Positions 1 through 64,000 are shown, numbered from the stretch's first letter. The stretch is 64,000 nt of DNA from Mobula hypostoma (GCF_963921235.1 NC_086119.1:26598001-26662000); one strand, 5' to 3'. Numbers and translations: made by a program. Notes: generated by a model from the letters alone, not told the origin.

Positions 1-2799
1 TGCGTACTGAGACTAAGTCACTCGTGATTTTTAAACCTGTTACCCATATTTTAATTTCATAATTAAATAGAATTATACAATCAAAAATCTTGTAGCACAG
101 AATGGTTGATGTCCCATGCCTCCTCTGCCGTTTGAATGAGCTGACCATTTGAATGTTTGTAACCCTGCAAATTTGCCAGTTGTGCAGAAGAAATTCCTGT
201 TGTATCGTGCACAGACGAGCGGCTGCTGGCTGCGTGTCGGCGGGTTCTGATCTCACATACTCTGCACACCATGTCCAGACCGCAATGAGGTGAGGTGCTG
301 GGTAAAGTTTACATCTAGCCCCTCTGTTTTCCCTTAGCATCAGCTGTTGAATTTAGTATAACCACATTCATTTCATAGGGTCACTAAGGGCAGTGCTTTT
401 GAATTGATGTTTTAAATGTACAAATTCAATATGGTTTCAGATTATTAATATTTTATGTAAATATGTTTAACTATTTCTTAATGTCAGTGATCATTGGAGA
501 CATTCGGGGACAGAGGAAAAGTCCTTTTATAGTATGAACTTTTCTAAGCCATCAGGATAGTTGGTGGATAGAGCCAAAGTTATTTTGCTGCCAGTAGCCT
601 AATCACTACTCATAAACTGTTCTGCTTTATGAGTAGACCATGCCAGCAAGGCTGTCAGGACATTGGAAGTCCTACAGACACTGTAGGAAAGTACAACCGT
701 GAACATCTCTGAAGAGAGAAAAACAAAAGAAAACTAGGCTCATTAGACTTGGGCTCTTATCAGATTCTCATATAAATTATTTCAAATCTATTATTCCTAG
801 TTGATAACCCGCTTGACAAAGGAAGCATTTCTACCTACTACCTTTTCCTATCAAAATCTTTCATTCCTGTGAGTATTGTTCTGTTCTATTTTGATTTTCT
901 TTACAAAAGCAGAACCATCCCAGTTTCACCATCACGCCAGAGAACTGGAGTCCCTCAGTTCTAGTTTTCTGTAAGAAGCCTCTTCTGTTAATGCTCCAAG
1001 GTCTTGACCTATATTCCTATGTGAAGTGCTTAAAATTGTACATGGTCCTCTAGCTAAGAACTAAATTTGGTATTTGTAAAAGGTTTTCTGATCAATGGCC
1101 CTCATTCATCACAATGCTACACTTTTACAATCAAAGCCCATCTGTTAAAACATTGCGTTGAAAGCAAAAACATTATATCCATAAAGTGCATCCTGATTCT
1201 CTAATTAGAACCCTTTATTAGAGTGTATAGGTCCAGCAATCCTATTTATATTTTAAAAGATAATTGTTCCAGGGCTCAGGCTATATTTTTCTATGTTCAT
1301 TGGCAGCCTAATACTCAAAATTTATGTATTTGAAAAGTTGGCATGCTCTTTTCATTGATCCAACAAAATCAACCCATTTCACTTGACTGCAATTAATTGT
1401 AAACTGCTGGAAATATGGAGGAGATTAAAGGTGGTGAACACAGTTTCTTGCTTCTGGGTTTTCAATGGCAGAATGCCAGTGGAGAAACTCAGTGGTGAAA
1501 CATCATCCATGAGATTTACAAATGAAGTCTGGTCAATTCTGCCGGAGTAGCAGAGGTCCAGTTGTGCCTGCAGGTGTGTCCAGCATAGCTCACTCTTATT
1601 TCTTTTGCAAAGCAGGAAAATGGTGGATGGAGCGAGAAATTTCCTTCATGGTTTTTTAAATCAATTTTTTCTCTCACTGTGGTAAACTCAAACTCAGATT
1701 TACTAGAACAAAATAAATGTGACTTAACTTGTAATAGTGTTTTTTTTCTAATTAAAAATGTATGAACAAGTATTTGGAATACATAAACCATATGTTATGA
1801 TCATATAAATTTATTCAACACGAATCTTGATGCAATTAAAATGCTGCACAAGAAGGGCAAGTTACAAACACCCTAATGTTGCAAATTCCAAATGAATGTT
1901 TACAGGATCAGTTATTTGCATTTAAACCTAAGCATCTTTGTGCTTAGGGAATCTAAACAACGGCTATCTGATGAAGAGGGAGAACCACATTCAGAACCCA
2001 TGAGCCACAGACCACTTAAAGATGAGAAAAAGAAAGGAAAATGCAGTGATGTGCTGGAAATTTGAAACAAAATAGCATGAAAAATGCTGCAGCATTCCAG
2101 GCAGCATCTGTGAAATGACAAACAAGAGCTAATGTTTCTGTTCAATTGATTGATTAATAGCAGAGGTTCTTAAAACTGTTCAATATTTATTAGTCTGATG
2201 ACCTGAAATGTTAATGCTTCACTCTCTGGAGACATGTACTGAGAATTTCCTGCATTTCGTGTTTTTAGCTTGGCAAAGAGAGTACTATTATGATTAAGCA
2301 TGGTATTCCATTGATCAATGGCATAGGGAAATTCTAGCACTTTGTGCTTTATATCAAAATTGATCTTTTAAAGAGATTGTTCATACAAATAGTGAAATTG
2401 AAGCACATCTAGGAACCGTTTGCCTTGACCTGTTGCATTATGAACCCAGCTTAGAATTCACAGGAGGGGGAGCTTCTCTCTGCCCCGGGCTTCAGCATCG
2501 AATTTACAGCTCAGTTGCAAAATGATTTTGTTTTGCATCAACACTGAACTCACTGCCTCTACCCACTGGAAGCAAGATAGCAGTGAGTTGTAAACACAAT
2601 TGCTTCATGTACCAATTAGACCCATTCCGTCCTGGGCTGGCCATCACCAATTTGGTCAGATACAATCAATGTTGAAATCGATTAAGAATTGCTATCTTCA
2701 TTTTTTAGTGTTTATGTGAATATATCCAGCAGTAATACAACATGCTTGCATTACTTTTGCAATGATCATATTAGGGGTTTAAAATAATATGATACTGTA

Positions 2800-4140
2800 T
2801 TAGAGACATACAATACAGATATGGGACCTTTGGCCCACAGTGTCCATGGAAACATCAAATAGGAGCTGGAGTTGGCCATCTGGCCCATCAAGCCTGCTCT
2901 GCCGTTCAGCGAGATCATACCTGATCTGGCCACGGACTCGGTTCCACCTACCTGACTTTTCCCCAGAACTCGTAATTCCTCTACTATACAAAAGTTGATT
3001 TCACTATGTCTTAACTATATTCAGTGAGGTAGCCTCTAATGCTTCCTTGGGCAGAGGATTCCACTGGTTCACTACTCTCTGGGAAAAGCATTTTAAAGTC
3101 ATGAATCACCACAGAACAAAAAAAAAAAGACCCTTTGGCCCATCTAGCCAGTGCCAAACTGTTATTCAGCCTAATCCAATCAATCCGCACCTGGAATAAG
3201 CCTCCTGTCTATGTTCTTATTCAAGCTTCTCTTTAATGTTGCATCCTCCACTTCTACTGGCAGCTTGTTTACACTCACACCACTCTCTGAGTGAAGAAGT
3301 TCCCCTGAAATACTTCACCTTTCACCTTGAACTATGACCTCTTAATTATAGCCTCACCCAACCTCAATGGAGAAAGTCTGCTTGTATTTATCCTATCAGT
3401 GCGTCTCATAGTTTTGGATACTTTTTTTCAAATCTCCCTTCATTCTCCTCGCTCCAGGGAATAAAGTTGTAACCTATTCAACTTTTCTGTATAGCTCTGG
3501 TTCTCAAGTCCTAGCAACATCCTTGTACAAATTTTCTCTGTACTCTTTCCATCTTATTAATATCTTTCCTGTAGTTAGGTGACCAGAACTGTATACAATT
3601 CTCCAAATTTGGCCTCACTAATGTGTTATGCACTTTGAAATAGCATCCCAACTCCTGTGCTCAGTACTTTGATTTATGAAGTCCATTGTGCCAAAAGCTC
3701 TCTTAACCACCCTACCTACCTGTGACACCACTTCCAAGGAATTATGTATTTGTAATCCCAAGGCCCTTTTGTTGTTCTACACTCCTGTGCCCTTCTGTTC
3801 ACTGTGTATAACCTACCTGGTCTGTCCTCCCAAAGTGTAACACCTCACACTTGACTGAATTAGCTTTGTGGCCTTACTCACTGTCCACTATGACCCAATC
3901 TAGGCATAATCTTCAAATTTGCTCTTCCAGTTTACCTCATTGTCGTTCAAATAATAAAAACAGCAAACAACAACAGTACTGAATCCTGAGGCACATCACT
4001 AGTCACAGGCCTCCATCAGAGAGACAGATATCTACAACCACTCTCTAGTTTCTCTCGCTAAGCTAATGTTGAATCCAATTTCTTACTTCATCCTGAATGT
4101 CAAGCAATTGAACCTTCTAGACCATCCTCCCATGCGGGAT
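2800..4140 (-). mobile_element. CR1 LINE 3' fragments (two adjacent, degenerate)
   Basis: Reverse complement of CR1 RT C-terminal/3'UTR sequence (ggtgaccagaactgtatacaattctccaaatttggcctcac = antisense of the RPxLEYCxQFW region; gaatcctgaggcacatcactagtcac = antisense of VTSxVPQGS). Many stops. Confidence 0.8.
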
Positions 4141-4869
4141 TCCTGGCTCCTGCAAGTGAAACTCTCAAAACAGTAAGAAGGAGAAACCTACTAGAAATTC
4201 ATCTTAGCTTCTGCTTCTTCATGTCCTTAAGTTCACCACGCTAACCCTGTAACAATGGCTACTTCCACGATGTGCACTCTGTTTAAACCTTAAACTCTTC
4301 TTTTATTAAAACTCACAAACAACGAGACTTGTTCTTTTCAATACTTCCCACTTCCATTCATGATCCTCCAAAGTATCTATTTATACCATTCAAATTTACT
4401 ATCACTTCTTCCCTAGCCATCTATACCTTGGCAATTCAAGTGCTCTTCCAGATACTTTTAAATGCAAGTAAGATAGAAAAGGTGAAGATCAAGACCGAGC
4501 CATTGGGCTCCCCATAATGTCAGAAAATACACAGCCTCTGTTCACTTAGATAACTTTAAATTTAATTTTAAATTTCATAGCATTACACTTTAATCTAATC
4601 ATATGGGATTCTTCTGCCTTACTACAAATGATTGAAGTCTGCATATGATCATAAGAGTGTGATCAAAGTTTCCACAATCACTATCAATCCATCTCTGTTA
4701 GTAATAGAAGAATGTAGAGAAAGTTATATGATCTCTATCATACTAGGTTGTTAAATTGCCTTGATCTGTCACTAAAAACAATAATTGGGACAAGGGTGAA
4801 AGACAAAACATATGAGAAACTTGCACAGGCCTATTGCTGCAAGTACAGTAGGACTGAATCAAACTTGTC

Positions 4870-5160
4870 ATAGCCTCGGTGAGTTCTGACCTTTGATGCT
4901 GTCTGTGTGCAGTTTGCACGTTCTTCCAATGATTGTATGGGTTTAGAACATTTAAAAGATGTGCTGGTTGTTAGATGAATTGGCTGCTGCAAATTGCCAA
5001 TGGCATAGATGGTTGTTTAGGAATCAGGGAAGTGAAGGACAGCAATGGGGGTGTGTGAGAGAATAGATTACAGGAAGATGAGTGGGTGAATGGATCTAAT
5101 GGCTGTGAGAACCAGCATTGTCTCACTAGACTGGGTATCCTTCTGTATCACAGGTAAATA
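4870..5160 (+). mobile_element. Degenerate HE1/V-SINE-like fragment
   Basis: gctgtctgtgtgcagtttgcacgttcttccaatgattgtatgggttt resembles the V-SINE central domain seen in better copies in this window. Confidence 0.5.
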
Positions 5161-6489
5161 TAAGTGGCAACATTAAGCTTTTTCATTCACAATAAGTTAT
5201 GATTTGTTGATCAATTAGCACCTTTTGCTGATGTGTAATCTTTCAAGGATAAGCACTCATTTTTAGTGTATTACATTTTGCCATCCCAACTTAAAATAAA
5301 TAGATAAAATATGAAAAAGAATTAGAAGTATTTAAATTGATTTGGTGAAGAGGTTTCAAACATAAATATTAAATCTGTTTCTCCCTGTGCAGATGGAGTA
5401 TGATTTGCTGAGGTTCTGCAGCATATTCAGATTACCATACTATTTTGCCCTCATTTGTATGATCATAGATCATACAACCTCGCTTGTTCAGCATTTTCTG
5501 ATTTTCCTGTCAAGATGCAATATTTTTCCTTTGTTTTACAGAAATCCTATCAGTATTAATGCAGTATTAATAAGAAAAAAAAATCAGTCAAGCTAAAACT
5601 TGGCCTTCTGATGCTAAATCAGCAGCCTATATTATAGCTCTCCTAATGTTGTTAATGGAAATCCAAGTTTTACATAATTACACAGTCATGATCTATCCCA
5701 TAAATAAAACATTCTGATCTGGGTAAGTTTTTGATCTCATTCATGAGGGCAAGAGATGTTATAATTAATTTCAGTATATGTGAGAGTAGTCGAAGACCAT
5801 GCTTCTCGCATTTCTATTGGAGGAGCCATGGCATATATTGTACACATAAGGATTAAAAGCATTTAAATTGAAGCAAAATGCACTGTACCTGTTAAGCAGA
5901 ATTTATGAAGATTTCAATCATAAACTTAAAACATTAAATAAGTTGCTGTCTGTACAATTAGAGTCTGATTCAAATATTCTGCACCATTTTAAGTCAGTAT
6001 TTCAGATTACCACATTATTTTGCCCTTATTGTATTTGTATAAGATTAAAATTGATCTTGGTACAGATGCCCTACTTTAGTAGTTTCATATGTGGGTTGTG
6101 GAACTTCAGTGAGGTACTGAGGTGTACAGGGCCCAGAGACCTGGCATCACAAGAACACCACTATGAAGTGGGGAACAGAGTTATCATGATGGGTCACTAA
6201 TTTAATTTATGATATTAAATGTATAATTCAATATGAAAGAAAACATTGCATTGAGGTCTGTGCTTTCAAAGTGATTTAGGTAAATAGAAAATCAACTGTT
6301 TTGATCTGGTAAGTCAGAGATATTTTGGATTGTTACTGTATATTTTTGTGGAAAAAAATGGTTAGAAATAGCTCATTGATTATATGAAATAAAGATCTAT
6401 CTGAATATGTGAAATGGTTCTAACATTGGTATTTTAATAGTTTAAATGTGCTGAAGGTTACAGTTCCTGTAAGATGACGAACATTGCAT

Positions 6490-6600
6490 TTATCCTTTTG
6501 TATCAACAGAATTTATTTTTGTACAAAGCACTTTTGTATAGCAGCTTTGAATCATGTATGACCAATGTAGAAATAAACATTTTTCAAAAACCAGTATCTC
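6490..6600 (+). other. Candidate polyadenylation site
   Basis: AATAAA at 6572-6577, preceded by several TGTA motifs within ~80 bp, in non-repetitive AT-rich 3'UTR-like sequence. Confidence 0.3.
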
Positions 6601-7769
6601 TGACTTTATATAATCTTTTGCATTTGGATGATCCTTCTTCTATGAATTAATATGTAAATTGTGCCTCACGTTCTGTGTTGGTGCAAAGTTGTTTTGCGTA
6701 ATACTGGATACACTAATGCAAATTTATCCCAAAAGCTGACCTTGCAACTGTGGATTCGGAACAAAGTGGCTTCTTACCAACTCCAACATAATGACTATCA
6801 TCACACAAAGTGATAAATGTTCCAATAGATCTTTAATGACTCATAAAATTTTGATATTAACAGAGATCATTGATGGTTCCCTTCTCTTGGTTAGAAAGAA
6901 GAATATAATCATCAGCCTAGAAGTCTGACTTTATCCACTGAGAAATATTTGTAAAGCAACCTCTAATTTATTGTAAAAGAATCCCTCACTAAAGTAAAAC
7001 TTGGAATTACAGAAAATCATAAACATCCCTATTCATATAGAACAGATGAGTTAGTAATAATACCAGATCCAGCCACAGTGGAGATGATTGGATGACTCCC
7101 CTTTTGATCAAACCCTGTGGCTGTATTGCTGTACTTGATTGTGATTGAATTTTAGGGACATAATTTAGCAATACCTTACACTTGCTGCCTTATCTCTGGA
7201 GAAATAACCCAGCTTTTATTATAGATGATGTAGTTTGTGTATTCTGTTACCTTGCTAAATTTACATCATTTTACTATTTCATATCCTGTCCCACCTCCAT
7301 TTCAATGGTCAGTACAATGCACTTTGAAATCTTGGAATTAAAAATATATATTTCAATTTGAAAAAAATATTTTTGTAGAATAAGTACACAGATTTGCTTT
7401 GCTCTGTTTTCTGTTATATGGTGCATTTTTTCCAAACTATCAGTTTATCACCCAATCACTTTCAACTGAGTCAGATGATAGAGGGTCAAATCTCAATCTT
7501 CTGACCACAGCATTTAATCTTGTGTCCTGCCAGGACAGGAGGAGGGTTAAGCACCATTTATCCTTTAATAAACACCCAACAGCAAGTTTTATGTAACCTA
7601 TTGCTGTTTGTGGGAGATGGCTGGGCACAAAGTGGCTACTTAATTTTTTTAAAAACTGAATAAGATCAGGGTTGATCCGATCTAAGACTGAACTGCACTT
7701 TCCTGCTTGTTTCATATAATGCTCAATTTTTTTTTGCTTTGAATATATATACATAACTCTCCCACAATA

Positions 7770-8043
7770 GAAAATTCTGTTTATCTGATAAAGATGTTTA
7801 TCTTTAGAAGCTTTTTATATGACGCATGGCTCTGGGGTTGAACACCTAATGGTTTTTTTTCCCCTCACTTTTCTTTGCTTTAGTAGCATTTTTTTTCTGT
7901 CTTTATTTTGTCACCAAAATGTTTTCAATCTTTAAAACAATGTTTTTTTTTCTCTTGAGACATTGTAAGTGTTGCCTACTTCTATGTACTCTTGTTAATT
8001 TTGGATAATAACAATAAAAAGATTTGAAAAGAAAGAAAGAAAA
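7770..8043 (+). mobile_element. Probable L1 3'UTR fragment with (GAAA)n tail
   Basis: T-rich UTR ending aataaaaagatttgaaaagaaagaaagaaa, similar to the 3' end of the L1 at 53.8 kb. Confidence 0.45.
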
Positions 8044-8124
8044 TTCCAGAGCTTTAACACCATCTGGGCAAGTAAATTCTCATCATCTCAGTATTGTGAA
8101 TTATTCTGAAACAGATATCCCCAA

Positions 8125-8610
8125 TTCAAATGAAAGTTTATTGTCATCTGACTGTACAACGAAACAATGTTCCTCTGATCCAGGGTGGACCCACAAAACG
8201 TATAACATACACAGCACATAAACCAAAATAGTACCATAAATAAGTTATTAAAAATAATTCAAAATGTATGCAGCACAAGTGGAGTATACAGTAAACAGCA
8301 CACTGACCTAGTGATGAGACCTCAGTGGTGGCAGGGTGTCCATTCCTCTCACAGCTTGTGGGAGGAAGCTGGTGCACAGACCGTCCTCCTAGTCCTAGTC
8401 CTGATGTTTCTGTACCTTCTTCCTGATAGTACTGAGTCAAAAAGATTGTGGGATGGGTGGTGGGGTTCCTTAACAACGTTCTGGGCTCTTCGCCTGCAAT
8501 GCTGTCATTAAATCTGACAAATAGGCTTGAGGGAGATCCCAATGATCCTCAGGGTGGTTTTAACAATCTTCTGTAGGGTCTTGCGTTCTGATGCCTTGCA
8601 GCCTCCGTTC
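8125..8610 (-). mobile_element. Rex1/Babar-type LINE 3' fragment
   Basis: Antisense of ...DLQKIVKTTLRIIG..., ...RNPTTHP... and a gacaataaa + short-repeat tail (tttattgtca at ~8137). Confidence 0.7.
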
Positions 8611-9149
8611 TTCATTCCACTATTAGGAAGACATTCCCACTCAGCATTTATTTTACCAGATTACCTTATAATTATAGACATGAGGTCTTACTCCTTGGTA
8701 AAAGGACCTTTAGCCCATTTCGTCTGTAACAACCATCAAACATTTACGTTAAACTTTAAATAATCCTATTTTATTCTCCCTTCTTTCCTATCAATTCTCA
8801 CTCAGATTCTACCCTACATACTAAGAGTATTTAAAAACCTACTATCCCCATACTCTAACAGACAACATCTGAGATTCCTTCAAGCAGTTGTACATAGAAA
8901 TTGATCATTTAAATGAGGCGTCAGAGCACAAACAATCCGCCATCAAAAAGGTAAGGGAAAATAAATATAAGGTTCACAAGAAAAGAAAATGGTGGCTCCA
9001 AAGCAAATTATTAATGTTGCCTTTTTTAAAATGGATTTTTCATAGTTGCGAAGAACTTTGTCCTAAAAAGATCGTTCAGCTATGGACTTCATTGCCAAGA
9101 GCATTAGAAATGTTCATTTTGAACAGCACCACTATTACTTTCAGTTTTT

Positions 9150-10110
9150 CAGAGCAACACACTCAAAATGTTGGAGGAACACCACAGGTCAGGCAGCATC
9201 TATGGAGGGGAATGTACAGTATACATTTCAGGCTGACACCCTTCATCGGGACTGGAAAGGAGGGAGGAGGGAAGAAGAGCGAATTAGAAGATGGTGCAAG
9301 GAGAAGGACCACAAGCTGGCAAATGATAAATGATAAGTGAGACCAGGTGAGGAGGAGGGAAAGAAGTGAGAATCTGGGAGGTGATGGGGGGACAGGTAAA
9401 GGGCTGAAGAAACAATCTGATATAAGAGGAGAGTGGACCATATGAGAAATGGAGGAGGAGGAAAAGCACCAGAGGGAGGTGATAGGCAGGTGGAGAAGGA
9501 GTAAGGGAGGAGCCAGAAAGGGGAATGAAGAAGAGAGAAGCAGGAGGGGAGGAAGAAATTACTGGAAGTTAGAGAAATTGATGTCCTTGCCATTGTGTTG
9601 GAGGCTACGTAGACAGAATAGAAGGTGCTGCTCCTCCAAACTGAGACTGGCTTCATTGTGGCAGCAGAGAAGGCCATGGACCAACATGTGAGAATGGGAA
9701 TGGGAAGTAGAATTAACATGGGCAGCCGCCCATAAATCCTGCCTGTGGTGGCAGAGGAAGCGAAAGCAGTCCCCTAATCTATGTCGGGTCTCACCGATGT
9801 AGAGGAGTCTGCACCGGGAGTGCTGGATGCAGTGGGTAACCCCCACAGTCTTGTGGGAGAAGTGTTGCCTCACCTTGAAGGACTACTTGGGGCCCTGAAT
9901 GGTGATGAAGGAGAAGGTGTAGGTGCAGGTGTAGCATTTGTCCCACTTGCAGGGACAGAAACCAGGAAGCAGATCAGTAGAGAGGGTTGAGTGGACAAGA
10001 GAGTCACATAGAGAGAGATCCCTGTAGAAAGTGGAGAGTTCGGGTGGGGGGGGGTGGGGGACGGAAAGATATGTTTGGTAGTAGGAGCCCTTTGAAGATG
10101 GCAGCAGTTT
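9150..10110 (-). mobile_element. Penelope-like element 3' part: GIY-YIG endonuclease remnant and pseudo-LTR
   Basis: ORF 9559-9873 (CIQHSRCRLLYIGETRHRLGD...LEEQHLLF...INFSNF) is a Penelope GIY-YIG C-terminus, followed by a pyrimidine-rich UTR and a decayed hammerhead motif at ~9215-9255. Confidence 0.9.
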
Positions 10111-10299
10111 AGTATGAATAATAGAAACAAAATTATGCTGAGTTGAATTTCTTGGGAGCTTAAATTGGGCTTAAGATCAGCTCCATTAATAATTTTTATC
10201 CACAGTAAGTCAAATGAAAATTACTTTTTATAGTTTTGTATATTCTCATAGATTATTATAATAACTTAACTAAATGCTCCATAATACTTTCAAAGCTTA

Positions 10300-12055
10300 C
10301 AGACTTACAGAAGTTATTGGAAGGTATTCTAAGGGACCAGATATTTGAGTATTTAGATAGATATTGACTGATTAGAGATATTCGGCATGGCTTTGTGCGT
10401 GGTAAGCCGTGTCCAACCAAATTTATAAAGATTTTCGAGGAAGTTAGCAGGGAAGTTGATGGAGGCAAGGCACGGAATGTTGGTTACATGGACTTTAGCA
10501 AGGCATTTAACAAGGTCGTGAATGGGAGGTTAGTCAAGAAGGTTCAGTCACTTGGCATTCAAGATGAGGTGGTAAACTGGATTGGACATTGGCTTTGTGG
10601 TAGCCGATGGTTGCTTCTCTGACTGGAAGACAATAGACAACAGGTGCAGAAGTAGACCATTCGGCCCTTCGAGCCTGCACCGCCATTCTGAGATCATGGC
10701 TGATCATCTACTATCAGTACCCGGTTCCTGCCTTGTCCCCATAACCCTTGATTCCCCTATCCATAAGATACCTATCTAGCTCCTTCTTGAAAGCATCCCA
10801 GAGAATTGGCCTCCACTGCCTTCTGAGGCAGTGCGTTCCACACCTCCACAACTCTCTGGGAGAAGAAGTTCCTCCTCAACTCTGTCCTAAATGACCGACC
10901 CCCTTATTCTTAAACCATGCCCTCTGGTACTGGACTCTCCCAGCATCTGGAACGTATTTCCTGCCTCTATCTTGTCCAATCCTTTAATAATCTTATATGT
11001 CTCAGTCAGATCCCCCCTCAATCTCCTTAATTCTAGCGTGTACAAGCCCAGTCTCTCTAACCTGTCTGCGTAAGACAGTCCGGACATCCCAGGAATTAAC
11101 CTAGTGAACCTAAGACTAGTGGAGTGCGGAAAGGATCTGCGCTGGGTCTATTGTTTATCAACTATACCAATGACCTGAGTGATAATGTGATAAACTGGAT
11201 CAGCAAAGTTGTGGATGACACCAAGATTGGGGGTGTAGTGGATGGCGAGGAAGACTTTCAGAGCTTGCAGTAGAATCTGGACCAGCTGGCAAAATAGACT
11301 GAAAAATGGCAGATGGAATTTAATGCAGACAAGTGTGGAGTGTTGCACTTTAGGAGGACCAACCAGAGTAGGTCTTATACAATGAATGGTAAGGCACTAA
11401 GGAGTGTGGTAGAACAAAATGATTTGTGGATATAGAAACATAATTCATTGAAAATGGTGGCACAGGTCATAAAGAAAAAATTTAGCTTATTTGCCCTTCA
11501 TTAATCAAAGTATTGAGCACAGGAGATGGATATTGTGTTGAAATTGTATTAGACTCAGCTGAGGCCTAATTTGGAGTATAGTATGCAGTTTTGTTCACCT
11601 ACCTACAGGAAAGATGCAGATAAATTGAAAGAGTTCAGAGAAAATTTACAAGAATGTTGCTGCGTCCGTAGGACCTGAGTTATAAGGTAAATTAAATAGG
11701 TTAGGACATTATTCTTTGAAAAATGCAAGCAGACTTTTTCCACTGAGGTTGGGTGGAACTTCAATTAGAGTTCATGGGTTAAGTGTGAAAGGTGAAAAGT
11801 TCAAGGGAAACATGAGGGGAAACTTCTTCACTCAGTGAGGCGTGTGAGTGTGGAACAAGCTGCTTGTGCAAGTAGTGCCTGAAAGTTTAATTTCAAAGTT
11901 TAAAAGAAGTTTGGGTAGGTACATGAATGATAGGGGTATGGAGGGCTATAGTCCCAGTGAAGAGTAATGGGAACGGGCCATTCAAGTGGTTCAGCATGGA
12001 CTAGATGGACTTAAGGGCCTGTTTCTGTACTGTATTTTTCTATGACTCTATGACT
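10300..12055 (+). mobile_element. Older CR1 LINE (RT to 3' end), interrupted at 10632-11111
   Basis: RGKPCPTKFIKIFEEV...YMDFSKAFNKV, DDTKIGG and RPNLEY motifs; (CTATGACT)n tail at ~12040. Confidence 0.9.
10632..11111 (-). mobile_element. Younger CR1 3' fragment nested antisense in CR1
   Basis: ORF 10887-11087 (GLSYADRLERLGLYTLELRRLRGDL); AAGAC at 10627-10631 and 11112-11116 as a candidate TSD. Confidence 0.9.
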
Positions 12056-12349
12056 TTAATTTGACAGTACTGTTTTCTCCTCATGTATTTGAAAAGCTGT
12101 TGACTAGGAGATATATTTAGCTAATGGTTAATAAGAAGCCAGCTGTTGCAGGTTTTTGACTTGTCCTTGCTGTAAACTACGCAGTAGGATTCCTACACAA
12201 AGTAATTCGAGGAAGTACTCACATGCCACCTTTGTCTTCCTAACTATAGGTATTGTGCAAAAGTTTAGAATGCTCCCTAGTGGTTCAATGAACAGCCTGG
12301 AAACTTTCTCAATCACATTTTTAGTCTATTTATGGTTGGTCAAAGGGTG

Positions 12350-12690
12350 ACAACATTGCTAATATTAAAGTCCAACTGATGTTCCAACATGGAGACCTCA
12401 TTTTTCCAACCACGTTCACTTCCATCCCTACTCTTGGAATATCGAGACTTGTACACCCTGATTTTAGTGTCCCATTGCTGCCTTCAGCTATCTAAAGTTT
12501 AAGATTTTGAATTTCATTCCCAAAACTCTTGCTCCTGTTACTTCTCTGTTTCACTGCTGCCTAAAACCTATATTCCTTTAACAAAGCCTTTAGTCACTAG
12601 ACTTGGTATCTTCATAAAATATTGTGTCAAATTGTATTCAATAATATCCTTGTAGTTCATTGAGGTTGTTTCCTAGTTAAATAAACACAG
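12350..12690 (+). mobile_element. Ancient L2-like 3' end
   Basis: Degenerate gccttcagcta...gaatttcattcccaaaactct...cctaaaacctatattcctttaacaaagcctt resembles an L2 C-terminus/3'UTR. Confidence 0.4.
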
Positions 12691-12919
12691 ATTGGTGTCA
12701 TGAAATTGTTATGGCATCATCAATCCCTAATGCATCACAGGATTTTAGTTGCACTAAAAGCAATAACTGAGAGAAAATGTTTGTGACCTTTTGGAATGTT
12801 TGACCTTTAAGAGAAATTAGAGTTAAAGAGTATCGTACAACAGAATGGAGGTGGTTAAAGATTTCATTAGCCATAATTTTATGAAATAGCAGAGCAAGTT
12901 TATAAAATATTACAATACT

Positions 12920-13985
12920 CTGCTAGGCAGCATCTGGAATAAAACATAAGATTCTTGTCACTCCATTATACAAAGGATATTGAGGCTCTGAGAAGCTGCA
13001 GAAGACGTTTATCAGGATGGTTCTTGGATTGGGGGGACATGTGCGAAAGAACAGGTCGGACAAACTTGAGTTGTTTTCTCTGGTGAGGTGGAGGCTGGGG
13101 AGAGACCAAATTTAGTTCATAAGATTATGAGAGGCATAAACAGAGTAGGCAGCCATAACTATTTTCCCAGGGTCAATATGTCTCATACATAGAGTCTTGC
13201 CATAGAGAGAGTACAAAGAAGGTTCACCAGATTGATTCCTGGGATGGCAGGACTTTCATATGAAGAAAGACTGGATGAACTGGGCTTGTACTCATTGGAA
13301 TTTAGAAGATTGAGGGGGGATCTGATTGAAACGTATAAGATCCTAAAGGGATTGGACAGGCTAGATGCAGGAAGATTGTTCCCGATGTTGGGGAAGTCCA
13401 GAACGAGGGGCCACAGTTTGAGGATAGAGGGGAAGCCTTTTAGGACCGAGATTAGGAAAAACTTCCTCACACAGAGAGTGGTGAATCTGTGGAATTCTCT
13501 GCCACAGAAAACAGTTGAGGCCAGTTCATTGGCTATATTTAAGAGTGAGTTAGATATGGCCCTTGTGGCTACGGGGGTCAGGGGGTATGGAGGGAAGGCT
13601 GGGGCGGGGTTCTGAGTTGGATGATCAGCCATGATCATAATAAATGGCGGTGCAGGCACGAAGGGCCGAATGGCCTACTCCTGCACCTATTTTCTATGTT
13701 TCTATGCTTCTATGACTTAAGATGAGAGGCGGGAAGTTCAAAGGAGATGTGTGGGGAAAATTATTTTTACTAAGCACTGAAAGTGGTGGGTAACCTGAAA
13801 CTCATTGCCTGGAGTGGTAGTGGAGGCAAATATGACAGAGGTGTTTAAGAGGAACTTAGACATAGACGTTGTGTAGGTAGAAAGGGTTAGATTAGTTAGG
13901 AGTTAAGTACTAGTTTAATTACTTCGGCACAACATCATGGGCCAAAGGCCCTTTTCCTGTGCTTAAATGTTCTGTGTTCTAAGTT
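12920..13985 (+). mobile_element. Old CR1 3' fragment hosting a young CR1
   Basis: CR1 C-terminal motifs on both sides of the 13195-13713 insert; tail gttctgtgttcta at ~13970. Confidence 0.75.
13195..13713 (+). mobile_element. Young CR1 3' fragment (same subfamily as 34545-36520)
   Basis: Open ORF 13232-13615 (IPGMAGLSYEERLDELGLYSLEFRRLRGDLIETYK...); nearly identical to 36010-36520; (TTCTATG)n tail. Confidence 0.95.
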
Positions 13986-14335
13986 GAAGAAACTACACAG
14001 CATACTCCTGCTCTTAATTCCTTTCATCAAGCAAAGAGTGTTAGTCACTCAGTGTCAATTGATTACCTTTTCCAACTCCACTGTATTTACAACTGATATA
14101 CAATCACAATGACACTTGGTACGTAACGTCGGAGTATAGATTTAAAATTATTGGAAACAAATCTGGAAGGGAAATGCTGGTTATTATTCTATGGATTGGT
14201 GATGGGATCTGAAACTCTATCTGAAAACATGGTGGTGGCTGATTCTGTAATTAATTTCAGTAGCAACTTGGCAACTACTAGACACCTGGGGGCCTAATTA
14301 GAAACTTCAAGTTGGGATTCTTCCAAAGAGCCAAA

Positions 14336-14620
14336 GGGGCACACAGTGGTGCAGCTAGTAGAAATGCTCCAGTGACTCCCATGCAATCCTGACCTCCAGT
14401 GCCATCCGTGTAGAATTTGCATTTTCTCCCTGTGACCATGTGGCTTCCTCCGGGTCTCTAGTTTCTTCCCACACCCCATCAGGGCTGTGTGGATTAATTG
14501 GCCACTATAAATTGAGTTTAGTGTATGAGTGTTAAAATCGGGGAGGAGTTGAGGGGAACATTTGGAGAGTAAAAGGAATTTGTATAAAATTAATGTAAAA
14601 TCAGTGCTCAATGTTTGGTA
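14336..14620 (+). mobile_element. HE1/V-SINE-like tRNA-derived SINE
   Basis: tRNA-like head ggcacacagtggtgcagctagtag and V-domain ggcttcctccgggtctctagtttcttcccaca. Confidence 0.75.
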
Positions 14621-15631
14621 CAGAAAGTGGGCTGAAGCGTCTCCTTCCATGGGCCAAATGGTTACCTGCAGTGTAGGCCTCTTCTTCGAATACAGTGGGA
14701 TGTGGGCTGTTTCTAGTTGGCTGCTGTTGAAGAATATCTGGAGTTCTGAATGGCAGTAATGATGTGTGGCCTCTCAGTCACTAGGTCTGAGGATGTCTTG
14801 GAGTGGCTGGAAAATGTTCTCAAGGGCAAAGGGTGAGCAGCCAAAGAGGAGTGTGGTGCACGTTGGCACCAAGGACACAGGTAGAAAGGGGGGAGAGGTC
14901 CTGTGCAGCACTGGAGTTAAAAAGAGGCTGATAAGCAGAACCTCCAACGTAATAATTTCTGGATTACACCCAGTGCCACATGTAGTCAGGGCAGCAGGAG
15001 AAAGATGGAGCAGATGAATGAGTGATTGAGGAACAGGTGCAGGATGAGGGATTTGATGTTGTTGGATAATTGGAACTCTTCTGGGCCAGGGGACCTGTAC
15101 AAGAGGAAAGGGCTGCACCTTAACTCTCGGGGGAGGGGGGAGAGATTAATATCTCAGCTGCAGGATTCACTAGTGCTACTCAGGAGGTGTTAACTGGTTT
15201 GGTAGGGGGTGGAAACCAGAGCACCGGGTCAGAAAGTGAAAAGAAGGTGGACATCGTGTTCAGAACAGGCAGGAGCAAGGAAGTAGACATAATGGGATGG
15301 ACAAGTTGAATTCTATGTACTTCAATGCAATAAATATTATAGTGATGAACTTAGAGTATGGATCTATACATGGAATTGTGAAGTTGTGACCATATCAGAG
15401 ACATGATTGAGAGAGAACTTAGTGTTCCAGGAAAGTTAGAGGAGCTGGTGGAGGGGGGTGTTATTACATTGATTATCGGGACAAAATCACAATTGCACTC
15501 AAAGGCGACAGAACAGAGGGCTCATCAGCTGAGGCTATATAACTAGTGCTCAGAAATAAGAAAGGTGTAATCACTATGGTGTGATTATACTAATGACCAC
15601 ACCCCTTTCTAATAGCCAGCAGAATATTGAG

Positions 15632-15900
15632 GAACCCGCATTTACCACCTTGTCTGGCAGCTCATTCTTCACACACAGAGTGGTGGGAGTGTGGAATGAG
15701 CTGCCAGACGAGGTGGTAAATGTGGGTTCTTTTTTAACATTTAAGAATAAATTGGACAGATACATGGATGGGAGGTGTATGGAGGGATATGGTCCATGTG
15801 CAGGTCAGTGGGACGAGGCAGATAAATGGTTTGGTACAGCCAAGAAGGGCCAAAAGGCCTGTTTCTGTGCTGTAGTTTTTCTATGGCTTCTATGGTTCTA
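15632..15900 (+). mobile_element. Short young CR1 3' end with a 36-bp 5' inverted duplication
   Basis: FFTHRVVGVWNELPDEVVNVGS...LDRYMD and (CTATGGTT)n tail; 15632-15667 is the reverse complement of 15694-15729 (34/36). Confidence 0.9.
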
Positions 15901-17364
15901 ACAGATACGTAGATAGATTAGGGAAAGGTGTAAAACCAGCAAGGACTTTAACTTCCCCAATATAGACTGGGACCTCCTTAGTGCAAGAGCTCTAGACAGG
16001 GAAGGGCCATACTACAACTGGTGTTGGGTAATGAGCTTGATTGGGTGACTGATCTTTCTGTGGGAAGACAGTTAGGGAACAGTGATCACATGTCCTTAAG
16101 TTTTAAAGATAGCTTTAAAGTATGAGCATTTCAGAAGAATGTTAAATTGGACCGGGACAAATTACAAGAGTGTTAGGGATAGTCAATTGGAAAGAGTTGT
16201 TTTTAGACAAGTCCACATCTGACATGAGGAGGGTGTTTGAAGGCCAACTGCAAAGACCACAGATACAGGTATGTTCCAATCAGAAGGAAAGACAAAGATG
16301 GTAAGATAAGGGAGAGAGGCTACAGTCAAACAGTTCTCAAGGATGATAAAAAAAAAGCTAGAAATGAAATCAATAAGGGAATTATAAAAGCCAAGAAGGG
16401 CCATGGAAAGACTTTGGCAAGTAGGATCAAAGAGAACCCCAAGGCATTCTATATGAAGATCACAAGAAAGAGGATACTAGAGAGAGGGTTGGAACTCGAA
16501 ACATAAAAGGAGGATTGTATCCTTGGAAGTAGAGAATGTGGGTGAGGTCCTAAATGAGCAATTTGTATCAGTATTCATTAAGGAGAAGGACCTGAAGGAT
16601 GGGGAGATCAGTGTGGAGTGTCCTCATTTGCATTTCAAGATAGAGGAGGAGGAAGAGTTAGTTCTCTTAAAGAACATTAAAATTAAAAATGTCCCAGGGA
16701 TGAAATATACTCGAGTTTATTGAGGGAGGAAAGAATTGAGATTTCTGGGGCCTTAACCAATATTTTTCTGTGCTGTCTAGCCATAGGCAAGGTCCTAGAG
16801 TACTGGTGAGTAGATCATTTTGTTGCATTTTTCAAGAAAGGAAATAAGAATAATACTGGAAAATATAGTCCCTTGGGTCTCATCTAAGTGCTAAGGAAGT
16901 TACTGGAGAGGATTTATGAGTATTTGAAAACCCATAGCCTAGTTAAGGATATACAGCTTGGCTTTGTGTGGGGAAAATCATGCCTTACTAACTTGATTGA
17001 GATTTTGGAGGAGCTGCTGAAGGTGATTCATGAAGGTAGAACTGTGGTTGTTGTCTACATTGATTTCAGTAAGATATTGCATAAGGTCCTTCATGGAAGG
17101 CTCGTTCAGAAAATTAAGATATATGGGAAATGTTACATGGGCAAGTCAGTTTGTAATAGGTATGTAGACAGGTGGGATAGTAAGTTTGCAGATGATATGA
17201 AAAAGATTGATGGATATTGTAGAAGACTGGCAAAGGATAGAGCAGTATAGAGATCAGTTGATGATATGTGTGGAAAGATAACAGATGTAGTTGAACGTGG
17301 CTAAACATGAAATATTTCACTTTGGGAGATCAAATGTAAAGATACACTGTTAAATGGCAAACTT

Positions 17365-18132
17365 TAAAGTTCAAAGTAAGTTCATTATCAAATACATGTA
17401 TGTCATCATATACAACCCTGAGATTCACTTACTTGTGGACATACTCAATAAATCCAAAATAGACTAATAACCATAATAGAATCAATGAAAGACTGCACCA
17501 GCTTGGACATTCAACCAGTGTGCGAAAGGAAACACCATCAAGCTGTGCAAATACAAAAAGAAAGAAATAATAATAAATAAGCAACAGATATGAAGAATAT
17601 GAGATGAAGAGTCCTTAAGAGTGAGTCCGTAGATTGTGGGAACATTTCAATGATGAGGCAAGTGAACTAGAGTGAAGTTGCCCCTTTGGTTCAAGAGCCT
17701 GATGGTTGAGGGGTTAGAACTGTTCATGAACCTAGTGGTGTGAGTCCTGAGACTCCTGTACCTTTTTCCTGATGGCTGCAGTGAGGAAAGAACATGTCCT
17801 GGGTGTGGGGATCTCTGATTATGGATGCTGCTTTCCTGAGACTGTGTTTCGTGTAGATGTGCTCAATGGTGGGAAGGGCTTTACCTGTGATGGACTGGGC
17901 CATATCCACTACATTTTGTAGGATTGTCCATTCAAGGGCATTGGTGTTTCCATACCAGATGTGATGCAGCTAGTCAATATACTCTCCACTACACATCTAT
18001 AGAAGTTTGTCAAAGTTTTAGATGTCATGACGAATTTTCACAAACTCCTGAAGAAGAAGAGGCACTGCTGTTCTTTCTTCATAATTGTACTAACGTGCTG
18101 GGCCTAGGACAGGTCCTTTGGGGAATTTAAAG
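17365..18132 (-). mobile_element. Rex1/Babar-type LINE 3' fragment nested in CR1
   Basis: Antisense ORF 17724-17909 (AQSITGKALPTIEHIYTKHSLRKAASIIRDPH); gataatgaac + (TTTGAAC)-like tail. Confidence 0.85.
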
Positions 18133-18705
18133 TTCCCATAACAATTCCGTGAACAGTATTGATGTGCAAATGGATGTTAGTATCCATGCCCGTAGCTTCT
18201 GGAAAATGGCTACAGGTGATGATGGAAGGTGGGGGGAGGGGGTTAAAGATATATGACGTGCTTGCCTTCATTAGTGGAAGAAGTACAGGCATCAGTAAGT
18301 TATGTAGTAGTTTTATAAAACTCTAGTTAGACCACATATGGAATATTGCATTCTGGTCTGACTGCCCTATTATTGGAAGGATATCAAGGCTTTGAGAGGG
18401 TGCAGAAGATTTTTACCATGATGCTTCCTGGATTAGAGAAAAGACTTGTGGTGTTTTCTCTGGAGCTCTGGAGGCTGAAGGGAGATCTGATAGAGTTTTA
18501 TAAGGTTATGTGGCACAGATAGATAAGATAGCCTATCTTTTTCTCACAGAGTTGAAATATTTAGTACTCAAGGGCATGTAGTTAAGCTGAGAGGGGGCAA
18601 GTTCAAATATATTGTGTGAGCAAGTATTTTTGTGTAGGGTGATAGATGACTGAAATGTGGTAGTGGAGGAAGATATGATGGAGGCATTCAAAAGGCTCTT
18701 AGATA

Positions 18706-19743
18706 GGTTGCTGGTTACTAGTGGTGTTCCGCAGGGGTCGGTGTTGGGGCCGCTTCTTTTTACAATGTATATCGATGATTTAGATTATGGATTAAATGGT
18801 TTTGTGGCTAAATTTGTGGATGACACCAAGATAGGTGGAGAATCAGGAAGTGTTGAAGAAACGGAAAGGTTGCAGAGAGACTTGGTCAGTTTAGGAGAGT
18901 GGGAAAAGAAATTGCAGGTGAGATACAATGTTGAGAAATGTACAGTTGTACATTTTGGAAGAAGAAATAATCAGGCAGATTATTATTTAGATGGGGAGAA
19001 AATTCTAAAATCAGAAGTGCAAAGGGACTTGGGAGTCCTCATGCAGGATACCCTAAAGGTTAACCACCAGGTTGGTCGGCAGTAAGGAAAATGAATGCTA
19101 TGTTGACATTCATTTCAAGAGGTGTAGTGTCCAAGAATAAGGAGGTGTTGATGAGACTCTATGGGGCACTGGTGAGACCTCATTTGGAATACTGTGTACA
19201 GTTTTGGGCCCCCTATCTTAGAAGGGATGTTCTGATGTTGGAAAGAGTTCAGAGAAGATTTACGAGGATGATTCCTGGAATGCAGAGGCTAACATATGAG
19301 GAGTGTTTGTTGGCTCTTGGACTGTATTCATTAGAGTAGAGAAGAATGAGAGGGGATCTCATAGAAACATTTCGAATGTTGAAAGGGTTGGACAGAGTAG
19401 ATGTGGAAAGGCTGTTTCCCTTGGTGGGTGAGTCCAGGACAAGAGGCTACAGTCTTATAATTAGAGGGTACCCGTTTAAAACAGAGATGAGGAGAAATTT
19501 TTTTAGCCAGGGGTTTGTGGATTCATGGAATTCGTTGCCACATACAGCTGTGGAGGCCCAATCATTGAGGGTGTTTAAGGAGGAGATTTATAGGTATCTA
19601 ATTAGTCAGGGTATCAAGGGATATGAGGAAAAAGCCGGAAATTGGAACTAGACGGGAGAATAGTTTAGCTCATGGTGGAGTGGCAGAGCAGACTCGATGG
19701 GCCGAATGGCCTACTTCTGCTTCTTTGTCTTGTGATCTTGTGA
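18706..19743 (+). mobile_element. CR1 RT 3' half (younger) nested in old CR1
   Basis: VTSGVPQGSVLGPLLFTMYIDDL, KFVDDTKIGG and RPHLEYCVQFWAP motifs; (TCTTGTGA)n tail; a few stops/frameshifts. Confidence 0.95.
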
Positions 19744-20140
19744 CAGGCATATGAATGTGCAAAAATTGGAAATATCAGGATTTTGTGTAGGTGGGAGGTG
19801 GCCAGAGATGTCCTCCTCCTTTAAAGAATGGGATTTCCCTTCCGCTACTATTGATGCTGCTCCAACCCGCTTCTCCACCACTCACCCCATCTGAGGAAAG
19901 AAGGGGAAGACTTGAACATTTCTTTTCCCAATAATATTATCCGCTATTTTAAACTGCTTTCAGGCATCTGTTTTTCATAATTATAAAGGCACATTAAATT
20001 ATTTCAATTTTAATTATTTTTAAACGTTTCTGAAGGCAGGGGTTTTTCAAAATGATTAAAACTGATGTATATCGCTGACAGCTGATAAAGCTGGCAGTTC
20101 TGTTTAGCAAGCTGTCAAAGTATTATGGTAACACTAGAAT

Positions 20141-20335
20141 TTCTGCAGATGCAGAATAGCACACATAAAATGCTGAAGGAACTCAGCAAGTCAGACAGCA
20201 TCTTGGAGACAAATTAGGACTGTCCTCTTGTTGGGTGTCAGCCCAAAACATCAGCTGTTTATTCCCCTCCATAAATGCTGCCTGACTTGCTGAATTTCTT
20301 TCTTCCTTCCTTCTGCATTTTGTGTCTGTTGCTAA
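20141..20335. mobile_element. Palindromic Penelope pseudo-LTR mini-element
   Basis: aaaatgctgaaggaactcagcaagtcagacagcatc ... atgctgcctgacttgctgaatt...gcattttgtgt in inverted orientation. Confidence 0.75.
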
Positions 20336-21127
20336 AGTCTTACAGAGGCATTTTTGGAGCACAACCTCCAGAGGTATTGCTGCCATTAATCATCAATACA
20401 TCAGCTATAGCCTTTCAGAGGCCAATTATAGCCTTTTACATTTGAAGCACGAATGTATGTGATGTGGGATGGAGGAGACAGAGTTAGGCCTAACTGCATA
20501 ACTCTTCCAATGAGGCCTCACAGACATGTGCCTGTAGTCTCCTATACCTATAGATTCAGCCTTTCTACACCAGAGTTAAACATTAGGAATGCAACAACAC
20601 TTACTTAAAATGCTGAAGTTAACTTAAATTTCACTGAGTAAAATAAATTTGTTTGAATTCAGCAAATAGTCAAGGCGGTAGATCAGAACTTTCCTGAAAT
20701 CTGGTTTCACTAGAACTGGAACTCCTGTGGTTAGGTAGGGTGTGCTTTTCTTCAGAAACCTCTGACCTTGACTTTGGGTTAATTCCACTACAGGAAAGAA
20801 TCCCTTAAAGCCGCCTTATTTTATTGGAATCAAATCAGTTAAATTAATAGCTACAATTTCATTTACTGCAATGATAGTATAGCTCTGCTGTTATTATTTG
20901 CGTGATTTCAAGGCAAGGACAAAATCAATTTGGTTGAGTTTTTATTTTTGTGCCAAGTGAAGCATTTCACAACATGTTTTTAATATTTATTGTTTCAATT
21001 TGGAAAACATCATCTTTCTATTTTTAACAGTTAATGCTTCAGCCACAGGACGAGAGCCTGCTTGCAAATTTAATTTCTTTTCCAGCTTTTATTTTGTTAC
21101 TCAAGTAAGTGTTTTGCCTCATTTCTA

Positions 21128-21398
21128 GGGTGGCATAGTACTGTAGTGGTCGGCGGAATGCTTTACAGCGCTAGCTGTAAGTTCAGAGTTCAATTCCTGC
21201 CATTGTCTAAAAGAAGTTTGTATGTTCTCCCCGTGACAGGCTCCTGCTTCCTCCCACATTCCAATGACTTGTGGGTTAGGGTTAGTACGTTGTTGGCTTG
21301 CTACGTTGGCGATGGAAGCATGGTGACTCTTGCGGGCTGACCCCGGCACATACCGAACTGAGTTGCTTGTTATGTATGTGTCATAAATAAAGCTAATA
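21128..21398 (+). mobile_element. HE1/V-SINE-like tRNA-derived SINE
   Basis: A-box-like gtagtggtcgg, B-box gagttcaattcc, gtttgtatgttctccccgtgac...ttcctcccacattcca, and a LINE-like tail aaataaagctaat. Confidence 0.85.
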
Positions 21399-22979
21399 CA
21401 GTGATTCTTTATTTATCTACAAGGGCCTATTGATTAGGTTAAAGAGGTAATAATGTACCTCAGATGTAAGTGGTATGATTGTAGATTAATACATTTAGAC
21501 AGATCCCATAATAATAAATACACATGTATTGATTTGTTGATGGTTTAATTACAAAATTATCAAATTAGTATCATTAACACTGACAATTGTTCCCATTTGT
21601 ACAGCTTCTTGAATAAAACAAAAATATTCCGAAGTACCAGACAGGAATGTTACTCATGGAATAGAAATTACCATGAGCCACATTGATCCATTAGGGTAGA
21701 GGGCCAACGTTTAGGTCAAATAGGGGGGAAAAGAGAGAAAGACTTAGAAAGGTACTGAGGGGGAATTTTGGAGAATAGTGCCAAGCAACTGAATAGAAGG
21801 CCATCTGAGATGGTGTGCTTAAATTCTGGATCCCTAATTTCTTCAATCCAAAATGTTATTCAATGAAAGAATTCCTTCATTTAATTTTTTAACCCAATAA
21901 CTGCACTTCTACTGTGCTTTGTAGTTTGTTTAATTCTGAGTTATGGTAGCTTCAAAAGTACAGTTAACTCCTTAACTCAACAAAGTTCTCTAACTTCTAT
22001 GATATAAGATGTTTTCTCACTTCTAGTGACATTGTGCACATTGTGCTGTGGCTCTCTATTCTCAATCAGGTTCATGATTCATTCCAGGAATCAGAGTTAA
22101 GTTTTGCCTAGTTGTCAATTCAAGAAACAATTATTTTACACTTGCAGGAATTAGAAGAACTGATTCTTGAAAATATAACAATGTAGAAAGAGCTACTCAG
22201 ACTATCAACTCTCTGCTTGTTTCTTGCAGTGCAGTTTATACAGAGTCATTTCTCTGCTCATGGTCCTGCAATTTATTTTCTCTCAATTGCCCATCCATTC
22301 GAAAATTCTTCTAGTTTATATGTGCTCCACCGCTTAAGGTAATGAGATCTAGATAATGGCCACACTCCACTTAAAAGTGTTTTTTGGCTATATTCCTTCT
22401 GAATCTCCAATTACACTTTGAAACTATGCTACTTGATCTTCAAACTAATGGAAATACTTTACCCCAGTTCCCACAAGTAAACATAGCAGGATTGTGTCCT
22501 CTCAACTTTATTGCACAATCTCACCTTCTGCAATCTAGATCAGAAGTTGTTAAATTCATCACCTATTTGAATTCCTTTCTCTGGTAAATCTGCACTCTTT
22601 ATAGCACCTTTCTGGGACCTTCTTACTTCCTAGTTTATGGTGATTATGAATGAGCAAATTTCTATGTTAACCTGACCACTTGCTTCTTAACCAGAGGCCC
22701 TAACTGGAAGCTTGACATCAAGGCAACAAATTGGGATTTGTGAAGAGACTGAATTATTCATGTGGGTGATGAGAACATGGAACTTGTAACCACATGAAGT
22801 GATTGAGGTAAACAGAGTTTATGAAATTAGTATAAGCAGGAAAGGGATTCTGTCAAATTTCGATCAGGAATTTTGAATCAAAGCTCAAAGTATAATTGGT
22901 GCAACAAAGGTCTATCTGGTACTAATTTTCTTATGTAAAACTTCACTGAAAACTTCATTGGCATAAACACCACAATATT

Positions 22980-23430
22980 TCAGCTCTTGGTTAAATTGTA
23001 ACTAGAGCCATTCTTATGTGCATGCCGATAAATAGACAGTTCAAATATTTAATTTTCATCCATTTGCTTTCTTGTAAGTGTCTGTACATGTGTGCATAAA
23101 AGCAATTATTTCTGCTTTCTGTCATTAATAATCCATGAAGGGAAGCCAAGAAAGCAAATTTATGCTCAATAGAAACAAAGAAGATTAAAGGGGATATATG
23201 CTTCCAACTTTTAGAATTATGTAAAGAACCAATGAATTGGATAGTCATGCAAAACAGTTATAAAAACCCCACTGGGCATGATTATAAACTAAGGAACCCA
23301 TAAGTTAAGCTTGGTATTAACATGCCTTTGATTGATGGTGAAAACCAGCATCGGCTATAATAAAATCTCAACTTCATTCAATTACTTAAAAGGGGCTCCA
23401 ATTAATTCCTCTATAATTTAGTTCTCCCTT
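22980..23430. promoter_or_regulatory. Candidate enhancer (TE-free, homeodomain/TCF motif cluster)
   Basis: Overlapping CTTTGAT (TCF/LEF) and TGATTGATGG (Pbx-Hox) at 23326-23338, CTGTCA at ~23119, many TAAT. Conservation is untested. Confidence 0.3.
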
Positions 23431-24944
23431 CCCTGCTCCATTTGTTCTTCTTATCTACAGTTTATTTGTGACATCAGCCACTTTTACAACTACCAGCTTC
23501 ACACAGGATCAGATCAGGCTCATCAAACCTTCTCAGATTTGCTTCCTGCTCTCCAGATGAACAAACTATTCTCTGTCAGTTGGATGTATAAACCATTTTA
23601 AAAGCATTAGCCCAAAATGTGCCTGGCACCAAATCTCATTTTAGCACAGTTTAACAAAAGGTTAAAAATTGCATTTCCTTAACTTCAAGTTTCATTGTTC
23701 TCGATGAGGGGTTTTTCCAGACATGTCACCGTAAAGGACATCACAGGAAAGACCAGATAAGGCTCCGTTATATTTCACAAAGGTTTTACAAATTTTCAGA
23801 ACTTTACTAGAAATTAAACATTTTCTTTGATGTAATTAAAATTTTAAAATAAGATAGGGAAGGTCAATCATTTAATCAGGACAACACTCTCAAGGAATTT
23901 CTAATGCCATCTATGGGTTGAGAGATCAATACCACTGTACATCCAGACCACGGCTGAAAGTAGCAAAGCATTTTTGCTTGCATTCAAATTTGTTATGAGT
24001 TATAAAACTTTTCAAAATGCAATTAAAATGGATGATTCACAAGTTGTTTATTCAACTAGACATGAGAAATGTATGTAACACAATAAATTACATATATACC
24101 GACCTGAACATTCTAGCATTATCTCTTAGAGAAGAAAATTACTTCGTAATTAGTGCGATTGTAGGAGAAGCTTGGTGTATTCAGTTTATTTAATCAAATA
24201 TGTTTCTGAAGATAATTATAATTATTCACAAAATTTAAAATATCAAAGACAAGTTTTAACATTGTAGATGTTAAGGTGGGGTGAGTTTATACAGATTTAA
24301 ATAATTTCCTTTCTAAAACTTTATCTCAAATAGGAATTTACAATACCCTTTATTAAATAAATAATTTCAAGGCATAATTGTGAAAAATAAGAATATACCT
24401 GCCTTTTATGATTGTATTTAGTGTGAATCTGCAATTGTAACATTTGGATAATGCAATGGAGGAGTGCACTGCAGGTTTAGTCATTATGCAGGAGGGCCAT
24501 AAAAATTTAATACTTCAATTTGACATTTCCTGCATAGATATTAATTTTGCAGGATGTTTTCATATTTTAACTCAGCTCGTCTTTGTGAACCACACCATTT
24601 TTTTTTCCAAAGCCTCTCAGAGTTTGCACTGGCAGAATCAAAGTACAGACTTCTGTGATAAGGTAACGCTCAAGACAAAGATCTCATTTTCAAATTTCTT
24701 TGCTCAGAATTTATATGGATTGCTGTGAAGTAGAATAACTAGAAATAAACAACTTTTTAGCATTGAAAATAAGTAAAAAGTTGGAACTACAAATTACAAA
24801 ATTTATAAAAATTATATATTATTCAGTAACCTGAACTCAACCAAATCTTTCTCACTTCCTCAGGGAGTTCTAAATTTATTTTTAACTGTTATCTGTTTTA
24901 AAAGTGCAATAACAATTGGTGCATACAGAAGCATAACTAGATTC

Positions 24945-25150
24945 ACACAAGAGATTCTGTAGATGCTGGAAATCCAGAACAACACACACAAATTGCCGGA
25001 GGAGCTCAGCAAATCAGACAGTATCTATGGAGAGGAATAAACTGTTGACATTTCACCTTTCATTCGGACTGAATCCCCCTCTCTCCCACCTTCTTATTCT
25101 GGTTTCTTCCGCTTTCCTTTCCAGTCCTGAGGAAGGGACTCAACCTAAAC
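24945..25150. mobile_element. Penelope pseudo-LTR fragments in inverted arrangement
   Basis: acacacaaattgccggaggagctcagc head, antisense ttcattcggactg, then sense ccagtcctgaggaaggg. Confidence 0.7.
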
Positions 25151-25924
25151 AGTTTATTGCTATAACCAGATTGTGTTCATCAACATATTTCAAGAAGTAA
25201 ATAAATGAAGAAGCAGTTGAAATGCTGTTGTGATGGTGGATTGAGTTTTATTGAGGTAGATATATTGACCCTGATATAAACGGAACTCACTGCTGTCCTT
25301 TTCTGAGTAGGCAGTCAGTGCCTCTGTAAACGGCTCAACCAGAGGACGTGGTAGGCAGTGAGGGTACATTAATTCACACACAGGACTTCCAGAGAATGTT
25401 CCTTGGATCATTATTGGCAACAAGACTTTGAGTTAGCATTTGGATTAGCTGATTCATTGTCAGTGGATTGTGAGAAGGAAGGAAATTATTACAAATAAAA
25501 ATTACTGGGAGTACAGAGCAGTGAGGCAAGAAAGGGATGCTTGACTGTCATGAGCAGAGGAGGGAGACAGAATACTGTAATTCCAATATGATTTGCAACT
25601 CTACCTGGTTCAGTGAGTAGTCAAAAATTCATAGAATACCTCCACAACTACTAGGCTACAATCAATGTTTCTGTGGCTGGCAAATTAGTGGCCCATCTTT
25701 GTTCTGCATCTGAGCATCTAAGAAGCAGATGCTGCCCACTTTCTGTGTGCAGCCAGCCCAGACACGAATGCCACAACAGTGGGGTGTCAAGGGCCAAACA
25801 AGGAACCAAGAGAAAAAATGGAAGCGGGGAGGGAATGCTGAGTTGATAGGGATAGTTTTCTGACTGTATCCTAATTGGAGGAATCCAGTGAAGTGCAAGG
25901 ACAAAGAAGAAAATAATCTTGGAG

Positions 25925-27935
25925 TTCAAAGTTCAAAATAAATCCACTATCAATGTACACATAAGTCACTATTTAAAACACTGATATTTGTTTTCTTGTG
26001 GGCATAATCCATGAACCATAATAGAATCAATGAAAGACTGTACCCAACAGGATGGCCAAATAATCAATCCACAAAAGACACAAAACTGTGCAAATATAGA
26101 AGAAAAAAAAGAAATAATAATAAATAAATAAACAATAAATATCAAGAACATGATATGAAAGTGTCACAATGGGGTCGCTGGTAGCAGACCCAAATGCAAG
26201 ACACAGACACTGAAGTACAAGGAACAGGACTTGACTAGAGTAGGGACGTGACAGGATACAGACAGGGAACCCGGACAAGGAACTATGCACTAGGAGCCTG
26301 GGCTTGGGCTCTGAGCCAGTGACTGGACAAGGACCCAGAACCTGGGTCTTGCCTCAGGCTAGGGTTCCAGAACCAGGCAAGGACATGAGATGACTACAGG
26401 ACAGGCCATGGCTGGGGTTTTGGTCTTGAGGCATGGAGGCTGGGGTCTCCAGGCTTGGGTTCTTGGAGCTTGGCTTGGGATCCTCAAGGCTTGGGTTCTT
26501 GGAGCTTCCCCTGGGCAGGACACGGAACTCCTGGGCAGGACAAAGAACTTCACCCCATGGAGGCAAGGACAGGGAGGGACAGACCCAACCACAGGGTAAC
26601 GGCATATGGCCTGCTTACCCGACAGAGGCAAGGGACAGGAAGGGACAGAACCAACTACAGAGTAACAGCAATTACAGCCTGGCTTACCCAACAGAGGCAA
26701 GGACAGGAAAGGAGCTCAATCCAGGGTGGTTCTGAGTCTCGGAGCAGCCAGCAACCTTGGCTGGCTACAGAAACAGCCAAGTCCATACCACCATGACTGC
26801 TCCAACAAGTGGCAACAAGGCTCCATGAAGCAGTGGTCCTCCAACCAGGCCTAGAGATCACAAATTGTTTCACTAGCCTTCCATCAGCAGATTGCTCCAA
26901 GGGGGACTGACAAGACAAACCAGCAGCTCACACTCAATCCCAAGGCTACTTATATTCCAAGCCCCAAGATGGGAATCAAGTGCCTATGCTTAACTCAATC
27001 AAAACAAGGGACAGCTGGAATACCTGGAGTCCTGATACCAGGGACCGGACTGTGAACCGGAATGCAGACTTCACGGACTGGACCATGACAGAAAGTCCCT
27101 GAAAATGAGTCCACAGGTTGTGGCAACAGTTCAGTGATGGGGCGAGTGAAGTTCAATGAAGTTATCCTCACTGGTTCAAGAGCCTCATGGTGGAGGGGTT
27201 ATAACTATTCCTGAATCTGGTGGTATGAGTACTAAGGCTCATGTATCTTCTTCCTGATGGCAACAGTGAGAAGGAGCATGAGCTGGGTGGTGGGGGTCCT
27301 CGATGATGGATACTACTTTCCTGCGACAGTGTTTCATGTAGATGTGCTCACTGGTGGGGAAAGTTTTACCCATGATGTACTGGGTTGTATCTACTACTTT
27401 AAATAGGATATTCCATTCAAGGGCATTGGTGTTTCAATACCAGGCTGTGATGCAACCAATTAATATACTCTCCAACATACATCCATAGAAGTTTGTCGAA
27501 GTTTTAGATATCGTGCTGATATTTTGCAGACCTCTAAGGATGTAGAGGTATTGCAGTTCTTTCTTTGTAATTGCACTTATGTGATAGACCCAGGACAAGT
27601 CCTCTGAAATGATAACACTGAGGAATTTCAAGTTGCCAACGATCTCCACCTCTGATCACCCAATGAGGACTGGCTCATGGGCCTCTGGTTTCCTACTCCT
27701 GAAGTCAAGAACCATCTCCTAAGACTTGCTGACATTAAATGAGGTGTTGTTGCTATGGCACCACTCAGCCAGATTTTCAGTCTCCCTCTTACATGCTGAA
27801 TCGTCTCACCACCTTTGATTTGGACTATGACAATAGTGTCATTAGCAAACTTGAATATGGCATTGGAGCTGTGCTTAGTCTCACAGTCATAAGTATAAAG
27901 TGACTAGAGAAGGGGGTAAGCACACAGCCCTGTGT
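25925..27935 (-). mobile_element. Rex1/Babar-type LINE (RT C-terminus to 3' end), split by a solo LTR
   Basis: Antisense QGCVL.P, FKFANDT and KFLSVIISEDLSW..H...NFYGCMLESILIGCITAWY (ORF 27434-27649); (TTTGAAC)n tail at ~25925. Confidence 0.85.
26162..27090 (-). mobile_element. Solo LTR (~930 bp) with 5-bp TSD
   Basis: TGTCA...TGACA ends; GAAAG at 26157-26161 and 27091-27095; internal ~65-70-bp and ~19-bp tandem repeats; minus-strand start TGTCATGGTCCAGTCC is shared with the LTR at 43813. Confidence 0.9.
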
Positions 27936-28229
27936 TTTAGAAATATCTAAAACCAGAGAACAGAGAAAATTACCTCTGAGAATTTGAAACATTTTTAAAA
28001 TTCTGTTCATCAGATTTTAAAATTACGCAGAACAGGATAAGAAGTATACATGAGTATTTTCATAAGGCGTATCCTAGCTTACTTGTTTTAAACAGAGGTT
28101 TTAACCTAGTTAAATATTATAAGTTCATCTTGGGCTTCTTTCATGATGTTTAACAACATCCATGAGAAAGACTGGATAGGTGGGTAGTCTTTGCATAACT
28201 TAACTCCCCTATTAAAGTCCGTAAAACTA

Positions 28230-28800
28230 AAAGGAAACATTTAGGTTCAGTTGACCTATGTTCTACCTCGTTTGTTTTTGTCCACCATAATGCATAACAA
28301 CACCCCTTTTTAAGCCCCCTTACTATGGCCCGTTCTGCATCTTTGAACAGGGCAAAAAGACTTTTATTATCGAGAAGAAGGGTAAATCTGAATGTATTTC
28401 TATAGATCACTTTAAACCAGCCCACCAATATCAGGATGGTTCCACTACCGTACCCGCTGCATCACAATATTACCATGTGCGTCTTGGCACACCCCTGGAT
28501 GATTTGGAGGCACCTGCTGTTACTCCAACCAAGGGACATAGGACCTGAGCTAGGCAGCTCGTACGAGCTCCAGAAAAATTCACAATGGCAGTTTTGGTGA
28601 ATCCCAGGTGGGAGTCGGGCGGGTGGTATAGGCTAATGTAATGCATGACAGATGACACATACTGTTCATATTAGGAAATCCTCTACGTGATTCACAAACA
28701 CCATCATTGGGTTGTTCTGTTCAGTTTAAGAAGTGGTGTCTGATGTAATGATGCCAAAGTAAGGTGACTGCTTTTGGTTTATTCGTAATGGGAGTAAAAG
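28230..28800 (+). mobile_element. Gypsy/Ty3 integrase C-terminal remnant, polypurine tract and partial 3' LTR
   Basis: Translates roughly as FVFVHHNA..P..PYYGPFCIFEQGKKTFIIEKKGKSECISIDHFKPAH (GPF/Y module); purine-rich ggtgggagtcgggcgggtgg at ~28607-28627. Confidence 0.75.
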
Positions 28801-28849
28801 GCAGTGCCTTTTTTTTAAGCACAAGGTAAGTCTCTGCCATGTCTTATTC

Positions 28850-29660
28850 ACAGTGATGCAGCCAGTTCGAATGATCTCCATGGTACATCTGTAGAAATTT
28901 GAAGTACTTTTGGTGAAATGCTAAATCTCCTCAAACTCTCAATGAAATATAGCTGCTGTCTTGTCTTCTTTATAGCTACATTGATAAGTCGGGTCCATGT
29001 TGGGTTAGGTCCTCAGAGATACTGACATCCAGGAACTTGAAGTTGCTCACTCTCTCTACTTCTGATCCCTCTGTGAGGACTGGTGTGTGTTTCCTCATCT
29101 TACCCTTTCTGAAGTCCACAATCAGTTCTTTGGTCTACAGATGTACTGTGGAGACCATTCTAACTGGCTGCGTCACCATTTGGTATCGAGGGGGAGGGGT
29201 GCTACTACAACAGATAGACATAAGCTGAAGAGACTTGTAAACTTAGTCAGCTCCATCTTGGGCACTAGCCTCCCACCAGCATCCAGGACATCTTCAAGGA
29301 GCAGTGCCTCAGAAAGGTGACATTCATCATTAAGGACCCCCATCACCCAGGACATGCCCTCTTCTCATTGCGACCATCAAGAAGTACGGGAACCTGAAGA
29401 CACACACACTCAACAATTTAGGGATACCTTCTTCCCCTCTTCCATCCAATTTCTGAATGGACATTGGCCCAATGAACACGACCTCACTACTTTATTAAAA
29501 TTTTTATTTCTACACTACTTATTTAATTTAACTATTTAATATATTAATACACTTGCAATAATTCAGTTTTTTCCCTCTCATTACGTATTGCAATGTACTG
29601 CTGCTGCAAAAACAACAAATTTCACCACATATGCCAATGATACTAAGCCAGATTCTGATG
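28850..29660 (+). mobile_element. Rex1/Babar-type LINE with inverted 5' segment (28850-29134 antisense, 29135-29660 sense)
   Basis: Antisense part encodes TKELIVDFRK...FKFLDV.ISEDL...NFYRCTMEIIRTGCITV; sense part restarts at YRCTVETILTGCVTIWY and runs to a gattctgat tail. Confidence 0.8.
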
Positions 29661-30049
29661 GGAGTTTGATGGGAAATAAGATCATAAAATCTTGGAGATA
29701 CACAGCCAGTCAGGCAGCGTCTGTGGAGAGATAAACAGGATTAATACAGCAGGTGAATGATCTTTCATCAGAACTGGATAAATCAGAAAGAAGAGTTTAC
29801 ATTTGCAGTAAGTGTGAGGGGAAGAGTGAAACGACATTTTGGAGCTATCCGTTCAGAGAGAAGATAAAATCCAGAAGACTATGCAGGAACTGTGAAATGC
29901 ACATCCAGCAATTGTGATAAATGCTGAAAATACCCAAATCAGGCAGCATCCCTGTGGAGTGACTGTAATATTACAGATGGATAATCTTACAACAGAACCG
30001 TCTCACTCTGTAGTCAACAATCTTTTCAATATTGAGTTGAGTTGAATTC

Positions 30050-30400
30050 AATATTGAGACTTGAAGGAGCACTATCACGAGACCACTGGGTGGATAGAGG
30101 AATTGATTAAGAATATGCTCAAAGTCTCCTTTAGGAAATGCAATATCCCATTGACTCTCTGCATGGATCACTAAAAGTGGAGAAGGAAAATTCCACTTGG
30201 TATCGTGAATCTTGGGACCATGCATTGGGCAAGCCACAGAAACCCCACACAATCGGCTGAAGGAATGTATCTGCTCACAAAATGCAACTTCACCCGCTCT
30301 TCAGCCATCACTTATCCCTCCTAAGAAAGGTCTGTGGTTCTCAAGTTGGACCTCACCATCCACCGCAGAATCCGTATGAATGGGTTGGAAATGGGTCATG
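30050..30400 (+). mobile_element. Old RTE-clade LINE 3' end
   Basis: Degenerate ...KNMLKVSFRKCNIP.D...KWRRKI...KVCGSQVGL..H.R, resembling the RTE C-terminus. Confidence 0.55.
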
Positions 30401-31308
30401 AAAAATAAAGGAAGCAGACTGACTTACTAAGTATTTGCAGCATTTTCTTCATCTGCAGTTTATTTTTAATCTTCAGTTTTGTTTGAGGGGAGCTGTTTGC
30501 TTCAGCTCTTTGGTAACATGGAAGGTGGGGCAAATAGCACAGAAAGGCACATTCAGATGGAAAAGAATATGGTTGAATACCTAACTAAAAACTTTGTACT
30601 TGCTACTTAAATTAAAAAAACAGTAATTTTCTATGGCTTCTGTACAGGCCTTGTCTCTCAGTAGAGCAGTACCCATTATTTAATGCTTTAATTCACTGGC
30701 TAATACATATCCATGGTTGTGTTGCGGAAAATTGCTCTGCGTGGGTGGCGAGGGTTATATACTTTGCAGGAATCATGAGGAAGTAATGGAACTAGCTTCC
30801 TTGAAGTTTAACTGCCTAGTTTCTGTGAAATGTTGCCTATGAACTCCTGCTATCAATGCTTGTTTCTAGTATCACAAGCAACCCTATACTTCAGTCTGTT
30901 GAGAGGTATTTGTTAAGAAAAGGAACATTCACTGTGAATCATGAGAGAACTGTAATTTTTGCATAGCTTGTGAATAGAGCCTGCAACCACGGAAACAGTA
31001 AATTCTTTAATGCATTTGCAATAATTAGTAAAAAGTCACAACTTCCAGAACTGTAAATAATCATGGTTAGATTCTTATGCAGAGTATACTTTTTATTAAG
31101 GCTTCTTATGTTCTTAAATGAGATATTAATTTTTTATGTATGAATATTGGTACCTATAATCTATCCAGATAAATAGCAATAATTTGTCAAACCGTGATAA
31201 AGCATGAGAATAAAATTCAAAAATCTGTACAATAAAACTACAAAAATTGAGCAAGTTCTGGACTTTTGTGTTGTGAGATTAGCAGGTGTTTTGGATGACT
31301 GAATAGTT

Positions 31309-31980
31309 TTAGATTAGATTATGAGGACACGCAGTCCTCTTTTATTGTCATTCAGCAATGCATGCATTAAGAAATGATACAATGTTCCTCCAGAATGATA
31401 TCACAGAAACACAAGGCAAACCAAGACTAAAAAAAACTGACAAAAACCACATAATTATAACATATAGTTACAACAGTGCAAAGCAATACCATAATTTGAT
31501 AAAGAATAGACCATGGGCACGGTAAAAAAAAGTCTCAAAGTCTCTCGAAAGTCCCATCATCTCACGCAGATGGTAGAAGGAAGAAAAACTCTCCCTGCCA
31601 TGAGCTTCCAGCGCCTCAAACTTGCCGATGCAGCACCCTGGAAGCACCCGACCACAGCCGACTCTCGAGTCCGTCCGAAAACTTGGAGCCGCTGACTAGC
31701 CCTCCGACACAGAGCATCGAGCACCATCTCTGCCGAGCACTTCGACCCCGGCCCCGGCAATAGGCAAAGCCGAGGATTTGGGGCCTTCTCCTCCGGAGAT
31801 TCTTGATTGCACAATAGCAGCGGCAGCAAAGTGGGCATTTCAGAAGTTTCTCCAGATATTCGTCCGTGCTCCTCACGTCTATCTCCATCAAATCAGGATT
31901 GTGCACGGCATCCTACTTACAAATATGATATCATTTCGGAGCGGCTGCGCGCGCTGCGTCGCGTCGCCATCTTCTCCTCC
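31309..31980 (-). mobile_element. ~670-bp non-autonomous retroposon, copy 1
   Basis: Minus-strand 5' end GGAGGAGAAGATGGCGACGCGACGCAGCG; 3' end gacaataaaagaggactgcgtgtcctcataa(TCTAA)n; colinear with 38322-39000. Confidence 0.85.
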
Positions 31981-32684
31981 TACTAATAACCAGTTACTTT
32001 AATTTACAGTTCAAGAAAAGACTTTAGTGTATTTTATTAAATCTTCTAATCAATCCTGGAAGCTCAAGATGGAGTGTGGAAACCAAGGCCTCTGCAGTTG
32101 AAAAGGAACGCAGGAACCAGGTCTTGGGATCTCAGAGAGAGAGAGAGAGGAAAATGGGATCATAGAGATTTGAAAGCGAGCTAAGGAAATGGGACCTTTG
32201 AGTTTTAAGGGGCGTAGCAAACATTAGGCAATAAACCAGGTGCCAAACCTACAGGAGTTCTGAATAGTCAGATAGCAGATTATGCGAGTTTTACCGTTGT
32301 CAGTCTCTGCATAGTTGGGAAAAAAAAGGAAAGACCATTATTAGTTTTAGGAGGAGATAGCCAATTAACACCACAAGGTTTTTGTTTCTGCCAAGGTAAT
32401 CATCTATCAGAATTATTAATCTATCCTTCATTTAGCTACTGAGAAGCCAACATCATCTTGAGGATTAGTTCTTGCTTCAGTTTTTAAAAATCTGACCTGA
32501 GGTAGGGCATTCCTACTGGATTCTATGCTGTGAAATGTGTATGAGTACTCTAATAAATTAAACATGTACTTAAGACACTCTCTTGCATTTTGCACTGCAG
32601 CTATTAATCCTCTTGTGTTAATTTTCAATTGAAAAGAAGTCTCTGGACTGCTTACATAATTTTGTCTCTGAGTGACCACTACTC

Positions 32685-32787
32685 AAAGTCCTGAAGAAGG
32701 ATCTCCGCCTGAAATATCGACTGTTTACTCTTTTCCATCGAAGCTACCTGGCCTGTTGTGTTCTTCCAGCATTTTGTGTGTGTTGCC
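32685..32787 (+). mobile_element. Penelope 3' terminus with minimal hammerhead-like motif
   Basis: agtc-CTGAAGA-agg(atctccg)cct-GAAA-tatc-gact followed by ccagcattttgtgtgtgttgc. Confidence 0.8.
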
Positions 32788-33988
32788 AAAGATAGGTCAT
32801 CTAAACTTGGTCAAAGGGGGAAATTTTAAGGAATGTCTGTAGAGGTAGGTAGACATTCACACAAATTCCTTATCTTCCCGGGCACTAGCAACTGGCGACA
32901 TTGCTGTCAAGGATGAGGCAATTGAAATATGAAAAGATAAAAAAGAACAGAACCAGAGAAACAATATTTCAGAATATTGCAAACCTGAGAGAGATTATAG
33001 GGTCAGAGAAGTTAGCTGATGTAGGAGTTAGTGATGAACATTTTCAAATCAAAGCTTTCTTTATATGGGCGCCAATATTTAGGTGAAGCATAAACAGAAC
33101 TTGGCTCAAGTTAGACAAGTAATTTCAACCAATTCGATAAAGGAGTTATGCAGAGCAAGTACGATACCACTAAGATCCTGTGTGGGTCACAAATGCATCA
33201 AGGATCTTCAAAGCACAGGATAACAATTTTCTTGATATTTTCCATAATCTGGGATTAGCAACAATAATAACAACAATCTGTGACTCATCTGCATTGCAAG
33301 CATGATCCAGTTTAAAGTCCCAAATCTGCTGACAGACTTAATTGTAATCCGGTGGGAAATGCAATCTGCCACTTCTCTGTTGTTGTCCAAGCCAAGTATA
33401 AAAACTTACTTTGTGTACACAGTTCACAAATTGTCCCTTAATCTGGCATGGCCAGATGTTTCACTCTGGCCCAGAAGCAGCGAGTTTATGGTTACAAGCA
33501 CTTGATTTATTAAAAACAGAAAAAATGTATTTCTTCCTTAGCAAAGAAAAATGTATTTGAATGCTCCACATAATCTTAGAAGTGCCCAAAGAAAAAAATT
33601 ATTTTCCAAGGGAGTGCATTGAATTAGAATTTCTTATCTATAATGTAAATCAAATTGCATCCTGAAAATGTTTCCCTTGGAGCACAATACATCTCTGAAA
33701 TCTTCTTCCAAAATGAATATTGGGATGCGGAGGGAGATTTCACTCCCAAGAGAGATAAGACAATTTAGTACAATGACATAGCAACCAAAAAAACAGGGGT
33801 AGGTCTTTCCTCCCTTTCCACCATTCATTGGTGAATGATCCTTTGACTCAACATTATGATTCAGCACTACCCCTCAATTTCCTTAATGCCAAAAAATCCA
33901 TCAGTTCCTGTTTTCAACAACTTGTGACTGAGTCTGCACCAGCCTCTAGCCAAGAGCATTCCAAAGATTCATGCTACTCTTGATGAAG

Positions 33989-36544
33989 TGTTGTAAGTGA
34001 GGAAACAGATTCGATAGGTCTCAAAGGCGAGGACTCTGGACACAGTCTTGGTAGTAAAGGATTTTATTTATAGAAGGCAAACGTGGGAAAATGACAACAG
34101 AAGCAACATGGACACAATTTACAGTAGTCAGATCAGCAAAACACACACACACAGTCAATAGAATACCCGACACCCTTGACTCTCTGTGGGCATGGCTCTT
34201 ATGATATTAGAGATGATATCCATACCCCTAACCCTACTCAATGCACAACTCAGCAATGGTAGGGTGGTCCCTCGGAGGTAGCAAAAAAGAGAAAGATTCA
34301 ACCACATGTGGCTTCCTTTATAGTGCAGCAGGGCTGATGAGTCCAGCCCAGGTGATTCATAGGGAAGCCAATGTCTCACTGCCAGCAGGGTTAAGCTGAT
34401 TACAAAGGCCAATTGCCCGAGGTCAAGTACAAGGCTAATTAAAGGGGCCAATGGTTAGGTGTGCATTGATGGGCAAGGAGGGGTCAAACCTTGATTGGCA
34501 GGTGGCGTGTCTTTCGACCAGGTAAATGGGCAGTGCTGTCATGTCAGAAAAAGTGGCTCACCTGAGGACTGGGAGAAATTCAGAGTTCAGCAGAGGAGGA
34601 CAAAGGGCTTAATTAGGAAGGGGAAAAAAGATTATGAGAGAAAACTGGCAGGGAACATAAAAACTGACTGTAAAAGCTTTTATAGATATGTAAAAAGGAA
34701 AAGACTGGTAAAGACAAATGTAGGTCCCCTACAGACAGAAACAGGTGAATTGATTATGGGGAGCAAGGACATGGCAGACCAATTGAATAATTACTTTGCT
34801 TCTGTCTTCACTAAGGAGGACATAAATAATCTTCCAGAAATAGTAGGGGACAGAGGGTCCAGTGAGATGGAGGAACTGAGCGAACTACATGTTAGTAGGG
34901 AAGTGGTGTTAGGTAAATTGAAGGGATTAAAGGCAGATAAATCCCCAGGGCCAGATGGTCTGCATCCCAGAGTGCTTAAGGAAGTAGCCCAAGAAATAGT
35001 GGATGCATTAGTGATAATTTTTCAAAACTCGTTAGATTCTGGACTAGTTCCTGAGGATTGGAGGGTGGCTAATGTAACCCCACTTTTTAAAAAAGGAGGG
35101 AGAGAGAAACCGGGGAATTATAGACCGGTTAGCCTAACGTCGGTGGTGGGGAAACTGCTGGAGTCAGTTATCAAAGGTGTGATAACAGCACATTTGGAAA
35201 GCGGTGAAATCATCAGACAAAGTCAGCATGGATTTGTGAAAGGAAAATCATGTCTGACAAATCTCATAGAATTTTTTGAGGATGTAACTAGTAGAGTGGA
35301 TAGGGGAGAACCAGTGGATGTGGTATATTTGGATTTTCAAAAGGCTTTTGACAAGGTCCCACACAGGAGATCAGTGTGCAAACTTAAAGCACACGGTATT
35401 GGGGGTAAGATATTGATGTGGATAGAGAATTGGTTAGCAGACGGGAAGCAAAGAGTGGGAATAAACGGGACCTTTTCAGAATGGCAGGCAGTGACTAGTG
35501 GGGTACCGCAAGGCTCAGTGCTGGGACCCCAGTTGTTTACAATATATATTAATGACTTGGATGAGGGAATTAAATGCAGCATCTCCAAGTTTGCGGATGA
35601 CACGAAGCTGGGCGGCAGTGTTAGCTGTGAGGAGGATGCTAAGAGGATGCAGAGTGACTTGGATAGGTTGGGTGAGTGGGCAAATTCATGGCAGATGCAA
35701 TTTAATGTGGATAAATGTGAAGTTATCCACTTTGGTGGCAAAAATAGGAAAACAGATTATTATCTGAATGGTGGCTGATTAGGAAAGGGGGAGGTGCAAC
35801 GAGACCTGGGTGTCATTATACACCAGTCATTGAAAGTGGGCATGCAGGTACAGCAGGCGGTGAAAACGGCGAATGGTATGCTGGCATTTATAGCGAGAGG
35901 ATTCGAGTACAGGAGCAGGGAGGTACTACTGCAGTTGTACAAGGCCTTGGTGAGACCACACCTGGAGTATTGTGTGCAGTTTTGGTCCCCTAATCTGAGG
36001 AAAGACATCCTTGCCATAGAGGGAGTACAAAGAAGGTTCACCAGATTGATTCCTGGGATGGCAGGACTTTCATATGAAGAAAGACTGGATGAACTAGGCT
36101 TGTACTCGCTGGAATTTAGAAGATTGAGGGGGATCTGATTGAAACGTATAAAATCCTAAAGGGATTGGACAGGCTAGATGCAGGAAGATTGTTCCCGATG
36201 TTGGGGAAGTCCAGAACGAGGGGTCACAATTTGAGGATAAGGGGGAAGCCTTTTAGGACTGAGATTAGGAAAAACTTCTTCACACAGAGAGTGGTGAATC
36301 TGTGGAATTCTCTGCCACAGGAAACAGTTGAGGCCAGTTCATTGGCTAGATTTGAGAGGGAGTTAGATATGGCCCTTGTGGCTACGGGGATCAGGGGGTA
36401 TGGAGGGAAGGCTGGTGCAGGGTTCTGAGTTGGATGATCAGCCATGATCATAATAAATGGCGGTGCAGGCTCGAAGGGCCGAATGGCCTACTCCTGCACC
36501 TATTTTCTATGTTTCTATGTGACAGTCACAACCCCTCCGATACA
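33989..36544 (-). mobile_element. Solo LTR (~580 bp net) with 5-bp TSD, interrupted by a CR1
   Basis: TGTTG...ATACA ends; TGAAG at 33984-33988 and 36545-36549; minus-strand AATAAA near 34063; flanks rejoin as an old antisense CR1-like fragment. Confidence 0.85.
34545..36520 (+). mobile_element. Young 5'-truncated CR1 LINE, ~2 kb, RT nearly intact
   Basis: ORF with KSPGPDGLHPRVLKE, NYRPVSLTS, YLDFQKAFDKV, GVPQGSVLGP and KFADDTK; one in-frame TGA (35776-35778) and one 1-bp deletion in a G run (~36130); (TTCTATGT)n tail; ATGT at both junctions. Confidence 0.97.
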
Positions 36545-37289
36545 TGAAGACAATTTGTGTATCTACTCTGAATGGCCCCTGTCTCTGGATACTTCACGCA
36601 GGGGAAGTACCATCCTCTTATCTATCCTCTCAAGCCACTGATGAATTTGGTACCTTTCAATTAAATTACCTCTCATTCTTCTAAACTCTTGAGAGTATAA
36701 ACCCTGCTTAATTTCATCTCACAGAACAATCCATATAATCCAGGAATAAATCTGATGAGCCTTTACTCATCCTTTGACAAGGGATTTCCGATGATATTCT
36801 CTTGCCACAAGTGAATAAATTCCTAAAAGTGTATTAATTTGTATCTTGCAAAATGACAATTCCAATCCAATATCTGCTCATGCTGTTACGAAGAAAAACT
36901 TGCTGTAAATAAAACTGTGACAGCTTTCATGAGAATACAGACAGATTCAACTGTACCACACATATAATAGATTGGTTACTGAAGCGAGCAACAGGATGCA
37001 TGTAAAGATATGCTTGCGATTATAAATCAGAACTGTTTCAAGACATTAATCGATTATTGCTGAAACAGAATGCAGGGCAATTAGTTGTGAAGTAACAATA
37101 AAAGTTATATAAATCTACCTTCTGGATACATTTGAGGAGTTTGAAAAAGTTGTGTTCAGGATAGATGATATTTTGCACACTGTTGTATATAATAAAATTA
37201 ACCTTGGTAGAAATTGATCATGTTTTTCAAAATATGTTTATGTATGTATTTTCAGACTTGGAGTTTTACTATACTTAAAGCAATGAAAT

Positions 37290-37631
37290 TGGATCTGCTG
37301 ATCCCCTGGGGTGTTCATGCACAACAGTCTCCAGAGTTTTCAGAGAACAGTGCAAAAAACAAAAAAAAAAATTCAATGAGCAGCAGTTCTGTGGGCAAAA
37401 ACACCTTGTTAATGAGAGAGTTCAGAGGAGAATGGCCAGATTAGTTCAAGTTGACAGGAAGGCAACAGTAACTTAAATAACCATGTATTACAACAGTGGT
37501 GTGCGGAAGAGCATCGCTAAATGCACAACATGACAAACCTTGAAGAGGATGGGCGACAGCAGTAGAAAGCCACAAACGTGCACTCACTTTATTTAGATAC
37601 ATTAAGTACCTAATTAAGTGGCCTCTGAGTG
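37290..37631 (+). mobile_element. Non-autonomous Tc1-family element (transposase N-terminal remnant and TIR)
   Basis: Encodes roughly ...SRVFREQC...QFCGQKHLVNERVQRRMARLVQVDRKATVT...; ends cctaattaagtggcctctgagtg-TA. Confidence 0.85.
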
Positions 37632-37656
37632 TATATTCGAGAAATGGATGTGGTGG

Positions 37657-38080
37657 TGTCAAAGAAAACCAACTCCAGAGGCCAGACTTCAAGCCGTAAT
37701 ATCTTTATTCAGCATGGCATCATAGGGAACTTGCAGAAAAGTGCAAAGCTCTGAGTAACAGAGCTATTTCAGCATATATTTATACTGCTGAACAGGTGAA
37801 TATCCATGACTACTGGCATGCAAGTGAATCTGCTACACAAGCAGATATATGTAATCAGGAGCAAATAAATACATCTGTAGTACAAGGTATTTTAATCATA
37901 GAACAGACAGTGACTAAATTGTATGAGTATGTGTTCTTCTTTTCTGAACTCAGTGCTGTATCCTGACTATGAAAGACTGTCTGCAGGTCTGAGCTCAGGA
38001 CATTGGGTTACAGCATTCAAACAGAAAAATGCAAGCGAGCTATTTAGTTCATTAACCATTTTGCAGGCCCTCCTTCCACA
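37657..38080 (-). mobile_element. Probable solo LTR (~425 bp)
   Basis: TGTCA...CCACA ends; GGTGG (37652-37656) versus GGTAG (38081-38085) as an imperfect 5-bp TSD; minus-strand AATAAA at ~37704. Confidence 0.55.
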
Positions 38081-38321
38081 GGTAGACTGGTTGTGTTAAC
38101 CGGAGTAAATCACGGGGAAGTAAGTCAAAAAGCAGGTCGGGATGGGTTAGTGTGTGGTTGTGAACTATAGAGAGAGATAAGGTAAAATACGTATAAACCT
38201 AAGGATGGGTAGTTGTGAATGTAAACCAACAAGAAATATGTAGTTAAATGTAGGTGTGAATTAATGGGAGAGATGTTGACAGAGTTTGTGAAATATTCTG
38301 CTAATTACTTTCGTGAAATGA

Positions 38322-39000
38322 ATTAGATTAGATTATGAGGACACACAGTCCTCTTTTATTGTCATTTAGTAATGCATGCGTTAAGAAATGATACAATTTT
38401 TTCCTCCAGAATGATATCACAGAAACACAAGACAAGCCAAGACTAAAAAAAAAATGACAGAAACCACGTAATTATAACATATAGTTACAACAGTGCAAAG
38501 CAATACCATAATTTGATGAAAACAGACCATGGGCACGGGTAAAAAAAATTCTCAAAGTCTCTCGAAAGTCCCATCATCTCACGCAGGCGGTTGAAGGGAG
38601 AAACTCTCCCTACCATGAGCTTCCAGCGCCGCAAACTTGCCGATGCAGCATCCTAGAAGCACTCGACCACAGTCTGACTCTGAGTCCATCCAAAAACTTC
38701 GAGACTCCGACCAGCCCTCCGACACCGAGCACCATCTCTGCCGAGCGCTTTGACCCCAACCCTGACAACAGGCAATAGGCAAAGCTGAGGATTTGGGGCC
38801 TTCCCCTCCAGAGATTCTTGATTGCACAGTAGCAGTGGCAGCGAAACAGGCATTTCAGAAGTTTCTCTAGATGTTCCTCTGTGCTTCTCACGTCCGTCTC
38901 CATCAAATCAGGATTGTGCATGGCCCCTATTTAACAAATACAATATCAATTCGGAGCAGCTGCCACGCTGTGTTGTGCCGCCATCTTCTCTTCCCCTCCT
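38322..39000 (-). mobile_element. ~670-bp non-autonomous retroposon, copy 2
   Basis: Colinear with 31309-31980 from the AAGATGGCG head to the (TCTAA)n tail. Confidence 0.85.
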
Positions 39001-39539
39001 CTAAAATTGTTAAAATTCAACAATTTTAAGATACCTATTTATTTTCAATTTATTTGAACAGCTCTCTGGTTGGTGTACGGATTGCTAAAGCTACCTTTAT
39101 ATTCCAACATATGATTTCCCTTCTTGAAAACAATCCATTTCTTTAATCAGTATTTACACAAGATTTTCACAAGTCAGTATCCAGTTACATCAGAAAATGA
39201 AATAAGCATGAATATTTTTATTCACTCTCAGTACACAATCAGAGATTTTGATATTTTTAAAAATCTATCAAAGTGATTTAATTGGAATCCTTACACTTGT
39301 CTATCAGTTTAGATTTTTTTCCCGAAATACTGCAATAAAACTCCACTTAGAAGGATAAATGTATGGAACAGATGGTTGAATATACTCAGGGGTACAAGTA
39401 GTCACACAATTCATCATATAGAACTTACTTCCCTGAGCCATAATTATTTTGTTCATGTTGATCAATAGACAGCCTGAAAAATGTTGCCCAACTCAGCAGA
39501 TCTTACTGCAGTGTATTGAACTGCCACTTAATGGATTTT

Positions 39540-41091
39540 TTTTTTGTTTTCTGCACCATTCGCTGTAACTCTAGAGACTTTTGTGTGTGAAAATGCCAGG
39601 AGATCAGCAGCTTCTCAAAAACTCAAACCGCCCCATCTGGCACCAACAATAATCCCATAGTCAAAGCCACAGATCACATTTCTTCCCCATTATTATACTG
39701 GTTTCCCCCATTATCCAAAGGCAGAGCGTTCCTATGAAATGGTTCGTAAGCCGGAATATCGTAAAGTGAATAAGCAATTACCATTTATTAATATTTTTGA
39801 GCATTCCAAGACCCAAAAATTAACCTACCAAATCATACCAAATAACACATAAAACCTAAAATAACAGTAACATATAGTAAAAGCAGGAATGATATGATAA
39901 ATACACAGCCTATATAAAGTAGAAATACTTTTCTGCAGTACTGACTAGCACAGCGAAAATCTCACGGCAGTGCTCTCGGCAGAAACACGGCGCAAGCGCT
40001 CTCGGCAGGAACACTCTCTCCAGTAACCTTTAAGCTATGAAGCTGCCAAATCATACCAAATAACACATAAAAATACACAGCCTATATAAAGTAGAAATAA
40101 TGTATGTACAATGTAGTTTCACTCACCAGAATCCAGAAGACTCCGATAAATTGCAGTTTTGTCACAGTTAAACACTTGCTTATATGAATAACCACCTTCT
40201 GTAAGTTATTTTCTTCAGTTCTGCTGGGAACTTCTTGGCAGCTACAGTATCAGCCGAAGCACTCTCTCCGGTAAAAGTTAAACTACGAAGCTACCCTCGC
40301 CTTAGAAACCACCCATGACTACCTTTAAATTCCACTTTCGCAACACTTTCATCACTATCGTCCAGTGCTTTCTGTTTCAGCTTATCAAAAAGACTGATTG
40401 ATATTTCCTTAAGTATAAGGAAACTTAACGGAACACCACGCTTTGTACACCCATCAATCCACTCAAGCAATAGACTTTCCATTTCATCCATTATTAGATG
40501 CCGACTAAGAGAAACCACTTTGCTACAAGCAGAACCAACAGTAACATCGGCAACTTTCAAAATTCTTTCTCTCTGTGTATAAATAGTGCAAATGGTGGAC
40601 GCAGGCAAGGTCAGCACGCGGACAATGTCCTTACTTGTTCACCGTGATCGAAACACTTAATTATGTCTAGTTTTACACTAAGTGTAACATCCTTACGAGC
40701 TCTCTTAGGCTTTTCCAATAGCTTAGAACTCATCTTGCTAAAGAATGCACAAAATAAATCAAGGTAAAGCACATGTTTAAGCAATGGCGGCTAGAATGCA
40801 GTTCCGGGGGAGGAGCTTGGCTGTTTGGGCGTGCGCTGCCTTTTTTCGTAACAGTGAAAACACCTTCTGTTAGTGAAAACAAGTAACTAATGTAGGTCTT
40901 TCGTAACAGCGAGGTGTCGTAAAGTGAACGTTCAGAAGGCGGGATCCACCTGTATTTGGTCTGAACATCTGAACTGGTTGGCCATGTATGCATGCCGTTA
41001 TGCATAGAGTTGCTGCCACAAGGCTGACTGATAGGATATTTGCATTAATGTGCAGTTGTCCAGGTGTGCCTAATAAAGTGGCTATTAAGTG
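39540..41091 (-). mobile_element. Tc1-family non-autonomous element split by a Tigger insertion
   Basis: 39540-39697 and 40955-41091 match the 47817-50223 element; TIR cctaataaagtggctattaagtg at the right end. Confidence 0.8.
39698..40952 (-). mobile_element. Tigger/pogo-family DNA transposon, internally deleted
   Basis: TA on both sides; imperfect CAGGT-type TIRs; ORF 40291-40617 (LPASTICTI...MESLLLEWID...FKGSHGWF) is a CENP-B-type HTH; frameshifted TGESASAD..AAKKFP follows. Confidence 0.92.
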
Positions 41092-41309
41092 TTTAATTAA
41101 GTTCTACCCTAACTTCTGTAGAGTCCTCTCTCACACAGGAGCCGTATCATTCAAACCTAGGCTCTATCCCGAAGCTGACTTAAATTCACTCTCACACTCC
41201 ATCCCCAACTCTAATTCGTTACCTCTTCTTCTTCCAACATAAAGAGACTTGATAGGATAGAAAATCAAAGAAAAAGTATCACAAATGTTGCAAATCTAGA
41301 ATGAAAATA

Positions 41310-41510
41310 GTTGGAAATCTAAGCAACACACACAAAATGCCAGAAGAACACAGCAGGACAGGCAGCATCTATGGAAAACAGTACAGTCGAAGTCTCGGCC
41401 CGAAATGCTGACTGTACTTTTTCCCATAGGTACTGCTTTGCCTTCTGAGTTCCTCCAGAATTTTGTGTATGTTGCTTGGATTTCCAGCATCTGCAGATTT
41501 TCTCTTGATT
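41310..41510. mobile_element. Palindromic Penelope pseudo-LTR mini-element
   Basis: ~41312-41389 is an imperfect reverse complement of ~41410-41486; the loop carries gtctcggcccgaaa, the 3' half of the hammerhead. Confidence 0.85.
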
Positions 41511-41911
41511 GTTTATAGATGGAAATCTACATGGGTGGAATCTATCATGAAAGTAGATGAAATGAAAATCTAAGATGAAAACAGAACTTAGTATCCGTGT
41601 GGAGAAGCAACTAATGCTAAATTCAATGTGTAGTCCTGAGGAGTAATTGCTTGGAAATAATAACTCTCCTCTGTCTGTGGATGCTACCTGCCCTGCTAAG
41701 CATCATTTAATCTGATAACCAATCCCGTTAAGTTTGATCTCTCCACAGATGCTGTTTGATCTAAAGGGTATTTCTACCATTCATTTCTGTTTCAAATTTC
41801 CAGTAGCTTCTACTCTTTGCATCTCACTGTTATAGCACATTCTCTTGGCTTTTGTCATCTCCTTAGTTCTCATTCATTATTAACTAAACAGCTCCAGTTG
41901 TATTGTGAGAC

Positions 41912-41950
41912 CTGTCCTGATGAAGGGTCTCAGCCTGAAATGTCGACTGT
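41912..41950 (+). ncRNA. Minimal hammerhead ribozyme-like motif in a Penelope terminus (element extends to ~42010)
   Basis: gtc-CTGATGA-agg(gtctcag)cct-GAAA-tgTC-gac: conserved core, stem I gtc/gac, stem II agg/cct; probable C>T CpG decay after GAAA. Confidence 0.65.
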
Positions 41951-43812
41951 ACTTCTTCCAATAGATGCTGCCTGGCCTGCTGCATTCCACCAGCATTTTG
42001 TGTGTGTTGCCAGTCATATTGTGCCGCTTGCATAACCTTGAACTCGACTCTATCACTGATATTCCTCTTGTCCTTTCCACCTTCAATTTAAAACATTTTT
42101 CTGTTCTCATTTCTCTACTTCAGATGAAGAACAATTGGCTTCAAGTATCAACGTTTTTCTTTCCAAAGATGAAGGGTTGCTGAGTCTCTGGAGTGATGAG
42201 GCTGGAACCAAAGGTCATGGTTTCAAAATAAGGGGTCAGCCATTCAGAACTGAAACATGGAGAAACTTCTTCACCCTGTGATTTATAAAACTCTACAAAT
42301 TTCCACTCGAGAAGCAAGAGAGGTTGAGTTTTTGCAGGACAATCTATTTGATTTTTAGATACTGTGAAGCACAAGATACAGGGTAAGCATAGGGAAGTGA
42401 TGCAGAAATAAAACATGGGCCACAATCATAATAAAAAGAAAAAACACGTAAAATGGAATGGCCTACTCCTGCTTCTATTTTAATGTTATAGAATCATGGG
42501 GAATTTAGCAAAGAAACATTTAGTCCAAGACAAACTAGTATTCTGCCAAGTTGATTACCCTGCATGTTGTTATGAAGAGTTCTACACCATTCCTTCCTTC
42601 AGTTCACACAAAAATTCAACCCCGTTCCTCCTCGTCCACACCAACACTCTACCACAACTCTCCTGTAGAATTATCCTCCAAGATATAAATGGTGGGGAAG
42701 GAAGAATGCAGTAAAGTATAATTATAGGAACATAGTAAAAACATTCAACAATAGGGTGGGCATAGTGACACAGCTTGTTGAGCTACTGTGTTGTCTCCAT
42801 TGGCAGGTTCATTTTTTATGTTTCTAAAATTGTATTGGGCAAGGTTTTGCTGCTGTGACACTTGGATTTCTCTCTTCCTTCCCCACTTCGACCACTGGGG
42901 GCTTTGGATTGACCAGAGCTAGTCTCCACAGGTCTGGCATTCAGATAGTTGTGGAGAGGGAATGGGGTGGAATCACTGAAGGGATACCATTATAATAAAG
43001 AGGGGTGTAGAGGGAGAATCATCATCCCATCAATGTTCAGCCCTATAAGACTTGGACTGGGGAAATAGGGAACAGAATGGAAATGGAGTTCAGAAACTGA
43101 GTAGGAATCTTTTGAACCAAAATACAAAGGGGCTACAAAATTTCATTTGTGGAATGCCTATCAGCTCCTGTTTCAGTTGCAATCATACCCCTAAAAGATA
43201 TAGGCTTACATTAACACAGGAAACTATATGGAGACACAAAAGGTGACAGAATTTAGAGCAACAAATAGTCTGCGGAAGGAGCTCAGCAGGTCACACAGCA
43301 TCATTGGAGAGGGGTGGTGATGTTAAGCAATTGAACTGATACAGGTTTTCAACCCAAAGCATTGACAATTCATTCATCCACCATAACAGTTCCCCCCCCC
43401 CACCTCCTCCTCACCACAGATGCTGCTCGTACCACTGAGTCTCCTCAGTAATTGTTGAAAGTTGAACGAAATGGAGAGCAACTCGTATATACAGACGGAC
43501 AAACAATAGGAGCATGCGAGCAAACTGATGTACGGTACATACATCACTTGGAACCGAATTATCTGTCAGACTGCTTACAACTCACCAAGCTATTCCCTTC
43601 TAACAACTGGGGAAACCGAAAACCAAGAATATTCTGTTAATCAATTAGAATTACACAAGAGTAAATAATATACGAAGTTTCAGGACAGAATGTGAAATAA
43701 CATAACCAAGAACTATTGAAGGATTGACAGAACTTAATACCCAATCAGTAGGGGCTGTGACCCTTCTTGCAATATTTCAGTGAGGACCCAAGACTCCAAA
43801 CAAGAAAGATAG

Positions 43813-44524
43813 TGTCATGGTCCAGTCCATTAACTACTCATTTCAGTTAATTTCCTTTTCCATGTGTTCCATCGGGCTCCTTGATTAGGGCACCTGATCT
43901 TCATCCGAACCGGCAGGATAAAAACCCCGGCTTACAGCTACTCGGGGCTGGTCGGGCACCGTAGCCATTGCGGCGATGTATGTTCCGAGCTGCTAAGAAT
44001 GAGGAACCGTCTTCCGAGCTGCCAAGAATAGGGGACCGTCTTCATGAGCTTCTCCGTGTCAAGATACGTATTGTCTGTTGTTGTTTGTTTTTGTGGTCTC
44101 GTACCCCGCTGGGTGTTGCTGGCCATTTTGCCGCTGCTCCGAGCCGGGATACGGGTGGTCTGTCGTTGTTCGCTTTTGTCGTCTCGTGTCCAGCTGAATG
44201 TTGCCGCTGCTCCAAACCGGGATGTGAGTGGTCTGTCTTTGTTTGTTTTTGTTCTTCTCATGTCCAGCTGTGTGTTGCCAGCCATTTTGCCACTGCTCTG
44301 AGCCGGCATGTGAGTGGTCCATCGTTGTATTGTTTTGTAGGCTCCGAGTCCCAGTCTAGTCAAGGCTCGGAGTCCAGTCCAAGTCAAGGCTTCATGTCCA
44401 GGTCAGGTTCAAGTCCGTCCCCGTGTCCAAGTCATGTCCTAGTCTGTCTCCGTGTCAAGTCTCCGTGCCTGTGTCCTGCACTTGGGTCCGCTTCCTCCGC
44501 TTCCAGTCTCCACGCATTGCAACA
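43813..44524 (+). mobile_element. Solo LTR (~710 bp) with 5-bp TSD
   Basis: TGTCA...CAACA ends; GATAG at 43808-43812 and 44525-44529; TATA-like gataaaaa at ~43917; internal ~28-bp and ~75-85-bp tandem repeats; CpG-rich, so probably young. Confidence 0.92.
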
Positions 44525-45274
44525 GATAGTGGTGGATGTGATAGCATTGTTGACTATAATCTTTGATGGAAGACTGAAATGATATACTAAGGCGAGGGGT
44601 TGAAGTTGACGTGTTATTGTTTTAGGAATGATGTAAAAGTGACGGTATAGTCAGCTGTTGAGAATGATGATGAGGAATTTTCTAGTCAGCAGTTAGCCCA
44701 TACTACAATTGTGGGTAGAAGGAGCAGAAGTATCAGAAGGAAATAATATGGCTATGGCCATGGACTGCATTGGCAAGCAACATGGGCTGACCTGAATTAA
44801 ACCAAATACTACTGCTTTGATGTTGCTTTCTCACTTTTTGCCATTTGCGCAATTTGTACTTTGCTTTTTTTCACATTTTTTGGTTTTGGATGTTTTCTTG
44901 AACAGGTTCCATGGAACTTCTTTGTTTTGTGGCTGCCTGCAGGAGGGCAAATCTCAGAGTTGTATTCTATGTACATACTTTGATAATAAATGTACTTTGA
45001 ATCTTAGAAGAGTTATGTTAGGACTAGATCAGTGTAGGGACAGCAGGCAGGTGTCTGGAAGCTAACGTGCCTGTAAAGAAAATCAGACATAATCAGGTTA
45101 GGAGAAATGAATTAGGAGAGTATTTTCAAGACAGAACAGTGTTAGGAGAGAAATTATAGAAGAAGTAAATCAAACTCTCAACATTGTCGAGGATGGCAGG
45201 CTGAGTGGAAGCTGGTTTGTGTAGTATGGGGGAGGGTTGAGAATTAAGACAACAAGGTTATGCATGCAGCCTGT

Positions 45275-46187
45275 TACAGCCGTTCCAATCAGTATTCTTA
45301 CTTTTTAACTTACGTTATTTTTTTTTCACGGTAACATGTTGAAGCTGCACCCTCTCTAACATGCTGGTAGAGAGAGTTTTATTTGGGTTTTTGGCACTGG
45401 AAATAGTTACATTCGGACATGTCTCATTAGCGGGACAGAAGCATGGTCACATTGTTTATTCCAGGGACCAGCTGCTTGCGCTTATGCCGGTCGGTTTAGC
45501 AAGCAAAGCAGCAGACACCCCTGCTGAAATCTGGAGGAAAACACACAGAGGATGCAGAGGGGGATCACAAAGTCGAGGAAAGAGGACCGGGTGGAGACAA
45601 CAGTGACTTATGGAGAAGAGGAGTTCAGTGGGTAATAAAATGGATGAGTTCACAGCGCTAGCCAGGCGTCAGAGAACATTTCGGGAGTGCAGTGTTATGT
45701 GTTTCACTGGAACAGGGCTGCATGAGGACATACCCAATCAAAACTTTTCCATGGACGGCTTTCAGACTGTTTGGGCTGACTGGAAGTGCACTAAGAGCGG
45801 TAAGCGTAAAGGAGTTGTGTGCCTACTGTTCTGGTTAACAACAGATTGTGCAATCCGGGTCATATTACGATCGAGGAATGTGTTTGTAGACCGGATATTG
45901 AACTTTTTACCGTTGGACTTCGGCCATATTCCACTGAGATACAACACTAGGGAGGTCGTTCCTGCCTGTGGCCATTGAACTTGCAGCTCCTCCCGTGGAG
46001 GGTCAGACATCCTGAGCCAATAGACTGGTCCTGGACTTATTTTCCATCTGGCATAGTTTGCATTTTGTTGTTTGATTGTTTGTGGTTTTTGTATTGCTAT
46101 ATTTATGCTCCATACTTGGTTGGTGCGGCTGTAACGAAACCCAATTTCCCTGGGGATCAATAAAGTATATCTATCTATCTATCTATC
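45275..46187 (+). mobile_element. Internally deleted Rex1/Babar-type LINE (5' end and endonuclease start fused to the extreme 3' end)
   Basis: IVYSRDQLLAL, RGCRGG, GNKMDE...RECSVMCFT...DGFQTV.AD...SGKRKG, then at ~45930 jumps to RSFLPVAI and ggggatcaataaag(TATC)n. Confidence 0.85.
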
Positions 46188-46704
46188 AGTAAGGTTATCT
46201 AATGAAAGTGAATGGCATTCAAAGGGAGGTAATGTTATGCTTATGAATATAACCTATGTTCATGAATGACATTTTTAAGTTAAATTGGGATTTTGGAACA
46301 ATATGTGCACACGGAATATGAACCACTGACCTCCACCTGCTCCATTGTAATCCAGAGCAACTTTGATGCAATTCAACTGTGGAATGCTGCTCTGGCTGTT
46401 GAGGAATATGTGGTGGCAATTCCTGGGTATGCTTGGATTTCCTTTCACCAGTTTCAGTGTGCAGGTACTCTGGTGGATGGAAGGGCAACTACTTTGTCAC
46501 AATAACAGCTTTGATAATGAAACAAAAAGTGTCCCATTCATAAAACTACTTACCTATTTAAAACACATAATCAATTTGCCTCCCTGCCTTTGTCAAAGCC
46601 AATACACAAATTGGTCAACCTATTAACCCACAGCCCCTCCCCCTCCCTCTCTCTATCCCTCTCCCTCTCCCTGCTTGTATATTCTAGTACTCTCAAAATG
46701 ACTG

Positions 46705-46843
46705 CTAACATCACAAACATGAGGAAATCTGCAGATGCTGGAATTTCCAGCAACACGCATAACATTTGCTGGTGAACGCAGCAGGCCAGGCAGCATCTAT
46801 AGGAAGAGGTATAGTCGACGTTTCGGGCTGAGACCCTTCGTCA
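46705..46843 (-). mobile_element. Penelope 3' terminus, 5'-truncated inside the hammerhead core
   Basis: Minus strand reads TGACGA-agggtctcagccc-GAAACGTC-gacta and then the canonical terminus. Confidence 0.85.
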
Positions 46844-47004
46844 CATTTGCTTACCCCACCACTGCTTCAACCTACAAATTAACCTTTTGGTAATCCTGTA
46901 TGAGGACTCCTAAGTCCCTTTGCACCTTAGAGTCACCTCATGTACAAACATTTCTGTACGTAGCATCACTTTATGTACATACAATCAATCTATGCATACA
47001 AGCA

Positions 47005-47162
47005 CAAACAGGAGAAAATCTGCAAATGCTGGAAATCCAAGCAACACAGACAAAATGCAGGAGGAGCATCCTGATGAAGCATCTTGGCCTGAAATGTCGA
47101 CTTTTTACTCTTTTCCATAGGTGCTGCCTGGCCTGCTGAGTTCCTCCACCATTTTGTGTTAT
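47005..47162. mobile_element. Penelope terminus with inverted 5' segment and hammerhead core
   Basis: Antisense acagacaaaatgcaggagga followed by sense cctgatgaagcatcttggcctgaaatgtcgac...ccattttgtgtt. Confidence 0.8.
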
Positions 47163-47816
47163 GGATATAAGCTATCATATGTATTTATATTTCTTGTGCT
47201 TTTTATTATTGCTTCTATTGTCTTATTTCGTTTTTTTTGTGTGCAGCATCTGATCTGCAGTAGAAATGATTTCATTCTCCTTTACACTCATGTACTGGAA
47301 ATGACATTAAACCACGTTGAAACTTGAAGCTATGGATGCAAAAGTCATCGATTGAGTTTTGCACTACGAGTTAGTTTTGCTTTTTATTCTTACGATACTA
47401 GATGTTAGTTGTGCCCCAGTGAAATACTTAATTTGGCACATGTGACATTGGTGGTACTGAAATGGTAGATTTTCCAGACCATCAAATGTTCCATCATTTT
47501 TAGTATTCGAGCATACTTTGATATTCACTTTTCAAAAATAAAACTTGCACAATCATATTCCTGTGAAGCTGCTAGGTTTAAAGGGAGTGCAGTAACCAGA
47601 ATCTTATGAGTGAGAAGGGGCAAAGAAACATCTCCTGGAGAGCCAGACTCTGATCCAATGGATTTTCAAAACAGATTAACAAGAAAATATCAAAGCTTTA
47701 CTGTATTAAAAACACAAATCCTCTAAATGAGTTGGAACTCGTATGAATTGTTGAGAAAAGATCATGTTAGTATTTTGAGTTTGCTGTTAATCTGTGTATA
47801 TTTAGACCTTGATTTA

Positions 47817-50223
47817 CACTTAGTGGCCACTTTATTAGGTGCCTCCAATCCATAATAAAGTGGCCACTGAGTGTGTATTTGTGGTCTTCTGCTGCTGTAG
47901 CTGATCCACTTCAAAGCCCGGCATGTTGTGCATTTAGAAATGCTGTTCTCCATACTATTGTAACACATGATTATTTGAGTTACTGTCATCTTCCTGTCAG
48001 CTTGAACTAGTTTGGCCATTCTCCTCCGACCTCTCTCCTTAACAAGGTGTTTTCACCCACAGAATTGCCACTCACTGTTGTTATTTTGTTTTTGCACTGT
48101 TCTCTGTAAATTCTAGAGGTTTGTCTGTGAAGATCTGAGGAGGTTAGCAGTTTTTGAGATTCTCAAACCACCCCTTCTGGCACCAATAATCATTCCATGG
48201 TCAAAGTCACTTAGATCACATTTCTTCCTCATTCTGATCTTTGATCTGAACAACCACTGAACCACTTCTTTTTCTTCTTCTTCTATTTCCGGCAGTTTAG
48301 ACGGATCTCGGCATATTACAGCCCTCTGCAGGATGTATAATTAATTATAGAACTTCAAGGAACTCAATTTCTCGAATACAACCTAGTCTCACATATAAAC
48401 TGAATAATAGACTCTTCAATCAGATGTTGATTCTCTTGATGGCCAAACAAAGATTTAATAGAAAACCAAAATAAATTTAAGCCAGACAGCCTCTTGAACA
48501 ACATGCTTCTTTCAATGTTGTATCGATTACAGCTCAGCAAAACATGCTGGACTGTCTCTGGACTACCACAGTCACATAATCCAGTAGGATGTTTTCCTAT
48601 TATCTTTAAATAATAATTTAGCCCACAATGCCCCAACCTAAGTCTTGTAAATTTTCACCATATCTCTATGACTTAAAAGGTAACAGTTTGAGACCTTTTT
48701 AACTAGTGGGTGACTAGAAAAATAATGCCTGCCCCTTAATTCATTTTCCCAATCCTCCTGCCACTTCTTCTCTATACTTTTTTTAATCCTACTTCTCAAT
48801 TCTGCTCTGCCTAGGGGAACTCTAATTTCTACTTGCCTGCTCTGTAAGGAAGACTTTGCAATGCCATCCACAATTTCATTTCCCTCCACCCCAGCATGCC
48901 CAGGTATCCATGAAAATCTAACTGCACAACCCATCTTCCCTACTCTAAACAACACTAAGAGAATCTCAATAACTATGTCAGGACGAGCTTTTGATTTACT
49001 CCCTTTTATAGACTCTAAGGCAGCAGCAGAATCTGAACAGATGATAACCCTATGTGGTCGAGAGTCTTCTATCCACCATAAGGCCCAGAGGATTGCTAAT
49101 AATTCTGTTGCAAAGACAGAAACTCCATCTGAAACCTGGTGACCAATCTTAACTCCAAGTTCTGACACATACATCCCAAATCCTGCCCTACTGCTCTCTG
49201 GGTCCACTGAGCCATCAGTAAAAATCTTCAGATAAGATTCCCATTTATTATTTAAATATTCATTTGTGATCAACGCTGATGAAATTACACTGCTTCCTTG
49301 AAGCTGAAAAAGGAGGAATAGGTCTACTTCTGGTTCTGGAAAGAGCCAAAAAGGGACGGGTGGCAGGCAAATTTGGTCAGCTATGTCTTCCTCAGTCAGT
49401 TTCAATTTCACAGCCCAGTTATTAACCAAATCTAACATTGGGTATCTTTTCATTTTACTTTGGCGCTCTGACTTCCCCTGCAAAAGACACTTCGATGGAC
49501 AGCTGTGATTGAATCCATTTAGTTTTACCCAATCCTGCAGGCCCAACTGAATTCATCTTAAATGTAGAGGCACTTCTCCCATCTCCGCACATAATGCCGG
49601 GACTGATGTTGTTCTAAAAGCTCCACAACAGAGTCTAAGTGCTTTGGACTGCACAGTGTCTAATCTTCCAAGCACTGCCGTAGCAGCAGAACCATAAGCA
49701 ATACAACCATAATCTATAACTGATCTAATCATACCTAGATATATTAAGTACATAGTTTCCCGCCCTGCTCCCCAGTCGCATCTAGCAATACTTCTCATAA
49801 CATTTAAAACTTTCTCACACTTTCCAATTGTTTTATCTATATGAACCCTCCAAGTAAGTCTTTCATCAAACTAGACACCTAAAAACTTGAATACCTTGAC
49901 TCTTTCTAGTGGAGAATCATATAGACACAATTCACAATCAGGAATCTTTCTTCTAAAGCCAAAAATCATGTACTTGGACTTAGAAGCAGAAATCCTGAAA
50001 CCCCATTTATTAGCCCAGTTGTCAACTGATCTTAAAGCCTTTTGTACCTGCCTTAATATATACTTGATGTTTCTTCCTCTTTTCCAGATTGCACCATCCA
50101 CTTAACCACTTAACCATGTCTTCATGGTTTTAAGTAGTGAGTTGCTGCCACATGATTGGCTGATTAGATAGTTGCATTAACAGGCGGGTGTATAAGTGTA
50201 CCTAATAAAGTGGCCACTGGGTG
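47817..50223 (-). mobile_element. Non-autonomous Tc1-family element (TA TSD), split by a LINE
   Basis: TIR CACTYAGTGGCCACTTTATTAGG at both ends with flanking TA; ORF 47762-48019 (MAKLVQADRKMTVTQII..YN...SISKCTT.RALK..YSSRRP) is a Tc1 HTH remnant. Confidence 0.92.
48268..50097 (-). mobile_element. I/Nimb-type LINE, 5'-truncated, with RT C-terminus, RNase H and CCHC
   Basis: DGAIW...FKFLGV; RSVIDYGCIAYGSA; RNase H IFTDGS...ATELLAI...ICSDS...WIPGHAGVEGNEIVD; CDCGSPETVQHVLLSC; (AAG)n tail; TSD CCACT(G/T)AACCACTT at 48254-48267 and 50098-50111; two stops and one frameshift. Confidence 0.93.
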
Positions 50224-51109
50224 TATATTGTAGCTAGTTTCAAATTAAGCAGAGTGACACAAATCCACTCTTGTCTAATAGGGGTTATGCCGTGGGTTTA
50301 GTCTGTCAGCTTGTTTGATGGACATTTAATGGGACTGTAGAAATAACCTCTAATTAAATGGAAATGAAAATTCCCCAGAGGAAATATACAAAGCATAAAA
50401 TCTAAGTTATGTCATTTTGTTACATTTAGAGTCAGCTCCTGTCTTGTGAAACCCTGTATGCACTGATAAACTAGGACATGATTTACCAACGGGAAATCTG
50501 TTTACTGCATGAGGTCCTGGCTGGTACGTGATGAGATCTGAACAACAAGGTGCTGATATTGTCTCTTGTAATCAAAGCAGAAGAGCAGGACTTTGATTGC
50601 CAATCAGCTACTAGATGATGTGCCCGCATGAGTGGACAATGAGGATAAGGTGCCGAAGGTTTCGATAATCATGGCTGTAGCGACTGTCAGCTCAGTGGTA
50701 GATCTGTAGATTCCGCGAGTGGAATAGTTTGTGATTGAAAGTAATTTATTTGATTTAAGATGGTAAGAGGACTCATTTCATGTTATGCCTTCTACAAATG
50801 CTATCTCAATAAATCTATTTTGTTAAAGATCCCAGTAAATCGTAAACCAAAACTCTGAAATGGGCCCTCAAACTAGAAAGACACTGATTTCTTTATTCGT
50901 CAGCATTTTGTGAGTGTTACTTGGATTTCCAGCATCTTCAGATTTTCTCTTGTTTGGTTTCTTTATTCTCTTTAGTTCATGCTCACAAACTACTACATCC
51001 TGCCTCAGGTCCACTTTCTGATATGACCCTCTTTTTAGTTTAGATCCCTGTGTTCAAATGGTCTTGCACTCTTGCTTAATACTACTGGAGTCCTGTGCCT
51101 TAGGCAAGG

Positions 51110-51497
51110 TTTAATCAATGCGGTTTGTGGTTTGGACTTTTAGTTCACGTTATGATGTGCATTTCGTTCTGGTTGCTCCTTTTTTTTTGTTGCTATTTTG
51201 GACGATTTTGTTTGGGGTGTCCTGCAGATAATGAACAGCACAGCGCTAGATTGAACAGAACTGAGCTGAACTGAATATGCCTGGACTCTTTCGTTGACTT
51301 TGTATATTACACGTTTCTTTTTTTGGTCTTTTTTGCTGTTTGCATGATTTTTTTTGCTGTGGGGGAGGGGGGAATGGTTTGAAGTTTTTCTTCGAACAGT
51401 TTTCTTTGTTTCATGGCTGTCTGTGGGAAGACGAAACTCAGGGTTGTATACTGCATACATACTTTGATAATAAATGTATCTTGTGTCTTTGACTTTA
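51110..51497 (+). mobile_element. Rex1-tail retroposon 3' fragment (related end also at ~44790-45003)
   Basis: Shared end ctcagggttgtatactgcatacatactttgataataaatgta. Confidence 0.65.
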
Positions 51498-52888
51498 ATA
51501 TTTCCTCTAGTTCACACCACACTATAGCCCACCCCACCGACCTCAAACAGGATCTGGCCCTCGAGACTAGGAGCAACCAAAAAATAACAAATTTGAGGAG
51601 AATCATAAAGAAAATAAGTATTTGACCGATATTAGTTTGTCTCCCAGAAAGAGTTCCTTCCATTATTTGTCACTATTATAGGATTCATGCTGATTATCTA
51701 GTTCCTGTAGTCTGAACATTTTCTGAGAAATCATCATCCTGCTTTAATAAATATCAAAGTACTGGAAATAAACAACATCTCCAGAGTTCAGGTGAAGAGA
51801 AAGTCAGAGCTAGCATTTTAGACTTTTTTTCCAACAGAAGCCATCAAATTCACAAACAATACTGCTCAGGTTTGACATAAGCTAAAGTTATAACTGTCAG
51901 AATCTATCACTATGTTCCAGATACAAGGCCTCGGCACTAAGCTCTCTTCACCTTGTTACCTAACTTGTGGGTACAGAGTGAAGAGGCTGGCTGACTTGCT
52001 GAATATCTTTAGTCTTTTCTACTTTATTTCAGATTTCTAATATCTGCAGCAATTTGCTTTTAGACCATTATATTTTAAATGCTTTGTTATGACAATATTG
52101 ACTTGTTCAAGTGGCAAACAGGTGCCTGGGTGCAAAATCATGAAGCATCAGTGTGTTAACAAATGTTTCCTGAGGTAATTGGACTTAACACCCTAATCAA
52201 TGCTACTTATTATGTCTGTGAGAAGCAATTCACCAAGGGAAACCTTAGACAACTTCCACAGTACAAAAAGCTGCAAATATTAATTAATGTAAAGATTACC
52301 TGTCAGCCATGGTCATTTACAGAGGTTACAGAAGTAACCCACTAATGGATTCAAATGCAGTTATTTCAGATCTTTAATGTAAAATTGATCGAGACCCTGT
52401 GTAACAAAATGAATATATTTTGTCTGTGGTTTAATGGGGTAGGTCTGTAATTGTTTGAATTTGCAAGTTTATTAGAAGAGTTTTATTTATATCAGCAGTT
52501 CAGAGGTTTGTTTGAAACCTTTGAACAGACAGTGTTTTCCATCAACATTCTTCATATTCTGAAATAAGCAATTTGAAATATAGTTAATGCAGGCCAGCTT
52601 GAAAAGACAACGTTAGTGAAGTAAGATAGAATGGTTAACACAATGGACGGGAATTAAAGCAGGCTGACATGTTGGCAGTCAGAGTTTAGCACTGTAGACA
52701 CTCCCATAGTTAGTGCAAGTCTCAAGAGGGCCTCATTACAGGCAGTCAGGCTTGGGCAATAAACACAGGCAGTGTCAGCCACACCCACATCTTGTGAATG
52801 CATTACTACTTTCACAATAGATACTGCAATCATTGATTTCAACAGCCTGTTAACATCTTCAATTATACATCCCACAACAAGGATTTGA

Positions 52889-53687
52889 GGCTACGTCCAC
52901 ACTACGCCAGATAATTTTGAAAACGAAGCTTTTTCTCTTCATTTTGACCTTCCATCCATGCTGAAATGGCGTTTTCAGCCACCGAAAACGGAGATTTTCA
53001 GTAACTAGAACGTACAATCATCACAGCGATATTTGATTCTGCACTTCGCAGGACCTAACAATTTCAGAACAGACGGCAATGAGACTGAAGCCAGAAGATT
53101 TAGAAATGTACTCACCAAATACTTTGACCTATAGCTTACTGAATAAATAACTATACTCACTTTGCCCTGTTTTCTGTCCTTGCTTGTATGAAGGTGCTTT
53201 ACCTATTTATGCAAGTACTTCTCTGACAATAGATGTGTAACAACCTAATGTAACATTGTATGGAAATACAAGATAACACTGATGCAGACATGTTTTATAC
53301 ATTTAACAAGGTGCTTTATTAATGCAACAGAGTTAGTCAGTTTTTCAATGTTCGTCGTCAGCCGGGTCATACTGTCCGTGAACTTCCTGTCGGTTGCCTC
53401 CATACGCTCCAGTATTTTTTTTAATTTTTAAGTCCTCCTGCATGAGAGCCAAGAGTAATTCCTTTTAAGTTTTTCTACTCTGTAACTGGACAAACGCGCA
53501 CCATGTATACCATTTCCTCTTCGCCTGTTTTCTGTGTGTCCTGCGCATGCCCAGTAGGAGGAGATTCGCCCAAATATCCGTCTAATGTGGACAGAGATAT
53601 TTTGAAAAACGCTTATTGTGGACGCCTATCGTTCTAACTCGAAACCGGCGTTTTTTCAAAATTATCCGGCGTAGTGTGGACGTAGCC
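52889..53687 (-). mobile_element. PIF/Harbinger non-autonomous element
   Basis: TIR GGCTACGTCCACACTACGCC(A/G)GATAATTTTGAAAA at both ends; 3-bp TSD TGA (52886-52888, 53688-53690); internal antisense coiled-coil-like peptide remnant. Confidence 0.93.
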
Positions 53688-53779
53688 TGAGTCTCATTGC
53701 CACTTTTGCAAGTCACCAAAACAATTATGCCACGGTGGCTTCTAATAATATGTTCATGAAAGATTAATAAATGTTTCTT

Positions 53780-54609
53780 CCTTTTCAATACTGTATTTTT
53801 ATTAAAATTATATAAATTGCATAAATACAAATACAAAATTCATAAGGATGCAAGTAGGTAATATGAATTACATAACATTTAAATCACAGTAATATGATCA
53901 CAGTATCCCCTATTCCAAATCAATCATGTAGAAAAGAAAGATTGAATTACAAAATGAAATAAAATAAAATTATTTTATTTTATTTTAAAAAAATCTACCC
54001 CCACTACCAAAATGAGCTGGTTGGTAAAAAAAAGATATACCTTATAATATTATAATAATAATGGCTCAGATCCATACTCTAATAACAGTTCAACAATTAT
54101 GAAAATAACTCAGAAAGGGTCCCCATAACATTAGAAAATCATGTTTAGAATCAGAAATCGAACAATGAATCTTCTCTAGATCAAGGCATAACATAACATC
54201 AGATAGCCATTGAACATGCTGAGCATGAGTGGGCGGTGTGGCCTCCTTCCACTTGAGCAAAATTCAAAGTGGTACATAGAGTTCATATGTCTAAAGACAA
54301 GTTCTCTTGTTTCTATGCAGATATTTCCCCTTACTGTGATAGATGTGCTAATGGAGTGGCCACACTAATTCATATGTTTTGGACTTGTCTGAACCTTGAA
54401 AAATTTTGGAAAGATGTATTTGAAACTTTTTCTGTACTTTTCAATGTTAGTTTTAAGCCCAATCCCTTTGACTGCCATGTTTGGTATTGTTGAGGATAGT
54501 ACAACAAAACTGAAGCCATCTAATTTGCAGGTATTGGCCTTTATGTCTCTTATGGCCAGGAGGGCAACCTTGATCAAGTGGAAGGAGGCCACCCCGCCCA
54601 CTCATGCTC
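53780..54609 (-). mobile_element. L1 3' end with 5' inversion and 14-bp TSD
   Basis: Plus strand ~54262-54609 encodes FKVVHRVH...CDRC...LIHMFWTC...KWKEATPPTHAQ; minus strand ~54260-53780 continues KWKEATPPTHAQ..WLSDVM..LDLEKI...WGPF plus 3'UTR; TSD AATAAATGTTTCTT at 53766-53779 and 54610-54623. Confidence 0.93.
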
Positions 54610-55099
54610 AATAAATGTTTCTTATCTAAATCGTATGCAAGAATGTTAGATAATTCTATTTTACAGAAAATGCATGGTCATTATCCAAAGTATAACTGAT
54701 AACTATCTCTGAAATGCTGTTGTATAATTGTACTATTTTCTTGAATATGCTTCCATGGTTTTGAGTAATTTTAATCTTATATTTGGACTGGGTTCACCTA
54801 AAGCCAATTGTGGTAATTAAGACTGGATATTACATGAACACCTTGTTAGAGATGTTCACCTCCCTCCCATTAAAAAAGATATAAGTTTTAGTCACTCTGT
54901 GGAGCATTTCTGGAGATTGCATTATCTGACTGTTATGAAGTTAACCAGCTTCTTTGCAAAAGTGGACTTAGATAAATTTGTGAACAAAACTAAATGAATA
55001 GGTATATTTCATGACTAGATTCTGAGAGTCACTCCATTAGATTAACAATCCTTTGTAATTCTTGTTCTGAGGGAAATGTTAGTGAGAGTTGTAAATAAT

Positions 55100-55490
55100 A
55101 ACATAGAAAATTTTGCAGATGCTGGAAATCCAAGCAACACACACAAAATGCTGGTCTGGAAGACATGTAATACAAGCTGTACTACTGAAGGATCTTGGCC
55201 CAAAACATTGACTGTACTCTTTTCCGTAGATACTGCCTGGCCTACTGAGTTCCTGCAGCAATTAGTGTATGTTGCAACGTACACAAAATGCTGGAGGAAC
55301 TCAGAAATTCAGGCAGCATCCATGGAAATGAACAAATGGGACTGGAAAGGAAGGGGTAAGACACCAAAGTAAACTGTGAAGTGGGGGAAGATGAATAGCT
55401 AGAAGGTGATAGATGAAGCCAGGTTGGTGGGAAAGGTAAAGGCTGGAGATGAAGGAATCTGATAAAGCAGAATGGCACAGCTTTCCAGAA
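55100..55490. mobile_element. Penelope palindromic mini-element plus adjacent antisense Penelope end
   Basis: gcaacacacacaaaatgctgg ... gaaggatcttggcccaaaacattgactg ... gtgtatgttgc, then acacaaaatgctggaggaactcag and a purine-rich UTR. Confidence 0.8.
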
Positions 55491-55877
55491 ATTCATTTGA
55501 CACTGTGATATTTAAGATATTGTGGATGTGCATGGGATGCAACAACAAATAAGAAAAAATGGATAAAATTATATGAAAACACATGAACTACATTGCAACC
55601 AAACAGAAATTTTGCCTCAGTGCTCTAGTCAAGGTCTATTTCATTCCATTTAGCCTAACAGAGTTGCATAACTCTCTATTCTCCTCTAACTCGAACACGT
55701 ATCCAACCTCCCCTTACTAAGATGTATGGAATAGGATAGGTAGCTTGATAATGGGAGAGGGTTAATGTACCATGACTATTAAGAATCAATGTTTGTATTA
55801 TGATGCCAATGGACCTCTTTATAAGATAATTCTCTGTGTATTAAAATTTTCAAAAGTTACATTCTACATCCCCAACC

Positions 55878-56112
55878 ATAATGTAGTGGTTAGTGTAGTG
55901 CTATTTCAGCACCAACAACCAAGTTCAGTTCCTGTTGTAAGGAGTTTGTAAGTTCCCCCTCTGACCATGTGCATCTCCTCTGGGTGCAACAGTTTTCTCC
56001 CAAATCCCAAACATATACAAGTTAGTAGGTTAATTAGCCGCATGGGTGTAATTGGGTGGTGTGCGTTTGTTGGGTTGAAAGGACATGTTACCAGGCAGTT
56101 TATCCCAAAGTA
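55878..56112 (+). mobile_element. HE1/V-SINE-like SINE
   Basis: gtagtggttag A-box, aagttcagttcc B-box-like, tcctctgggtgcaacagttttctccca V-domain. Confidence 0.75.
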
Positions 56113-56377
56113 CATAAAAAGGCACAATCTTCCCTAACAGACAGTTTGCCAAAACAACTTTCAAACACTTCACAGGCCAGACTTAAAGCCAACGTTTGGT
56201 TTGTCAATTTGTGAAGAGCTGGAGCAAGAACCAATTAGATGAGATAATATTCCTTTGGACTATGAGTTGGAAATCTTTCCTGTTCCAATATGAGGGTATA
56301 CAGAACACACACTAATTTCACACAAAGTAGTGCTGGAATGACTTTGGTTGTGTACAACATGAGATACATCTTGACCA

Positions 56378-57745
56378 TTGGAATCAATCTGTGTCATCAA
56401 GTTTGCTGATAACACAACCGTGGTTGGCCTTATCAACAATGATGATGAGTCACAGTAGAGAGAGGAAGTGGAGTGGCTGGTGGAGTGGTCTGAGAAGAAC
56501 AACCCAAACCTGAACATGGAGAAGCCAAAGGAAATCATTGTGGACTTCAGGAAGGTGCAGATGAACCATCCCTTTCTGCAAATACATGGCTCCTCAGTAG
56601 AGAGAGTTAAGTGCACCACTTTCCTGGGAATTCATATCATGGATGCCCTCACCTAGTCCCTTAATATCACTTCCTTGAACAAGAAGGCATAGCAGCACCT
56701 CTACTAGACTGAGGCAAGTGAGGCTTCCACCCCCACCCCCATTCTTAACTGAATTTTATAGGACACCATTGAGAGCATCCAGACAAGTTGCATCTCCATC
56801 TGGTACGGGAGCAGCCAAGCATCGGACTGGAAGTCCCTATAAAGGACTGTGAGAATAGCTGAGAGGATCACAGGGGTCTCCTTACAATCCATCAAGGACA
56901 TTTATCAGGAGCGCTGCATACACGGAGCCCTTAGTATATTAAGAATCCCATCCATCCATCCAGCATCCTCTTCGACTTTCTACCATCAGGTATAAGGTAT
57001 TAAAACAAGAATGGTCAAAATGGGGAACAGTTTCTTCCCTCAGGCCATTAGGCTTTCAAACTCCCTGTTGCATTACATGCAAGTGTCACCAGTTAATCTG
57101 TTCTGTACCCTACAATATTTAATTTTTTGTAATTTATTGTAATTATAATTTATATAGAACGTGCCTTATGAAAATAGGTTAAGTGAACTTGGCCTTTTCT
57201 TCTTGGAGCTACAGAGAAGGAGATGTATGACCTGACAGAGGTGTATAAGATGATGAGAGGCATTGATCATGTGGATAGTCAGAGGCTTTTTCCCAGGGCT
57301 GAAATGGCTAACACGAGGGGACATAGTTTTAAGATGCTTGGAAGTAGGTACAGAGGGGATGTCAGGGGCAAGTTTTTCACACAGACTGGTGGGTGCATGA
57401 AATGCCCTGCTAGTGAAGGTGATAGAGGCAGATACAATAGGGTCTTTTAAGAAACTCTTAGATAGGTACATGGAGCTTAGAAAAATAGAGGGCAATGCAG
57501 TAGGAAAATTCTAGGCAGTTTCTAGAGCAGGTTACATGATCAACACAACATTGTGGGCCGAGAGGCTGTAATGTGCTGCAGATTTCTATGTTCTATTATG
57601 CACTTTACTTTGCTTATTTATTTGTAATCCACCTGTTAAGTGTGGTATGTATACTATGGTGCTTTACACCCTGGTTCAGAGAAACATTGTCTCATTTGAT
57701 GGTAAACGTCTACTTACTGTAGTTAAATGACAATAAACTTGACTG
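56378..57745 (+). mobile_element. Rex1/Babar-type LINE RT 3' part, interrupted by CR1 (~57165-57597)
   Basis: IKFADNTTVVGLI, KPKEIIVDFRK and FLGIHI motifs; tail aaatgacaataaacttgact. Confidence 0.85.
57165..57597 (+). mobile_element. CR1 3' fragment nested in Rex1
   Basis: DLTEVYKMMRGIDHVDSQRLFP...TRGHSFK; tail ttctatgttcta. Confidence 0.85.
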
Positions 57746-58529
57746 TTCACACGCAGAAACTGTGAGCACAAGAAATACAAACTTTACTTTTAAGTCTCCT
57801 GTCACAGTAGAACTTCTTAAATTCATTTACATATAGAGCTTGAGACAGTTTGCAAAGTGTGGTTTGTGTAAATGGAGATGCCAATCACTTTTAGTCACTC
57901 AATTTTAGAGTCATAATCTATCCTTTAGTGCAAAATGGTATTGCCATACATACTAGAATTTCTAGTCTTTAAAGATCTACCATAATTCAAAAATATTTAT
58001 TCAAAATGTCTATATGCAGTAACTTTACTAATTTATTTCTCAATGGTTTTGCTTAACTGATAATTTCCCCAAGATAATTATAGTTTAAGAATACTTCACA
58101 GACTAAAGTGTGATGGAGCAAGGAAAACAGGAATAAAATGCAACTTCAGCCTTGAGTCTATTATTGTAGATCATGTAATTGGATGGATTCAGCTCCGTCT
58201 GTCACTGTTTATATGTCAAGGAAACTGATGTCACCATATACTTAGAATAATGCACATAGTAGCATGCAGGAATTGAAAGTGACTCAGGGAAATGAAAAGA
58301 ACAGGGAGTTTAGGTTAAAGGTTGTGCTGGGACTGGGGAAAATGGTGCTGGATTCTGAGCAGAGCAGAGGGAAGACCCAAGCATTCATTCTTGAATGAGA
58401 TAGAAATTGACTATGATGTCTACTTTGCTCACTGCACTGCATCCAGCAGAATTTCTCTGGTTGATGGTCCCACTCTCGGACCTGCTCTGAGTTTCAACAT
58501 AAAAAAAAAAGCAATGATAATCAAAATAG

Positions 58530-58655
58530 ATTCTGCAGATGCTAGAAATCCAGCTTAACACACACAAACTGCTGGAAGGACTCAGCAGGTCAGGAAGCAT
58601 CTATGGAAAGTAATAAAGAGTCAACATTTTGGGCCAAGTCCCTTCATCAGGGTAG
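58530..58655 (-). mobile_element. Penelope 3' terminus with decayed hammerhead motif
   Basis: Minus strand cCTGATGAagggacttggcccAAAAtgttgactc; GAAA is mutated. Confidence 0.75.
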
Positions 58656-58740
58656 TCCTTATTACTCTGTGATAATATTACCCTCTAACTTGAACACTTT
58701 TAGGCCTCTACCTACCTATACCCAACTATACCCAACATAC

Positions 58741-59365
58741 TATGAGGGGTGATTGATAAGTTCATGCCCTAAGGTAGAAGAAGTCAATTTTAGAAAACCT
58801 ATCACATTTATTTTTCCTACATTTACACGCTTAGTCCAGCGGTTATGGAGCACACGGATCCCTTCTTTGTAGAAGTCGACGTCTTGGACCTCCAGTAGTG
58901 GTCCACAGCAGAGGTGATTGATAAGTTTGTGGCCTAAGGTAGAAGGAGATGAGTTATTAACTTCAAACTTACTGCATTTTCACTCAGAGTTGAAATGTAC
59001 GTGCATGTAACAAGAGCTGTATCACTCATCTCCTTCTACCTTAGGCCACAAACTTATCAATCACCCCCGCTGTGGACCACCTGGAGGTCCAAGACGCTCT
59101 CATTACATGCACGTGCAGTTCAACTCTTTGAGTGAAAATGCAGAAAGTTTGAAGTTAATAACTCATCTCCTTCTACCTTAGTCCACAGACTTATCAATCA
59201 CCCCTGCTGTGGATCACTTCTACAAAGAAGGGATCCGTATGCTCCACAACCGCTGGACTAAGTGTGTACATGCAGGAGGGGAGTATGTTGAAAGATAAAT
59301 GTGCTAGGTTTTCTAAAATTGACTCCTTCTACCTTAGGGCATGAACTTATCAATCACCCCTCATA
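58741..59365. mobile_element. Fold-back mariner-derived MITE
   Basis: Terminal TATGAGGGGTGATTGATAAGTTCATGCCCTAAGGTAGAAG inverted repeat; mariner transposase C-terminus FYKEGIRMLHNRWTKCVHAGGEYVER* at 59218-59298, mirrored at the left end; three more internal TIR copies. Confidence 0.93.
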
Positions 59366-59394
59366 TATTGGTAAAGGTAAGATAGTTAGACAGG

Positions 59395-59685
59395 GTTATA
59401 GTGTCATACAGCATAGAAACTGGCCCTTCAGCCCATTGAATCCATGCCAGTCATCAATAGACCAGTTACACTCATCCATTTTCTCAATCTTCCCAGGAGA
59501 CTGCATTGTTCACTTCCAAACAAAAGGTAATTTATAGTGTTCAATTAATGATCCAATTCACAAGTCTTGGGTTTAGGGGAGGAAAGCCATACAGTCACAG
59601 GGTGGCTTAGCCAACTTCACACAGAAAGCACAGACGTTAGGACTGAAGAGAAGCACCAGCTCCATCAGTCGTGCTACTATGCCAT
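59395..59685 (-). mobile_element. Degenerate HE1-like SINE
   Basis: Antisense V-domain gggaggaaagccatacagtcacaggg...aacttcacacaga; head ends gtgctactatgcc. Confidence 0.55.
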
Positions 59686-59779
59686 CCCTACCTCTCGAGA
59701 CTAAATTTCTGCCACTGGGATTGGAGTGGTCGAGGTTGAATTGGCCAGAAGCCCCACAGGTCACAAAAACGGGAGGACA

Positions 59780-60036
59780 ACATAACGTGAACTGTGTTCA
59801 ACACCAAGATATAAAAGCAAAGAGAGAAGCAATGGCTGCTGCTGTCAACACCGATAAAATTTTCCGACTGCTTCAAAGACACAGTGGCAGATACAAAAGT
59901 CACAAGATAAGGGTTCTTTGGCACCAAGTTACTGTGCTGCATTATTGCTGGAAGGATGAGGTCTTGCCTACCCTCTACCATGATACCATTAGAAGTGGGA
60001 CAAGTTCTCCTTGCGTCAGAGCAAAATCTACCTGTT
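59780..60036 (+). mobile_element. Possible very old Gypsy pol (integrase Zn-binding region) remnant
   Basis: Frameshifted ...LLQRH...YK......HQ.....KDEVLPTLYHD... resembles the HHCC-proximal region; weak. Confidence 0.3.
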
Positions 60037-60659
60037 AAACCATTCGTCTGATTATGTACCTCTGATGTTTGTGTCACCTAATTGTGTACAACCTGTCTAT
60101 CTGATGACCCTACATTGTAACCTTAACTGTAATAAGTTAAGTTTTTTGAGACTTCAGGTGTTATGAGAATTAAAATCATTAATGTCTAGTTAATTTTTTA
60201 AAACTAACTTCCTGCCACCTTACATTTTCTATTTCTTACTATTTCATCATGTTTGCACAAGTTGACATAAGGGGTTCCTTGAGATATCATTCTCTGCTGC
60301 TTTCACATTACTGAGAGATGAGTTAGAAATATAGAATACAGGAGTGGGAGATAAGATAAAGATTAGCTTTATTTGTTATATGTACATTGATACATACAAT
60401 GAAATGTAAAATTGTACACTGTCAGATAATTTAACATTTGTGTTGTTTACTGTGTTTTTTTTAACTGTAAATGAAAGAAAATTAACTGCAAGAAAATTAA
60501 TCTCAGGGTAGTATATGGTGACATATGTACTTGGATAATAAATTTACTTCAAACTTCCCACAATACGTGAACAGTGTGGTTTGAGTTCAAGTTCATATCT
60601 GTAAGAATATGCATCTCAAAATATCTGAGGTCCACTTTGATTGCTGCATTAAAAAAAAG

Positions 60660-60958
60660 AGATTGGCTTTATTTGTCAGATGAACATCCAGACAGTTAGT
60701 GAAATGTGATGGATGCATCAAATCAAATCAGTGAGGATTGTGCTGGGAAGCCTGCAACTGTTGCCACACTTCTGGTGCCAATATAAACATTTGCAACTCA
60801 CTAACCCTAACCATACAGCTTTGGAATGTGGGAGGAAACCCATGGAGTCACAGGGCAAATGTACAAATACCTCACAGGCAGTGGCGGGAATTGAAGAGTA
60901 ATCGATAATTGCTGACACCGTAATGCAGTACATTACCCACAATGCCACGGTGCCTCCC
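60660..60958 (-). mobile_element. HE1/V-SINE-like SINE
   Basis: Antisense B-box ggcgggaattgaa and tgtgggaggaaacccatggagtcacaggg; tail ggctttatttgtca. Confidence 0.8.
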
Positions 60959-61871
60959 AGAGGAGTAGGCCACTCGGCCCCTCAAGACTGCTCTGACATT
61001 TGATAGGGTCATGGCTGATCGTCCACCTCAACAGCATATTCCTGCCCTCTTCCCTAACCCCCAAAGTACTTTGTGCCTAATTTTACATCAGTGGGAAAAT
61101 GCAGATAGAGACATAAATATAAGGAAGCCCTGTGCTATTGGCATTTGCTACAGCGAAGAAGTCTAGAAATGCCATCTCCTTTTAGAGAATTATACAATTA
61201 CCTCACATGCCCTCTCGATGCCTATTGCCTGGATTTGTGGGAAGGATGGGAATAATTGTTAGACCTTTTGATTTACTTTTTCAATAATAAATCTCATGTC
61301 AGTCCGTTTGTTTAAACTTTATGAGGATTTTTTGTCTATTGAACCTCTAAAGCTTCTAAATATTTTATGGTCTGTCTATAAATGATTATTATAAATTTCA
61401 ATCCCATTCATAGTTAGTCAACCGTCTAATTCCTCTATTCATTATTCAGTTCATCTCAGTCCAGGGAATTTATTAACATCGCATTAAATGCCTCCATAAG
61501 CGCGACATCTACCTATCTACCGTTAAGTGGGAAAAGAAATCTTATAATCTCTAGTTTCTCTTGAGCCTTGTTAATTTTACTTTTGTACTGTATTTCTATG
61601 ATCCCAAGTGAATTTAAATAACATCTTTCAGCAAATTAAATAGGTAAACATTCTTCTAATCTCATTTCCTCCCGTTAAAAATAGTTTCATTGGGAGAATT
61701 TTCATAACTTTAAGCATTGGGCCTCCTGAGGGCTCTTTAATCTACTTCTCATAGTCATGGTTAAAGTTGTTGCTAATGCCATCTGATCAACAAGTCACAG
61801 GCTAAAACCTTCTTTTCAGTTTACTTGCTTAAAACTTTGATGATCATGCAGCTGAAACCTCCTGGAGGTTT

Positions 61872-62105
61872 ATTTTTTTTTTATTTAGAGATACAGCACA
61901 GGTCAGGCCCTTCCGGGCCAATGAGCTGCAGAGTTCAGCAACCCATCTATTTAACACTAGCCTAATCACAGGACACTTACCAATAACCAATTAACCTACT
62001 AACCAGTACATTTCTGGAAACTCATATTGTTCACGGAGAGAATGTACAAACTCCTTACTGTCGGCGCTGGAATTGAATTCTGCATTCTGTAACGCCCCAA
62101 GCTGT
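61872..62105 (-). mobile_element. HE1-like SINE with poly(A)-type tail
   Basis: ttttttttatttagagatacagc ... cacggagagaatgtacaaactccttac ... ggaattgaattc. Confidence 0.75.
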
Positions 62106-62757
62106 ATGTAGCCTGGGGAAAAATACATACGCAGGACAACAAATACTTTTTTTCAGGTCTTTAATTCCTTTATCTGTTTTAATGCAGAAAGAGGGTATCA
62201 AGATAAAAATGACAAAATGAATTAAAAAAACAGTTCCTGCTGTTACAATTTCAACTTAATTTTGGTCCACACCCTTGTTACGTATGCAATATCAAAATAA
62301 ATAAAACAAAATATACAAAACTAATATGGTGGTGGCAATTTTTGGCACACACTTTCTTAACTTCCAAGCACATAAAGGCTAGACCCTGAAACGAGTTTTC
62401 CTTGCTCACGCCACTGTGCTGATAAGGAACTTGGCACAACCACGCTATCCAGCATCAAGACCTTACTTGAGAAAATCTTTCATCACCAAACCTGGGAAAA
62501 GCACACAAATGTCGTTCCCTTTAGAACGTGGTAACTCTTCTTTCTACTCCACACATGCAAAATGATGTCACCATTTTCTCTTAAAGACACAGGCAGCTAT
62601 TTTAACAATACCAGGGTGAATACATAAGTGCACATTAACAGTAAAAAAAATTATATTGAGCGGTCACCTGGTTACATGTAACAGTATCATGATAACCGCT
62701 ACGCTACCATAGCGAGTTTCTGGGACAATTCAGACTAAATTACAGTGCTGATGGGCA

Positions 62758-63845
62758 GTATTTTATCGACCACACAAAAGCATTTGATAAAGTGAAGCAC
62801 AATAAGTTATTTGAAATATTACAGGAAACTCTAGATCTAGATTCGAAAGACCTCCGCCAAATCAGAAACTTGTACTGGGAACAAACTGCCACGGTAAAAA
62901 TAGATGGAGAAGTGAGTCAGTTTACGAAAATCAAGAGAGGCATTAGACAAGGGTGTGTTTACTCCCCTGATTTGTTTAATGTGTACAGTGAAACAATATT
63001 ACAAAAAATAAGAGACATCTTGGGAATCAAAGTTGGCGGTGAAAACATCAATAATTTTAGATATGCGGATGACACTGTGTTAATTGCAAGTACAGAGAAA
63101 GAACTACAAAACTTAAATGATATAATTGTTGAAGAAAGTGCAGAAATGGGTTTATCTATCAATTGCAAAAAGACAGAAAGCATGGTGATATCCAAAAAAG
63201 AAGGAGAATCCTATCTGCAGGCTGAGAATAAATGGGGAAGACATAAAACAAGTACAGAACTTTTGCTACTTAGGAAGCTGGGTGACATCAGATGGCAGGT
63301 GCGACATGGACATCAAAAAAAGAATAGGGATGGCAAAAGACACCTTTATGAGAATGAAGAGTATACTGACCAACACTAAACTAGGCATGACAACCCGCCT
63401 CAGAGCACTGAAATGTTACATTTATCCAGTTATGATATATGGTTCAGAATGTTGGACAATATCTAGTAACATGAGGAAACGAATTGAAGCAGCAGAGATG
63501 CGGTTTTTGTGGAGGTTGCAAAGAATATCATGGACAAAATTAATATCTAATGAGGATGTCATGAACAGAGCAAGCACAAAAAGAGAAATAATGTATGAGA
63601 TCATGGAAAGGCAACGTGACTTCATTGGACATATGATTAGGAAAGAGGAGTTAGAATGCACGGTAATTATGGGAAAGATTGAAGGGAAGAAAGCAAGAGG
63701 AAGACAAAGACAAATGATGATGGAGACAGCAGCCAGAGAACTGGAAATGAATACCAATGAATTGATCCACTTGACCTGAAACAGGAGTGTGAGGGCCATG
63801 GCAGTCAAAACTCAAACTGGGCACGGCACCTGATGATGATGATGA
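62758..63845 (+). mobile_element. Young RTE-clade LINE, 5'-truncated
   Basis: FIDHTKAFDKV, RGIRQGCVYSPDLFN, NNFRYADDTVL, YLGSWVTSDG, YGSECWT and GKIEGKKARGRQR motifs; one frameshift in an A run (~63195); (GAT)n tail; TSD TGATGGGCA at 62749-62757 and 63846-63854. Confidence 0.95.
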
Positions 63846-64000
63846 TGATGGGCAAAGGCCACTTGAAACAGTAAATGCTAAGCTGGCATCACTTTATTGA
63901 ACGCAGTACCATCCTTTCAGATCACAGTTTTATTTTCAGTGACTGACATATGTTTCAAAAGGTATCAAATAGATGCTGGAGATCAGAAAAAAAAAATACT

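What the first reader, a model, noticed from the sequence alone, without database searches (positions are those of the whole stretch)
15632..54623. Recurrent 5'-inverted retro-insertions across unrelated clades (L1, Rex1/Babar, CR1, Penelope): possible host-level twin-priming-like pathway
Seen: four retroelement types in 64 kb share one geometry, a sense 3' end preceded by an antisense segment of the same element. In L1 (53780-54609) and Rex1 (28850-29660) the inverted piece starts at a point overlapping the sense piece by ~45 bp; in CR1 (15632-15900) it is a 36-bp fold-back; several Penelope ends carry inverted termini. Established: 5' inversion by twin priming is well described for mammalian L1, and inverted pseudo-LTRs are known for Penelope; to my knowledge it is much less documented for CR1/Rex1 or in cartilaginous fish. 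Inference: a host feature of second-strand priming or end joining, not one element's enzyme, may favour inversion with overlap duplication in this lineage and seed short hairpins genome-wide.
Basis: partly seen in the sequence, partly recalled or inferred. Interest (0 to 1): 0.78.

Follow-up and report, generated by a model that had tools for sequence, protein, structure and literature searches.

The report
Flipped front ends on ray retroelements
Several jumping genes in this stretch of a ray genome landed with part of their front end flipped, but they did so in three different, already described ways, so this gives useful non-mammalian examples and does not show a new host pathway.

Summary
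The features do not share one geometry.

- **L1 copy (53780-54609):** a textbook twin-priming product. It has a perfect 14-bp target-site duplication. The inverted piece covers ORF2 residues 1112-1227 and the sense piece covers 1214 to the end, a 41-nt overlap.
- **Rex1-like LINE (28853-29660):** the same layout with a 43-nt overlap, confirmed against an independent copy in the window. No target duplication is detectable.
- **CR1 copy (15632-15900):** a different layout. A 36-nt snap-back copy of its own 5'-proximal sense sequence is joined through 4 nt of microhomology, like the 'snap-back' junctions seen in R2 insertion assays.
- **'Penelope ends':** hammerhead-motif units joined head to head, each arm keeping its own 3' end. 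This is the published habit of Penelope-like elements.

In the three LINE events the arms differ mainly (9 of 11 mismatches) at decayed CpG sites, so each pair arose in one event.

A host-level pathway cannot be tested on 64 kb. The literature already reports that 5' inversion depends on both host and LINE.

This scan has noted twin-primed L1, CR1 and RTE copies elsewhere in this genome. The finding is a new member of a known kind, of modest interest.

The parts
53766..53779 (.). Left copy of the 14-bp target-site duplication of the L1 insertion
   Evidence: Exact 14/14 direct repeat with 54610-54623, at the exact element boundaries. The implied nick on the + strand is TTTCTT/AT, which is T-rich followed by A.
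53780..54260 (-). L1 sense 3' piece: end of ORF2 plus 3' UTR
   Evidence: The translation aligns to residues 1214-1265 of P0110, a 1269-aa protein with an endonuclease domain and a reverse-transcriptase domain. P0110 aligns end to end with human LINE-1 ORF2p, E 1e-180.
54261..54609 (+). L1 inverted 5' piece: ORF2 C-terminal zinc-knuckle region, antisense to the 3' piece
   Evidence: Aligns to P0110 residues 1112-1180 and 1176-1227. It has 653 relatives at E<=1e-3. The nearest ESM Atlas clusters carry zf-RVT, score 0.96. It overlaps the sense piece by 14 aa, or 41 nt.
54610..54623 (.). Right copy of the 14-bp target-site duplication
   Evidence: Its first base can also be read as L1 sequence, giving 1 nt of microhomology.
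28853..29133 (-). Rex1-like inverted piece (internal, 3'-truncated)
   Evidence: The minus-strand translation is the region upstream of the FYRCT motif. It maps to positions 287-554 of an independent Rex1-like copy (25900-28000, minus strand). Protein-level matches to copies at 27446-27655 and 56528-56653.
29134..29660 (+). Rex1-like sense 3' piece (3' boundary approximate)
   Evidence: Maps to positions 512-814 of the same reference copy, so the overlap with the inverted piece is 43 nt. Arms match 38/43, against 31-32/43 to other copies.
15632..15667 (-). CR1 snap-back piece: reverse complement of 15694-15729
   Evidence: 34/36 match to its own sense copy, against 14-24/36 to eight other CR1 copies. 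No other CR1 copy has this sequence at this position. ATTC at 15664-15667 is shared with the start of the sense piece.
15664..15900 (+). CR1 sense 3' piece (C-terminal FFTxRVV..WNxLP motif, 3' UTR, TTCTATG-type tail)
   Evidence: Homology to six other CR1 copies starts at about 15664. As RNA the hairpin folds at -82 kcal/mol, z -13.
41322..41515 (.). Head-to-head dimer of the ~130-bp hammerhead-motif (Penelope-type) unit
   Evidence: Further dimers lie at 20160-20335, 47004-47159 and 55092-55331. Solo units lie at 9153, 24944, 32688, 41911, 46713, 50901 and 58517. The CTGATGA..GAAA core is at 41917-41940 and 47071-47094.
10609..11111 (-). Contrast case: ordinary nested CR1 insertion, 3'-intact, inside a + strand CR1 copy
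   Evidence: Maps to CR1a reference positions 2235-2734, which include the 3' end. The host copy resumes on both sides (10351-10592 and 11114-11674).

Best explanation
The window holds three separate, already described outcomes of how the 5' end of a retroelement copy is finished. It does not hold one shared pathway.

(1) L1 and Rex1-like: twin priming. While the first cDNA is made from the element's 3' end, the other cut DNA end primes a second cDNA at an internal site of the RNA. The two cDNAs are then joined, which leaves an upstream segment inverted. Here the first cDNA ran about 41-43 nt past the second priming site, so that stretch is present twice, in opposite orientation.

(2) CR1: snap-back. 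The first cDNA stopped at the FFTxRVV codons. Its 3' end folded back, paired through 4 nt (GAAT with ATTC) about 26 nt away on itself, and copied 32 more nt of itself. It was then joined to the upstream DNA, which made a 36-bp hairpin.

(3) Hammerhead-motif units: the usual Penelope-like habit of an inverted, 5'-truncated copy placed against the 5' end, with each arm ending in its own 3' terminus.

Shown here: the layouts, the element coordinates, the L1 target duplication, and the near-identity of the arms. Inferred: the order of enzymatic steps.
For: L1:
- A single perfect 14-bp duplication flanks both pieces.
- An external full-length L1 ORF2 reference places the inverted piece at aa 1112-1227 and the sense piece at aa 1214-1265.

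Rex1-like:
- An independent copy places the inverted piece at 287-554 and the sense piece from 512.
- The inverted piece lacks its own 3' end, which independent LINE insertions keep. The nested CR1 at 10609-11111 shows that contrast.

CR1:
- Sense homology starts at 15664, and the inverted 36 nt matches its own downstream sequence 34/36, against at most 24/36 to other copies.
- ATTC is shared at the junction.

Arm mismatches: Rex1-like 4 of 5 and CR1 2 of 2 are CpG-decay pairs. The arms were therefore probably identical at birth.

Literature:
- Snap-back synthesis on the cDNA itself before 5' joining is seen in R2 insertions (PMC11204384).
- An inverted 5'-truncated copy at the 5' end is typical of Penelope-like elements and is attributed to their own endonuclease (PMC8557442).
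Against: - No target-site duplication of 5 bp or more could be found for the Rex1-like or CR1 events. Their outer limits, and a single-event origin, rest on layout and arm identity alone.
- Microhomology at the target/inverted-piece junction is 1, 0 and 0 nt. In human 5'-inverted L1 it is frequent (PMC2912911).
- Twin priming was thought unlikely for LINEs with about 5-nt overhangs (PMC4245944).
- The CR1 layout can also be drawn as twin priming with complete overlap.
- The arms of the hammerhead dimers are no more alike (50-74%) than random unit pairs (mean 66%). A single-event origin is therefore not shown for them.
- The 'Rex1' clade label was not tested against a named reference.
Confidence: 0.7

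Rival explanations
1. One reading: a host property of second-strand priming or end joining in this ray lineage makes 5' inversion with overlap duplication common for all retroelement clades.
For: - L1 and the Rex1-like LINE, from different LINE groups, show the same layout with nearly the same overlap, 41 and 43 nt.
- About 3 of roughly 17 LINE 3' ends in the window carry an inverted 5' part. That is near the 18% seen for human L1.
- Unchecked notes elsewhere in this genome list twin-priming-like L1, CR1 and RTE copies.
- Host dependence of inversion is documented.
Against: - The window shows three layouts, not one.
- The Penelope-type layout occurs in many phyla and is attributed to the element's own endonuclease.
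- Snap-back occurs with R2 protein in human cells.
- The window was picked because it shows these features, so its rate is biased.
- No clade-wise rates or outgroup genomes could be examined.
Confidence: 0.2
2. Chance adjacency or nesting: the inverted and sense pieces come from independent insertions of the same family.
For: - Nesting of CR1 in CR1 does occur in this window (10609-11111).
- An unrelated minus-strand CR1 fragment lies just after the 3' end of the long CR1 copy (36573-36782, 64% identity).
- No target duplication is detectable for the Rex1-like and CR1 events.
Against: - The inverted pieces are 3'-truncated internal segments. Independent LINE insertions are 3'-intact.
- Their coordinates overlap the start of the sense piece by 36-43 nt in an element several kb long.
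- The arms are 88-95% identical and differ mainly (9 of 11 mismatches) at CpG sites, while other copies are 39-74% identical over the same stretch.
- The L1 pair sits inside one 14-bp duplication.
- No remainder of a disrupted older copy lies on either side of the Rex1-like composite.
- Random placement gives P(3 or more) = 5e-6.
Confidence: 0.05
3. Later rearrangement or assembly artefact: the inverted duplications arose after insertion by replication template switching, or are fold-back chimeras of long reads.
For: Short inverted duplications can arise by fork template switching, and palindromic read chimeras exist (general knowledge). No read data could be inspected.
Against: - The arms carry 2-5 substitutions of the CpG-decay kind. 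Artefactual palindromes would be identical.
- The L1 inversion keeps an intact duplication at both outer ends.
- In each case the break falls exactly at the 5' end of a 5'-truncated LINE piece, which is where reverse transcription ends.
Confidence: 0.05

Closest known systems
Twin-primed (5'-inverted) L1 insertions of mammals (Ostertag and Kazazian 2001; about 18% of polymorphic human L1, PMC5668948)
   Same: The L1 copy has every structural hallmark. It has a 3'-intact sense piece and an inverted piece from the RNA segment just upstream. A short duplication lies at the inversion point, one 14-bp target duplication flanks the whole, and the nick site is T-rich followed by A. The Rex1-like copy has the same internal layout.
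   Different: The host is a ray. The L1 tail is not a long poly(A) run. Junction microhomology is 0-1 nt. The Rex1-like element belongs to a LINE group with short target duplications, for which cell-culture assays found no inversions (PMC4245944), and it shows no detectable duplication.
Snap-back 5' junctions of R2 insertions in human cells (PMC11204384; also mentioned in PMC12222951)
   Same: The CR1 copy carries, upstream of its truncated 5' end, an antisense copy of its own nearby sequence. This is what is expected if the cDNA 3' end primed on the cDNA itself before joining to upstream DNA.
   Different: It is a natural, old CR1 copy in a genome, not an engineered R2 transgene. The enzyme that made the snap-back (element RT or a host polymerase) is unknown.
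Complex tandem/inverted insertions of Penelope-like elements with hammerhead motifs in their terminal repeats (PMC8557442, PMC4209133)
   Same: The ~130-bp units carry the CUGAUGA...GAAA core. They occur as head-to-head dimers in which a 5'-truncated inverted copy abuts the 5' end. They come in a short form and a form about 32 nt longer, which recalls the 30-40-bp 'tail'.
   Different: I did not look for a Penelope reverse transcriptase or GIY-YIG gene in the window. Rfam hammerhead models do not score these minimal motifs. The arms are too diverged to show a single-event origin.

Membership tests
Twin-priming 5' inversion (L1 copy, 53780-54609) | Two pieces of one element in opposite orientation, the 3' piece in sense and 3'-intact | tested here: met
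   The sense piece reaches the ORF2 stop and the 3' UTR. The inverted piece is antisense to it.
Twin-priming 5' inversion (L1 copy, 53780-54609) | Inverted piece derives from the RNA segment directly upstream of the sense piece, with a small deletion or duplication | tested here: met
   On reference P0110 the inverted piece covers aa 1112-1227 and the sense piece aa 1214-1265, a 14-aa (41-nt) duplication.
Twin-priming 5' inversion (L1 copy, 53780-54609) | One target-site duplication flanks the whole composite | tested here: met
   14/14 at the exact boundaries; 0 of 600 random pairs reach 14.
Twin-priming 5' inversion (L1 copy, 53780-54609) | Microhomology between the target end and the element at the internal priming site | tested here: inconclusive
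   Only 1 nt is shared. Such microhomology is frequent but not obligatory in human data.
L1 clade | ORF2 with an apurinic-type endonuclease, a reverse transcriptase and a C-terminal Cys/His zinc knuckle | tested here: met
   The copy holds only the C-terminus. It matches aa 1112-1265 of P0110, which has Exo_endo_phos and RVT_1 and aligns to human ORF2p over 1224 aa at E 1e-180. A C-x2-C...H-x4-C motif is read. ESM Atlas neighbours carry zf-RVT.
Twin-priming 5' inversion (Rex1-like copy, 28853-29660) | Inverted internal piece from just upstream of the sense piece, with a small overlap | tested here: met
   Reference-copy coordinates are 287-554 (inverted) and 512-814 (sense). Arms match 38/43.
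Twin-priming 5' inversion (Rex1-like copy, 28853-29660) | One target-site duplication flanks the whole composite | tested here: inconclusive
   No repeat of 6 or more lies near the boundaries. The 3' boundary is approximate, and duplications of 3-5 bp expected for this LINE group cannot be told from chance.
Rex1/Babar clade | Reverse-transcriptase phylogeny with named Rex1 references; tail of short tandem repeats | not testable with these tools
   No named LINE library was available. Word searches were blank. ESM Atlas neighbours are unnamed chordate clusters. The family is distinct from the CR1 copies in sequence and tail. The label rests on my recollection of the C-terminal motif.
Twin-priming 5' inversion (CR1 copy, 15632-15900) | Inverted piece derives from RNA upstream of the sense piece | tested here: not met
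   The inverted 36 nt equals sense positions +30 to +65, wholly inside the sense piece.
Snap-back 5' junction (CR1 copy) | Antisense copy of the element's own 5'-proximal sequence between the truncated 5' end and the upstream DNA, with coordinates rising away from the junction | tested here: met
   4 nt (ATTC) are shared at the junction. The published description is in PMC11204384.
Penelope-like element termini | Hammerhead ribozyme motif in the terminal repeat | tested here: inconclusive
   A CTGATGA..GAAA core followed by GTCGAC is present. No Rfam hammerhead hit at E<=1. Cleavage was not tested.
Penelope-like element termini | Inverted 5'-truncated copy abutting the 5' end | tested here: met
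   Four dimers, each arm reaching its own 3' end in hammerhead-sense orientation, with different fold-back points.
Penelope-like element termini | Reverse transcriptase plus GIY-YIG endonuclease ORF | not tested
   No such ORF was looked for beyond the Pfam scans of the longest ORFs.

The most novel reading that the evidence does not exclude
In rays, twin priming may act on LINEs of several clades, including short-overhang CR1-group elements such as this Rex1-like family, at rates like those of mammalian L1. A characteristic ~40-nt overlap would reflect how far the first reverse transcriptase displaces the second cDNA. That would point to host control of how long the cut top strand stays available. 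It would also contradict the view that about 5-nt overhangs cannot twin-prime.
Probability: 0.2. Interest if true: 0.55.

Novelty: new member of a known kind. Interest (0 to 1): 0.35.

Why it matters
How the 5' end of a LINE copy is joined to the chromosome is the least understood step of retrotransposition. Natural scars are the main evidence outside cell culture. This window gives a clean L1 twin-priming scar, a Rex1-like scar of the same design, and a CR1 snap-back scar, all in a cartilaginous fish. These extend known outcomes to new elements and a new host, and each leaves a stable hairpin or an inverted repeat. If a genome-wide count showed high inversion rates across clades, host control of 5' joining could be tested by comparative genomics. 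From this window alone, that remains a hypothesis.

Tried and rejected
- **Longer Rex1-like inverted arm:** extending it beyond 28853 to reach a possible 8-bp repeat 57 bp upstream was not significant (168 of 500 shuffles scored as well).
- **Target duplications:** none of 5 bp or more for the CR1 event and nothing above chance (one 5-bp word) for the Rex1-like event.
- **Pfam:** scans of the short C-terminal ORF pieces gave nothing useful.
- **PDB searches:** the 78-aa L1 piece gave only a weak, correctly placed hit to human ORF2p (E 0.065). Two other L1 pieces gave nothing.
- **Word-based protein searches:** blank for both the L1 and the Rex1-like pieces. Given the length band, this says nothing about absence.
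- **Rfam:** the whole-window search gave only sub-threshold miRNA-precursor hits. A closer look showed that the CR1 hairpin hits about two dozen unrelated miRNA families, all below their thresholds. These are generic long-hairpin matches, not evidence of a miRNA.
- **Hammerhead dimer arms:** their identity is not higher than background.
- **Papers not held:** Ostertag and Kazazian 2001 and Ichiyanagi et al. 2007 could not be read. What I say of them beyond citing papers is from memory.
Full report
**Setting.** The window is dense in transposable elements.
- Reverse-transcriptase ORFs of several LINE families are present.
- I count about ten CR1-like 3' ends, five Rex1-like copies, one L1 fragment, an RTE-like reverse transcriptase, a LINE with RNase H, Tc1/mariner and pogo-type remnants, and about a dozen copies of a ~130-bp hammerhead-motif unit.
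- Notes of this scan identify the genome as a ray.

**L1 event.**
- The arms 54220-54260 and 54570-54610 are 41 nt long and 95% complementary. An exact 14-bp direct repeat sits at 53766-53779 and 54610-54623.
- A boundary scan finds that repeat at offset 0 on both sides. None of 600 random position pairs reached 14.
- The plus-strand piece 54261-54609 encodes a C-x2-C...H-x4-C knuckle. The minus-strand piece 54260-53780 encodes the last residues of the same ORF and a 3' UTR.
- Pfam and the word search left the 78-aa piece open, so I ran the exhaustive search. It found 653 relatives at E<=1e-3.
- One relative, P0110 (1269 aa), has an endonuclease domain and a reverse-transcriptase domain. It aligns with human LINE-1 ORF2p over 1224 residues at E 1e-180.
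- On P0110 the inverted piece covers residues 1112-1227 and the sense piece covers 1214-1265. The inverted piece is therefore the segment directly upstream of the sense piece, with 14 residues present in both.
- This is the twin-priming layout with a duplication at the inversion point.
- The implied first nick is TTTCTT/AT. One base is shared at the junction between target and inverted piece.

**Rex1-like event.**
- The arms 28853-28895 and 29134-29176 are 43 nt long and 88% complementary.
- The minus strand of 28853-29133 encodes the region ending in the FYRCT motif. The plus strand from 29134 starts at the same motif and runs through the C-terminus and a 3' UTR.
- Against an independent Rex1-like copy in the window (25900-28000, minus strand), the inverted piece maps to 287-554 and the sense piece to 512-814.
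- Two other copies match the inverted piece at protein level.
- The layout is the same as in L1.
- No target duplication is detectable. A tempting extension of the inverted arm is not significant.
- No remainder of a disrupted older copy lies on either side.

**CR1 event.**
- The tool reports 46-nt arms. Alignment with six other CR1 copies shows that sense CR1 sequence begins at about 15664, at the FFTxRVV codons.
- The true inverted piece is 15632-15667. It is the reverse complement of 15694-15729 (34/36), with ATTC shared at the junction.
- The inverted piece thus copies sense positions +30 to +65 and lies wholly inside the sense piece. Twin priming does not predict this.
- It is what results if the first cDNA ended at 15664, folded back, paired GAAT with ATTC on itself, and copied itself for 32 nt before joining upstream DNA.
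- Junctions of this kind, named snap-back, are described for R2 insertions in human cells. There the template is most often the cDNA itself (PMC11204384).
- As RNA the hairpin folds at -82 kcal/mol, z -13.

**Hammerhead-motif units.**
- The unit carries CTGATGA..GAAA followed by GTCGAC. This fits the minimal, dimer-dependent hammerheads of Penelope-like terminal repeats (PMC4209133).
- Four loci are inverted dimers: 20160-20335, 41322-41515, 47004-47159 and 55092-55331.
- In hammerhead-sense orientation each arm runs to its own 3' end. The inner ends are truncated at different points.
- That is the published Penelope-like pattern: an inverted 5'-truncated copy against the 5' end, attributed to the element's own endonuclease. 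A 30-40-bp tail at one end is also described (PMC8557442). The units here occur in a short form and a form about 32 nt longer.
- The arms are no more alike than random unit pairs, so a single-event origin is not shown for them.

**Chance and controls.**
- Random placement of the observed fragments gives 0.037 abutting opposite-strand same-family pairs per window, with P(3 or more) = 5e-6.
- That null ignores nesting, which does occur. The CR1 copy at 10609-11111 sits inside a plus-strand CR1 copy, but it keeps its 3' end as an ordinary insertion does. A further minus-strand CR1 fragment at 36573-36782 is only 64% identical to its neighbour.
- By contrast, the three flagged inverted pieces are internal. 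Their coordinates meet the start of the sense piece, and their arms are 95%, 88% and 94% identical, while other copies are 72-74% (Rex1-like) and 39-67% (CR1) identical over the same stretch.
- Four of the five Rex1-like mismatches and both CR1 mismatches are CpG-decay pairs. This implies identical arms at birth.

**Rate.** About 3 of roughly 17 LINE 3' ends in the window carry an inverted 5' part. The count is approximate, and the window was chosen for this feature, so it is not a rate estimate. Human polymorphic L1 show 18.2% (PMC5668948).

**Host-level hypothesis.**
- Yamaguchi et al. [quoted passage not shown] They saw none with zebrafish ZfL2-1 and argued that about 5-nt overhangs are too short (PMC4245944).
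- The idea is therefore in the literature. The Rex1-like case is a mild counter-example to the overhang argument.
- The similar overlaps in L1 and Rex1-like (41 and 43 nt) are suggestive, but they are two events.
- Other unchecked notes in this genome list twin-priming-like L1, CR1 and RTE copies. One L1 case was followed up, with an empty site in a related ray. These are leads, not support.

**Verdict.** The claim of 'one geometry' does not. The best reading is three known 5'-end outcomes side by side. Novelty is limited to new hosts and new element families for known scars.

Noticed in passing
window 47812-47878: A near-perfect palindrome inside a Tc1-like transposon remnant scores 58 bits against Rfam mir-9256 (E 1e-9, below the gathering score of 80) on both strands.
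   Followed up: no
window 31309-31980 and 38323-38994: Two direct repeats of about 680 bp, 87% identical and 7 kb apart, enclose the long CR1 copy and a Tc1-like piece. They may be the LTRs of an old LTR element that was later invaded.
   Followed up: no
window 58741-59365: A 625-bp self-complementary block (75%) with internal sub-repeats. Its translation resembles, from memory only, the C-terminus of a mariner transposase, so it may be a fold-back derivative of a DNA transposon. It lies next to a hammerhead unit at 58517-58651.
   Followed up: no
window 52888-52923 and 53653-53688: A 36-nt inverted repeat, 97% identical and 730 bp apart, just upstream of the L1 insertion. It looks like the terminal inverted repeats of a small DNA transposon.
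   Followed up: partly
window 13196-13706, 10609-11111, 36573-36782: Three CR1 pieces start at nearly the same element position (2210-2235 of the 2741-nt reference stretch). This could mean a ~510-bp non-autonomous CR1-tail element and not independent truncations.
   Followed up: no
window 48367-50101 (minus strand): A LINE remnant with an RNase H domain (Pfam E 2e-12) and a C-terminal Cys/His motif. It belongs to a different LINE group from the CR1, Rex1-like, L1 and RTE-like copies.
   Followed up: no
window 37295-37389 and 39518-39610: An inverted repeat 2.1 kb apart that matches the Tc1-like remnant at 47812-48233. These are probably the ends of a Tc1-like DNA transposon, unrelated to the retroelement inversions.
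   Followed up: partly
window 15630-15735: The CR1 snap-back hairpin hits about two dozen unrelated miRNA-precursor models below threshold. Long perfect hairpins of this kind can mislead miRNA annotation.
   Followed up: yes
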